In this document: positions 1 through 52,253 of the stretch, one piece after another
How the letters are laid out: the number at the start of each line of letters is the position of its first letter
Position numbering within the stretch: position 1 is the first letter of the stretch
The notes under the pieces: model-generated
Told to the model about the DNA's origin: nothing
Database searches by the model: none
Seen by the model: only the letters and a program-made list of their open reading frames with translations
Source of the DNA: Planctomycetota bacterium
Lineage (GTDB): Bacteria; Planctomycetota; UBA11346
Assembly: GCA_038213805.1 (NCBI GenBank)
Contig: JBBQSO010000032.1
Coordinates: 1 to 52,253 of the forward strand
Length of the DNA stretch: 52,253 bases
Direction: 5' to 3'
Position numbers and translations under genes: made by a program

Positions 1-194
1 TACTCCGGCGAGGCGCCTTACTGAAGGTGGGCGCCGCGCGTCTGGCGCGGCTGCAACGGTTGGGCTCACTCCCGGTTGCGTTGCTGTCGCGTGGGGCCCA
101 TAAAAGGCGGTCACAGGGTCCGCGCCCGGCCATTGCAGGGCAGCGCCATCCTCAACGACCGCCCCATGCCGGCGGTAGGATCTGCACGCCACCG

Positions 195-2471
195 ATGACC
201 ACCTCCGCCCTGCCCCTGACTGTCATGTTGCTGGCCGCCTCGTGCCTGGCGATGCTGGCCGCCGGCGAGAGTGCGGGCCAGCAGGTGACGCTGGTCGCAC
301 CGATGAACACCACGGTGCCCGCGGCGACCGTGCCGCCGCAGCCCGTGCGCCTCGACGCGGTGGTGATCGTGCCCGCCGACGCGCCGGGCGATCTCGGGGT
401 CGGCGCCTATGCCGCGGACGGCCAGGGACACTGGTTCCGCAGCCCGCGCACCTACGCGCTTACTCCCGGGCGCCATCAGCTGTCCTTCGACCTCGGTGAC
501 CGCGCCGCCCTCGTCCAGGAGCCTGCCCGCGAAGCGTGGACCGCCACCGCGCGTGCCCGCACCACCCGCGCCGGTCTGTTCCTGTGGTCGGCCAGCGCCA
601 GCCGTGCGCAGATCGCGGTGGAGCGCCTCGCGGTGGTCGGCGACAAGGTCCAGCCCGGTGCGCAGGTGCGCCTCACCGATCTCCGGCTCGACGGCTACGA
701 CGCCGCCCTCGGTCAGTGCCGCGCCCGCACCGGTGAACGCTGGCAGCTCAGCGTGCGTCCCGATCCCTTCCCCGCCCAGCCCTACGACGCGCAGCGCTTC
801 GCGCTGGCGGTGGTGGTCACCGGGCCGAACGGCCAGCAGTGGCGTCTGGGCGCCTTCTACCGCCAACCGCTGGACATCGTCGACCGTGGCGATCATGAGG
901 AGGGCGTGCCCAGCGCGGCTGCCGTCTATCAGGTGCGCTTCCGCCCCGAGCTGCCCGGGCGCTACCGCCTGCGCCTTGAAGCGGTGTGGGGCGGCTCCGG
1001 CGAATTCCCGCCTGCCAAGGACGCCGCGAAATCCGGGCGCACGCTCGCGTGGGATCTGCCCGACCTGCAGGTCGAGGGCGCCCCCTGGGACGACTACGTG
1101 CGCGCCGATCCGGCTGATCCGCGCTTCTTCTCGACCGGCAGCCGCATCGGGCCCGGCACCTTCTTCTGGCCGCGCGGACTCAATCTGCATTCGGTGTGGG
1201 ACGTCCGCTGCCGCGACTGCACCGGCACCAAGCTGACGCCGCACCGCCTGCTGGCCGGCTATGACGCGTATTTGCGCCGTCTGGCGGCCGGCGGCGGCAC
1301 CGCGGCCGAGATCTGGCTGTCGAGCTGGAGCCTGTGCCTGGAATGGCGCGGCGACTGGTCGGGCTTCCACGGCCCGGGCTGGTACAGCGACGAAAATGCG
1401 GAGCGGCTCGACCGCCTCCTCGACCTCGCCTACTCCCTGGGCGTGCGCATCAACCTGGTGATCAACAACCACGGCCAGGGCTCGACCAACTGCGACCGTG
1501 AGTGGGACAACAACCCGTGGAACGCCGCCATCGGTGGACCGCTGGCGCAGGCCGAGCTGTTCTTCACCGACGCCCAGGCGCTCGCCGGGCAGGAGCGCCT
1601 GCGCCGCTACATCGTGGCGCGTTGGGGCGACCACCCCGCGGTGCTGGGCTGGAAGCTGTGGAGCGAACAGAACCTGACCACCGGTGGGGGGAACCTCTTC
1701 CATTGGCACCAGGCGGCGGCGGAGCGCTGGCAGCAGCTCGACGGCGCCGGTCACGGTGTCACCACGCACTGGTCGGGCGACTACCGCGCGGCCGAGCGCC
1801 GCATCGTGCAGCTGCCTGGGCTGAACTACGTGTGCATCGACGCGTACCACGGCGGCGAAACCATGCTCGCGCAGCTGGTGTGGGACAGCGTCAACGCCCG
1901 CGACGGCCTGCGCATCTTCGGCAAGCCGGTCCTGGTCACCGAGTTCGGCGGCACCTCGGGCGCCTGCCCGCCGCCGCAGCTGCTTGCCGAGCACCACAGC
2001 GGACCTTGGGCCGGCATGGTCAGCGGCAACGCCGGTTCACCCATGCTGTGGTGGGGCGAGTGGGTCGACCAGGGCGAGCGCTGGTCGCCATATGCGGCGA
2101 TCGGCCGTTTCCTGGAAGGCGAGGACCTGCGTGGCGACAGTAAGGCGGTCGAGCTGCAGGCGCCCGGCCAGCTGTGGGTGCGCGCCTGGGCGCGGCCAGG
2201 TCGCCTGCTGGGCTACGTTCTTGACCGCGCCTGGGGCTCGTCCGGCAATCCCGCCGGCACGCTCAGCGGCCTGCGGGTGCAGGTCGGCGACGCGATCCGC
2301 GCCGGCGTCATGAACGTCGAGTGGTGGGACGCGGAGACCGGAAGGATCGTGCACACCGACCGCGTCGAGCACGCCGGCGGCCCGCTTGAGGTGGTGGTGC
2401 CGGACTTCACGAGGCACCTCGCCTTCAAGCTGATCCGCCTGCCGGACCCGCCGGCGACGGCGGTGAGGTGA
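195..2471 (+). CDS. Secreted glycoside hydrolase, clan GH-A/GH5-like TIM barrel with DUF5060-like N-terminal region
   Basis: Start moved to ATG 195, giving a signal peptide (MTTSALPLTVMLLAASCLAMLAAG). DUF5060-like segment QPYD...GAFYRQ...YQVRFRPELPGRY. GH-A motifs RYIVARWG, WKLWSE (acid/base) and VLVTEFGG (nucleophile). C-terminal beta-sandwich VEWWDAETG. Confidence 0.7.
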   Translation: MTTSALPLTVMLLAASCLAMLAAGESAGQQVTLVAPMNTTVPAATVPPQPVRLDAVVIVPADAPGDLGVGAYAADGQGHWFRSPRTYALTPGRHQLSFDLGDRAALVQEPAREAWTATARARTTRAGLFLWSASASRAQIAVERLAVVGDKVQPGAQVRLTDLRLDGYDAALGQCRARTGERWQLSVRPDPFPAQPYDAQRFALAVVVTGPNGQQWRLGAFYRQPLDIVDRGDHEEGVPSAAAVYQVRFRPELPGRYRLRLEAVWGGSGEFPPAKDAAKSGRTLAWDLPDLQVEGAPWDDYVRADPADPRFFSTGSRIGPGTFFWPRGLNLHSVWDVRCRDCTGTKLTPHRLLAGYDAYLRRLAAGGGTAAEIWLSSWSLCLEWRGDWSGFHGPGWYSDENAERLDRLLDLAYSLGVRINLVINNHGQGSTNCDREWDNNPWNAAIGGPLAQAELFFTDAQALAGQERLRRYIVARWGDHPAVLGWKLWSEQNLTTGGGNLFHWHQAAAERWQQLDGAGHGVTTHWSGDYRAAERRIVQLPGLNYVCIDAYHGGETMLAQLVWDSVNARDGLRIFGKPVLVTEFGGTSGACPPPQLLAEHHSGPWAGMVSGNAGSPMLWWGEWVDQGERWSPYAAIGRFLEGEDLRGDSKAVELQAPGQLWVRAWARPGRLLGYVLDRAWGSSGNPAGTLSGLRVQVGDAIRAGVMNVEWWDAETGRIVHTDRVEHAGGPLEVVVPDFTRHLAFKLIRLPDPPATAVR

Positions 2472-2485
2472 GGTGAAGTGAGAGG

Positions 2486-2689
2486 GTCCGGAAGTCCGGA
2501 AGTCGGAGGTCCGGAAGTCCGGAAGTCGGAGACCACATCCGTGCGGCATGCGGGGCGCTATCACCAACTCGGGTAAGCGCTTTCGGTAGTGACGCTGTTC
2601 GCGCCGTTGCGGGGAGCGACCGCGCGGATCAGGGATTCGTTTCCGGTTCCACGGGACTTCCGGACTTCCGGACTTCCGGACCTCCGGAC
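2486..2689. repeat. Fold-back element, GTCCGGAA octamer family, copy 1
   Basis: Left arm 2486-2531 is [GTCCGGAA GTCCGGAA GTCGGAG]x2. Right arm 2654-2689 is GGAC (TTCCGGAC)3 CTCCGGAC. Unique spacer of about 120 bp. Preceded by (GTGAR)4 at 2463-2482. Confidence 0.95.
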
Positions 2690-3096
2690 AATTTCTCCAG
2701 GCCGCTGCGGATCTCCGGGGGCAGCGGTACGCTCTCGCCCAGGTCGCGGTCGACGCAGGCGTGGACCTGCTTCATCGACGCGGCGAGCACCGTCTGGCCC
2801 TTGCCGGGGATGGCGAGGTCGATGGCGATGGTGTAGCTGCTGCTGCCGATGCGCGCGCAGCGCACGGTGATATGCACGTCCTCGCCGTGGCGCAGGGGGT
2901 GCTTGAAATCAGATTCGCTGTGCACCAGGGGCAGCAGGTGGCCGCGGTCGTTGATCAGCTTGGCCAGACTCAGGCCGGCTTCGGCCAGGGCCAGTTCGTA
3001 GGCCTCGTGGGCGATCGCGACCAGGCGGGCGAAGAACACCACTCCCGCCGCGTCGACGTCGTTGAGCAGGATGCGGCGCGTGCAGGTATAGGGCAT
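2629..3096 (-). CDS. Hotdog-fold acyl-CoA thioesterase (4HBT family; resembles DHNA-CoA hydrolase)
   Basis: DVDAAGVVFFA...HEAYE motif, LPLVHSESDFKHPLRHGE, and SVPLPPE near the C-terminus. Confidence 0.85.
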   Translation of the reverse strand: MPYTCTRRILLNDVDAAGVVFFARLVAIAHEAYELALAEAGLSLAKLINDRGHLLPLVHSESDFKHPLRHGEDVHITVRCARIGSSSYTIAIDLAIPGKGQTVLAASMKQVHACVDRDLGESVPLPPEIRSGLEKLSGGPEVRKSGSPVEPETNP

Positions 3097-3159
3097 GCCT
3101 CAGCCTACCCGGCGGATTACCGGTGGCCAAGGGGCGAGTCGTGCGTGTCATGCGCGGCC

Positions 3160-4383
3160 ATGCCCTTCCTGCGCCGCTTCGCCGCCTTGGTGGCGCTGGC
3201 CATCGCCCTGGCCTTGCCGACCCGCCTCGACGCGCATCCCCTGGTGACCATCCGCATCGACGCGGTCGCCGATGGCGACACCGTCACCATCACCGTCACT
3301 GCCGAGCAGATCGACATCGCCGCGGTCATGGAGCCGCCGTCGACGGTGCTGCGTGACCGCGCGCACCTCGAGGCGCTGATGCCGCGCATCGGCGAATACC
3401 TGCGCACGCGCGTGACCTTCGCAGCGGATGGCAGGCTTCAGCCGGGGACATTCCTCGCCTATGGGCCGGAGCTGCTCCATCCCGGCGCCTGGAAGCCCGG
3501 CGACCCGGTGCCGCGCAGCCTCGAATTCCTGCTGTCATGTCCGCTGCCGGCGGGAACCGCCGACGTCGTCATCACCACCAAGGCCTTCGTCGAGCTGGGC
3601 AGTCCAGTGATCGGCATCGTCACCCTGCACGTCGGCGGCAAAGGTCTGCGCACGACGTTGGGTAGCGATGGTGTGGCTGCATTCCATGTGCCGGGCGCGC
3701 CAGCTGCGGGGTCGGTGGTGCCGCCGCCGCAGGAAGGTGGGAATGACAGGCAGATGGGCGCGTCCACGGCGGCGCCGGTCAAACCTGCCCCCACCAGCGG
3801 AGATGCGGAGGAGATCATCACGACGCCCGCGTCCGCCTTCGGCTTCATCCTGCTCGGCTTCAGGCACATCGTTCCCGAGGGCCTCGACCACATCTGTTTC
3901 GTGCTTGGCCTGTTCCTGCTTTCGCCGCGTCTGCGCCCGCTGCTCATCCAGATCACCGCGTTCACCGTCGCGCACTCGGTCACCTTGGCTCTGGCCATGG
4001 GTGGCGTGGTCACCATGGGCGGACGCATCGTCGAAGCGCTGATCGCGCTGTCGATCGTCGCCGTCGCGGTTGAGAACGTCTGTACGCGCGAGCTCCGGCC
4101 GTGGCGGTGGGTGGTGGTGTTCTGCTTCGGACTGATCCACGGTCTCGGTTTCGCTGGCTCCTTCGCCGGGCTCAAGCTCGCGCCCGGCGACTTCATCCGC
4201 CCGCTGGTGTGCCTCAACATCGGCGTTGAACTCGGGCAGCTGACCGTGGTCGCGACGGCGGCTGCGGTGACGGTGTGGTTCTGGAGGAAGCCGTGGTACC
4301 GCAAGGCCATCACCATCCCGGCGAGCGTGCTGATCGCACTGGTCGGGGTGTATTGGGTGTGCCAGCGGATGTTCGGGGCCTAG
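3160..4383 (+). CDS. HupE/UreJ family membrane protein with N-terminal extracytoplasmic domain
   Basis: Start moved to ATG 3160, giving a signal peptide ending LDA-HP. Motifs GFRHIVPEGLDHICF, ITAFTVAHSVTL, FGLIHGLGFA and NIGVELGQL. Confidence 0.88.
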   Translation: MPFLRRFAALVALAIALALPTRLDAHPLVTIRIDAVADGDTVTITVTAEQIDIAAVMEPPSTVLRDRAHLEALMPRIGEYLRTRVTFAADGRLQPGTFLAYGPELLHPGAWKPGDPVPRSLEFLLSCPLPAGTADVVITTKAFVELGSPVIGIVTLHVGGKGLRTTLGSDGVAAFHVPGAPAAGSVVPPPQEGGNDRQMGASTAAPVKPAPTSGDAEEIITTPASAFGFILLGFRHIVPEGLDHICFVLGLFLLSPRLRPLLIQITAFTVAHSVTLALAMGGVVTMGGRIVEALIALSIVAVAVENVCTRELRPWRWVVVFCFGLIHGLGFAGSFAGLKLAPGDFIRPLVCLNIGVELGQLTVVATAAAVTVWFWRKPWYRKAITIPASVLIALVGVYWVCQRMFGA

Positions 4384-4455
4384 CCGCGGGTCATTGCGGT
4401 CGGTTGATGTGAACGCGGAAAGCAACATATCTTGCCAAGTTTGCGGTAGCGTCCT

Positions 4456-4467
4456 TGTACGTACATT
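4456..4467 (+). promoter_or_regulatory. Palindrome TGTACGTACA overlapping a -10-like TACATT; probable antitoxin operator and leaderless promoter
   Basis: Perfect 10-bp palindrome at 4456-4465. TACATT at 4462-4467 lies 6 nt before the toxin ATG (4474), and there is no SD. Confidence 0.55.
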
Positions 4468-4473
4468 GTAGAT

Positions 4474-4773
4474 ATGTCAGAAGACCGTCTCGCTTTCACG
4501 TGCGACCCTGCCAAGGATGTGGAGAACGAGTGCAAACACGGTGTCCAATTCGCGGAGGCGGTCTCGGTCTTCTCCGTTGATCGCGCGCGTCTCATCGACG
4601 ACCCTGATCATTCGGACCAGGAAGAGCGACTGATCATCATGGGTATTTCCGCACGGCTCCGGATCCTGATGGTTTGTCATTGCCACCGTGAGGATCACCA
4701 CGAGATCCGCATCATATCCGCCAGGAAGGCGACACGGAGCGAAGGTATGCACTACGGCAGGAGAAAGCCATGA
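4474..4773 (+). CDS. brnT: BrnT-family toxin (type II TA)
   Basis: 99 aa with F(T)CDPAK...N..KHGVQF.EA..VF, DPDHSDQEERL..MG and IRIISARKAT..E...Y. Confidence 0.88.
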   Translation: MSEDRLAFTCDPAKDVENECKHGVQFAEAVSVFSVDRARLIDDPDHSDQEERLIIMGISARLRILMVCHCHREDHHEIRIISARKATRSEGMHYGRRKP

Positions 4774-4979
4774 GGCCGGAATATGATTTTACTGACGCGC
4801 GACCCAATCCCTACGCCAAGCGCCTGAAGAAGTCGATCACCATCCGTCTCGATCCGGATGCCCTGGACTACTTCAAGAAGACGGCCGCGCGCATCGGCAT
4901 GCCCTACCAGACGTTGATCAACCTGTACCTCAAGGACTGTGCGCGAAAGCGGCGCAAGCCGGAGCTGTCCTGGTCATAG
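4770..4979 (+). CDS. brnA: BrnA-family / RHH antitoxin
   Basis: MRPEYDF...NPYAKRLKKSITIRLD...LDYFK...GMPYQTLIN.YL. ATGA overlap with the toxin stop. Confidence 0.88.
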   Translation: MRPEYDFTDARPNPYAKRLKKSITIRLDPDALDYFKKTAARIGMPYQTLINLYLKDCARKRRKPELSWS

Positions 4980-5079
4980 GGGAACTCATTAGAGTCGGGA
5001 GCGTCGCTCACCGTGAAGGCGATCGAGGCTCCGCCCACGCGCCCCTTGCGCCGCCCCCGACCCGCCCAACCCTGCCTGC

Positions 5080-7293
5080 GTGACCGAGCCCGCCGCCACT
5101 GCACCCGTTGCCGCGACCCTGGCCCTCGCCGAGGTCGCCCTCGACTGCCCGGGCCGGGAGTCGTACAGCTACCGCGTGCCCGACCATCTGGTCACGGAGC
5201 TCGCGCCCGGCGACTGCGTGACCGTACCGTTCGGCCCGCGTACCCTGCGCGGCTTCGTGTTGACGGTTGGCCAGCGTGAGCCGCCAGCGGGCATCCGCCT
5301 GCGCGACATTGTCGAGCGTCGCGCCGGCGTGCGCGTGCCGGCGCACCTGCTGCGCCTGATCCAGTGGGGCGCGCGCTACTACCGCTGCTCACTTGGCGAG
5401 TTCCTGGCCGGGGCGGTGCCGGCGCCGGTGCGCGAAGGAACCTCGATGGAGCGCCTGCGCTTCGTCGAGAAGGACGCGGCCTTCGCCGGCAAGCTGACCG
5501 CGCGCCAGGCGGCGGTGCTGGCGGCGCTGCCGGCGGAGCCGCTCGCGCTGGCCGAGGCCTGCCGGCTGACGGACACCGACCGCGCGATGTTCGAGCGCCT
5601 CGCCACCGCCGGCGCGGTGCGCCTGCGCGACCAGCACGAGATCCAGGAGATCCGCCTGGAGGTGCGCGCCGAGCGCCACCCCCTGACCGACGAGCAGCAG
5701 GTCGCGGTGGCGGCGGTGGCGGTGGCGCTCGACGCCGGGCGGCACCAGCCTTTCCTGCTCTATGGCGTGACCGGGTCGGGCAAGACCCTGGTCTACCTCG
5801 AGCTGGCCGAGCGCGTCATCGCCGCCGGCAAGCAGGTGCTGCTGCTGCTGCCCGAGATCGCGTTGACCCCGCAGCTGGCGGCGCGCGTGCGCATGCGCTT
5901 CGCGCGCGTCGCGGTGTGGCATTCCGGCTTCACCGACGGCGAGCGCGCCGAGCTGTGGCGTCGCATCCATGCCGGCGAACTCGACTTGGTGGTAGGCACG
6001 CGTTCGGCGCTGTTCGCGCCGCTGCCGGCGCCGGGCCTGATCATCGTCGACGAGGAGCACGAGCAGTCCTACAAGCAGGAGAGCGTGCCGCGCTACCACG
6101 CGCGCGATCTGGCGGTGGTCTACGCCGGACAGCTCGGCATCCCGATCCTGATGGGCTCGGCGACGCCGGCGCTGGAGAGCGTGCACAATGGCCGCTCCGG
6201 CAAATACACCGTGCTGCAGCTGCGCAACCGCCCGCTCGGCGGCAAGCTGCCTGCGCCGCTGCTGATCGACATGCGCGCGGAGTGCCACGCGCAGAAGCGC
6301 GCGGCGACCATCAGTCGAGAACTGATCGAGCGGCTGCGCGCGGTGCGCGAGAAGGGCGAGCAGGCGATCATCCTGCTCAATCGCCGCGGCTGGAGTCCGG
6401 TGGTCAGCTGCCAGGCCTGCGGCAACACGCTGATGTGCCGCAACTGCGATATCAGCATGACCTACCACAAGGGCGCCGGGCAGGTGCGCTGCCATTACTG
6501 CGGCGATCAGGCGCCGCTGCCGAAGCGCTGCCCGGCGTGCAGCCAGGACACCCTGACCACGCAGGGCCTGGGCACCGAGCAGCTCGCTGCGCAGCTGGTG
6601 GTCGAGATCCCGGAACTCAAGCTGCTGCGCGTCGACGCCGACACCGTCAACGAGCGCCAGGGCCACGCCAAACTCTTCCAGGCCTTCGCACGCGGTGAGG
6701 CGGAATGCCTGGTGGGCACCCAGATGGTCGCCAAAGGCCTGGATTTTCCGCGCGTGACCCTGGTCGGGATCATCGCCGCCGACCGCGGTCTGGCGATCCC
6801 GGAATTCCGCGCCGCCGAGCGCACGTTTCAACTGGTCGCGCAGGTCGCCGGCCGTGCCGGCCGCGGTGAGCGCCCCGGCGTGGTGGTGGTGCAGGCTTTC
6901 GATACCGAGGCCCTGCCGCTGCAGTGCGCACTGCACCACCGGCCGAAGACCTTCTTCGATGCGGAGCTGCGCCTGCGCGAGGAGTACGGCTACCCGCCTT
7001 ACGCCGGCCTGGTGCGCGTGCTGTGGAGCGGCGAGTCCGCGGCCGCGGTGCAGCTGCTCGCCACTGCGCATGGCGAACGCCTGCGCGCGGCGTCAGCGGG
7101 GTGCACGATCCTCGGTCCGAATCCGGCCAGCCTCGCCTTCCTCAAGGGGCAGCACCGCTGGCACGCGCTGATCAAGGCGCCGAGCCGCGGGGCGGCGCAG
7201 GGTTTCCTCGATCGGCTGACGGCGGCGGGCGGGTTGGAGAAGAAGAACGGGGTGCACGTGGCGATCGATGTGGATCCGTTCGTGACGTCGTGA
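5080..7293 (+). CDS. priA: Primosomal protein N' (replication restart helicase)
   Basis: GVTGSGKT, LLLPEIALTPQ, DEEH, SATP, LNRRG, four CxxC zinc ligands, GTQMVAKGLDFP, QVAGRAGR, YPPY and IDVDP. Confidence 0.97.
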   Translation: MTEPAATAPVAATLALAEVALDCPGRESYSYRVPDHLVTELAPGDCVTVPFGPRTLRGFVLTVGQREPPAGIRLRDIVERRAGVRVPAHLLRLIQWGARYYRCSLGEFLAGAVPAPVREGTSMERLRFVEKDAAFAGKLTARQAAVLAALPAEPLALAEACRLTDTDRAMFERLATAGAVRLRDQHEIQEIRLEVRAERHPLTDEQQVAVAAVAVALDAGRHQPFLLYGVTGSGKTLVYLELAERVIAAGKQVLLLLPEIALTPQLAARVRMRFARVAVWHSGFTDGERAELWRRIHAGELDLVVGTRSALFAPLPAPGLIIVDEEHEQSYKQESVPRYHARDLAVVYAGQLGIPILMGSATPALESVHNGRSGKYTVLQLRNRPLGGKLPAPLLIDMRAECHAQKRAATISRELIERLRAVREKGEQAIILLNRRGWSPVVSCQACGNTLMCRNCDISMTYHKGAGQVRCHYCGDQAPLPKRCPACSQDTLTTQGLGTEQLAAQLVVEIPELKLLRVDADTVNERQGHAKLFQAFARGEAECLVGTQMVAKGLDFPRVTLVGIIAADRGLAIPEFRAAERTFQLVAQVAGRAGRGERPGVVVVQAFDTEALPLQCALHHRPKTFFDAELRLREEYGYPPYAGLVRVLWSGESAAAVQLLATAHGERLRAASAGCTILGPNPASLAFLKGQHRWHALIKAPSRGAAQGFLDRLTAAGGLEKKNGVHVAIDVDPFVTS

Positions 7294-7355
7294 GGGGGAC
7301 GGTAGACCCGAGACTCTAATCGCGAGACGTGCGACGCGAGATTGCGAGAGCGCGG

Positions 7356-7397
7356 GAGAAAATAGACAGCCTCCGATCCGGGGGATCGGAGGCTGTC
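7356..7397 (-). terminator. Intrinsic terminator (15-bp perfect stem) between convergent priA and the EF-hand gene
   Basis: GACAGCCTCCGATCC-GGG-GGATCGGAGGCTGTC at 7365-7397, followed on the minus strand by TATTTTCTC. Confidence 0.8.
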
Positions 7398-7426
7398 GCG
7401 ATGCTCTCAGCCGTGTGGTTGGCGGT

Positions 7427-7993
7427 TCAGTTGCCGGTGGGAGGCGTCGGTGGGTGCTTGCCACCGGGGTGCGGCATGGCCTTCAGTGCGGCGGCGAACT
7501 CGGCCGCGTTGAGTTTACCGTCGCCATCGCTGTCGGCGGCGGCGAAGGCCTTCCCGGCCATCTGATCCGGGTTCGGGCGGTTGGCGTCCTTGGCTCCGGC
7601 GGGACCGGCGTCCGTGCCGCCGTCGACCGCCGGAGGTTCGTGCGGGGGGTGGTGCGCGCCAGGACCGCCGCCCTGGGGTGGCGGGGGATGGTGGCCCGCA
7701 TCGCCGCCGGGGGGCGGCGGCGGACGATGGCCCGCATCCCCGCCGGGCGATGCTGGCGGGGGGCCGCCGGCGTCGTCGCCGGGGTGCGGAGGATGGTGGC
7801 CCTTGGCGCGGGCCTCATGCAGGGCGGCAAGGCCGGTCTTGAACTCGTCGAGGCTGATGCTGGCGTCACCGTTGGTGTCGAACTTGGCGAACAGCGCCGC
7901 CGGATCGGGCGGAGTCGGGTGGTCGGCGGCGCGGACCAGGCCGGGCAGCAGGCACAGGCTGCCGAGCAGGGCGCGGGTCAAGGAACGGGTCAT
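7427..7993 (-). CDS. Secreted EF-hand protein with His/Pro/Gly-rich repeat linker
   Basis: Signal peptide ending VRA-A. EF loops DTNGDASISLDE and DSDGDGKLNAAE. SD-like AGGAG upstream. Confidence 0.8.
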   Translation of the reverse strand: MTRSLTRALLGSLCLLPGLVRAADHPTPPDPAALFAKFDTNGDASISLDEFKTGLAALHEARAKGHHPPHPGDDAGGPPPASPGGDAGHRPPPPPGGDAGHHPPPPQGGGPGAHHPPHEPPAVDGGTDAGPAGAKDANRPNPDQMAGKAFAAADSDGDGKLNAAEFAAALKAMPHPGGKHPPTPPTGN

Positions 7994-8177
7994 GGCAGGC
8001 TCCTGGAGGGATGTCGGGCCGTATGGTCCAGCACCGGTTGATGGGGCAGTCTACCTCGGGGTGATGCCGGTTGCTTGACGGGCCCAGGGGATTCCCTCCT
8101 TGCCTTGGCGCGCGCCCGTCGCAGCTTTTTCCCGCGCTGCTGGACGACCCCGCGGCGCGCTTCCCGTGAGGACTTCC

Positions 8178-9323
8178 ATGAGCATCGACGACTTCAAGGC
8201 CCTGGTCAGCGGCATCGAGGCCCAGGCCGGCTACCAGCGCCCGGCGGCGTTCGCCCTTGGTCTGGCCAGCTATGCCAGCGCCGATCCGGCGAAGCCGGGC
8301 ATGCCCGGGACGCGCATCCTCGACACCTGGTACCCGGCGCCCAACAAGGACGAGAACTTCGGCTCGGCGGCGATCCTCGCGTCGCTGGTCGGGCACCTCT
8401 CCGGCGCGCGCACCTACGCGCTCGAGCCCGCGCAGCTCGACCTCGCGCTGGCGCACTTCGCGCCTTTCCGCGGTGACGGCAAGCTGCACCCGAACATCGA
8501 GGCGCTGGCCGCGCTGCGCGAGTACGTGCGCGGGGCCGACGCCGCCGCGCTGGTACCGCGACGCGTGGTGGTGACCTTCATCGGCGACCTCGCGCAGAAG
8601 CCGCTCGATGCGCACGACGTCTACCTACGGCTGCACCTGCTCTCAACGCGCAAGGTGAAGCCGCACGGGCAGAACCTGGACGGCGTGTTCAGCCTGCTCA
8701 GCAACGTGGTGTGGAGCAGCCACGGCCCCTTCGACCCGGAGCAGTTCGAGGGCATGCGGCTGCGCCTGCGCGCGCGCGGCCTGACGGTCAGCGTGCACTC
8801 CGTCGACAAGTTCCCGCGTATGACCGACTACGTGGTGCCGACCGGCGTGCGCATCGCCGACGCCGACCGCGTGCGCCTCGGTGCGCACCTGGCGGAGGGC
8901 ACCACGATCATGCACGAGAGTTTCGTGAACTTCAACGCCGGCACCCTCGGTAAGGCCATGGTTGAGGGCCGCATCAGCGCTGGCGTGGTGGTCGGCGATG
9001 GCTCCGACATTGGCGGCGGCGCGTCGATAATGGGCACGCTGTCGGGCGGAGGAAAGCAGGTCATCGCCATCGGCAAGGGCAGCCTGCTGGGCGCCAACGC
9101 CGGCCTGGGCATCAGCCTCGGCGACGGCTGCACGGTCGAGTCGGGTCTCTACATCACCGCCGGCGCGAAGGTGAAGATGGTGCCGAGCGGTGACGTGGTC
9201 AAAGCCGTCACCCTCAGCGGCGTCGACGACCTGCTGTTCCGCCGCAACAGCCAGACCGGCGCCATCGAGGTGATCAATAAGAAAGCCGAGGGCGGGCTCA
9301 ACGCGGCGCTGCACAGCAACTGA
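8178..9323 (+). CDS. dapD: Tetrahydrodipicolinate N-succinyltransferase (long, Pseudomonas/actinobacterial type)
   Basis: [61 protein letters not shown] and FRRNS. Start placed at ATG 8178 after GAGGA. Confidence 0.95.
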
Positions 9324-9419
9324 CGGCGGCCCGTGGCGCATGGGACGCGCGCCACGGCTACGGCTGGTGGGCGAGGTGGTCAACCCGGTCCGGCGTCGTT
9401 CTTCGCGCAGGTCAGCTCG

Positions 9420-9713
9420 TCAGTCGACCCGAGTCGCGATGATGTCGACGCGCCCGCCGGAAAGCAGGATCGGGCATTCCCGCAGCAGGGCGGCCACCTC
9501 GTCGACGCTCTCGGCGGTGAAGATGAAATATCCGCCTGCCGCGCTGCTCGCGGTCATGCGCCCCTGCTGGTCGAGTCCGGTGCGCGCACCGAGGGCGGAG
9601 CCGCCGGAAAAGCGGCCCGAAGCTTCGGCCAGGGTGAAGAAGCGCTCCCAATCGGCGGCGCTCTGTTCGCCGGGTCCAGGGTAGTTCAGCACCAGGTAGC
9701 GGGTCTTCGCCAT
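9420..9713 (-). CDS. YciI-related protein
   Basis: About 97 aa with W..F...L...G....G.AL and GGYFIFTAESVDEV..L...CP....GG.V.I pattern. Start moved to ATG 9713. Confidence 0.7.
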   Translation of the reverse strand: MAKTRYLVLNYPGPGEQSAADWERFFTLAEASGRFSGGSALGARTGLDQQGRMTASSAAGGYFIFTAESVDEVAALLRECPILLSGGRVDIIATRVD

Positions 9714-9773
9714 GGGTCCATTCCAGCGCCGCGGCGGTGGTTGTCGAGGATCGCCGGGCAACGCCGACGAACG

Positions 9774-11495
9774 TCAGCCGCTGACCAGCAGCGGCCGTTC
9801 CAGGCGCTCCAGCGCGCTCACCACCAGCTGCCACGGTGGCAGCGCGAGCAGCACCGTGTCGAAGGGATCGCAGCCGCGGATGCCGTGGTTGGCGACGAAG
9901 GCCAGCCAGCGCGCGTGTGCTTCGGACAGGGTGATGCCGTCACGTGCGGCGAGGCGGCAGACCCACGCGGCCGCGACGCAGGCGCCACGCGCCAGGTCGG
10001 CGTCGAGCGCCCAGCCGCTGCGGCGTAGGTCGAGGCGTTGCCCGTCGACCACCGGCCGCTCCGGCTCGCGTGCGTCGAGCACCAGGAAGTGGCGCGGACC
10101 GAGCAGGCAGTCGGCGCCGTCGGCGAAGCGCCGCTCCGGTACGCGCAGCGCGACCGCCCCAGCGCGCGCTGGCGCATCCAGCCCGCCGGCGCGCAGCGCC
10201 GCCGCCGCCCTGCGCGTGGCGTCGCGCGGCTGGAAGTGGTCCATCACCAGCACCCGCCGCGCGCCCGCGAGCGACGCGAGGTGCGAACCGGCGACCAGCA
10301 CCGTGCTGACGCCCTGCGCGGCGAGCGCGGGCAGCACCTCAAGCAGCGTGGTGGTGCCGCGCAGCGCCGGACCGAGCAGCCGGCGCATGCCGGCGTCGAC
10401 CGACAGGAAGTTGCTCGCCGCGCTGTCCTCGTCGACCAGCAGCAGCCGGCAGCCGGCGGCGACGCCCTGCAGCACGCTCGCCGCCATGCTGGTCGCGCCC
10501 GAGGCGCGGGTGGTGGCGAAACGCGCGCTGTCCGCGCCCGGCAGCTGCGCGAAGAACGCGGACAGATCCTGGTTCTTGATGCGTCGTCCATCCTCGGCCT
10601 GCACCGCGAGCAGCGACGCATCCGCGACCACGCGTTCGCGGCCGTCGCCGGGCGGATGGTCGACGGCGCCGGCGGCGATGGCGTGCAGCAGCGTGCTCTT
10701 GCCGTGGTAGGGCGCGCCAGCCACGGCGGTGATGCCCGTGCGGATGCCGAGCCCGTGCTGGCGGCCGAGCGCGCCGAGGTCGATGGTCACGCGCGCCGCC
10801 CGCGGGATGTGCAGTGGCCGGCAGTGCGCCGCCGGGCGGTCGTCGGCATCGCGCGCGAGCAGCGCGCCCTCGCCAAGGAAGGCGACCAGCCCGAGCGCGG
10901 GCAGCGCGGCGCGCAGCGCGTGCTGCAGTTCCACCGCGTGGCGGTGCGCGGCCAGATCCGGACGGCGCCGGCGCGCGCGCAGGTCGGCGGCGAAAATTTC
11001 GAGCTGCTTGAGGAAGCGCACCAGGCGGCGCCCGTCGCAGCACATGCCCGCGAGCGGCAGCACCGCTTCGAGACGCACGCACAGCGCCGCCTGCGCACCC
11101 GCTGACGGCTCCTGGAACCAGCAGGCGTTGGTGGCACGGATCGCGGCGCCCGGCAGATGCGTGCGCACCTGGATCGCCGGCGCGCCGAGCAGGATCTGCC
11201 AGCAGCGGCGCAGCACCCAATCGCAGGTGGTGGTGCGATCGGCAGCGGTCCCCAGACCATGATCGGTGACCGCCAGGACGATGGTCACGTCCTCGTCGTC
11301 CGCCTCGCGCGCCTCCTGCTCCGAGAACGACACCTGGCAGCCGTCGAGCTCCCAGCTGCCCATCACCTCGCGCCACGCCCGCGGCCCCCAGCCATCGATG
11401 CGCCGCGCCTGCGCGAACAGTGCACGCCGCGGACCCGGAGGCGGGGTCACGGTGATGGGGAAGAGGGGGGGATATGGATGGACGAACGCGGGCAT
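9774..11495 (-). CDS. Predicted ABC-class P-loop ATPase (ABC_ATPase family)
   Basis: GAPYHGKSTLL, HPPGDGRERVV, AEDGRRI...DLSAF, T.RASGATSMAA and LLLVDEDSAASNFL. Start uncertain. Confidence 0.85.
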   Translation of the reverse strand: MPAFVHPYPPLFPITVTPPPGPRRALFAQARRIDGWGPRAWREVMGSWELDGCQVSFSEQEAREADDEDVTIVLAVTDHGLGTAADRTTTCDWVLRRCWQILLGAPAIQVRTHLPGAAIRATNACWFQEPSAGAQAALCVRLEAVLPLAGMCCDGRRLVRFLKQLEIFAADLRARRRRPDLAAHRHAVELQHALRAALPALGLVAFLGEGALLARDADDRPAAHCRPLHIPRAARVTIDLGALGRQHGLGIRTGITAVAGAPYHGKSTLLHAIAAGAVDHPPGDGRERVVADASLLAVQAEDGRRIKNQDLSAFFAQLPGADSARFATTRASGATSMAASVLQGVAAGCRLLLVDEDSAASNFLSVDAGMRRLLGPALRGTTTLLEVLPALAAQGVSTVLVAGSHLASLAGARRVLVMDHFQPRDATRRAAAALRAGGLDAPARAGAVALRVPERRFADGADCLLGPRHFLVLDAREPERPVVDGQRLDLRRSGWALDADLARGACVAAAWVCRLAARDGITLSEAHARWLAFVANHGIRGCDPFDTVLLALPPWQLVVSALERLERPLLVSG

Positions 11496-11615
11496 GGGCG
11501 GGAACGGTAGCGGCTGATCCGGAAACGGCACTGGGGGATGCCGGCCATCCGGGAAATGACAGGGGAGCCCGGCAAGCGGTGAGCGGCGCAAGAGCGCGTC
11601 AACGCGCGGCGGTCA

Positions 11616-12383
11616 TCACAGGCCCGGGCTACCCTGCATGATCCCCCCATCCGCGAACACCGTCGTCGCGGTCAGGTAGCTCGCGGCATCACCAGCCAGG
11701 AACACCACCAGGTTGGCGATCTCCTCCGGTCGTGCGAGGCGCCCGAGCGGGATGGCGTCATCCAAGCGCTTGAGCTTGTCTGGGTCCTTCATGGTCGCGT
11801 CGTTGATCGGTGTGGCGACCGCACCCGGGCCGACGGCGGTGACCAGGATACCGTGCGGGGCGAGCTCGACGCCGGCGGTGCGCGTCAGCATGCGCATGCC
11901 GCCCTTGGACAGGCAATAGGGGGTGTTGCCCGGCATCGGCCAGTCCTCGTGCACCGACGAGATGTTGATGATGCGGCCACCGCCGCCTTGGGCGATCATC
12001 TGCCGGGCCGCGAGCTGGGTGCCGAAGAACGCGCTCTTGAGATTGATGGCGAGCACCGCCTCGTACTGCTCCTCGGTGGTATCGAGGATCGAGGTGCGGG
12101 TCTCGATGCCGGCGTTGTTGACCATGATGTCGACGCGCCCGAACCGGCTGAGCGTAGTAGCGAAGAGCATCTCCAGTTCCGCGAGCTTGCTGACGTCGGC
12201 CTTGACCCCGATCGCCTCCGCGCCGAGCGCGTGCACCTGCCGTTCCAGCGCCGCGGTCGCCTCGGGGTGCGCGACGTAGTCGATCACCACCTTCACGCCC
12301 TGGGCGACCAGTCCAAGCACGATGGCTTGGCCGATGCCGCTGTTGCCACCGGTGACGATCGCGATTTTTCCGGAAAGGGTCAT
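11616..12383 (-). CDS. SDR oxidoreductase, glucose 1-dehydrogenase-like
   Basis: TGGNSGIG, NNAG, NISSVHE, YCLSKGG (YxxxK), VGPGAVATPIN and IPLGR. Start ATG 12383. Confidence 0.92.
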   Translation of the reverse strand: MTLSGKIAIVTGGNSGIGQAIVLGLVAQGVKVVIDYVAHPEATAALERQVHALGAEAIGVKADVSKLAELEMLFATTLSRFGRVDIMVNNAGIETRTSILDTTEEQYEAVLAINLKSAFFGTQLAARQMIAQGGGGRIINISSVHEDWPMPGNTPYCLSKGGMRMLTRTAGVELAPHGILVTAVGPGAVATPINDATMKDPDKLKRLDDAIPLGRLARPEEIANLVVFLAGDAASYLTATTVFADGGIMQGSPGL

Positions 12384-12519
12384 GGGCTTGGATTCCTGGA
12401 ATGGGGTGAAGGTCATGGCAGCGTCTCCCGGCCAGCGGCAGGGTCCATTGATTGCGGGCATCCAGCGTCGCACGGGGCGCGGCGCGATGCGCGTCCCGCC
12501 GACCAAGTCTCCGCGGGTC

Positions 12520-15500
12520 TCATCCCAACGCGATGCGCTGCCTCAGGCTCGGCCTGACCCGCTCATCCGGCGTCAGAATCCCGCGATAATTCAGCGGATC
12601 GGCCGCCGACACCTCGACCGGCGGCGTGGCCGGCAGGTCGCGTACGCCGCGCAGCTGCTCGTAGGCCTCGGGCAGCGCGAACTGCTCGCCGCTGAAGCCG
12701 GCGACGAAGCGTCCGCCGCGTACCTCGCCGCGCAGTTCGAGGGTGCGCAGCGCGCGCAGCAGGTCGCGCCAGGACAGCGGCTGGCGCTCGCGCAGCGCGG
12801 TCATGCGGAAGACCACGCCGGTGCGGCGCAGCAGGGCGCGCGCCACAAACAGCGCCTGATCCTCGGCGGCGGTGCCGGTCGCGGCGGGGCGCGTGCCGGT
12901 GCGGCGGAACAGGCTCCAGCGCCCGCCCGGCTGCAGCGCGCGGTTGCGGCGCTGCGCGGGCAGCAGCAGCCAGCGCAGCGCGGCCAGCGAGTCGCAGGTG
13001 ATCAGGCCGCACGCGACCAGCTCGGCCTGCGCCATCTCGACGTAGGCGGGCAGCAGGCCTGCGCCGCGCACCAGCTCAGCCTGGAAGAGCGCGCCGCCGC
13101 CTTGCAGGCAGCGTAGCACGGCGCTGGCGTAGCCGCTCAGTCCGGCGTCATCACCGGGCGGGGCGATGGCCAGCCAGGCGGCGAGGTCGGCGCGCGGGAC
13201 CAGGCTGAGCGGCGTGCCGTGCAGCGAGGCGCCGGCACGGCGCGGGCCGCCATCTTCGCGCGCTGGCGGCGCGTTCCACAGCCGGCCCCAGGCGATCTCG
13301 CCGGTCAGCGCGAGGTGGTCGAGCCAATCGTGGCGGTAGCCGGCGACGCGCGCCGGTAGCACGCGCAGCGACCACGCCGGTGCCGGGACCTCGCAGCCGG
13401 CGAGCTGGGCGATGGACGCGGCGACGCCGAGCGGCCCCTCGCGCCGGCAGCCGGGATCGGCGCCCTGCCAACAGCCCAAAAAGCGCAGGAACTGCAGCGC
13501 GCTGGCCGGCTCGACGCTGCGCCGCCGCGCCTCGCGCGCATGGTGGTGGAGGCGCGCGAGCAGGCGGCGGTCGCACCACACCTCGCGCCCGTCGAGGCGC
13601 GTGCGCAGCGCGAGGCCCTGTTGCTCGAGGTGCAGCAGCGCGGGATCGTCGCTGGCCACCGGGCCGAGCGCCTCGAGGCGGCCGCGCCACTGCGCCACCG
13701 GGTCGCGATCGGCCTCGACCGCGTACCAACGCGCGTCCTGGTGCAGCACCCGCTGACCGGCCTGCAGCGCGACCAGCCAGGGCAGCCATGGCGCCGCCTC
13801 GTCGTCGCGCACGTGGCCCATCCACAGCAGCGCCTCGTGCAGCTCCTCGGCGTCGCGGGGGTCGGGCCAGGCCGCGGCGCGGATCTCGGCGACGCTCACG
13901 GGATCGAGCTCGGTGACCGCCTCGCGGCCGTCGGCGGAGGGCGGGCCGACCGCGCGTACGCGGCGCTCCTCGAGCGGTGTGTCGTCGAGGAAGGCGTAGG
14001 GCTTGGCGGCGAGGATGCCGCGCGCGAACGGGCTGGGCTCCGGGGTCTCGACCGCGCGCGTGGCGATGGCGCCGGAGCGGATGCCGGACAGCACCTCGAT
14101 GAGGCCGTCGACGTCGAGCAGCTCGGTCAGGCAGTCGGCGATGGTCTGATCGACCAGCGGATGCCCCTCGGGCAGGCGGATGGGACCGCTGGGCAGGGTC
14201 TCGGGACAGGCGAGCACGCCGGGGAAGGCGGCGGCGAGTGCGTCGTTGGCGCGCAGGCGCGTCAGGTAGGGCGGCACCTTGCGCCCGCCGGCGAAGCGCT
14301 CGACGACCAGCGCGCGCGACGCGTTCCAGCGCCAACGCGTCTCGAACTGCCCGCCGGTGATGCAGGCCTGGATGAGCAGGTCGCGCACCGACGCGGGCGA
14401 CAGGAAGGTGAAGACCTCGTCGAGCGGGAAGCTGGTCGCGGGCGCCAGCGAGATGAGGATGGCGTCCTCGTCCGCCGCCGCCTCGAGTTCGAAGCCGAAG
14501 CCGCCGCAGATGCGCTTGCGCAGGGCCAGGCCCCAGGCGCGGTTGATGCGCGCGCCGAAGGGCGCGTGGATGACCAGCTGCATGCCGCCGCTGTCGTCGA
14601 AGAAGCGTTCGGCGATGATCAGGGTGCGGCTCGGTACCGCGCCCAGCGCACGCCGCCCGGCGGCGAGGTGGTCCCACAGTTGGCCGGCCGCCGCGGGGCC
14701 GAGCACGCATTCCTCGACCAGCCACGCGGGGTCGGTGCTGTCGGTGCGCACGTCGCCGACCGCCTCGCTCAGCTCGCGGCTGCGCGCCGGCGCCTCGCCC
14801 AGCCAAAAGGGGATGGTGGGTGGGGCGCCGTGCGCGTCGGCGACGTGCATCACCCCGCCGCGCGAGTCGACGCGCAGGATGCGCCACGAGGTGTTGCCGA
14901 GCTGGAAGATGTCGCCGGGATTCGACTCGAGCGAGAAGTCCTCGTCGAGGGTGCCGACCACCGCGCCCGAGGGTTCCTCGCGCACCGTGAAGTTGGCGAC
15001 GTCGGGGATCGCCCCGCCCGAGGTCATCGCTATCAGACGCGCGCGCCGTGTGCCGCGCAGGCGGCGGTTGACCGCGTCGCGGTGCACCAGGCCGCGCCGG
15101 CCGTCGCCGTGCAGGGCGACGCAGCGGTCGAAGGTGGTGCGGCTCAGGTCGCGGTATGGCCAGGCGCGCGTCAGGCACGCGAACAGCTCGTCCTCGCCCC
15201 AGGGTTCCGCCGCCACGCAGGCGACGATGTGTTGGGCAAGCAAGTCGAGCGGCCCTGCCGGCATCGGGATGCGGTCGAGTTCACCGGCGCGTACCGCGCG
15301 CAGCAGCGCCGCGGCCTCGCCAAGCTCTTCGATGGTGAGCGGAAAGAGCCGCCCCTTGGGCGTGCGCGCGACGCCGTGGCCGGCGCGGCCGACGCGCTGC
15401 AGAAAGGTGGCGATGGTGCGTGGGCTGGAGATCTGCACCACCAGGTCGATGTCGCCGATGTCGATGCCGAGTTCGAGCGAGGCGGTCGCGACCAGCGCTG

Positions 15501-16440
15501 CGAGCTTGCCGTCCTTGAGGCGCTGCTCAGCGTCCAGGCGGCGCTCCTTGGACAGGCTGCCGTGGTGGCAGGCGACGCGCTCCGCGCCCAGGCGCTCGCC
15601 CAGGCGCAGCGATACGCGCTCGGCGAGTTTGCGCGTGTTGACGAAGATCAACGTGGTGCGGTGCGCCTCGACCAGGGCGGCGACGCGCTCGTAGATCTCG
15701 TCCCAGACCTCGCCGGCGCACACCGATTCGAGCGGCGACGACGGCACCTCCACCGCCAGGTCGAGGTCGCGCAGGTGGCCGGTGTCGACCACCACGCACG
15801 CGCGGCCCACGCCCGTCAGGAAGCGCGCGATGCCATCGAGCGGCTTCTGCGTCGCCGACAGGCCGATGCGCTGGAGCGGCCCGGCGAGGTGTTCAAGGCG
15901 CTCGAGCGACAACGCCAGGTGCGCGCCGCGCTTGTTGCCGGCCAGGGCGTGGATCTCGTCGACGATCACGGTGCGCACCGAGGCGAGCATCTTCCTTCCG
16001 CCGACGCTGGTCAGCAGGATGGCGAGCGATTCCGGGGTGGTGACCAGGATGTGCGGCGGCTGGCGCAGCATCTTCGCGCGCTCGGCCGCGGTGGTGTCGC
16101 CGCTGCGCACCAGCACGCGGATGTCGGGCACGAAGCAGTCCTGCTCGCGGATGCCGGCGAGCGGCACCTGCAGGTTCTTCTGGATGTCGTTGCCCAGCGC
16201 CTTCAAAGGCGAGACGTAGAGGACCTGGCAGCCGTCGCCCAGGTACGGGCCCTGCTGCACCAGGGAGTCGAGCGCGGTCAGGAAGGCGGCAAGAGTCTTG
16301 CCGGTGCCGGTCGGCGCGGCGATCAGCACGCTGCGCCCCGCGCGGATCTCCGGCCAGCCGCGGGCCTGCGGCGCGGTCGGGGTGCCGACGCGGGTCTTGA
16401 ACCAGGCCTGGACGGCGGGGTGGAAGGCGGACAGCGGCAT
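12520..16440 (-). CDS. lhr: Lhr-type SF2 DEAH-box helicase with C-terminal extension
   Basis: FHPAVQAWF, APTGTGKT, YVSPLKALGNDI, TTPESL, DEIH, GLSAT, SLELGIDIG, QRVGRAGH, and C-terminal RGGRFVAGFSGEQFALPEA. Confidence 0.93.
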   Translation of the reverse strand: MPLSAFHPAVQAWFKTRVGTPTAPQARGWPEIRAGRSVLIAAPTGTGKTLAAFLTALDSLVQQGPYLGDGCQVLYVSPLKALGNDIQKNLQVPLAGIREQDCFVPDIRVLVRSGDTTAAERAKMLRQPPHILVTTPESLAILLTSVGGRKMLASVRTVIVDEIHALAGNKRGAHLALSLERLEHLAGPLQRIGLSATQKPLDGIARFLTGVGRACVVVDTGHLRDLDLAVEVPSSPLESVCAGEVWDEIYERVAALVEAHRTTLIFVNTRKLAERVSLRLGERLGAERVACHHGSLSKERRLDAEQRLKDGKLAALVATASLELGIDIGDIDLVVQISSPRTIATFLQRVGRAGHGVARTPKGRLFPLTIEELGEAAALLRAVRAGELDRIPMPAGPLDLLAQHIVACVAAEPWGEDELFACLTRAWPYRDLSRTTFDRCVALHGDGRRGLVHRDAVNRRLRGTRRARLIAMTSGGAIPDVANFTVREEPSGAVVGTLDEDFSLESNPGDIFQLGNTSWRILRVDSRGGVMHVADAHGAPPTIPFWLGEAPARSRELSEAVGDVRTDSTDPAWLVEECVLGPAAAGQLWDHLAAGRRALGAVPSRTLIIAERFFDDSGGMQLVIHAPFGARINRAWGLALRKRICGGFGFELEAAADEDAILISLAPATSFPLDEVFTFLSPASVRDLLIQACITGGQFETRWRWNASRALVVERFAGGRKVPPYLTRLRANDALAAAFPGVLACPETLPSGPIRLPEGHPLVDQTIADCLTELLDVDGLIEVLSGIRSGAIATRAVETPEPSPFARGILAAKPYAFLDDTPLEERRVRAVGPPSADGREAVTELDPVSVAEIRAAAWPDPRDAEELHEALLWMGHVRDDEAAPWLPWLVALQAGQRVLHQDARWYAVEADRDPVAQWRGRLEALGPVASDDPALLHLEQQGLALRTRLDGREVWCDRRLLARLHHHAREARRRSVEPASALQFLRFLGCWQGADPGCRREGPLGVAASIAQLAGCEVPAPAWSLRVLPARVAGYRHDWLDHLALTGEIAWGRLWNAPPAREDGGPRRAGASLHGTPLSLVPRADLAAWLAIAPPGDDAGLSGYASAVLRCLQGGGALFQAELVRGAGLLPAYVEMAQAELVACGLITCDSLAALRWLLLPAQRRNRALQPGGRWSLFRRTGTRPAATGTAAEDQALFVARALLRRTGVVFRMTALRERQPLSWRDLLRALRTLELRGEVRGGRFVAGFSGEQFALPEAYEQLRGVRDLPATPPVEVSAADPLNYRGILTPDERVRPSLRQRIALG

Positions 16441-16591
16441 GGGGTCCGTTATGACCGGTGGCGACGAAAGGCCACCACCGAACGCAGCTGCCATGGGCAA
16501 CCCAGCTGCCGGCGGGCTGGCGTGCGGACGCATGCGGAAAAAGGGGTTGGCGAGGCGGCAGGGAGCCGCTCAATGCCGCCGCACCGAGGTG

Positions 16592-17536
16592 ATGATGCGG
16601 CTTCCCTTCCCGACCCCGCGCGGCGCTGCCCGGCTGCCCGCCCTCGCCGCCTTGGGCCTGCTGGCGGCAGGCCGCGCCGCGGAGGCGGCGGATGCGGCCG
16701 CGCCCGCGGTTCCGCCTCGCCCCCAGGACGCCGCCGCCATCCAGCCTCCGCCCCCGCTGCCCCCGCCCGACCACACGGGGCCGTGGACGACCAAGGGTCG
16801 CTTCGGCGCCTTCGTCAGCGACACCCACGCCGGGGGCGATTCCAGCCAGTCGCCCGATCCGACCATCCGCGGCACCACCAACACCGCGAATTGGCTGCTG
16901 ACCTTCGACGGCGCGCTCGATTGGCGGGGTGGCGTGGAGTCGGTCGACCAGAGCCTGATCGCCAAGTACGGACGCACCAAACAGACTGAGGCACCCTGGA
17001 CGACCAGCACGGACGAGCTGCGCTACGACGGTGTCTACCGCCGGGATATCGACAAGCCGCTGTTCCTGTATGGCGGCTGGGGTCTGCAGACGCTCTTCGA
17101 GGGCCCGCTCGATCCCTTCCAGGCCCATGCGTCGACCGGCTTTGGCCAGCTCTTCGAGGATCTCTTGCCGATCCACGACAAGCTCGAGTGGCGCCTGGGC
17201 GTGCGCGCCCAGCGCACCTGGGGCAAGGACCTGCCGGAAGGCGGCGGCGACTACACGGTCGGCCCCGAGGCCTACCTGCGCTACGAGCGCCAGGTCAGCA
17301 AGGACCTGCGCTTCTTCATCCAGAGCGAGGCTTACGACGAGTTCCGCGACCTCGCGCACGTCACCAGCCTGACGTCCGCCGGCCTCCAGGCGCAGGTGTC
17401 CAGTCACATCACGGCCGAGATCAACCTACGCGCCTACTACGAGGCGCGACCGCGGCGCGTCAGCGGGGCGGGCGTCGGCTACAGCGAATGGTTCGTCCGG
17501 CAGGATGCGCTGGTCGGGCTGACCTACTCATTCTGA
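16592..17536 (+). CDS. Outer-membrane beta-barrel protein (DUF3078/DUF481-like)
   Basis: Signal peptide, Pro-rich linker, alternating amphipathic strands, and C-terminal beta-signal LVGLTYSF. Confidence 0.7.
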   Translation: MMRLPFPTPRGAARLPALAALGLLAAGRAAEAADAAAPAVPPRPQDAAAIQPPPPLPPPDHTGPWTTKGRFGAFVSDTHAGGDSSQSPDPTIRGTTNTANWLLTFDGALDWRGGVESVDQSLIAKYGRTKQTEAPWTTSTDELRYDGVYRRDIDKPLFLYGGWGLQTLFEGPLDPFQAHASTGFGQLFEDLLPIHDKLEWRLGVRAQRTWGKDLPEGGGDYTVGPEAYLRYERQVSKDLRFFIQSEAYDEFRDLAHVTSLTSAGLQAQVSSHITAEINLRAYYEARPRRVSGAGVGYSEWFVRQDALVGLTYSF

Positions 17537-17687
17537 TGGGCCCGAAACGACCCACGGCTGCGGCGCAGGCGCGGCCCGCCGCAAGCGGTGCTGTGCGCTG
17601 TGGAGAATCTCCGCAGCTGGATCGCTGCGGATCTGGGTAGACTCCTGGCAGCACCGCGGCCCAGCGGCGCATCGCCAGGAGCTTCCG

Positions 17688-19733
17688 ATGTCGCATCCCA
17701 CCCTGCTCGCCATGCCGCTGGCCGTCCTCCTGGGCGCGGTCGGCATCTGGTCGGTGAACGCCAGCAGCGTCCCCGCCCCCGCCCCCGCCCCCGCGCTCGG
17801 CGCCCACGAGCAGATCGCCTCGCCGCTGCCCGCCGCCGAGATCGCCAACGCCAGCCACGCCATCGACCAGTTGGTCAAGGCCGACCTCGACCGCCACAAC
17901 CTCAAGGCCGCGCCGCTGGCCGGCGACGAGATCTTCCTGCGCCGTGTCTACCTCGACATCATGGGGCGCATCCCGACCTATGCCGAGATTTCCGCGTACT
18001 CCGCCGACCACTCCTCGCGCAAGCGCCAGGAGCTGGTGCGCACCCTGCTCGCCAGCGAAGGCCACGTCAGCCGCCAGTTCGACTGGTTCGCCGACCTGCT
18101 GCGCGCGCAGACCCGCCTGTCCGACCGCTACGCCGGCCAGGCCTATCTCGACTGGCTGAAGCAGGCGATCCGCGAGGACAAGCCTTACGACAAGATGGTC
18201 AGCGAGATGCTGCGCGCCGAGGGCCCCGCGCTCGAGCCCGGCAACGGCGCGACCGGCTACTACCTGCGCGACGCAGGCATGCCGCTCGACAACATGGCCA
18301 ATACCGTGCGGGTGTTCCTCGGTACGCAGCTGACCTGCGCGCAGTGCCACAACCACCCCAACGACAAGTGGACCCGCCAGGACTTCTTCGCCATGGCGGC
18401 CTTCACCAACGGCACCTCGGTGCAGGCCAAGCTGAACATCGGCAAGGGCAACATGCAGGAGCTGCGCAAGCTCGAGAAGGACGGCTCTGCCGATCTCAAG
18501 AACGTGGTGCGCCAGCTCGGTCAGACGCTCGGGCTGAAGGTGCAGAACAACGACCAGACCAGCATCAAGCTGCCCGCCGACTACCAGTACCCGGACGCCA
18601 AGCCGGGCGCGCCGCTGCGTCCGCACGTGATGTTCGGCGCCGCCCTGCCGGTGCCGGCCAAGGGCGACCCGCGCGACGTCTACGCGGCGTGGATGACCGC
18701 GCCAGAAAACCCGCGCTTCACCCTGGTGATCGCCAACCGCATGTGGAAGGAGGCGATGGGCATCGGCCTGATCGAACCGGTCGATCACCTGATGGACGAC
18801 AGCGTCGCCAGCAATCCCGAACTGATGGACTACCTCACCCGGCTGATGATCGGCGTGAAGTTCGACCTGCGCAAATTCCAGGAGATCCTCTATTCCACCG
18901 AGACCTACCAGCGCGCCGCCACCAAGGAGGAGCCCGCCGCCGGCGAACCGTGGCGCTACCAGGCAGCGGTCCTGCACCGCATGACGGCTGAGCAGACCTG
19001 GGACTCGCTGCTGACGCTGGTGGTGCCCGACCTCGACCAGCAGAAGGGCGCCGACGCCCAGGCGATGATCGCCTTCTACCAGGACAACAAGGACAAGGGC
19101 CCGGACGACCTCGTCGCCATGGTCAAGGACATCGCCGGCTTCCGCGGCAAGGGCAAGGAGCTGCAGCAGGAGTTCCAGGAACTGCGCGCCCAGCTCGACA
19201 AGGCGCGCGCCGACAAGGCCGCACCCGACGTCATGAAACAGCTGCAGGAGAAGATGCGCGCGCTCGGTGAGCAGCGCAAGGGCATGGAGATGGAAGCCGA
19301 CCCCTACAAGAAGTTCATCAAGTCGATCCCCAAGAAAAAGGCGGCGGAGGGCAAGGGCGTCGGCCCGCTGCTGCGCGCCAGCGAGCTGCCCTCGCCCGCG
19401 CCCGGCAACCACCTGTTGCGCACTTTCGGCCAGTCGGACCGCGAGATGATCGACAACAGCACCGACAGCCCGGCGGTGACCCAGGCCCTCGGCCTGCTCA
19501 ATGGCTTCGTCGACAGCGACGTGCTCGGCAAGGGCTCGCTGCTCGCCGAAGCGATGGCCAAGGCGCCGGGTGCGGAGGAGAAGGCGCGCGTCCTGTTCCT
19601 GACCATCCTCACCCGCCAGCCGAGCGCGCACGAGCTGGCGGTGACCAGCACCGAGATCGGGGCTTCCAAGGATGGCTGGGCGAACATCGCCTGGTGCCTG
19701 CTGAACTCGCACGAATTCCTCTTCGTCCAGTGA
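17688..19733 (+). CDS. DUF1549/DUF1553 protein (PVC-type) with CxxCH
   Basis: DEIFLRRVYLDIMGRIPT, WFADLLR, VFLGTQLTCAQCHNHP, NPRF...IANRMW...MGIGL and W.LLNSHEFLFV. Confidence 0.92.
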   Translation: MSHPTLLAMPLAVLLGAVGIWSVNASSVPAPAPAPALGAHEQIASPLPAAEIANASHAIDQLVKADLDRHNLKAAPLAGDEIFLRRVYLDIMGRIPTYAEISAYSADHSSRKRQELVRTLLASEGHVSRQFDWFADLLRAQTRLSDRYAGQAYLDWLKQAIREDKPYDKMVSEMLRAEGPALEPGNGATGYYLRDAGMPLDNMANTVRVFLGTQLTCAQCHNHPNDKWTRQDFFAMAAFTNGTSVQAKLNIGKGNMQELRKLEKDGSADLKNVVRQLGQTLGLKVQNNDQTSIKLPADYQYPDAKPGAPLRPHVMFGAALPVPAKGDPRDVYAAWMTAPENPRFTLVIANRMWKEAMGIGLIEPVDHLMDDSVASNPELMDYLTRLMIGVKFDLRKFQEILYSTETYQRAATKEEPAAGEPWRYQAAVLHRMTAEQTWDSLLTLVVPDLDQQKGADAQAMIAFYQDNKDKGPDDLVAMVKDIAGFRGKGKELQQEFQELRAQLDKARADKAAPDVMKQLQEKMRALGEQRKGMEMEADPYKKFIKSIPKKKAAEGKGVGPLLRASELPSPAPGNHLLRTFGQSDREMIDNSTDSPAVTQALGLLNGFVDSDVLGKGSLLAEAMAKAPGAEEKARVLFLTILTRQPSAHELAVTSTEIGASKDGWANIAWCLLNSHEFLFVQ

Positions 19734-19746
19734 ACGGAGCCACGTC

Positions 19747-21066
19747 ATGCTGAACCGCACCGCCAACCGCCTCGATGAACTCTCGCGCCGCGAGATCCTG
19801 CTCAGCGGCGCCCGTGCCTTCCTCGGCGTCTCGCTGCTGCCGCTGCTCGGTGGCGGGCTGGCGGGCAGCCTGGCCGCGGACGAGCCGCGTGCGCTCGCCG
19901 CCGGCGCCCTGCCGCGCCGGCCGACCGCGCGCAACTGCATCTACCTGTACATGGCCGGGGGCATGAGCCACCTCGACACCTTCGACCCCAAGCCGGGCGC
20001 GGACACCGCCGGCCCGGTGACGGCGATCTCCTCCAACGCCACCGGCATCCAGCTCAGCGAGTACCTGCCGCGCCTGGCCAAGAACGCCAACCATCTCGCA
20101 GTGGTGCGCGGCATGAGCTCGACCCAGGGCGCGCACGAGCCGGGCGAGTACTTGATGCACACCAGCTTCGCCCAGCGTGGCACCATCCGCCATCCCGCGA
20201 TGGGCGCGTGGCTCGGCTACTTCAGCGGTCGCACCAACCCGACCCTGCCGATGAACATCACCATCGGCGCCGGCAGCCGCCATCCTGGCGCCGGCTACCT
20301 GGAATCGAAGTTCGCGCCGCTGCCGCTCGGCAACGCCCAGTCCGGCCTGCAGCACAGCGCGCGCAGCCCGGGCGTCGACCAGGCGCAGTTCGACCGCCGC
20401 ATGGGGCTGGTCGATTCGTTCAACCACGGCTTCGAGGAGCGCTATGACCAGAAGCAGGTGCGCGCCTACAAGGACCTCTACGGCGAAGCGGTGACGTTGA
20501 TGGGCAGCAAGGACCTCGCCGCCTTCGATCTCGGCCAGGAGCCGGAGGCGATGAAGACCGCGTACGGTGACAATGAGTTCGGCCACGGCTGCTTGCTCGC
20601 GCGCCGCCTGGTCGAGAACGACGTGCGCTTCGTCGAGGTGCGCCTGGGGGGCTGGGATACCCACGACGACAATTTCGACCGCGTGCAGACGCGCGCCGCG
20701 CTGCTCGACCAGGGCCTCGCGACGCTGCTCCAGGACCTCTCCGCGCGCGGCTTGCTTGAAGAGACCCTGGTGGTGCTCGCCACCGAGTTCGGCCGCTCCC
20801 CGAAGATCAACGGCAACAACGGCCGCGACCACTACCCCAAGGCCTTTTCATGCCTGCTCGCCGGCGGCGGTATCAAAGGCGGCCAGGTGCACGGCACTAC
20901 CGATGCTACCGGCGCCAACGTTGCCGAGCAGAAGGTCGAGATCCCGGACTTTAACGCGACGATCGGCTACGCCCTCGGCCTGCCGCTCGACCAGGTGGTG
21001 ATCTCGCCCGTCGGCCGGCCCTTCACCCTGGCGGACAAGGGCAAGCCGCTGACCAACCTGTTCTGA
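19747..21066 (+). CDS. DUF1501 protein with Tat signal
   Basis: SRREIL Tat motif, YMAGGMSHLDTFDPK, CLLARRLVE, GGWDTH, TEFGRSP, GRDHYP and AGGGIKGG. Confidence 0.93.
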   Translation: MLNRTANRLDELSRREILLSGARAFLGVSLLPLLGGGLAGSLAADEPRALAAGALPRRPTARNCIYLYMAGGMSHLDTFDPKPGADTAGPVTAISSNATGIQLSEYLPRLAKNANHLAVVRGMSSTQGAHEPGEYLMHTSFAQRGTIRHPAMGAWLGYFSGRTNPTLPMNITIGAGSRHPGAGYLESKFAPLPLGNAQSGLQHSARSPGVDQAQFDRRMGLVDSFNHGFEERYDQKQVRAYKDLYGEAVTLMGSKDLAAFDLGQEPEAMKTAYGDNEFGHGCLLARRLVENDVRFVEVRLGGWDTHDDNFDRVQTRAALLDQGLATLLQDLSARGLLEETLVVLATEFGRSPKINGNNGRDHYPKAFSCLLAGGGIKGGQVHGTTDATGANVAEQKVEIPDFNATIGYALGLPLDQVVISPVGRPFTLADKGKPLTNLF

Positions 21067-21077
21067 GCGAGGACGCG

Positions 21078-22016
21078 ATGGCCATCTCCTGGAAGGGCAC
21101 CGCCGGCATCACTGCGGCGCTACTGCTCGGTGCGCTCGCCGCTCCGGCGGCCGAGCCGGTCAGCTATGACAAGCAGGTGCGCCCGCTGCTCGCCGACCGC
21201 TGCTATTCGTGTCACGGTCCCGATAAGCAGAAGGGCGAACTACGCCTCGACAGCCCGGCGGCGATCCGCAAGGGTGGCAAGCACGGCGACGTGCTGATCG
21301 CGGGCAATCTGGCGAAGAGCCCGCTGTACGCACGCACGCTCCTCGGCGCGGACGACAGCGACGTCATGCCGGCCAAAGGCGACCCGCTCACCGCCCCACA
21401 GTGCGAGGTGCTGCGCCAGTGGATCATGGCCGGCGCGGTCTTCGACGGGGCGACGGCCCCGGTCGCCGCCGCTGCGGCCCCCGGGGCGCCGGCAAAGGCG
21501 GCGGCACCGGTCACGACCGATCTCGACGTGGTGGCCGCCACCGTGCCCGCCCCCGACGCCACGGCGGTCAGCGCCCTCACCGCGAAGGGCGTGATCGTCA
21601 AGCCGGTCGCGAAGGGCACGCTGCTTGAGGTCAGCTGCGCGCACCTCAGCGAGCCGTTCGGCGACGCGCATCTCCAGCTGCTGAGCCGCATCGCCGCCAA
21701 TGTCGCCTGGCTCGACCTGCGCGGCACCGCGCTGAGCGATGCCCAGCTCACCGCCATCGGCGCGCTGCCGCACCTCACGCGCCTGCACCTGGAACGCACT
21801 GCCATCGGTGACGCCGGGCTCGCCCACCTCAGCGGCTGCGCGCACCTCGAATACCTGAACCTCTACGGCACCAAGGCCAGCGACGCCGGCATCGCGCGCC
21901 TCGCCAAGCTGCCGGCGCTGCGCAGCCTGTTCGTGTGGCAGAGCGCGGCGACGCCGGCGGGCATCGCCGCGCTGCGCAAGGCGGCGCCGCAGATTGCGAT
22001 CGACGCGGGGCAGTGA
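21078..22016 (+). CDS. Planctomycete cytochrome c domain plus leucine-rich repeats
   Basis: Signal peptide, V.Y...VRPLLADRCYSCHG...KGELRLD, MP..GDPL...WI..GA, and LRRs LDLRGT/LHLERT/LNLYGT. Confidence 0.88.
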   Translation: MAISWKGTAGITAALLLGALAAPAAEPVSYDKQVRPLLADRCYSCHGPDKQKGELRLDSPAAIRKGGKHGDVLIAGNLAKSPLYARTLLGADDSDVMPAKGDPLTAPQCEVLRQWIMAGAVFDGATAPVAAAAAPGAPAKAAAPVTTDLDVVAATVPAPDATAVSALTAKGVIVKPVAKGTLLEVSCAHLSEPFGDAHLQLLSRIAANVAWLDLRGTALSDAQLTAIGALPHLTRLHLERTAIGDAGLAHLSGCAHLEYLNLYGTKASDAGIARLAKLPALRSLFVWQSAATPAGIAALRKAAPQIAIDAGQ

Positions 22017-22028
22017 GCGGCGACCTCC

Positions 22029-23645
22029 CTACTGCTTCTTTTTCTTCTCCGCCTTCTCGGGCCCCGTCCCGGGGATCTGCGCCGGCGCCGGCGTGCCGTC
22101 GCGCAGGTGGTTGATGGTGTAGCACACCAGGGTGTTGGCCACCGCCTCGCCATCGCTGGCGGTCACGCCCTTCATGGTCAGCTCGTAGATGTAGCCGGGC
22201 TTGAGCTCGGCCAGCGTCAGCGCCACGCCGGTACCGTCCTTGTCGGCGGTTGCGGCGGTGACCGCGACCGGCTTGACGTCGAGGGTGTCGCAGCCGTAGG
22301 TCTCGTGGTACTCGTAATAGTAGCGGCGGAAGGAGTACGATTCCGGCGTGACCGCGGCGGCGGCGACCGGCTTGGTGAAGCGCAGCGCGAAACCGTCCTT
22401 GGTCAGCGAGATCCCCAGCAGATCGAACGGCGCCGTGCCTTTCCAGGTCATGCGCTGGATGCCCTTGCCGCCGGCCCAGCTCAGCGCGGTGTGGCCGATG
22501 TACAGGCCGCCCTGCTGATCGAAGACCATGCGGTGGTTGCCCGCCGACAGGGCGCCGCGGTCGTAGAACGGCAGGCATGCGCCCTGAAAGCCACCGCCGA
22601 CCTCCTCGGTCAGCACGCGCATCAGGCGCGCGGTGTTCATCTCGCCGACGAACACCTGCCCCGCGTAGGGGCCGAATTTTCCGGCGGTGGTGTCGAGCAC
22701 CGGCTGGGTCGGCGAGCACGCCATGATGGTCTGCGGGAAGAACATGGTCTCGCGTGTGCGCAGCTCATCGAGCTTGGCCACGGGCAGGGCGAGCGGGTCG
22801 CCGAGCTTCCACTCCGGCCGCCACACCAGGCTGGCGGGGTGGCCGTAGAAACCGCCCTTTACGACCGTGAAGAGTTTGCTGCTGCCCAGCCAGTCGCCCT
22901 GGTTGTCGGTGACCAGCAGGTGCCCGGCCGCGTCAAAGCCCAGCCCGTCGGGCGAGCGGAAACCGCAGGCCCACGGCGTGACCGCGCCGGTCTTGGCGTC
23001 GATTTTGAGCACCCAGCCCCGGTACGGCACTGCCGAATACATGCGCCCGATCTTCGACTTCGCCTTGTCCCAGTGCGTGTCGGCGTCCTCGCGGCTGACG
23101 CCGAGCTGCCCATAGGTGCCGCGCAGCTCCGTGAAGATGCCGGCACCCTGGGAGGCCACATTGAGCGAGATGAAGCAGTTGCCGTCCTTGTCCTGCACGG
23201 GCCCGAAGGCGAACTCGTGGTAGTTGCCGGTCATGCCGAACTGGTCGGAGACGGTCTCGTAGCGATCGGCCACGCCGTCGCCGTCGCTGTCGATGACGCG
23301 CGTCAGCTCGGGTCGCTGCATGATCAGCAGCTCGCGGTCGCTGACCGCGATCACGCCGAGCGGCTCGTGCAGGCCGAAGGCGAAGGGGTGCCACTGCTTC
23401 AGTGCCGGGTCGTAGATCAGCACCTCACCGCGGTGGAAGCACGCCACCAGCTTGCCGGAGGGGGTCATCGCCAGCGCACCGACCTGGCTGTCGAGGCCGG
23501 GCGGCATCGCCAGGTCCTCGAGCGCGTAGTGGTCGGCGATGGTCGAGCGGGTGGCGGTCGGAGGATGCGCGGCGGCCGCGGCCTGGAGCGGCGCAGCGGC
23601 CGCGCTGAGCAGGACGCAGAGCGCGAGCAGGGCGTGGGTGCTCAT
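22029..23645 (-). CDS. Secreted beta-propeller protein of the PVC glucose/sorbosone-dehydrogenase-like group
   Basis: Start moved to ATG 23645 (ATGA overlap with the upstream stop). Signal peptide, GLHEPLG, DSDGDGVAD, GNYHEFAFG, GFRSPDG, TDNQGDW and GFYGHP. Confidence 0.78.
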   Translation of the reverse strand: MSTHALLALCVLLSAAAAPLQAAAAAHPPTATRSTIADHYALEDLAMPPGLDSQVGALAMTPSGKLVACFHRGEVLIYDPALKQWHPFAFGLHEPLGVIAVSDRELLIMQRPELTRVIDSDGDGVADRYETVSDQFGMTGNYHEFAFGPVQDKDGNCFISLNVASQGAGIFTELRGTYGQLGVSREDADTHWDKAKSKIGRMYSAVPYRGWVLKIDAKTGAVTPWACGFRSPDGLGFDAAGHLLVTDNQGDWLGSSKLFTVVKGGFYGHPASLVWRPEWKLGDPLALPVAKLDELRTRETMFFPQTIMACSPTQPVLDTTAGKFGPYAGQVFVGEMNTARLMRVLTEEVGGGFQGACLPFYDRGALSAGNHRMVFDQQGGLYIGHTALSWAGGKGIQRMTWKGTAPFDLLGISLTKDGFALRFTKPVAAAAVTPESYSFRRYYYEYHETYGCDTLDVKPVAVTAATADKDGTGVALTLAELKPGYIYELTMKGVTASDGEAVANTLVCYTINHLRDGTPAPAQIPGTGPEKAEKKKKQ

Positions 23646-24709
23646 GGCTTCGCCTCCGCGCCGGCGCGCAGGGTGATGGTGAAGACCGCCGTGCCCGCCG
23701 CTGGCGTGATGCGCAGGACGCCGTCGGCGAAGATCCCCGCGCTGGATGAGAAGCGCGCGGCCGCGTCCTTGGCCACCACGTACTGCAGCGGCTTGTCCGT
23801 GGTCACCACGTAGTTCTGGGTCAGCGCCTTGCCACCCTCGGCCTCGCGCAGGGTCTCGGTGACGGTGGCGCCATCGAGCTCGTAATGGAATTCGGGATAG
23901 CCCTGCACCAGCGCATAACCGCGGAAGCGCACCGCGGGCTCCGCGCCGGTCGTGAAGCGCAGCGGCGCAGCGGCGTCCGCAGTGAAGGTGCGCGTGCCCA
24001 GCAGCTTGGCCTTGCCGTTGCCGTTGCCCTTCCAATAGGCGTGGTTGTCGACGAAGGCGCCCGTCCATACGTAGCGCAACCGGCACGCGCCCGCGTCCCA
24101 GCAGCAGTTGAGCTCGCCCGGCAGGGCGATGGCCAGCGCCGCCGGGCCGGCATCGGGCATGAACATGCGGTAGAGGAAGGGTCGCAGCGTGGGGAAGGCG
24201 TGCTCCCTGACTTCCTTTTCTTCGACGACCGGCGCCTCGGCCGGCATGGGCACGCCCACGTACATGTCGCCGAACATCACGAACCCGTGACCGGGGAAGG
24301 TGCACACGTACGGGTAGATCCCGGGCTCGGCCGGCGCGGTGAAGCTGAGCTTCGCGGTGTGGTGCGGCTTGACCGCGGGCAGCGCGAACAGCACCTCGGG
24401 CATCTTCGGCACGAAGCCGAGACGCTCAGCGTCGGCACCCAGGGCCAGCGCGGCGTTGACCACGTCCAGGCGCTTGCCCGGCCTGGTGATCACCAGGTTG
24501 TGCGGCATGTCGGTGGTGTCCTCGTTGCTGAACTCGATGTCGACGTGCGCGCCGGGCGCGACCGCGAAGCGCTTGACGCTGTACTGCAGGCCGGTGACCG
24601 CGGTGATGCGCAGCGGCGACCGCTCGCCTTCCGCAGCGTGAAGTGCGACGGCCACCAGGACGAGGATGGCGGCTCGCAGCAGTCGGCGCAGGAGGGGTGG
24701 TTGGTTCAC
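23642..24709 (-). CDS. Azurin/auracyanin-like type 1 copper protein with extra C-terminal domain
   Basis: GTG start after GGAG and a signal peptide. MPHNLVI and YPYVCTFPGHGFVM supply the His-Cys-His-Met ligands. Confidence 0.85.
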   Translation of the reverse strand: MNQPPLLRRLLRAAILVLVAVALHAAEGERSPLRITAVTGLQYSVKRFAVAPGAHVDIEFSNEDTTDMPHNLVITRPGKRLDVVNAALALGADAERLGFVPKMPEVLFALPAVKPHHTAKLSFTAPAEPGIYPYVCTFPGHGFVMFGDMYVGVPMPAEAPVVEEKEVREHAFPTLRPFLYRMFMPDAGPAALAIALPGELNCCWDAGACRLRYVWTGAFVDNHAYWKGNGNGKAKLLGTRTFTADAAAPLRFTTGAEPAVRFRGYALVQGYPEFHYELDGATVTETLREAEGGKALTQNYVVTTDKPLQYVVAKDAAARFSSSAGIFADGVLRITPAAGTAVFTITLRAGAEAKP

Positions 24710-24916
24710 GAAGTCTCCATAAGGCCACTGCCCGGCGCTCGCTGGCGCGCGGGCGGGGTGGCAGATTATTCGCCGCCGTGCCAGTCACGTTCACCACTGG
24801 TTGCCGGAGGTCATGTCAGGAACGCGCAGATCCTTGCCCAGGACGATCCTGCCTCATGACCGCCGATCAGCGCGGCCATGACCTGGCCCGGCCGGGCGTG
24901 GTCGCGCCACCGCCGC

Positions 24917-26146
24917 TCAGGCCTTGGCCGGCTTCTCGTCGGGATCGGAATAGTCGGGCCCACCGAGCATGCCCGACTGGCGGAGCTGCGCGGTCAGCTC
25001 CTTGCGCACCAGTTTGACGCCGCTCAGCAGCTCGTCGCCGCTGGTGGCCAGACCGGCGCGGATCAGGTACTTGGCGATCGCCTGATAGCCGTGCAGGGCC
25101 TGCGGGCCGAGCGCCATCTGCACGTGCTGCGGCGGCAGCGCCTGGGGCAACACCTGAAGGAGCAGCCCGGCGAATTCCTGGGCGTTGAGATCGGTGAGCG
25201 CGGCGTGGATGGCGCGCGCGGCGAGCTGCTCGAGCAGCGGCCCAAGCTGGCCCGCGAGCTGGCGCAGCGGCGCCGGCAGCGCCAGGCACTCGGGGCTCGC
25301 CTGGAAGGCCTTCCAGTCGATGGGCACGGGCGCGGGGCCGGCCTCGCCTGCGCCGTCCACGGGCGGCTCTTCGCCAGGCATGCTGCCATCCAGGGCGTTG
25401 GCATCGTCCGCGTGCCCCGGTGCGTTTGGCGTCGGCGACGCCACTGCGTCGGTGGGCGCCGCGACCTGCGCCTTGGCGGGCACCGCGGGTGGCGCCGCCG
25501 GTGTCGCAGCGGGCAGGAGATCGGCGAAGTACGCAGTCCACGGCCCGGTCAGCTCGCGGATGGTCTCGGTATCGCGGCCTTCGCTGGTCTTACGCTGGCG
25601 CTGCAGCTCGAAGCGGTCGCAATACTGGTCCTGCTCCAGCACCTGCTGGATGAGCGCGCCCAGTTCCGGCGCGCCGAGCACCGCCAGCACGCGCGTGGCG
25701 TGCTCAGCCAGGCCGCTGCCACCGGCCTTGGTGCGTGCGATCTCGATCTGCACGCGCGCGTCCAGCGCGGCGGCCAGCCCGGGCGAAGCCAGGCCGCGCG
25801 CGGCGATCACCGCCAGCGCCAGGTAGCCGTTCTCGCGGGTGTTGAGCTTGCCATCGGCGATGGCGGTGAGCAGCGCCGCCTCGCTGCCATCGCCAGCGCT
25901 GGTGCTGCGGCCGAGCGCCCAGCCCGCGGCCTTGCCCGCGCCGCCGCTCTTCGCGAGCTGGGCGATCAGCACGCCCTGCGCGCCATTGACGGCATGGATG
26001 CCCGCGACGATGGCCAGGGCGGTAGCGTGCGCGTCGCTCGCCGGCGCGCCGAGCGCGGCCGCGATGGCCGCCGCGTCCGCGGGAGCGGCCGCGATGGCCG
26101 CCGCGTCAAGTTTGCCATCCGGGGTGAGTACAGCAGCAGTCAGCAT
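24917..26146 (-). CDS. Hypothetical helical protein (HEAT-like N-terminus, Pro/Ala linker, helical C-domain)
   Basis: ATG 26146 preceded by GAGGA. Protein-like composition. Lies directly downstream of rpiB. Confidence 0.65.
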   Translation of the reverse strand: MLTAAVLTPDGKLDAAAIAAAPADAAAIAAALGAPASDAHATALAIVAGIHAVNGAQGVLIAQLAKSGGAGKAAGWALGRSTSAGDGSEAALLTAIADGKLNTRENGYLALAVIAARGLASPGLAAALDARVQIEIARTKAGGSGLAEHATRVLAVLGAPELGALIQQVLEQDQYCDRFELQRQRKTSEGRDTETIRELTGPWTAYFADLLPAATPAAPPAVPAKAQVAAPTDAVASPTPNAPGHADDANALDGSMPGEEPPVDGAGEAGPAPVPIDWKAFQASPECLALPAPLRQLAGQLGPLLEQLAARAIHAALTDLNAQEFAGLLLQVLPQALPPQHVQMALGPQALHGYQAIAKYLIRAGLATSGDELLSGVKLVRKELTAQLRQSGMLGGPDYSDPDEKPAKA

Positions 26147-26211
26147 GGCGGGATCCTCGTGCGGGGGCAATTCGTACCGCATCGCCGCAGCGGTGCCAGC
26201 GCTGCCGGGGC

Positions 26212-26664
26212 TCAGCTCTGCGGCAGGCCGGCGCGCTCGCAGGCGGCGATCTTGTCGAGGCGGCGCTGGTGGCGGGTCTCGAAGGTCGCACCCAGCCAGG
26301 CATCGACCATGGCCAGCGCTGTCGGCACGTCGACGAAGCGCGCGCCCAGGGCCAGGGCCTGGGCGTCGTTGTGCGCGCGCGCCAGGCGCGCGGTCTCGAC
26401 CGAATGCGCCAGTCCGCAACGGATGCCCGGCACCTTGTTGGCCACGATGCTGACCCCGATGCCGCTGCCGCAGATCAGCACCGCGCGCTCGGCGCGCCCG
26501 GCCGCGACCGCCCGGCACGCCGGCGCGGCGTAGTCGGGGTAGTCGCACGACGCTGGACTGTCGGTGCCGAAATCCTCGACCGCATGCCCCTGCGCACGCA
26601 GGTGCGCCGTGATCGCGGCCTTGTGGTCGAGGGCGGCGTGGTCGCTGGCGATGGCGATGCGCAT
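26212..26664 (-). CDS. rpiB: Ribose-5-phosphate isomerase B
   Basis: IAIASDHA, DYPDYA, ICGSGIG, ANKVPGIR, AHNDA, F..RHQRR. Confidence 0.96.
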   Translation of the reverse strand: MRIAIASDHAALDHKAAITAHLRAQGHAVEDFGTDSPASCDYPDYAAPACRAVAAGRAERAVLICGSGIGVSIVANKVPGIRCGLAHSVETARLARAHNDAQALALGARFVDVPTALAMVDAWLGATFETRHQRRLDKIAACERAGLPQS

Positions 26665-26686
26665 GGGAGGGCTCCTGCGGAGCCCG

Positions 26687-26870
26687 GTCCGGAAGTCCGG
26701 AGGTCCGGAAGTCCGGAAGTCGGTGAGGGACTGCGAGAAGCGAGGGAACGCCGGTAGCCTGCCCTGTCCATCCTCAAATGAAACAGGCCCGATGACATGG
26801 TCATCGGGCCTGATCCCTGGCAGCGCTTGGCTGTCCGACTTCCGGACTTCCGGACCCCGGACCTCCGGAC
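26687..26870. repeat. Fold-back element, GTCCGGAA family, copy 2
   Basis: Left arm 26687-26723 (4 octamers plus GTCGG). Right arm 26835-26870 (CCGAC TTCCGGAC TTCCGGAC CCCGGAC CTCCGGAC). Spacer of 111 bp. Confidence 0.95.
26776..26812 (-). terminator. Intrinsic terminator of tig
   Basis: CAGGCCCGATGAC-ATG-GTCATCGGGCCTG at 26784-26812 forms a 13-bp stem, followed by TTTCATTT on the minus strand. Confidence 0.8.
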
Positions 26871-26877
26871 CTTCCGT

Positions 26878-28167
26878 CTACCCCTTCGCCTGCGCCGCCT
26901 CGGCGCCGCGACCCAGCACCTTGTCGAGCAGCACCTCGAGCGCCTTGGCCTCGCGGATCTCCTGCACGACCTGGTTGACCTGGCCGCTCTTGCCGAGCTG
27001 GTCGGCGATCTCCTGCGGCTTGCGGCCGCTGCGCTGGGCGGCCATCTGGATCTGGCTCTCGAGGTCGTCGCGGCTGACCTGCACCTGGTGGGCCTCGGCG
27101 ACGGCGTCGATCAGCAGGTAGCGCTTCAGCGACTTCTCGGCCTCGATCGCGCCATCGCTCTTGAGCTTGGCGATTTCGTCAGCGCTCTTGCCGTCCTGCT
27201 CGGCCTGCTTGACCTTGGGGTCGACGTTCTCGGCGATCATGCCGGCCAGCAGTTCGGGCGGCACGGCGAAGCTGGTCTTGGCGAGCAGCGCGTCGGTCAG
27301 CTCGGTGATCTGCTTCTGGTGCTGCTCGAGCTCCTTCTGCTGCTTGAGCTGGTCGCGCAGGCGGGTCTTGAGGTCCTCAAGGCTCTCGGCGCCCAGGCGC
27401 TTGGCGAGCGCGTCGTCCGCAGTGGCCGGGCGCTGGCGCTGCGCGCTCTGCACGGTGACCGCGACCTCGGCGGCCTGGTTGGCGGCCTCGACCGGGGCGA
27501 ACGAGCCCGGCAGGGTGGTGTTGAAGCGCACTTCGGCGCCGACGCCCTTGCCGGCGAAGGCGGTGATGACCTCGGCGGGCGCCTTGCCGAGCAGCGAGTA
27601 GCCACCAACCAGGTGGTGGAAGTCGTGGAGCTTGCGCACTTCCTTGCCAGCGACGGTGACGTTGCCGACCAGGGTGATGCTGTCGTCCTCCTGGACGGTC
27701 TCGCCCTCATTGAGCGGGGCGAGGGTGCCGGCGCGCTTGCAAAGATTGGTGACGGCCGCCTCGAGGTCGGCATCGGCGACGGTGATCTCGGCGTTGGCCA
27801 CGCTCAGCGCGGACGGGGCGGGCAGCTCGATGGTCGGCTTGACCTCGAAGCTGACGCTGAAGGTCAGGCCGTCGGCGGTCGAGCTGGACTCGTTCTTGAG
27901 CTGCCCGATCGGCTTGAGGTGATGCTCGGCGACGCCCTGCTTGAAGCCCTCGTCAGACAGCTCTTCGCGCGCCTGCTGGTCAGCGGCGGATCCGAAGCGC
28001 TTTTCCACCAGCGCCTTCGAGGACTTGCCCGGGCGGAACCCGTCGAGCTTGACTTCACCGGCGAACTTTTTGAGCACTTTGTCGCGACGGGCGTTGACCT
28101 CGGCGGCGGCGTAGGTGACGGTGAGCTTCTTGCGCAGGGTGCCTGCGTCGGTGATGGTGGCCTGCAT
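26878..28167 (-). CDS. tig: Trigger factor
   Basis: MQATIT...RKKLTV, ribosome-binding loop DGFRPGK, FEVKPTIELP, FKBP-like middle region, and C-terminal IRE.KALE. Start ATG 28167. Confidence 0.92.
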   Translation of the reverse strand: MQATITDAGTLRKKLTVTYAAAEVNARRDKVLKKFAGEVKLDGFRPGKSSKALVEKRFGSAADQQAREELSDEGFKQGVAEHHLKPIGQLKNESSSTADGLTFSVSFEVKPTIELPAPSALSVANAEITVADADLEAAVTNLCKRAGTLAPLNEGETVQEDDSITLVGNVTVAGKEVRKLHDFHHLVGGYSLLGKAPAEVITAFAGKGVGAEVRFNTTLPGSFAPVEAANQAAEVAVTVQSAQRQRPATADDALAKRLGAESLEDLKTRLRDQLKQQKELEQHQKQITELTDALLAKTSFAVPPELLAGMIAENVDPKVKQAEQDGKSADEIAKLKSDGAIEAEKSLKRYLLIDAVAEAHQVQVSRDDLESQIQMAAQRSGRKPQEIADQLGKSGQVNQVVQEIREAKALEVLLDKVLGRGAEAAQAKG

Positions 28168-28293
28168 GGTCTTCTCGCGGCTGTGGGTTTCCGGATCGGG
28201 GGCATCCGGGTGGCGGGCCGTCCTTGAGGTCGGCGCGCCCTGGTGGGGTCGAAAATGGGTTGGCAGCTTGGCGCCGTCCCGGCCAGGAGCAAG

Positions 28294-28430
28294 GTCCGGA
28301 AGTCCGGGGTCCGCAAGTCCGGAAGTCACCCCTGCTCGGGATCCCTGCCACGTTCAGATCACGTCATTGATCATGTGAATCCGCTCACAACAGCGTCTCA
28401 ACGAGACTTCCGGACTTCCGGACCCCGGCC
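28294..28430. repeat. Fold-back element, GTCCGGAA family, copy 3
   Basis: Left arm 28294-28327, right arm 28405-28430, spacer of 77 bp. Confidence 0.92.
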
Positions 28431-28447
28431 GCGTCCGCGCGGCCCGC

Positions 28448-28909
28448 TCACCCCCCAAACGCGGCGACCACGCCGTGGGGGTCGCGCGCGGCGAGCATCG
28501 CGGCCAGGACGTCGGGGCGGCTGAGACGTCCGGCGACGGCGGCCAGCACCTTGAGGTAGGTCGGGCGGTCGCCTTCAGGCGCGGCGATCATCACCACCAC
28601 GCGCACCGGCTTGCCGTCCTTGGCGCTGAAATCGCAGCCCGCCGGCACCAGGGCGATGCCGATGGCAAAGCCGGTGATGGTCGCCATCTGCGCGTGCGGG
28701 ACGGCGATGCCGCCACCGATGCCGGTGCTGGTGACGTCTTCGCGGTCGAAGAGCGCCTTGAGGTAGGCGGTGCGGTCGCCGACCTCGCGGGCCTCGGCGA
28801 CGGCGTCGCCCAGTTCGAGCAGCACCGTGCGCTTGTTCGGCGAGCCGGCGAGGACCAGGACCCGCTGCGGACTGAGGAACGGCACCAGCGAGGGGAAGGC
28901 GGTGGCCAA
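28448..28909 (-). CDS. PTS IIA domain protein (Ntr/Fru type)
   Basis: REDVTSTGIGGGIAVPHA (phospho-His), DGKPVRVVVMI and YLKVLA. TTG start. Confidence 0.9.
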   Translation of the reverse strand: MATAFPSLVPFLSPQRVLVLAGSPNKRTVLLELGDAVAEAREVGDRTAYLKALFDREDVTSTGIGGGIAVPHAQMATITGFAIGIALVPAGCDFSAKDGKPVRVVVMIAAPEGDRPTYLKVLAAVAGRLSRPDVLAAMLAARDPHGVVAAFGG

Positions 28910-28913
28910 GACC

Positions 28914-29387
28914 CTAGCGCGCCTCGAATTCCGCGAGCAGCTCGACGAGCGCCTGGGCGCCCTTCACTTCCTGCAGAAATTCGCAGAAGTGCTCCTTGCG
29001 GATCTGGCTCGCGAAGCTCTTCATCAGCATCAAGTGCTGTTCCTTCTGATCGGGCGGGGTGAGCAGCAGGAAGACGCTGTGCACCGGCTCGCCATCAAGG
29101 CTGTCGAAGTCGATGCCCGCCTCGCTTAGGCCAAAGGCGCAGACGATGTCCTTGACCAGGGCGGTGCGGCAGTGCGGGATGGCGATGCCATGACCGATGC
29201 CGGTCGAGCCGATCGCTTCGCGCGTCATGGCACCGTCGACGACCTGTTCGATGTGCTCCGCGTTCAGTTTCCGGGCCGTGACCAGGCTCTTCACCAGCGT
29301 GCCGATGACGATGCGCTTGTCGGCGTCGTCGGGCAGCGTGGTGAACGCCTTGGGGACGATCACCTGTGACATGCGGAGTGGGGTCAT
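28914..29387 (-). CDS. PTS IIA domain protein (PtsN-like)
   Basis: REAIGSTGIGHGIAIPHCR, GIDFDSLDGEPVHSVFLLL and HL. SD GAGGA. Confidence 0.92.
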   Translation of the reverse strand: MTPLRMSQVIVPKAFTTLPDDADKRIVIGTLVKSLVTARKLNAEHIEQVVDGAMTREAIGSTGIGHGIAIPHCRTALVKDIVCAFGLSEAGIDFDSLDGEPVHSVFLLLTPPDQKEQHLMLMKSFASQIRKEHFCEFLQEVKGAQALVELLAEFEAR

Positions 29388-29687
29388 GAATTCCTCACCG
29401 GCCAGGGGCCAGGCTCCGGTTGGGCCGGAACGGGGTGGAGCGTAGAATTGCCCCCGTCATCGTCAACCGGTTCCAGTGCGCCGTGGTGTTGTAATCCTTT
29501 GTTCGGGAGCCACTTGTTGACGGTGGTGTGCGGATCAGGGCGTTTCCGCGGTGCGTGGAGGTGTCCGATCCCGGGGTCCTGAATGAAGGCGGGTCGATTC
29601 GATCCTATTGCAGATTACAGTGGAAATGAGCCCCTGGCCCGGCTTTCCCCTAGGCGGGGCACGTCACGGCGCGACCCTGGCGGCGCC

Positions 29688-30458
29688 ATGAACCAGCCCC
29701 TGCTCTCCCCCGACAATCCCCTGGTCAAGCGCTGGCGCAGCCTGCACGACACGCGGGGCCGCCGCGAGGCGGGTGCCTTCCTGGTCGAGGGCCGGCGCGC
29801 CATCGACGGCTTCCTGGCGGCCGGCTGGCGTCCCGAAGTCATCCTGGTGCGCCTCGGCGAGGAACTGCCCGGCACGTGGCCCGAGGACGCCGCCCAACCG
29901 GTCAGCGCACGGGTCGCAGAACGCCTGTCGCAGGCCAGCACCGCCTCTGGCTACCTCGGGGTCTTCCCTATCCCGGTCCCGCCGCCGCTTGACCTGCAGG
30001 CCGGCGGGCTGGTGCTCGCCGAGGTGGGCGATCCGGGGAATGCCGGCACCCTGCTGCGCAGCGCCGCAGCCTTCGGCGTTCGCCAGGTGGTACTGCTCGG
30101 CGGGGTGGAGCCATGGGGCGCCAAGACCGTACAGGCCTCGGCGGGCGCGCTCGCCCTGCTCCATGTGCATCAGCTGGCGGATACCTTCGGCCTCGCACCA
30201 CTGGCGGGCGGCGCGCCCTGCTGCGCCCTGGTGGTCAGCGGCGGCAGTGCACCGGCCGCGCTGTGCGCCGGCCCGCGTTGGCTGGTGGTCGGCAGCGAGG
30301 CGCATGGCCTGCGCCCGGAGTGGCTCGTCGCCTGCAGCGAGCGCCTGACGCTGCCCATGCCCGGTCCGGTCGAGAGCCTGAACGCCGCGGTCGCCGGTTC
30401 GCTGGCGTGCTATCTGCTGGCGATGCGGGGGACGGAGCAAGGTCCGGTAGTGCGGTAA
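29688..30458 (+). CDS. TrmH/SpoU-family RNA methyltransferase
   Basis: SPDNP.VK, FLVEG, DPGNAGTLLRSAAAFG, VGSEAHG, LPMPG.VESLNAAVA. Start ATG 29688. Confidence 0.92.
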   Translation: MNQPLLSPDNPLVKRWRSLHDTRGRREAGAFLVEGRRAIDGFLAAGWRPEVILVRLGEELPGTWPEDAAQPVSARVAERLSQASTASGYLGVFPIPVPPPLDLQAGGLVLAEVGDPGNAGTLLRSAAAFGVRQVVLLGGVEPWGAKTVQASAGALALLHVHQLADTFGLAPLAGGAPCCALVVSGGSAPAALCAGPRWLVVGSEAHGLRPEWLVACSERLTLPMPGPVESLNAAVAGSLACYLLAMRGTEQGPVVR

Positions 30459-30593
30459 TGCGGAAGTCTGGAAGTCCGGACGTCCGGAAGTCTTGTGGTC
30501 CGGGATCCTGAGACGAGTCCATGCGCACTGAAACAATCGCAGGCAAGGCCGGAAGGGTTTGGGTACCGGGACTTCCGGACTTCCCGACTTCCC
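30442..30593. repeat. Fold-back element, GTCCGGAA family, copy 4 (degenerate)
   Basis: Eight phased octamers at 30442-30505. Right arm CCGGGACTTCCGGACTTCCCGACTTCCC at 30566-30593. Confidence 0.88.
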
Positions 30594-30689
30594 AAGCGGT
30601 GCGATCGCGCAGCGCCCCGCCTGTCGCATTCCCCCACTTGCCCGTGCTTTTCCCCGGCGCCACACTGATCTGCCGATGAGTCCCCGTCC

Positions 30690-33164
30690 ATGAACACCGC
30701 TACGCGTGCCCAGGCCGGCGGGGAGCGTCTCGCCCGGATCGAGGCGGCCCTGCGCGAGCGTGCCGCCCTGCTGCGCCCGCCAGAGGCCCTGCTCGAACGC
30801 GCCATGCAGCGCTGCGCGCCGCGTACCGGCCCGCTCGAGCCACCGCTGTTCCCGTCTGCTGCGCCCGGCCTCGGGACCTCGGCGCTGGTGCCCAATCAGT
30901 CCGCTCCTCGGTTCGACCTGGTGCCGTTGGCGCCGGTGACGGTGGCGTTCGAAGTTGGTCTCGACCCGACTCCGCAGCCGATGACTCTGGTGGTCTCCAA
31001 CGACCCGCTCGCGCCGGCGCCCTCGGCCTCGGCGCGGCTCCAAGCCGAACTGCCGACGGTCATCACCGCCATTGGCGACCTGCGGCCTGAGCCCACTCCG
31101 TCCGTCGCCGCGCTACCTTTCTCCCCGGCGCACGCGGCGAGCGCACCCACGCTGATCTCGCACTCGGATGCGCCGCTACGCGCACCTTCGGGCGACGGCA
31201 GCAGCGGTGCCAATGCGATGATCCTGCCCAGCGGCCGGATCATCGCCGGCTACCGCATCGAGGGCCAGATCGGCAGCGGCGGCATGGGCCAGGTCTATCG
31301 CGCCACCCAGTTGAGCATGAACCGCCAGGTCGCCTTCAAGGTGCTCGCCCCCAAACTCGCCGGCAACCCGCGCTTCCGCGAGCGCTTCCTGCGCGAGGCG
31401 CGCGCCGCTGGGCGCCTGCACCATCCCAACCTCATCGCCGTGCACGATGTCGGCGAGGCCGACGGCCTGATGTTCTTCAGCATGGAACTGGTCGAGGGCC
31501 AGTCGTTGAAGGACCTGCTCGCCGAGCGCGGCCCGGTGCCGGAGGCGCGCGCGCTCGAACTCACCCGCCAGACCCTCGAGGCGCTGCGTTACGCGCACGG
31601 CAACGGGCTGATCCACCGCGACATCAAGCCCGACAACCTCATGCTCACCGCCGCGGGCGTGGTCAAGGTCGCCGACCTCGGCCTGTCGCGCAGCGCCGAC
31701 GCCGAAGTCGCTGGCGAGGACCTCTTCAAGACCCAGGCCGGCGCGATCATGGGCACACCGCACTACATGGCGCCAGAGCAGGCGCGCGACGCGCACAGCG
31801 TTGATCACCGCGCCGACCTTTACGCGGTCGGCGCCACGCTCTACCACCTGGTGTGCGGGACCACGCCCTTCACCGGCAGTGCGCCGATGGAGGTGGTGAT
31901 CCGCGCCGGCACGCAGCCGCTCGCCTTCCCCGAGCCCGGGCCGACGCCGAGCATGCGCGTGCTGATCGCGCGGCTGATGGCCAAGAAGCCCGAGGACCGC
32001 TACGCCTCGGCCGCCGAGGGCATCGAGGCGGTGATGCGCCTGCGCCGGCGCGCCTCCGAGAGCGGTGGCGACCGCGCCGAGCAGGTCGCCACGGCGATCG
32101 CGCGCGCGCGCGGCCGGCGCCTGCGCCGTCTGTTGCGTAAGGGCGGAATGATCGCCGGCAGCCTGGGCGCGCTGCTGCTGGTGCTGTTGGGGCTCGCCGC
32201 GCTCAGCGGCAGCTGGCAGTGGAGCGACAAACGCGCCGAGGTGCGCCGCTTGTGCGAACAGCGCCACTACGCCCAGGCGCACCTCGCGCTCGATCTCTTC
32301 AACCCCGGCATGAATCCGCTCGCCACGAGCGGCGCCGCGGTGGCCCAGGCGCGCCTCGCCGTCGACCGCGAGTGGGACGAGTGGGCGCAGGCCGAGTCGA
32401 GGCCGGTGTTCGACGCCTTCCACGAGCAGGCGGGACTCGCGCGCTGGAACGACGCCTTCGCCATCCTCGCCGACATCGAGGACGATTGGAAGAGCCCGCA
32501 GGTGCGCCGCGAACTCGATGCCGCCCGCGAGCAGGTCAAGCTGGGCCTGCGCAAGGCGGGCGGCGCCACCGCGGCGCCGCGGAGCGACGAGTCCACGCAC
32601 GCGCCGGGTGTGGCCGCGGGACCTCTGGCCACCAAGCCGCTCGAAGCCTTCGGCGAGCGTCTGCACGAGTTGCAGGAGCAGCAGACGCGCACGCTCACCG
32701 AATTCTGGAGCGGCTTCGACGCGGTGCCCGCCGAGGCGCTGGCGGTGACCGGCGAACTCGCGCGGTTCACCGGCACTGGCACCGCCAGCCAGCACACTTC
32801 AGCCAAGGATGAACGCCCGCTCCTGCATCGCGGCCTGCTCATCACGGTGAGATTCGATGGCGCCAAGGCGGGTGGTCCCGAGACCTGGGGCATCGCCCTG
32901 GGCGCCGGCCGCACGCTGTTTGCCACCCCGCATGGCCTGGTGGTCGGCGGCGCCGGTGCGGAGCAGATCCTGTTGCCTGCCCCGTTCAGCAACTCGCTGC
33001 AATTCATGCTGCGGCGCAGCGCCACCGATCTCGAGCTCAGAACGTCGCGTGGCAGTGACTGGCAATCGTTGCATGCCACCACAGCAGAGCAGCTGACGCT
33101 TTCCTGGCGGGCCGCGGCAGGAGCCATTGAAGTCAGGCTCAAGCCGTTGTTGCGCAGGGAATAA
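30690..33164 (+). CDS. Hanks-type Ser/Thr protein kinase with one TM helix and extracytoplasmic domain
   Basis: IGSGGMGQVY, VAFKVL, HRDIKPDN, DLG, GTPHYMAPE and DLYAVG. TM segment MIAGSLGALLLVLLGLAAL. Confidence 0.95.
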   Translation: MNTATRAQAGGERLARIEAALRERAALLRPPEALLERAMQRCAPRTGPLEPPLFPSAAPGLGTSALVPNQSAPRFDLVPLAPVTVAFEVGLDPTPQPMTLVVSNDPLAPAPSASARLQAELPTVITAIGDLRPEPTPSVAALPFSPAHAASAPTLISHSDAPLRAPSGDGSSGANAMILPSGRIIAGYRIEGQIGSGGMGQVYRATQLSMNRQVAFKVLAPKLAGNPRFRERFLREARAAGRLHHPNLIAVHDVGEADGLMFFSMELVEGQSLKDLLAERGPVPEARALELTRQTLEALRYAHGNGLIHRDIKPDNLMLTAAGVVKVADLGLSRSADAEVAGEDLFKTQAGAIMGTPHYMAPEQARDAHSVDHRADLYAVGATLYHLVCGTTPFTGSAPMEVVIRAGTQPLAFPEPGPTPSMRVLIARLMAKKPEDRYASAAEGIEAVMRLRRRASESGGDRAEQVATAIARARGRRLRRLLRKGGMIAGSLGALLLVLLGLAALSGSWQWSDKRAEVRRLCEQRHYAQAHLALDLFNPGMNPLATSGAAVAQARLAVDREWDEWAQAESRPVFDAFHEQAGLARWNDAFAILADIEDDWKSPQVRRELDAAREQVKLGLRKAGGATAAPRSDESTHAPGVAAGPLATKPLEAFGERLHELQEQQTRTLTEFWSGFDAVPAEALAVTGELARFTGTGTASQHTSAKDERPLLHRGLLITVRFDGAKAGGPETWGIALGAGRTLFATPHGLVVGGAGAEQILLPAPFSNSLQFMLRRSATDLELRTSRGSDWQSLHATTAEQLTLSWRAAAGAIEVRLKPLLRRE

Positions 33165-33222
33165 TAATTTCCTGCGAGCGGCGCTGGCGGTCCCCGCCGA
33201 CTGTGGGGTATGCTGATTCACC

Positions 33223-34512
33223 ATGCCCCGCGTCCTGATCGTCGACGATGACCCCGTGCTGACCCGCATCTACCGCAGCAAATTCACCAGCGAGGGTTTC
33301 GTCGCTGACTGCGTGGCCGACGGCGAAGGCGCCCTGGCCAGCGTCGCGCAGGAACGGCCGGCGGCACTGGTGCTGGACCTGATGCTGCCGGGGCTCAGCG
33401 GCCTTGAGGTTTTGGCACGCGTGCGCGCACGCCCGGATTGTCGCGACCTGCCGATCGTGGTGTTCTCCAACGCCTACCTCGACGAGGACATCGCTGCGGC
33501 CCGCCAAGCCGGCGCGGACCGCGTCCTGGCCAAGGCCAGCAACGGCCCGCGCCAGGTGGTCGACGCCGTGCGCGTCACCATCGCCAAGCGCGCCGCCGCG
33601 GCGTCCGCGGTCAACGTGCGGTCAGCGCAGGTGCAGCTGCCGCTGCTCGCCGGGATGACGGCGCCGCTGTCCGCGCCACCCGCCGCGCCACCTGCCACGC
33701 TCGCGCCATCTCCACCGTCGCCTCTGCCCATGCAGCCGGTCCTGCCCGAGATCGTGCCGCCGTTGGGCCGCGCCAGCATGATCTCAACCACGCGCACCTA
33801 CCACTTCCAGGCGAACTCCGGGGACTTCACCCGCCAGTGCACCGCGACCCTTGCCGAGCTCGGGCGCGTGCTGGCCACCCTGGCCCACACCTCGACCCAG
33901 CTGGTCGAGCTCGGACGGCTCTTCCACCAGCTCGCCAGCCGCGCCGCGGCGGCCGAGCACACCGCCATCGCGCGCCTCGCAGAGGCCGCCGGTTCCCTGG
34001 CCCGTCAGCTGCTGGAAGCACCGCGCAAGCTCAGCACCTCGACGCGCCGGACCCTGGGCCAGGCGCACGAGCGCCTGGTCGCCCTGAACGGCGCCACCAC
34101 GCCTGCACCTGAAATCGCCGGCTGCACCGCACTGGTGGTGGACGACGAGGGACTCTCGCGCACCACCATGGGCCTGGCCCTGGCCAAGGTCGGCATCGCG
34201 GTCAACCCGGTCGAGCACGCGCAGGCAGCGTTGGCCGCGGCCGCTGTCCAGCGCTTCCCGCTGGTGCTCAGCGATGTGATGATGCAGGGCATGAACGGGT
34301 TCCAGCTGGTGACGCGCCTGCGCGCGCTGCCCGGCTACGCGCGCACGCCGGTGATCCTGGTCACCGGCGCGACCGAGTTCGACCAGACCTTCCGCGCCAC
34401 GCCGAAGGGCGCCGACGATCTCATCGCCAAGCCATATCTGCTCATGGAGCTCGGCACCAAGGCGCTCATCCACCTGCTCGCCGTGCGCGTCGAGGCGTGG
34501 GCGGGCGCATGA
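33223..34512 (+). CDS. Response regulator, REC - Hpt-like - REC
   Basis: REC1 has LIVDDD and LDLMLP. The middle helical bundle contains LFHQLA. REC2 has LVVDDE, SDVMM and IAKP. Confidence 0.88.
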   Translation: MPRVLIVDDDPVLTRIYRSKFTSEGFVADCVADGEGALASVAQERPAALVLDLMLPGLSGLEVLARVRARPDCRDLPIVVFSNAYLDEDIAAARQAGADRVLAKASNGPRQVVDAVRVTIAKRAAAASAVNVRSAQVQLPLLAGMTAPLSAPPAAPPATLAPSPPSPLPMQPVLPEIVPPLGRASMISTTRTYHFQANSGDFTRQCTATLAELGRVLATLAHTSTQLVELGRLFHQLASRAAAAEHTAIARLAEAAGSLARQLLEAPRKLSTSTRRTLGQAHERLVALNGATTPAPEIAGCTALVVDDEGLSRTTMGLALAKVGIAVNPVEHAQAALAAAAVQRFPLVLSDVMMQGMNGFQLVTRLRALPGYARTPVILVTGATEFDQTFRATPKGADDLIAKPYLLMELGTKALIHLLAVRVEAWAGA

Positions 34513-34874
34513 TGGCGCCGCGCACCGCCAGCATCGATCTTGCTGAACTTGACGCCCTGCAGCGCGAGCTCGGCGACGATCACGAAAGCATTCCGGCGAT
34601 GATCGGCATGTTCGTCGCCGATGCTCCCGCGCACCTCGCCGGTTTGGCCGCGGCGGTGCAGGCGGAGGACCCCGATGGGATCCGCCAGGCGGCACACCGC
34701 TTGAAGGGCGCGACGCGCGTACTCGGCCTCGCGGCGATGAGCGCGGCCTGCCAGGAGCTCGAGGACGCGGCGCGCGCCGGCCGCGGTACCGGTCTGCAGG
34801 GCGCCCTGGCTGCGGTGCAGGAGGCGCTCGCGGGGGCGCTGCCCGCGCTCCAAGCCTGGCGGCCGCAGCGCTGA
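34509..34874 (+). CDS. Stand-alone Hpt domain protein
   Basis: AAHRLKGATRVLG...ACQELE. ATGA overlap with the upstream stop. Confidence 0.9.
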   Translation: MMAPRTASIDLAELDALQRELGDDHESIPAMIGMFVADAPAHLAGLAAAVQAEDPDGIRQAAHRLKGATRVLGLAAMSAACQELEDAARAGRGTGLQGALAAVQEALAGALPALQAWRPQR

Positions 34875-34925
34875 GGCCGCCGTGCTGAGGCCGCCGCCGG
34901 CGCCCGCACGCGCCAGGACAGACTC

Positions 34926-35657
34926 TCAACCGCGGCGGTCCTCGTCGAGGCGCCGGGCGCCCTCCATGAGCAGGTGCGAGGTCGGGATGCCGATGCGGTC
35001 CTCGCCCGCGACGGTGGTCGAAGCGAGGAAGAACTCGCCGCTCGCCCAGCCCAGGACCTGGTAGACGTATTCCTCCGGCGTGTCGCTCGGTTCGCGCCCG
35101 CCGGCGTCGATGATGCGGCCGTCGCGCAGCAGCAGGCGCACCTCCTGGTCCTCGTGCTTGAGGTGCAGCTCGCCGGTCTTGCGCTCCATCTCGAAGAGCA
35201 TGAGCAGCGAGGCCGGACCGATCACGGCGAGGTCGCCCATCATGCCCGAGCGGTGCTGGCGCGCGACCTCGCGGGTCTGGCGCTTGAACGCCTGGCTGCG
35301 GTCGAGGATGCGCTGCACACGCAGGCGGATCTCTTTGGCGTCGCAGTTCTTCGCCACGTAGTCGTCGGCGCCGAGCTGGAAGCCATGGGTGCGGTGCTCC
35401 GCCGAATCGAGACCGGTGAGGAACAACACGGGCACCAGCGCGGTGGCCGGCCGCGAGCGCAGCGCGCGCACCAGCGCCCAGCCGTCCATGCCCGGCATGA
35501 CCACGTCGGTGATGATCAGGTCGGGGACCTGGGCCGCGGTCGCCGCGAGCGCGTCCGCCCCACCCGCCGCCTCGATCAGGGTGTGGCCCGCACCAAGCAG
35601 CGCCTGCAGGAAGCGGCGCACGAGCTGGTCATCGTCGACGATGAGGATGGTGGGCAT
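34926..35657 (-). CDS. Response regulator, REC plus DUF4388 (PatA-N-like)
   Basis: ILIVDDD, TDVVMPGMDG and GADDYVAK. C-terminal GDL....ASLL..FEMERKTG.L...W..GEF...LLMEGARRLDE. Alternative start at 35678. Confidence 0.9.
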   Translation of the reverse strand: MPTILIVDDDQLVRRFLQALLGAGHTLIEAAGGADALAATAAQVPDLIITDVVMPGMDGWALVRALRSRPATALVPVLFLTGLDSAEHRTHGFQLGADDYVAKNCDAKEIRLRVQRILDRSQAFKRQTREVARQHRSGMMGDLAVIGPASLLMLFEMERKTGELHLKHEDQEVRLLLRDGRIIDAGGREPSDTPEEYVYQVLGWASGEFFLASTTVAGEDRIGIPTSHLLMEGARRLDEDRRG

Positions 35658-35734
35658 GGACTCCCTGGCTACCGTCATGATCGCCCCGGGAGCGGGGAAG
35701 TGCAAGGCCCTGTTGATTGATGAACGCGGATCGT

Positions 35735-35972
35735 TGATGGCTGATGGCTGATGGCTGATGGCTGATGGCTGATGAATCTTTTGCCCGGATGCCCAGGTGA
35801 GGCTCACGGATTTCAGATGATGCGTTGGCGCTCGCGATCCCATTCCTTGGTTTCGTGCGGCGTGCGGACGGGAAACCGATCACGCGGAACTGGGCGACCC
35901 CATGGTCTTCTGAAATGCCGAAGCCGGCGCACCACGCCGGCTTCGCCATCAGCCATCAGCCATCAGCCATCA
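35735..35972. repeat. Fold-back element, TGATGGC/GCCATCA heptamer family, copy 1
   Basis: (TGATGGC)5 TGATGA at 35735-35775 and (GCCATCA)4 at 35945-35972, with a spacer of about 170 bp. Confidence 0.95.
35919..35945 (-). terminator. Hairpin just downstream of E2, possible terminator
   Basis: CGAAGCCGGCG-CACCA-CGCCGGCTTCG forms an 11-bp stem. The U-tract is weak. Confidence 0.45.
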
Positions 35973-37115
35973 CAGCCGCTCCGGATGCTCCAGCAGTTCC
36001 GCGACCCGCATGAGCAGCCGCGCGGCGGCTCCGCCGTCCGCGATGCGGTGGTCGAAGGTCAGCGTCAGTTCAGCCTCGCGGGCGCGGTCCCAGCGCTTCT
36101 CAGCCGGGTTCCAATCGGGCACGTACTGCACCGCGCCGATGCCCAGAATCATGCTCTGGCTGGGCTCAGGGATCGCGGTCGCCCAGGTCAGGCCGAAGGT
36201 GCCATAGTTGGTGATGGTCGAGACCGCGTCGCCGAGGTCGCTGACGCGGCCCTTGCGCGCGTTCTCGACGGCGGTCTCGACCGCGACGGTGAGCGCGGCG
36301 AGGTCAAGCTGGTCGACCTTGCGCACCACCGGGGTGAGCACGCCGTCGCCGACCTCGACCGCTACCGCCAGGTCCATCGACGACGGGCGGTTGATGCGCG
36401 TGCCGACCATGCGATGGACCATGCGGTCATCGTCCTTGAGGGCGAGCGCCAGGGCGCGCATGCAGTAGATGGTCGCGCTCGGCCGGCCGGTGATGGTGCG
36501 GCGGTGGGCGAGCAGCGGATCGATCTTCACCGGGCGCGCGACGGTGGCGAGCGGACGTTCCCACGAGCGCAGCATGCTCGACGCCACCGCCTGGCGCATC
36601 GGGCTCATCGGGCTGCCCTCGGCGAGGTAGCGGTCGATGTCCTCGGCGGTGACGCGGCCGCCCTCGCCGGTACCGCTGATCGCTGCGAGGTCGGCGGGCA
36701 GCATGCCGTTCTCGCCCAGGCGCGTGCGTACGCGCGGGCTGTAGAACGCGGCGCCGGTGGCGCGCGTGGCGTGGCGGGCGGTGGCCGGGCGCGGCACCGC
36801 GCTGCGCGGCTGGGCGCCGGGCGACGGGGCGATCTGGCCGCCGGGCGCGCTGGCGACGTCCTCTACCGGGGCTTCACCCTCGATCTCGATGCGCGCCAGG
36901 ACCTCGCCGACCGCGACCTTGGCGCCGGGCTCGGCGCAGTGCTCGGTCAGGATGCCGGCACGCGGCGCGGCCACAGTCAGCACGCTCTTTTCGGTCTGCA
37001 CCTCGACCAGCTCCTGCTCGGCGGCCACCGCGCTGCCGGGCTCGACCAGCCAGGCCATGACCGTGGCCTCGGCCGCCGATTCGCCGAATTGCGGGAGTTT
37101 GACGTTGAGGAGCAT
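35970..37115 (-). CDS. 2-oxoacid dehydrogenase E2 (dihydrolipoamide acyltransferase)
   Basis: Lipoyl domain EVQTEKS, PSBD SPRVR...GTGEGGRVT.ED, and catalytic TITNYG and FDHRIADG. Start ATG 37115. Confidence 0.92.
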   Translation of the reverse strand: MLLNVKLPQFGESAAEATVMAWLVEPGSAVAAEQELVEVQTEKSVLTVAAPRAGILTEHCAEPGAKVAVGEVLARIEIEGEAPVEDVASAPGGQIAPSPGAQPRSAVPRPATARHATRATGAAFYSPRVRTRLGENGMLPADLAAISGTGEGGRVTAEDIDRYLAEGSPMSPMRQAVASSMLRSWERPLATVARPVKIDPLLAHRRTITGRPSATIYCMRALALALKDDDRMVHRMVGTRINRPSSMDLAVAVEVGDGVLTPVVRKVDQLDLAALTVAVETAVENARKGRVSDLGDAVSTITNYGTFGLTWATAIPEPSQSMILGIGAVQYVPDWNPAEKRWDRAREAELTLTFDHRIADGGAAARLLMRVAELLEHPERL

Positions 37116-38092
37116 CAGAACCTCACGGTTTCGAGCACGGCTTCGACGATGTCGGCGGCGTGCGGCCGGTGGGCCGCATAGAGATCGGGCTGGACGGGGA
37201 TGGGGGTGTCCACGGCGCACATCCGGCGTGGCGGGGCGTCGAGCAGGTGGAAGGCCTCGGAGGCGATCACCGCGACCACCTCGGCGGGGATGCCGCCAAA
37301 GGGCCAGGCCTCGGTGGCGACCACCACGCGCCCGGTCTTGGCCACCGACTCGAGGATGGTGGCGGTGTCGAGCGGGCGCACGCAGCGCAGGTCGATCACC
37401 TCGACCGAGACGCCGTGCTCCTGCTCGAGGATGCCGGCCGCGCTCAGGCATTCGTGCAGCATGGCGCTGTAGCTGACCAGCGTGCAGTCGCTGCCGGCGC
37501 GTCGCACCACCGCGGCGCCCAGCGGCAGGCGCTCGGCAAGGCGCGGGTCGCCGGTCTCGCGCAGGTGGTTGTAGAGGTACTTGTGCTCGCAGAAGATCAC
37601 CGGGTCGTCGCAGGCGATGGCGTCGCGCAGCATCCAGTAGGCGTCGGCGACGGTGGCGGGCGCGACCACCACCAGCCCGGGGTGGTGGCTGAGCCAGGCC
37701 TCGGGCATCTGGCAGTGGAACGGGCCGGAGCCCTTGGTGCCGCCCATCGGCAGGCGCGCGACCAGTGGGCAGGGCCGGCCGGTGCGCCAGAACGTGGTCG
37801 CGGCGTGGTTGACCAGCTGGTTGAAGGCGATCGAGGCGAAGTCGGCGAACTGGAACTCGATCACCGGGCGCATGCCGTCGATGGCCGCGCCGATGGCGAC
37901 GCCGGTGATGGCGTCCTCGCAGATCGGCGCATTGATCACCCGTTCCGGGTGCAGTTCGGAGAGCCCCTTGGTGGCCTTGAACGCGCCGCCGAAGCTGCCG
38001 GCGATGTCCTGACCGTAGATGAACACGCGCGGATCGTCGCGCAGGGCGTCGCCAAGCGCGGCGCGGATGGCCTCGACATACGACGTGGTCAC
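37115..38092 (-). CDS. 2-oxoacid dehydrogenase E1 beta subunit
   Basis: GQDIAG.FGG.FKATKGL, EFQFADF, GPFH, DPVIFCEHK and EVIDLR. Confidence 0.93.
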   Translation of the reverse strand: MTTSYVEAIRAALGDALRDDPRVFIYGQDIAGSFGGAFKATKGLSELHPERVINAPICEDAITGVAIGAAIDGMRPVIEFQFADFASIAFNQLVNHAATTFWRTGRPCPLVARLPMGGTKGSGPFHCQMPEAWLSHHPGLVVVAPATVADAYWMLRDAIACDDPVIFCEHKYLYNHLRETGDPRLAERLPLGAAVVRRAGSDCTLVSYSAMLHECLSAAGILEQEHGVSVEVIDLRCVRPLDTATILESVAKTGRVVVATEAWPFGGIPAEVVAVIASEAFHLLDAPPRRMCAVDTPIPVQPDLYAAHRPHAADIVEAVLETVRF

Positions 38093-39174
38093 GGGTTGGC
38101 CTCCGCGGTCGGGCTCGGCGCGGCGAGCAGGTCGGGCGTGCTCAGGACGCGCCAGTCATCGCGTTCCGGATCGGGGTTGGCCTCGGCGCGCGCGGTGTCG
38201 GCGGCGACGCGGACGAGCGCGCGCAGCTCCTCGAGCAGCGCGTCGAGGCCGGCCTGGTCGATGAGGCCTTCGGCCAGCGCCGCGGCCTGCGCCAGTTCGA
38301 CGCCATCGCCGAAACGCGCCTTGAGCTCGGCCGGCATGTAGCGCGCATCGTCGTGCGAGCCGTGGCCGGCGAGGCGCAGCAGCGAGGCGACCACCATCTG
38401 CGGACCTTCGCCGCGCCGCGCCGCAGCGATCGCACCGCCGACCGCGACCAGGGAATCGACCGCATCGGTGCCATCGCAGGACCAGCCGCGCAGGCCATAG
38501 CCGAGCGCGCGGTCGACGAGATCGCGGCACGCGAAGCTGCGGTCGTTGAAGGTACTGTAGCTCACCTGGTTGTTGGCCACCACCAGGACAAAGGGCAGCT
38601 TCTCGATCGCGACGACGTTGAGCGCCTCGTGCAGCGCGCCGGTGGCGGTGCCGCCATCGCCGATGGAGGTGATGCCGATGCAACTGTCGGGATAGGCGAG
38701 AGCGCCGCGCAGGCGCCGCGCCATCAGCACGCCCGCGACCGCGGACGGCATGGCGCCGAGGTGGCTGATCATCGGCAGCATGCCCTTGGCGAGCTCGCCG
38801 CGATGGGCGTTGCCATCGCGCCCGCGCATCGGACCGGTGACCTTGCCGAGGTGGGTGCGGATGACATCCAGCGGGGTCTCGCCGAAGGCCAGGCGCGCGG
38901 CCTGGTCGCGGATCAGGGGCGCGAAGATGTCGCCGATGGCGCCCGGTCCCGGCGCGCGCAGATGCACGCCCATCGCAGACGCGAGCACCTCCTGCCCGCG
39001 GCTGGTGAAGACGTTGCCCGGCACCTGCGCCGAATTGTAGAGCGTGAGCAGGCGATCGTCGACGATGCGCGCGAGCAGGGCCCAGCGCAGGTGGGCGAGG
39101 CGTAACTCGCGCGACAACCCGGCGCGCCCGGCGAGCAGGCGCATGGCGTCGCCGATGGAGCGCGAGGGGGTCAT
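38089..39174 (-). CDS. 2-oxoacid dehydrogenase E1 alpha subunit
   Basis: GQE, PLIRD, TPP motif GDGGTATG.LHEALN...NN, and RLAGHGSHDD.RY. Confidence 0.92.
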   Translation of the reverse strand: MTPSRSIGDAMRLLAGRAGLSRELRLAHLRWALLARIVDDRLLTLYNSAQVPGNVFTSRGQEVLASAMGVHLRAPGPGAIGDIFAPLIRDQAARLAFGETPLDVIRTHLGKVTGPMRGRDGNAHRGELAKGMLPMISHLGAMPSAVAGVLMARRLRGALAYPDSCIGITSIGDGGTATGALHEALNVVAIEKLPFVLVVANNQVSYSTFNDRSFACRDLVDRALGYGLRGWSCDGTDAVDSLVAVGGAIAAARRGEGPQMVVASLLRLAGHGSHDDARYMPAELKARFGDGVELAQAAALAEGLIDQAGLDALLEELRALVRVAADTARAEANPDPERDDWRVLSTPDLLAAPSPTAEANP

Positions 39175-40187
39175 CCACGCCCCCAGGTCAGGTAGGAGGC
39201 GCCCCAGGTAAGGCCCCCGCCGAAGGCGACCACCAGCACCCGCGTGCCGTTGGTGAGCCGGCCGTCGGTCCAGGCGTCGGCGAGTGCCAGCGGGATGGTG
39301 CCGGCGGTGGTGTTGCCGACGCGCTCGATGTTCACCACCACGCGCTCCATGGGCAGGCCCAGGCGCTGGGCGGTCGGCTCGATGATGCGCAGGTTGGCCT
39401 GGTGCGGCACCAGCAGGTCGATGTCGGCGGTGGTCAGGCCGAGTTCACCGAGCAGTTCGTTGCACACCTCGGCCATGCGCCGGATCGCCTGGGTGAAGAC
39501 GTGGCGGCCGTTCTGCTTCACGTACTGCATGCCCGCGGCCAGCGTCGCCGGGGAAGGACGCAGCGCCGAGCCGGAGCTGGGAATGCACAGCTCACCCCCG
39601 CCCGCGCCGTCGGAACGCAGGGCGAAACCGACCAGGCCGGGGCCATCGGCCGGGCCGGCTTCGAGCAGCAGCGCGCCGCAGCCATCGCCGAACAGGATGC
39701 AGGTGTTGCGGTCGCTGTAATCGACCAGGCTGGACATCACGTCGCCGCCGACCACCAGGATGCGCTTGGCGCGTCCCGCCTCGATGAAGCAGGCGGCGGT
39801 CGAGAGCGCAGCCACGAAGCCGTTGCAGGCATTGGCCATGTCGTAGGCGAAGGCCTTGCCGGCGCCCAGCTGATGCTGCAGCAGGTTGGCCGTGGTCGGC
39901 ATGATCTGGTCGCCCGAGATGGTGGCGACGATGATCCCATCAAGCTCGCTGGCGCTGACTCCGGCCCGCTCAAGGCACTGCTGTGCAGCGGGCAGGGCCA
40001 GAGAACTCAAGCCTTGCCCCGGCGCGCAGATGCGGCGTTCGCGGATGCCGGTGCGCGAAACGATCCACTCATCGTTGGTGTCGACCAGCCGGGCCAGGTC
40101 GGCATTGGTCAGGCGCAGTTCGGGCAGAGCCGAGCCGATGGCCACGCACTGGGCGCGGGCGAGACTGCGGCGAGCGGAGACCGGCAT
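39171..40187 (-). CDS. fabH: 3-oxoacyl-ACP synthase III
   Basis: DTNDEWI.SRTGI.ERR, NACNGF (Cys), FGDG, PHQAN (His), GNTTAG (Asn) and FGGGLTWG. Start approximate. Confidence 0.93.
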   Translation of the reverse strand: MPVSARRSLARAQCVAIGSALPELRLTNADLARLVDTNDEWIVSRTGIRERRICAPGQGLSSLALPAAQQCLERAGVSASELDGIIVATISGDQIMPTTANLLQHQLGAGKAFAYDMANACNGFVAALSTAACFIEAGRAKRILVVGGDVMSSLVDYSDRNTCILFGDGCGALLLEAGPADGPGLVGFALRSDGAGGGELCIPSSGSALRPSPATLAAGMQYVKQNGRHVFTQAIRRMAEVCNELLGELGLTTADIDLLVPHQANLRIIEPTAQRLGLPMERVVVNIERVGNTTAGTIPLALADAWTDGRLTNGTRVLVVAFGGGLTWGASYLTWGRG

Positions 40188-40260
40188 CCACCAACTCCCG
40201 GGTGCGCTTGGAGGCGTGGAAGCATAGAGCGGTGGGGGAGGGCGCAAGGCTAGGGGGAGG

Positions 40261-40410
40261 GTCCGGCAGTCCCGGGGTCCGGAAGTCCGGAAGTCGATAA
40301 CAAATGCCGGAAGTCCAGGCATCGCCCCGAGTTCCCGCTGCCGTCGGAGAGCCGCACCGGACCCGGTCACACGAGACTTCCGGACCCCGGACTTCCGGAC
40401 TTCCGGACCC
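40261..40410. repeat. Fold-back element, GTCCGGAA family, copy 5
   Basis: Left arm 40261-40296, right arm 40375-40410, spacer of 78 bp. Lies between divergent genes. Confidence 0.93.
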
Positions 40411-40460
40411 TCTCCCCATGATCCCTCTGGCGCTTTCGCGGTCGGGCATTGAATGCCGCC

Positions 40461-41354
40461 ATGTCCGAGATGGCTGCTCCGCGACGATGGCGTCGCATCG
40501 TGCTATGGGTCGTGGGGGTGCTGGGGCTCATGCTCGTGGTGGCGGTGGTGGTGGCGTTCTGGGCGGCGCCCGGAGTGGCGGTGCGCGTGGCGCAGGGGCA
40601 TTTGCCCTACGTGGTCGCCTTTCCGGAGGGGCAGGTGGTGATCGCGGCGGTGGCCACGCGGCCGGCTGGTGGACATCCGGAGTGCCAGGTCGAGGTGACG
40701 CCGCGGCGCGCGCGGCTGCTCGCCCAGGCGGCGCTCGCGCGCTGGCTGCCGGGGGGGCTGGTGCGCTCCGGGCAATGCGTCGACGGCCAGCTTGCCCTGC
40801 CGGGGCTGCGCGCGCGGCCGCTGTCCTGGCAGCTGCTGGCGGGCGGCATGGACGACGCTCCGCAGCTCAGCCTGCGCGTGCCGGCGGCGGATCTCGACCG
40901 GGTGCTGCTGGAGCGCGCGGTGACCGAGTCCGCGCTGCCCGGCGGGGCGACCATGCAGGTCACCTATGTCGTCGACGAGGGCACCATCGACGACGACGAC
41001 CTGCCGGGCCACCCGCCGCTGGTGCGGCGCTTCAAAGTGGTCGCCCGCGGGCGGATCATCGTCGAGGCCTTCCGCTTGCGCCGCGTCATCGAGGTGCGGC
41101 GCATCGCCGGCCATGCCCTGGCCACTTTTGTGCCCGAGGGGGGTCTGCTGCACCTCGGCTGCACCGTGGCCATCGAGGAGGCCGAGGCGGACGAGCTCAA
41201 GCTGCCGCTCATCGGCGATCTCCAGGGCGTGCTCCTCCAGCAGCTTGAGGCGGCCTCCAACCGCGGCTTGGCCAAGGGCCTGGCGCGCGCCCTGCTACCG
41301 ACGTGGTTCCCGACGGATGTGCAGGTCGCGGTCGAGGTGACGCCGAGTCTGTGA
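40461..41354 (+). CDS. Hypothetical membrane-anchored protein
   Basis: Basic N-terminus followed by a TM helix (IVLWVVGVLGLMLVVAVVVAFW). No motif recognised. Confidence 0.65.
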   Translation: MSEMAAPRRWRRIVLWVVGVLGLMLVVAVVVAFWAAPGVAVRVAQGHLPYVVAFPEGQVVIAAVATRPAGGHPECQVEVTPRRARLLAQAALARWLPGGLVRSGQCVDGQLALPGLRARPLSWQLLAGGMDDAPQLSLRVPAADLDRVLLERAVTESALPGGATMQVTYVVDEGTIDDDDLPGHPPLVRRFKVVARGRIIVEAFRLRRVIEVRRIAGHALATFVPEGGLLHLGCTVAIEEAEADELKLPLIGDLQGVLLQQLEAASNRGLAKGLARALLPTWFPTDVQVAVEVTPSL

Positions 41355-41355
41355 G

Positions 41356-41426
41356 GTGCGGAGTGCGGAGTGCGGGATCCGCACCGCGCACCGCGCACCG
41401 CGCACCGCGCACTCCGCACTCCGCAC
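41356..41426. repeat. Spacer-less fold-back element, GTGCGGA/TCCGCAC heptamer
   Basis: GTGCGGA GTGCGGA GTGCGGG A TCCGCAC (CGCGCAC)4 (TCCGCAC)2. Confidence 0.92.
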
Positions 41427-41494
41427 CATGCCTCCCGTATCCCAGTCTTGCAACCCCGGCCTGCGACCAACACTACGCGGCCCGGAGAAGCCCC

Positions 41495-42985
<1,491 letters not shown>

Positions 42986-43012
42986 ACTCGCGGAAGAGCG
43001 CGAGTCTCGAGG

Positions 43013-43206
43013 GATCGAACAGGAGCCGCGGAGACGCGGAGAACGGAGGAGGACGTCAGGTGGCTGATGGCCGGGGTCCCCCGCTCGGCCGCTCCCATGA
43101 CGTCGCACCACGCGGAATGAGGGCTGCGAAACCGCAATCGTGCTGTGACCGGGTGCGACCGGAGCTGGCCTCCAGCTCGTCTGGTCTCAGCGTCTGCTGT
43201 CCGATC
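43013..43206. repeat. MITE-like element with imperfect 23-bp terminal inverted repeats
   Basis: GATCGAACAGGAGCCGCGGAGAC (43013-43035) versus the reverse complement of 43184-43206, GATCGGACAGCAGACGCTGAGAC (19/23). Internal (CGCGGAGA)2. Confidence 0.65.
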
Positions 43207-43221
43207 AGGAGCATGCGTTGA

Positions 43222-44067
43222 TCACGGTGCCTTGGCTGGCTCGCCTTCGCCTGCAGTCGCATCGAGCTGCGGGATCAGGATCCCATCCCCCGGGAATTCC
43301 GGGATCTTGGCGATCACCGCCTTGGCTAGGCCGCTCTTGAGCAGGGCCTGGTCCGGCTCGACGAATTGGGCGCTGGGCAGCTTCTGCACATAGCCGATGA
43401 TCGCGTCCTGGATGAGCGGGGCCTTGGCTTCGAGGCTCTTGGCCAGGGCGGGGTCCTTGAAGAACAGCGCGAGACCCAGCACCAGCTGGCGCTTGGCCCC
43501 GCCCTCGATGGTGCGGTTGAGGGTCAATGGCGGCAGGCGGATCAGCACCGGGCCGTCGATCGGGGTGGTGGCTGGCGCGGCAGCGGGCTTGGCGGCATCG
43601 GCGGGCGCGGGCGCGGGCGCGGCGCCGGGCTCGCCGCTGGGCGGGGCGGTGAGCTTGGCGGGCTCGGCCTGGTAGGCGAGCAGGTCGAGGACCAGCTGCT
43701 CGCGCGCGTGGCTGGTCATGGTGGGCGGCAGCATGGCGATGGTTTCGAGCAGCGGCTCGCGCGCAGTCAGCGCGGCGAGCAGCGCTTGGCGCAGGATCTC
43801 CTCGTCGGCCTTGCCGAGCTTGCCGCGCGCGTGGCGCTGGGCGATCTGCATGAGCGCGTCGAGGTCGCGCTGGTGGTAGGTGTAGCGCCCTTCGGCGACC
43901 ACTGCCGCGGTCGGATCGAGCGCGGCGGGCGCGCGGGGCGCTTCCGCCGGTTTGACGTCCGCGGGCTTGGCCTCGGGGGGCGCCGGCTTCGGCGGCACGA
44001 CCTCCGCAGCGCCGAGTGCGGCGGGCAGGACGAGGGCGGCGAGCAGGATGGCGATGCGATGGATCAT
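43222..44067 (-). CDS. Secreted protein with C-terminal FliL-like domain
   Basis: Signal peptide and Pro/Ala linkers. C-terminus LPPLTLN...RQLVLGLAL...LEAKAPLIQDAII...LKSGL...GILI follows the FliL pattern. Confidence 0.6.
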   Translation of the reverse strand: MIHRIAILLAALVLPAALGAAEVVPPKPAPPEAKPADVKPAEAPRAPAALDPTAAVVAEGRYTYHQRDLDALMQIAQRHARGKLGKADEEILRQALLAALTAREPLLETIAMLPPTMTSHAREQLVLDLLAYQAEPAKLTAPPSGEPGAAPAPAPADAAKPAAAPATTPIDGPVLIRLPPLTLNRTIEGGAKRQLVLGLALFFKDPALAKSLEAKAPLIQDAIIGYVQKLPSAQFVEPDQALLKSGLAKAVIAKIPEFPGDGILIPQLDATAGEGEPAKAP

Positions 44068-44218
44068 GGTAAACCTCCCGGCCAGGAATGGCGGTGACAA
44101 TACGGCCTGGAGGTGTCCCGGGGAACCGGCGTTCCGCGCTTCCTTCGTTGCCCGGGGGCTGGCAGCTCACTCAGCCGCTGGCTCCCTGACGCAGCAGGCC
44201 CGGCGGGGCGCGTAGAAC

Positions 44219-44327
44219 TTAACGCAGAGGGCGCAGTGGCGATGGAGGCAGGAGGGGGTTCCAGTGCTGCTCTCACGGTGCGGGCTCTCACGCAGGTCCG
44301 GCTCGTTCAGGTTGTCCTCTGCGTTAA
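44219..44327. repeat. Small element with perfect 12-bp inverted ends TTAACGCAGAGG
   Basis: TTAACGCAGAGG at 44219-44230 and CCTCTGCGTTAA at 44316-44327. Confidence 0.75.
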
Positions 44328-44361
44328 AAATATCCGCGCATCCCATCCAGATCGACGACCC

Positions 44362-45534
44362 TCATTTCAGCAAAAGATAGTACAGCTGCCCCTCAGCGAA
44401 CTGGGAACCAGCGCGCGCCTCGGCGCCGTCGCCTTCGCCCATGTAGAAATCGCAGCGCCCGGCGGCGCGGATCGCTCCGCCAGAGTCCTGGTCGACGCGC
44501 ATGGTGGCGCCGCTTGGCACCACCGCGATGCAGGCGGCGCCGGGTGGGAAGATGCTCTTGTCGGTGGCGACGCTGATGTCGGTGGTGACCGGCACGCCGA
44601 GCTTGCCGAAGGGGCCGCCGCTGACCTGGCGGCAGAAGGCGACGCGCGGGTTGCGCGCGAGGTACTCGGGCAGTTCGGCGGGATGGGCGTGGAAATACGC
44701 GCGGATGGTGGCGAGCGAGAGGTCCTCGCGGGCGATCTTGCCCTCCTTGACCAGATCGAGACCGATCGAGTGGTACGCGTAGTTGTTGGTGCCGCTGTTG
44801 CCGACCTCGAAGAGGTGGCCAGAGGTGAGGTGGAGCTTGGCCGAGCCCTGGATCTCGACGATGTAGGCTTCGTAGGGATCGGCGAACCACACCAGTTCAT
44901 GACCGCGCAGCGCGCCGCTGGCGATGAGCGCAGCGCGCGGCGGGTAGGGACGCATGGAGCCGTCCGGCTGGCGCTGCTGGGCGGGCTCCTGAGCGTTGCG
45001 CGGGGCGGGCACAAGGTCGTCGGGGCGCAGGTAGATGGGGTACTGGAACTCGGCAGTGCGGGTCAGGCTGGCGGTGAAGATCGGCGTGTAGTAACCGGTG
45101 AACAGCACCGTGCCGCGGCGGTCGAAGCCGACGCTCTGCATGACCTGGAAGCGGCTGCGCAGTGCGGCATCGAAGGCCGCGTCGTCCGCGCCGCTGCGCA
45201 GCAGCTCGGCGAGCGCCTGCAGGCTGCGCTCGACCTGCTCATGGGTGATGCCGGACACCGGGTACTGCTGCTCGGAGTCCTTGTGGCCGAGCCAGGTCAG
45301 GCTGCGCGCGACCGCGGCGAGCAGCGCCGGGCGCTGCGCCAAGGTGATGGCCGGCACCTGGCTGAAGTCGCCGTGCATCAGCGCGGCCTCGCCGGGCGCC
45401 AGCGGCCGGTTGTAGTCCTGCATGGTGCGCTTGGCCACCGGGGCGGGAGCGGGCGGCGCCTCCTTGCGCGAGCGGCAGCCCACGGTGGCGAGGACGAGCA
45501 GGAGGATCAGCCAGCCGAGCGTGACGGTGCGCAT
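44362..45534 (-). CDS. mltA: Membrane-bound lytic murein transglycosylase A (lipoprotein)
   Basis: Lipobox TVGC, FTGYYTP, EIQGS, NPR.AF, SVATD, and 3D domain DSGGAI...RCDFYMG.G. Confidence 0.9.
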   Translation of the reverse strand: MRTVTLGWLILLLVLATVGCRSRKEAPPAPAPVAKRTMQDYNRPLAPGEAALMHGDFSQVPAITLAQRPALLAAVARSLTWLGHKDSEQQYPVSGITHEQVERSLQALAELLRSGADDAAFDAALRSRFQVMQSVGFDRRGTVLFTGYYTPIFTASLTRTAEFQYPIYLRPDDLVPAPRNAQEPAQQRQPDGSMRPYPPRAALIASGALRGHELVWFADPYEAYIVEIQGSAKLHLTSGHLFEVGNSGTNNYAYHSIGLDLVKEGKIAREDLSLATIRAYFHAHPAELPEYLARNPRVAFCRQVSGGPFGKLGVPVTTDISVATDKSIFPPGAACIAVVPSGATMRVDQDSGGAIRAAGRCDFYMGEGDGAEARAGSQFAEGQLYYLLLK

Positions 45535-45779
45535 GGCGCGCGAGCGTTGCGACGCCCGGCCGTACCGCAAGGTCGAGGTTGGCGGAGCGCAGTCCAGCTG
45601 CTCCGCCATTCAGGGGATTTTTACCGCCACGCCGCCCAGACGCGACGCGGACACCGGGTGGGCTGGAGCGGTCGCACTCCGCAACTCGCGCGCTCATCCT
45701 GGGGCGGACTGCGAATGGCTGGCGGACGTTGGTGTCTTGGCGGCTTGGCGCTAAAATCCCGGTAATCCCGGGCCGATCC

Positions 45780-46430
45780 TCAAGGAGCTTGAGCCGGAGG
45801 TTGAGCCGGAGCCGGAGCTTGAGTCGGAGCCGGGGCCGGAGCCGCTGCAGCGGGCGGCATTACGGGCCAGGCGCCGGTCGCGCCCTCCAGCCAGGCGGCA
45901 ATGGTCAGGGCGGCGTTCTGCGCGGCATCGTGCAGGGCGGCGGCCTCATCGAAGGATTCCAGAGCGACCGTTCCGGGTTTGCCGGCGATCCCGGGCACGG
46001 CGGTCAGGCCGTTGGCGTAGCCGGTGCCCTCATAGCCGGAATAGAGGTTGCCACGCCGGGCGGTGAGCAACGCCTGGCCGTGCAAGGTGATGCTCCAGCG
46101 GCTTGGGATGTCGCGATTGACGGTGGTACCGACGGTGTTTATGCGCTCCATCTGCAGGGTCAGGGCCAGGCGGGCGCTGCCAGTGGGGCTGACGCGCCAG
46201 CCGAGCTTCTCGACCAGAGCCTCGGCCACCGCCTGCTGCAGATACGCCTGGGCGCGCACCAGGCGCGCGTCATTGCTGGTGATGACCACGCGCACCGGCT
46301 CTTCGAGGTCAGCGGGACGCGCCACGCGGTAGCATCCGGCCAGGGTCAGCGCGGCGAGCACGAGCAGCACGCCGCTGCGGCGCCACGCCGTGCGCGGGCC
46401 GTCGGCCCGGGCCGGACGTGGCGGGCTCAT
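45780..46430 (-). CDS. LptE-like lipoprotein
   Basis: Start ATG 46430 (ATGA overlap). Lipobox LAGC-YR, about 216 aa, directly follows the BamD-like gene. PA/QA-rich tail. Confidence 0.65.
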   Translation of the reverse strand: MSPPRPARADGPRTAWRRSGVLLVLAALTLAGCYRVARPADLEEPVRVVITSNDARLVRAQAYLQQAVAEALVEKLGWRVSPTGSARLALTLQMERINTVGTTVNRDIPSRWSITLHGQALLTARRGNLYSGYEGTGYANGLTAVPGIAGKPGTVALESFDEAAALHDAAQNAALTIAAWLEGATGAWPVMPPAAAAPAPAPTQAPAPAQPPAQAP

Positions 46431-47635
46431 TTCGGCGGCGCCAGCGGCAACGGCGTGCCGAGGGGGTTGGCCTGGGGGGCGGGCAGGACGTCGAGTTCGG
46501 CTTGGGCCTGGCGGGCCTGGTTCGAGCCGCTGTCGCGCTTGATGGTCTGCGTGAAATAGTAGCGCGCCGCGCCGTGCCAGGGCGGGTCGGCGGTGCCGGG
46601 CGAGCGCAGCCAGCCGGTCGCAGGGTCGGCCATGGCGCGGTACCAGCGCGCGACCTCGAGGTCGCGGTCCTGGTGCCACGAGCGGATGCGCTTGCGGTAG
46701 GCCTCGACGGTGGCGATGCGCTTGGGGTCGGCGTGGGCCTCGACTTCGGCCTGGTCGATGATGTTGGCGGCGTTGAAGAGCACGCCGACGTCGTAGTGGT
46801 TGCCCTTGTAGGCGACCAGATAGCTGAGCGCCTGCTCGCACAGCGCGGTGAACACCAGCTCGTGGGTCGGGTAGGTCTCGAGGAACTTCTCGTATTCGCG
46901 GCGCGCCTGGCTGAGCTCCTGCTTGTCCTTGGTGCGCAGCAGGGCGCGCGCCAGACCGACCTGGGCGCGCGGGGCGATGGTCTCGCGGTCGCCGTGGACG
47001 AGCAGGAAGCGGAACAGTTTGTTGATGTCGCCGCTGTACGCGGTGCCGCCCAGGCGGATGACCTCGTCGGGGTCGTCCGCCTCGAGGTCGACCAGCGCGC
47101 TGAAGTCCTGCTCGTGCTCGGCGGCGGTCAGCGCCTCGTCGAGGACGGCGGTCATGTGCGGGTAGTCGGGCTGGTAGAACCACAACTTGAAGACCGTGCC
47201 GTGCACGCCGCTGATGTCGCCGCGTTGGGCGTAGCAGGTGTTCACGAAGGCGAGCAGGTCGCCGCTCGCCGCGCAGTACGGGTAGCGCTCGAAGCCGGCG
47301 TCGGCGAGGCGGCGGGCACGCTTGGTGCGGCCGAAGAGAAAGCTGTACCAGCTTTCATCCGGCTGGCTGTGGCCGGTGGCGAGCACCTCCTTGGCCTCGA
47401 CCAGGTAGGCGGCGCCGCGCCGCTCGTAGGCCGCATCGGGGGTGTAATGGGTGCGACCGATGATGTAGGAGGCGGCGTCGACCTGGATCTTGTCGAGGTA
47501 TTTGCTCTCGATGTCGGCGTCATCCTCGTCCAGTGCAGGATTGGACTTGGGGCCATCCACGGCGCCCGCCGTGCCGGCCAGCAGGGCCAGGGTGGCCAGG
47601 GCCAGCGTACGCAGGAGGAGCGAGGCGAAGGACAT
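46427..47635 (-). CDS. BamD-like TPR outer-membrane assembly protein
   Basis: Signal peptide, TPR helices (ARREYEKFLETYP, GNHYDV), DLEVARWY, and AARYYF...I......A.QA..EL. Confidence 0.72.
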   Translation of the reverse strand: MSFASLLLRTLALATLALLAGTAGAVDGPKSNPALDEDDADIESKYLDKIQVDAASYIIGRTHYTPDAAYERRGAAYLVEAKEVLATGHSQPDESWYSFLFGRTKRARRLADAGFERYPYCAASGDLLAFVNTCYAQRGDISGVHGTVFKLWFYQPDYPHMTAVLDEALTAAEHEQDFSALVDLEADDPDEVIRLGGTAYSGDINKLFRFLLVHGDRETIAPRAQVGLARALLRTKDKQELSQARREYEKFLETYPTHELVFTALCEQALSYLVAYKGNHYDVGVLFNAANIIDQAEVEAHADPKRIATVEAYRKRIRSWHQDRDLEVARWYRAMADPATGWLRSPGTADPPWHGAARYYFTQTIKRDSGSNQARQAQAELDVLPAPQANPLGTPLPLAPPK

Positions 47636-47693
47636 GGGCGCGAAGTGTGCAGGGCAGGGGGGAAGAGCAAGGCGGGGGAGGTCGCTGGGCACG

Positions 47694-47865
47694 GGACCCG
47701 AGACTCTAGACCTTGGACCCTAGACCCTAGACCCTAGACCCCAGACCCTAGACCGGTTCCGACGTTAGGCTGCGTGATCGCAGACCCTGTCATTCCAACA
47801 TCCCACGAATTCCGGGTTCCACCCCATCAGCAAGCCTAGGGTCTAGGGTCTCGGGTCTAGGGTCT
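47694..47865. repeat. Fold-back element, AGACCCT/AGGGTCT heptamer family
   Basis: About 9 phased units at 47694-47754 and 4 inverted units at 47838-47865, with a spacer of about 80 bp. Confidence 0.93.
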
Positions 47866-47943
47866 CCAACACGAAGTGTGCACTTTCTCCACGCCAACCG
47901 CCCAGGTCCTCCCTTGGAACGGGCAGAAACCGCCGCTTGGCGA

Positions 47944-47960
47944 TTGGAACACCGCGTGCG
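47944..47960 (+). promoter_or_regulatory. Putative sigma54 (-24/-12) promoter of the flgB operon
   Basis: TTGGAACACCGCGTGC with GG (47946-47947)-N10-GC (47958-47959), 30 nt before the flgB ATG. SD GGAGG. Confidence 0.55.
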
Positions 47961-47989
47961 TTCGCTCTGTCAGAAGGTGGGAGGTGGCC

Positions 47990-48355
47990 ATGCCCTTGGA
48001 CGAGCAGATGAGCATCCTGGCGAAGCTGATGGACGTGTCGACCATGCGCGCGCAGGTCCACGCCGGCAACATCGCCAACCAGAACACCCCGGGCTACAAG
48101 ACCCGCGCGGTGGCCTTCGATCAGGCCTTCCAGGCGGCCCTGGCCGGCGACAGCGGGGAGGACCCCGAGGCGGTCCAGCCGACCATCTACGAGCCGCACG
48201 CCACGCCGGTGCAGGTCGATGGCAACGATGTCGCCCTGGCCGACCAGATCATGGGTGCGGCGAAGAATTCCACCATGTATGATGCCTATATCGCGATGGC
48301 GAAGGGCAAGATGCGTCTGCTCGGCATCGCTGCCGGCCAGTCGCCGGGAGGCTGA
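47990..48355 (+). CDS. flgB: Flagellar basal-body rod protein FlgB
   Basis: R.QV.A.NIANQNTPGYK...V.F and DGNDV.L..Q....KN...Y. Confidence 0.92.
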   Translation: MPLDEQMSILAKLMDVSTMRAQVHAGNIANQNTPGYKTRAVAFDQAFQAALAGDSGEDPEAVQPTIYEPHATPVQVDGNDVALADQIMGAAKNSTMYDAYIAMAKGKMRLLGIAAGQSPGG

Positions 48356-48357
48356 TC

Positions 48358-48780
48358 ATGCCGGTCAATGGACTCTTCGGTGGTGTCGACGCCAGCGCCT
48401 CGGCGCTGGGCGCAGAGGCGCTGCGCATGAACGTGGCCTCAGAGAACCTCGCCCATGCGGGCGACACCAGGCACCTCGCCAACGGCCTGCCGTACGCGCG
48501 CCAGCGGGTGAGCTTCAGCGCCCTGCTCGATCACCAGGGCAAGGTCAACGGCCAGGTCGACGCCCGCATCGTGGCGATGCCCCAGTACACCCAGCGCCAC
48601 GAGCCGGGCCATCCCGATGCCGACCCTCAGACCGGCATCGTCACCGAGCCGGACATCAATCCGATCCTTGAACTCACCGACCTGCTGGTCGCGAGCAAGG
48701 CCTACGAGTCCAACGCCAATGCGGCCAAGGGTCTGTTCCACATGCACGAGGCCGCGCTACGCTTGGGCGATGCCTCGTGA
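48358..48780 (+). CDS. flgC: Flagellar basal-body rod protein FlgC
   Basis: SASAL.AE.LRMNV.SENLA, PY.RQ.V.F, PGHPDAD...G.V..PDIN...E..DL..AS.AYE.N. Confidence 0.94.
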   Translation: MPVNGLFGGVDASASALGAEALRMNVASENLAHAGDTRHLANGLPYARQRVSFSALLDHQGKVNGQVDARIVAMPQYTQRHEPGHPDADPQTGIVTEPDINPILELTDLLVASKAYESNANAAKGLFHMHEAALRLGDAS

Positions 48781-48817
48781 TCGTCACATCCGCTTCCACC
48801 GCGCGCGCTGACCAGCC

Positions 48818-49150
48818 ATGAGCAACCCCCTCGATCCCATGCGCGGCCTCTACGGCCAGGCCATCTGCCCGCCGGTCTCCCCGGCGACGGTGAACCAGCC
48901 GGGCGAGGCGGCGCCACGCACGGAGGAGGGCAAGACCTTCAACGACGTGCTCAAGGATTTCGTCAACCAGGTCGACCAGACCCAGCAGAAGTACGACGAC
49001 GCCATCGGCGCCGTCGAGCGCGGCGAGAGCGACAACCTGCACCGCGTCATGCTCGCGCAGGGCCAAGCCCAGCTGTCGTTGAAACTGGCGGTCGAGGTGC
49101 GGAACAAGCTGGTGGACGCGTACAAGGAAGTGATGCGGACGCAGTTCTGA
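48818..49150 (+). CDS. fliE: Flagellar hook-basal body protein FliE
   Basis: F.DVL...V.QV...Q, G...LH.VMLA...A.LSL.L.VEVRNKLVDAYKEVMR.Q. Confidence 0.95.
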   Translation: MSNPLDPMRGLYGQAICPPVSPATVNQPGEAAPRTEEGKTFNDVLKDFVNQVDQTQQKYDDAIGAVERGESDNLHRVMLAQGQAQLSLKLAVEVRNKLVDAYKEVMRTQF

Positions 49151-49173
49151 TTGGTGGGATGGGGTGCTCGTGT

Positions 49174-49374
49174 TGATGGCTGATGGCTGATGGCTGATAG
49201 CTGATAGCGATTTGCTATCGGCTATCTGCCGTTTTTCTCCGTGGGCCATATCCTATCTGTTGCTGTTGCTGTTGCCGTCAGCCGTTAGCCGTTAGCCGTT
49301 AGCCGTTAGCCGTTAGCCGTTAGCCGTCAGCCATCAGCCATCAGCCATCAGCCATCAGCCATCAGCCATCAGCC
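49174..49374. repeat. Fold-back element, TGATGGC/GCCATCA family, copy 2 (compound)
   Basis: (TGATGGC)3(TGATAGC)2 at 49174-49208, (CTGTTG)3 at 49257-49274, and GCCGTCA(GCCGTTA)6GCCGTCA(GCCATCA)6 at 49274-49371. Confidence 0.97.
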
Positions 49375-49422
49375 TTCTCCATATGGTACACCTTGCGCTT
49401 TGCAGTCCCAGGCGAGGCATCC

Positions 49423-51081
49423 ATGTCCAAAATCTGGCAACAACTGGCGACCATCTGGGGACGGCTCGAGATCCCGCAGCGCGCGACCATCGTCCTGGTC
49501 GGCCTCGCCTTCCTGGGCGCGGTGGTGGCGCTGTGGTACGGGGCGACGCGTCCCGACTACCGCATGCTCGCGCAGGGGCTGGACAAGGCGCACATCGCCG
49601 AGATCGCCGCCTACCTGGACTCCACCCATATCTCGTACCAGGTCGCGGACCGCGAGACCACCATCCTGGTGCCGAGCAAGGAGCTCTACCGCCTGCGTAA
49701 CGAGCTCGCCGAGCGCGACATGCTCGGCGACGGCTCCAAGGGCTTCGAACTGCTCGCCAAGAGCAACATGTGGGACACCACCTTCACCGAGCACAAGAAC
49801 TACGATCGGGCGGTCGCTGGCGAACTCGAGCGCAGCTTCCGCGAGCTGCCGGGCGTGCGTTCGGCCCGTGTACTGATCGACCGTCCCCAGCCCAGCCCGT
49901 TCATCGACGCCGACGAAGGCAAGCCGAAGGCCTCGATCAAGCTCGACATGAAGCCGGGCACCCGGCTGTCCGACCGCCAAGTCGCCGGCATCCTGCACCT
50001 GACCGCCGGTGCGATCGCGGGGCTCGGCCCTGAGCGCGTCGAGATCATGGACAACGGCGGCCTGCTCACCCCGGCGGCGGCGAACAGCGGTGCGCAGCTC
50101 GCGCAGACCACCCTTGAGGCGGAGGCAGCGCGCGAGACCTACCTCACGCGCAAGGCCCAGGACCTGCTCGACGCGACCCTTGGACCGGGCCGCAGCTCGG
50201 TCAAGGTCAGCGTCAAGCTCGACTTCACCAAGCGCAGCAGCACCACCACCGATCCGACCACCAAGGTGCTGACGCGCGAGAACACCCGCACCAGCGACGA
50301 GAAGACCCCGGCCGGCGGCAACGGCGGCGTCGCCGGCACCGCGCCCAACGTCGAAGGCGAATCGCGCCCCGCGGGCGCCGTCGCTCAGCTCGCCACCAAG
50401 ACCTCGGAAGAGACGCGCAACGAGTACACCGTCGGCAGCAGCCATACCGTCCAGGAGGACGAGGTCGGCAAGGTGCGCGGCATGACCGTCAGCATCCTGC
50501 TCGACCAGAAGATCACCAAGGGCCCCAAGCTGGACGACAAGGGCCAACCGACCAAGGACGTGGTCGAGAAGCATGAGGACTACAGCGAGGTCGAGAAGAA
50601 GCGCTTCCAGGACCTGGTGCTCGGTGCGATCGGCTTCAACGCCGCCAAGGGCAGCCAGGGCGCGGGCGAGACCCCCGCCATGATTGAGAGCCGCTTCAGC
50701 GTCGCGGTGCAGAGCATGGCGATGTGGCACGAGCCGGTCGAGATGGTCGCGGCCAGCGCCATCCCGCTCGGCCTGGGCGGGAGCATGCTCGACTATATCG
50801 GCTACGGGTTGGTCGGTGTGGTCGCCCTGGGCATGATGTTCATCGCGCGCGGCCAGCTCAAGCGCAGCCACGTGGCCTGGACCCAGGCCGAGGAACGCGG
50901 CCGCCGCGAGGCCGAGGAGGCCGAGAAGCGCCGCCAGGTCGACTCCAAGAAGGAGACGCCCGACACCGCCGCCGACCTTGAGCGCCACCGCCGCACCCTG
51001 CTGCGCGACCAGATCAAGAAGATGGTCAGCGAAGACCCGACCTCTGCTGCGCAGATCATGCGCAAGTGGCTGTACGAGTAG
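49423..51081 (+). CDS. fliF: Flagellar M-ring protein FliF
   Basis: Two TM segments, GFELL, Y.RA..GELER, ARV.I..P..SPF, PKAS, GG..GT..N, and C-terminal P..AA.I.R.WL. Confidence 0.95.
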   Translation: MSKIWQQLATIWGRLEIPQRATIVLVGLAFLGAVVALWYGATRPDYRMLAQGLDKAHIAEIAAYLDSTHISYQVADRETTILVPSKELYRLRNELAERDMLGDGSKGFELLAKSNMWDTTFTEHKNYDRAVAGELERSFRELPGVRSARVLIDRPQPSPFIDADEGKPKASIKLDMKPGTRLSDRQVAGILHLTAGAIAGLGPERVEIMDNGGLLTPAAANSGAQLAQTTLEAEAARETYLTRKAQDLLDATLGPGRSSVKVSVKLDFTKRSSTTTDPTTKVLTRENTRTSDEKTPAGGNGGVAGTAPNVEGESRPAGAVAQLATKTSEETRNEYTVGSSHTVQEDEVGKVRGMTVSILLDQKITKGPKLDDKGQPTKDVVEKHEDYSEVEKKRFQDLVLGAIGFNAAKGSQGAGETPAMIESRFSVAVQSMAMWHEPVEMVAASAIPLGLGGSMLDYIGYGLVGVVALGMMFIARGQLKRSHVAWTQAEERGRREAEEAEKRRQVDSKKETPDTAADLERHRRTLLRDQIKKMVSEDPTSAAQIMRKWLYE

Positions 51082-51111
51082 ACCCACAGAACCCGCGCGA
51101 AGGATCAGCAC

Positions 51112-52143
51112 GTGGCCAAAGCCAAGGACAAGGACAAGGATGCGCCCAAGCCGCCCGGCGGCCGGCGCAAGGCTGCGGCCTTCCTGCTGTCGATCGACAG
51201 CGAGCTGGCGAGCAAGGTCATGCAGCGCATGAGCGAGCGCGACGTCGCGCTGATCTCGGACGAGATGACGCGCATCACCGACATCACCGGCAAGGAGGTC
51301 GAGGACACCCTTACCGAGTACAGCGTCACCGTCGGCGGCGATCGCATCGCGGTCGCGCCGATGGTGCAGGCCATCCTCGAGCGCGCGCTGGGCCGCGAGC
51401 GCGCCAAGGAGATGCTCGAGAAGATCCGCAAGCAGACCCGCGACGCGGAGCCGTTCCGCTCTCTTCAGAGCCTGGACGCGCGCCAGATTTCCTCGCTGTT
51501 GCGCGGCGAGCACCCGCAGGTGCTGGCCATCGTCATCAGCTACCTGCAGCCGGCCATCGCCTCGGAGCTGCTCAAGGGCCTGAGCGACGAGGTGCGCTTC
51601 GACGTGGTCAAGCGCGTCGCCGCCACCGAGGAGATGCCCGCCGAGCTGGTCAGCCAGGTCGACGAGATGCTCGAGGTGCGCGCCTACGCGCTCGGCGACC
51701 AGCAGACCGAATCGGCCGGCCAGGCGCGCTTCAAGACCGTGGCGCAGATGCTCAACATCAGCGAGCCGGGCGTGACCAAGGCGATCATCGACCGCCTCAA
51801 CCGCGAGAGCCCGGCCATCGCCAACGAGATCCAGGCGCTGATGTTCGTCTTCGACGACCTCGCCAAGATCAGCGACAAGGACATGCAGAAGGTCCTCGCC
51901 GAGGTCGACAAGGCCGACCTTGCGCTGGCGCTCAAGGCCGCCGCCCCGGAGCTCGCCGAGAAGCTGCTCAAGAACCTCTCGGCGCGCGCCCGCGACAACA
52001 TCAAGGATGAGATCGACATGCTCGGCCCGAAGCCGCTCAGCGAGGTCGAGGAGGCGCAGAAGCGCATCCTCCAGCAGGTGCGCGCCATGGAGGAGCGCGG
52101 CGACGTGACCATCAACCGCGGTGGCGGCGAGGTGATGGTATGA
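51112..52143 (+). CDS. fliG: Flagellar motor switch protein FliG
   Basis: RKAA.FLLS, EHPQ..A, MFVFDDL, LALALK, N.S.RA, GP..LSEVEEAQ..I...R. Confidence 0.96.
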   Translation: MAKAKDKDKDAPKPPGGRRKAAAFLLSIDSELASKVMQRMSERDVALISDEMTRITDITGKEVEDTLTEYSVTVGGDRIAVAPMVQAILERALGRERAKEMLEKIRKQTRDAEPFRSLQSLDARQISSLLRGEHPQVLAIVISYLQPAIASELLKGLSDEVRFDVVKRVAATEEMPAELVSQVDEMLEVRAYALGDQQTESAGQARFKTVAQMLNISEPGVTKAIIDRLNRESPAIANEIQALMFVFDDLAKISDKDMQKVLAEVDKADLALALKAAAPELAEKLLKNLSARARDNIKDEIDMLGPKPLSEVEEAQKRILQQVRAMEERGDVTINRGGGEVMV

Positions 52144-52151
52144 GCGGGAAG

Positions 52152-52253
52152 GTCCGGGAGTCCGGAAGTCCGGGGGTGCGGTAGTCGACGGCCCCCGCGC
52201 ATCCTGCCGCCACGTCGCGGCACGGGGCTGGCGGGCTTACGGTCTTCCGGACG
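52152..52253. repeat. Fold-back element, GTCCGGAA family, copy 6 (truncated by window end)
   Basis: GTCCGGGA GTCCGGAA GTCCGGGG GTGCGGTA GTCG at 52152-52187. First unit of the right arm, CTTCCGGAC, at 52244-52252. Confidence 0.8.

Follow-up and report, generated by a model that had tools for sequence, protein, structure and literature searches.

Candidate gene-less counterparts of IVS-type fold-back cassettes, built from several unrelated words, in a Planctomycetota genome

What maintains one architecture, a tandem array of a short word, a unique interior and the array's reverse complement, at many loci of a bacterial genome that are built from unrelated words? The question is raised by a window of 52,253 nt, the whole stretch of DNA analysed here (contig JBBQSO010000032.1 of a Planctomycetota bacterium), in which 12 intergenic loci had been predicted to follow this plan with units of 7 or 8 nt. 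Using Tandem Repeats Finder and direct reading, we found that all 12 paired arrays are real and that a 13th, at 45613-45760, had been missed. A two-unit GTCCGGAA pattern matches the window 21 times against 0.03 expected, and 0 of 100 shuffles reach 21. The elements are listed below in order of position; none is assigned a strand.

2486..2689, no strand: GTCCGGAA-family element; left arm duplicated, interior of ~126 nt, convergent genes on either side
7300..7398, no strand: one-sided degenerate arrays of AGACCCT-like and CGCGAGA-like units, then a 15-nt perfect hairpin
26687..26872, no strand: GTCCGGAA-family element, flanked by the rpiB start and the trigger-factor stop
28294..28423, no strand: GTCCGGAA-family element, flanked by the start of the trigger-factor gene and a PTS EIIA stop codon
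30442..30593, no strand: GTCCGGAA-family element; the frame of a SpoU-type methylase enters the left arm and ends there (stop 30456-30458)
35735..35972, no strand: GATGGCT-family element with an interior of 170 nt
40261..40410, no strand: GTCCGGAA-family element, divergent genes on either side
41356..41427, no strand: GTGCGGA-family near-palindrome; arms 3-10 nt apart, beginning 1 nt past a stop codon
43013..43206, no strand: decayed CGCGGAG-family element in a convergent region, with the gltX stop on one side and that of a minus-strand gene on the other
44219..44327, no strand: CGCAGAG-type element with perfect 12-nt inverted ends, 85 nt apart
45613..45760, no strand: CGCCAAGA-type element (the 13th), flanked by a stop codon and by the start of an MltA-like gene
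47695..47865, no strand: GACCCTA-family element, divergent genes on either side
49174..49374, no strand: GATGGCT/GACGGCT-family element between fliE and fliF; right arm grown to ~14 units
52152..52253, no strand: GTCCGGAA-family element, 8 nt past the fliG stop, truncated by the contig end

All of the window elements are intergenic, between protein genes, and for 11 of the 13 a stop codon lies no more than 35 nt from an edge by our own gene calls, in agreement with the proximity to stop codons first noticed. Their interiors (3-170 nt) are non-coding in composition and hold no cargo gene, which makes these elements the ORF-less form, and no cognate enzyme is encoded in the window, as had been stated. 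A terminator-like hairpin lies inside the interior of 26687..26872. The AGACCCT remnant proposed at 7304 stands in part: a degenerate array is present, but it is one-sided, the 15-nt hairpin that follows is unrelated to it, and the stretch is an incomplete element. The window elements are not an assembly artefact, since independent contigs from two runs span 30442-30593, 43013-43206 and 44219-44327, and relatives hold orthologous copies. One of the spanning contigs has a single base change, and no joint, gain or loss is seen at them among the matches listed for the spanning contigs.

Across the 5.5-Mb genome, about 270 elements follow the same plan, (word)n, a unique interior of ~80 bp and (reverse-complement word)n. 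They comprise 36 unit classes, and dozens to hundreds of loci are built from a small set of words. Of the 338 inverted array pairs in the whole genome whose arrays are no more than 1500 bp apart, 158 have a gap of 60-100 bp, a peak that direct array pairs do not share. For five words, 403 of the 562 arrays lying away from contig ends (56 more lie near them) are paired in the correct polarity, 159 are solo and none is paired in the wrong polarity only; in four families, pairs in the correct order number 80, 54, 17 and 17 and reversed pairs 0. Most arrays are therefore paired and not randomly oriented, and the original prediction of a fixed arm order and one dispersed system, as opposed to independent slippage, is upheld. 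The solo arrays count against a non-autonomous element reading.

The modal arm consists of four units plus the first 3 nt of the word, with the repeat phase fixed at both ends. Among GTCCGGAA arms, 83 of 178 have 4.4-4.5 units; GTC is found at the inner junction of 82-93% of arms, and family-specific inner motifs occur there as well (GTCTCGTG 25 times and GTCGGACA 11 times at 197 junctions). Local microsatellite slippage with template switching, which would make inverted copies in place with no dedicated system, fits the expansion of some arms to 10-14 units and the difference in unit number between orthologous copies. It is nevertheless highly improbable, given the few words common to dozens to hundreds of loci, the fixed modal arm length, the fixed phase and family-specific inner motifs, the identical arms found around cargo genes, and the empty sites that lack arms and interior alike. 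As an origin it is contradicted by the data, and it is left only as a secondary process that alters unit number.

Between close relatives, turnover affects arms and interior together, and the same intergenic site often holds a different family. Orthologous copies are present in G010 for 2486..2689 (interior 77% identical), 26687..26872 (87%), 45613..45760 (84%), 40261..40410 and 43013..43206, the last of which has a better right arm and has lost part of its interior. In G003, other families are found at the site of 2486..2689, another family at 43013..43206, a CGCCAAGA-family element at 28294..28423 and a CGCGGAG-type element at 41356..41427; more distant congeners have other words at 26687..26872. 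Other families occupy the site of 35735..35972 in both G010 and G003, and that of 49174..49374 holds a GTCCGGAA element in G010 and a GGCTGAC-like one in G003. The 47695..47865 site is occupied in G010 by a GTCCGGAA element whose interior is unrelated, and the window copy's interior has no match in 47 other genomes of the family. Both arms and interior of 30442..30593 are missing from G003. G003 has an inverted repeat at 10 of 17 sites occupied in the host genome (G000) and at 9 of 59 sites empty there (odds ratio 7.9, p = 0.0007). Interiors of G000 and G003 are homologous only at same-family sites (scores 22 and 39, versus 6-11 at 14 other sites, with a control 95th percentile of 12).

One of five interiors tested was found at a non-orthologous site: that of 35735..35972 has a 74% match over 108 nt in G003 (contig C6), beside a GCCATCA arm, and the G000 orthologue of that G003 site has GATGGCT arms and a different interior. 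No target-site duplication was seen in the filled/empty comparisons, none of which had clean borders, and none shows a clean insertion footprint, a point against a mobile-element reading.

The predicted mutual dissimilarity of the spacers is borne out by 206 trimmed interiors, whose pair scores average 7.86 within and 7.84 between families (p = 0.69). By this comparison the interiors of a family have no shared ancestry, which is not what copy-and-paste MITEs would look like. They look like neutral non-coding DNA, with a period-3 signal of 0.175 (intergenic DNA 0.156, coding DNA 0.423), a G+C content of 65% (host intergenic DNA 67%) and a broad length distribution. Capture and storage of foreign DNA in the interior, in the manner of a CRISPR-like memory with one spacer, would account for their uniqueness. 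Without a coding period-3 signal, with G+C matching that of the host, with lengths so broad and with the elements dispersed singly behind housekeeping genes, we find such storage scarcely credible.

Genome-wide, stop-adjacent edges lie a median of 9 bp from the stop codon, as against 69 bp from the start codon for start-adjacent edges; of the 615 convergent regions, 76 contain an element, as do 139 of the 2629 tandem and 34 of the 628 divergent ones. The tight placement and the convergent-region enrichment favor RNA hairpins selected by the host, in which a long stem after the stop codon would protect the 3' end, assist termination or offer RNase III a place to cut and so separate transcripts, and in which some hairpin is kept at given sites, whatever its word. 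The re-use of sites by different families in relatives and the terminator-like hairpins within some interiors point the same way, as do the strong predicted stems: fold z ranges from -3.1 (30442..30593) to -5.3 (40261..40410) among window elements, and at 28294..28423 an RNA stem is predicted on both strands (z -4.5 and -4.8). Moreover, in Xanthomonas such arrays are described as coinciding with transcript starts or stops more frequently than control repeats do (PMC4692102). The arms, however, tell against this explanation. Complementarity is 0.941 for cognate arms and 0.936 for arms of other copies (p = 0.10), with no compensatory change, and wobble-type mismatches in the 139 elements compared number 77 on the sense and 77 on the antisense strand, which leaves no G-U bias on the transcribed strand; judged from sequence, there is no sign of selection for pairing alone. 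Furthermore, the 34 elements between divergent genes serve no 3' end, the interiors show no excess of structure over control intergenic DNA (z -0.63 vs -0.47, p = 0.34), and the word is kept as sequence across genera, which a pure structure would not need. We regard both the proposed roles of the stem and the retention of any hairpin at given sites as unlikely, if still worth serious consideration.

Larger copies that carry an ORF, which the original prediction had suggested looking for, are present in the same genome. At C19, (TGATGGC)6 and (GCCATCA)4 enclose a PF05635 gene; at C29, (GTCCGGAA)4 and an inverted arm enclose another; and at C28 a GxxExxY/PDDEXK_3 gene lies within CGCGGAG-type arms. 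In word, order and length, the arms of these gene-bearing copies match those of the ORF-less elements (GTCCGGAA, TGATGGC and CGCGGAG-type), and the arm of a G010 cassette is 35 nt long, four units plus GTC. The association with four-helix-bundle and GxxExxY genes, first put forward for other genomes, is thus true of this one, and because arms of the same word and polarity surround the cargo genes, "empty derivatives" is a fair description of the anatomy.

Orthologues of the cassette between guaB and guaA are found in G000, in G010, where the protein is 90% identical, and in G045, a member of another genus, where it is 53% identical; the arms are GTCCGGAA in all three genomes, and divergence is seen in the leaders that separate arm from gene. 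Cargo homologues at 38-47% identity have the related words GTCCGGG, GTCCGAT and GGGGTCGC, in three of four cases laid out as four units plus GTC. Among PF05635 relatives from many phyla, 50 of 80 loci have inverted arms, 31 of the 50 with a clear 7-8-nt periodicity. The word itself is maintained over long times, letter for letter within a family and even across genera. The proposal that shape is conserved rather than sequence consequently holds between families but fails within them, as the guaB|guaA word and the absence of a compensatory or wobble signature indicate. The link between protein and word could be explained by plain co-inheritance of the cassette. In assemblies that are 62-90% complete, G005, G007 and G006 yielded no gene with GTCCGGAA arms and G010 and G003 no C19-type gene, though GTCCGGAA and GATGGCT arrays, respectively, are present there; in G000, no gene-bearing copy was seen for the GACCCTA and GTGCGGA families.

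Copies carrying RAYT/TnpA-Y1 or reverse transcriptase genes, also suggested, did not materialize: the genome (90% complete) yields no RVT_1 reverse transcriptase, and none of its five Y1-transposase-like genes has flanking arrays within 300 bp. REP/BIME-like elements mobilised by a RAYT (Y1 transposase) would be consistent with the five PF01797 matches, four of them above the family cut-off, and with the likewise intergenic and inverted nature of REP pairs. Yet the arms are tandem words ~80 nt apart and not single imperfect palindromes of 20-40 nt with a conserved tetranucleotide head, and 36 unit classes in one genome stand against few Y1 genes, making a RAYT origin very improbable. The elements are, as had been argued, neither REP/BIME nor CRISPR; the latter has direct repeats with many spacers, unlike the inverted arms and one interior of each element here.

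Alternatively, the arrays could be DNA binding sites for a word-specific protein with a function in regulation or chromosome organisation, spread by recombination and not by transposition, with the four-helix-bundle protein as a DNA-binding factor rather than a mobility factor. The conserved word, the absent pairing signature, the fixed unit number per arm and the common solo arrays (159/562) are all compatible with this, and the interior swap between two sites with the same arms fits arm-mediated recombination. Left unexplained are the strict inverted order, with its 0 wrong-polarity cases, the ~80-bp gap, the factor's own gene inside such a pair, and the occurrence of the same design in 23S rRNA genes (the Coxiella IVS, as described in PMC4990558). 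Neither the binding-site arrays nor the role they assign to the protein seems to us other than quite unlikely.

It counts against a mobile-element reading that no plausible enzyme came to light, PF05635 proteins having no known catalytic activity. On balance, we lean toward the loci being non-autonomous IVS-type fold-back elements that are recognised via the word, probably by cargo proteins. The window loci would then, somewhat more probably than otherwise, be the gene-less counterparts, in several families, of IVS-type cassettes in which a PF05635 or GxxExxY gene lies inside the hairpin. The word would be the recognition sequence for a trans-acting protein, its likeliest reader being the cargo protein encoded by whichever gene-bearing copy shares that word, and ORF-less copies would depend on that protein as non-autonomous elements do on an autonomous one. 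Relocation would be mostly conservative, by move or exchange and not by copy, so that each interior remains single-copy and drifts as neutral DNA does. Once transcribed, the arms may pair into a stem of 25-35 bp, a candidate RNase III cut site comparable to that of 23S rRNA intervening sequences. More tentatively, as something possible that we would not bet on, the four-helix-bundle proteins of the 23S rRNA intervening-sequence protein family (PF05635), together with GxxExxY nucleases, might be word-specific nucleic-acid-binding factors responsible for the upkeep and movement of a class of bacterial fold-back elements not described before. Each protein subfamily would read its own 7-8-nt word, present in slightly more than four tandem copies per inverted arm, and the ORF-less copies, hundreds in a genome, would be non-autonomous dependants that relocate or swap interiors conservatively into limited sites behind stop codons. 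If so, one system would account for the excess of heptamer repeats in bacterial genomes, for rRNA intervening sequences and for a large protein family.

Among known systems, intervening sequences of this hairpin design occur in the 23S rRNA of Leptospira, and different species can have different inserts at the same 23S rRNA site. Their cargo is a PF05635 protein, as in the gene-bearing cassettes here, and the ORF-bearing IVS of Coxiella burnetii (S23p) is described with a similar hairpin of inverted ends and a sporadic distribution (PMC4990558). The window elements differ in that they are gene-less and lie behind protein-coding genes, not in rRNA helix 25 or 45; RNase III excision is known for rRNA IVS, whereas here the stem is predicted, and the assembly has no 23S (LSU) rRNA gene for comparison. 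Terminal inverted repeats are also a property of MITEs and eukaryotic Foldback transposons, whose non-autonomous copies far outnumber the gene-bearing ones, and Foldback arms consist of short tandem repeats around variable middles. The elements here, however, have no transposase, their same-family interiors are unrelated, and no target-site duplication was seen, no filled/empty pair having clean borders. Integron attC sites resemble them in having imperfect inverted ends, a variable centre of tens of bases and a position right after a gene's stop codon, but attC sites lie in cassette arrays beside an integrase and conserve structure, not sequence; the elements here are dispersed behind housekeeping genes and conserve the word.

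Cyanobacterial STRR, originally named as the nearest analogue, and the TAACTGA repeats of Beggiatoaceae are likewise abundant intergenic tandem heptamers of unknown origin, but the accounts at hand describe them mainly as direct or solo arrays (for TAACTGA, 169 direct sets and one indirect set; PMC4679880). Among the published descriptions available to us, the paired GGGAATC arrays of Xanthomonas are nearer (PMC4692102). In X. campestris and X. axonopodis, this intergenic tandem heptamer is reported with a preference for four units, with 70-75 cases per genome of two convergent arrays, one per strand, near or overlapping the upstream gene's stop codon in conserved gene neighbourhoods, and with 83% of array positions common to both species (Rehm et al. 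2015, PLoS One, PMC4692102). The elements here are also tandem, with about four units per array, paired on opposite strands and stop-adjacent. Scanning 80 GGGAATC loci from many phyla, we found 22 pairs with one arm order, the gap being 23-118 nt in 18 of these, and one pair with the opposite order, 522 nt apart; a tblastn search of the 80 loci with 14 four-helix-bundle queries detected no gene of that type. The available sections of the Xanthomonas paper, whose authors read its single G-rich word as a quadruplex former, contain no link to cargo genes and nothing on interiors or on replacement by other words (PMC4692102). By contrast, a GGG tract is absent from the main words here (GTCCGGAA, GATGGCT, GTGCGGA and GACCCTA), and one site can have different occupants in close relatives. 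Paired heptamer arrays were already described (PMC4692102); here, several unrelated words coexist.

The window is the complete contig C32 of a draft genome (G000; 5.5 Mb, 180 contigs, 69% G+C, 90% complete) that contains the planctomycete-typical genes PSCyt1/2, PSD1 and DUF1501. With Tandem Repeats Finder and direct reading, we found that every locus listed in the original prediction has a 7-8-nt word repeated in a run, followed by a unique stretch and then by a run of the reverse-complement word; the supposed remnant at 7304 is merely a one-sided degenerate array next to an unrelated hairpin. The two-unit GTCCGGAA pattern alone has 21 matches in the window, against 0.03 expected. One element was absent from the original list:

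45613-45760, thirteenth element of the window, CGCCAAGA type

Three of the window elements are spanned by independently built contigs from two runs, which show no joint, gain or loss among the matches listed and a single base change in one covering contig. Orthologous copies of window elements are present in relatives, and the arrays are thus no assembly artefact. No Rfam family matched the window at gathering scores, and the 90%-complete assembly contains no 23S rRNA gene. The window also encodes a large Lhr-type helicase (12520-16533) and PriA (5080-7293), two ordinary genes that show no visible connection with the elements. Taken together, the elements form a system that is real and dense and has so far been described only in part.

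Our own detection gives ~270 elements in G000, about one per 20 kb, directly 3' of housekeeping genes. Arrays with at least three copies have mostly period 7 (639) or 8 (355), compared with 105, 50 and 36 arrays for periods 5, 10 and 11, with GTCCGGAA, GATGGCT, GTGCGGA, GACCCTA and CGCGGAG-like sequences as the main words. The two arms come in a fixed order: among pairs at most 500 bp apart in four families, each family being the elements built on one word, 80, 54, 17 and 17 are found in one order and none is reversed. A more sensitive partner search with five words covered 562 arrays that lie clear of contig ends: 403 were correctly paired, 159 were solo and none had a wrong-order partner alone (56 more arrays, within 300 bp of contig ends, were set aside). 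As predicted, and as these pairing and polarity counts establish, the arrays are neither mostly unpaired nor randomly oriented genome-wide. Gaps of 60-100 bp separate 158 of the 338 inverted pairs (up to 1500 bp apart), a peak that is not seen among the 82 direct pairs. Contig ends in G000 often start or finish inside arrays (C1:1-29, C17:1 and window 52152-52253, for example); short-read assemblies are evidently broken by these arrays, and the draft probably lacks some element copies. At C16:5102-5400 two CGCGGAG-type copies stand in tandem with interiors 97% identical, and C31:15992-16353 resembles a similar tandem pair, judged solely from repeated reading frames; both suggest local duplication via the arms.

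The elements are distributed relative to genes as follows.

Setting of 271 elements, with background intergenic regions of G000 where counted
Between co-directional genes: 139 elements; 2629 background regions
Between convergent genes: 76 elements; 615 background regions
Between divergent genes: 34 elements; 628 background regions
Inside called genes: 12 elements
At contig edges: 10 elements

The median edge distance is 9 bp to a facing stop codon and 69 bp to a facing start codon. Arrays also alter the ends of coding frames: the frame of a SpoU-type methylase upstream of element 30442 enters the left arm and has its stop codon inside it, at 30456-30458. The SpoU-type methylase protein of G003, a related genome lacking this element, has a different C-terminus.

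The arms have a preferred length and a fixed phase. Among 178 GTCCGGAA arms, 83 are 4.4-4.5 units long, corresponding to four units plus GTC (35 nt), and the inner arm end is GTC in 82-93% of arms. Family-specific short motifs often lie next to the inner end (of 197 junctions, 25 have GTCTCGTG and 11 have GTCGGACA, for example). The inner ends of GTCCGGAA elements are of a T type or a G type, and mixed pairs are found in 26 of 69 elements versus ~19 expected, a weak trend; neither type shows a clear preference with respect to gene orientation (8 vs 5). Selection for pairing as such has left no sign in the arms: cognate arms are as similar to each other (0.941) as to those of other copies (0.936; p = 0.10), and mismatches on the transcribed strand are balanced, with 77 of G-U type and 77 of A-C type in 139 elements.

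The interiors are unique and look like ordinary intergenic DNA. Only 30 of 264 have another match in G000, and among the matches listed all are to other repeat arrays. For 206 interiors with 12 nt trimmed off each end, no kinship within families was detected (mean pair score 7.86 within and 7.84 between families, p = 0.69). G+C content (65% vs 67% intergenic) and predicted structure (z -0.63 vs -0.47, p = 0.34) match those of intergenic DNA, and the period-3 signal of 0.175 (intergenic 0.156, coding DNA 0.423) gives no indication of coding. No motif is enriched among the interiors, all 6- and 7-mers being at most 3.8-fold over-represented at low counts, and exact scans of a metagenome collection with 52-nt and 24-nt stretches of the interior of 47695-47865 gave 0 matches each.

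Comparison with the closest relatives, G010 (flanks 90-98% identical) and G003 (~82-96%), revealed turnover. G010 shares window elements 2486, 26687, 28294, 40261, 43013 and 45613, and the interiors are 77-87% identical; at 35735, 47695 and 49174 it carries a different family whose interior is unrelated, and at 30442 both arms and interior are absent from G003. For 288 elements tried, 17 sites could be compared between G000 and G003. At two of them the element is the same and the interiors are homologous (scores 22 and 39); one site is empty, and the other 14 lack interior homology (scores 6-11; control 95th percentile 12). An inverted repeat of at least 18 nt is present in G003 at 10 of the 17 G000-occupied sites versus 9 of 59 G000-empty sites (odds ratio 7.9, p = 0.0007), and a stricter tandem-arm criterion gives 6 of 17 versus 5 of 59 (p = 0.013); both are reported because automated detection at orthologous G003 sites missed cases visible by eye (period-10 words, composite arms). 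Site occupancy is therefore more conserved than the occupant, a fact that needs its own explanation. Nested remains of an older family can be found around a newer one, as at the G003 site orthologous to 35735. The elements lie just 3' of stop codons and are gained, lost and replaced as whole units; the filled/empty alignments have no clean borders, and hence no footprint or duplication can be read from them.

One interior has changed place. Within the interior of 35735-35972, a 108-nt stretch has a 74% match in G003:C6, where a GCCATCA arm lies alongside and the neighbouring gene is a different one; the orthologous site in G000 (C8:75069-75258) has GATGGCT arms with another interior. From the sequences, this would fit either movement of the whole element or exchange of the interior through shared arms. 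Five interiors tested in relatives gave this one clear case, one weak 37-nt match, two orthologous matches and two without a match. A blastn search of 27 G003/G010 element interiors against G000 returned two matches, both orthologous; as the search is too insensitive for 75% identity, we do not use it against relocation. At L302:905-985 (G003:C6), the left half of a GATGGCT element is replaced by a different, non-tandem hairpin element, a perfect 19-nt inverted repeat (CCCAGGGCAACGCCCTGGG type) whose arms are 37 nt apart.

The same arms also enclose genes. G000 has five matches to PF05635, the 23S rRNA intervening-sequence protein family, and one to GxxExxY (TIGR04256 = PDDEXK_3), a member of a nuclease-fold family.

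Cargo genes of G000 and their arms
C19: PF05635 gene between oppC and oppD; perfect TGATGGC arm pair, in the order of the empty elements
C29: PF05635 gene between guaB and guaA; perfect GTCCGGAA arm pair, in the order of the empty elements
C115: PF05635 gene flanked by other heptamers
C9: PF05635 gene with heptamer arrays on one side only
C6: PF05635 gene with no evident arms
GxxExxY gene: CGCGGAG-type arms

The arms of the C19 and C29 cassettes are built on the two commonest words of G000. Across the word families, fixed inverted arms surround a small cargo gene or, in the empty elements, ~80 bp of neutral DNA. In many phyla, C19-protein relatives have inverted arms at 50 of 80 loci, with clear 7-8-nt periodicity at 31 of 80. 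No RVT_1 reverse transcriptase was found in G000, and none of its five Y1-transposase-like matches adjoins an array. Only the cargo proteins have a physical tie to the arms. The PF05635 paralogues on C6, C9 and C115 have a common GC-rich upstream leader of ~120 nt (C6:60600-60760, C9:21250-21400 and C115:11640-11800; loci L053, L051 and L050) containing an inverted TCAAGGA...TCCTTGA pair, and the usual paired tandem-word arms are missing at two of the three; the leader could be a separate cis element of this subgroup. A GTCCGGAA-armed element at C13:41962-42593 (L052) has a 562-bp interior with an open reading frame that spans up to 173 aa, has no Pfam match and may be a third kind of cargo.

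The guaB|guaA cassette has orthologues at this site in G010, with a protein 90% identical, and in G045, a member of another genus, with one 53% identical; the arms are GTCCGGAA in all three genomes, while the short arm-to-gene leaders have diverged; G045 has GTCCGGAA arrays on at least six other contigs as well. Homologues at 38-47% identity have related words, GTCCGGG in G007 and G045, GTCCGAT in G009 and GGGGTCGC in G018, with four units plus GTC in the first three, and C19-protein relatives at 43-45% identity have yet other words. The original prediction held that shape rather than sequence is conserved; we conclude that within a family the word itself is kept as sequence, even across genera, and not merely the shape.

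These correlations are consistent with the word being the recognition sequence of a trans-acting protein, which would most plausibly be the cargo protein of the cassette with the same word. Co-inheritance of arms and gene alone could also produce the correlation between protein and word, and three results count against a trans-acting factor: in assemblies that are all incomplete (62-90%), G005, G007 and G006 yielded no GTCCGGAA-armed gene and G010 and G003 no C19-type gene, although all carry the respective arrays (GTCCGGAA; GATGGCT), and two G000 families have no gene-bearing copy. Movement is probably mostly conservative, which would keep interiors single-copy; neutral sites are ~25% diverged between G000 and G003, so that older kinship of interiors would be erased. 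In transcripts the arms would form a stem of 25-35 bp (predicted fold z -3.1 to -5.3), which could be cleaved in the way that rRNA intervening sequences are. Should the arms be read by the cargo proteins, one testable system would join three loose ends: why 7-nt repeats are in excess in bacteria, how rRNA intervening sequences arose and what the PF05635 family does.

The element design recurs in many phyla, and its closest described counterpart is found in Xanthomonas. Judged by titles and the openings of abstracts, we found no published link between heptamer arrays and PF05635 genes. Rehm et al. (2015; PMC4692102) described ~185 GGGAATC arrays in each of two Xanthomonas species; the paper discusses quadruplexes and, in the sections considered here, draws no link to cargo genes. 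As described there, the arrays resemble the G000 elements in forming convergent pairs (70-75), in preferring four units and in lying at or overlapping stop codons, a position that is conserved. In our own scan of many phyla GGGAATC is paired in one order at 22 of 80 loci. Exact (GGGAATC)4 occurs at L174-L253 in records assigned to Xanthomonadales, Gemmatimonadaceae, several cyanobacterial genera, Acidobacteriota, Pirellulales, Elusimicrobia, one Vibrio and one archaeal MAG, and one word family is therefore spread over phyla. What is new in the present system is that no pairing signature is seen, that many words coexist in one genome, that empty and gene-bearing copies have a fixed arm length in common, that the word is kept at an orthologous cassette across genera, and that occupants are replaced at conserved sites.
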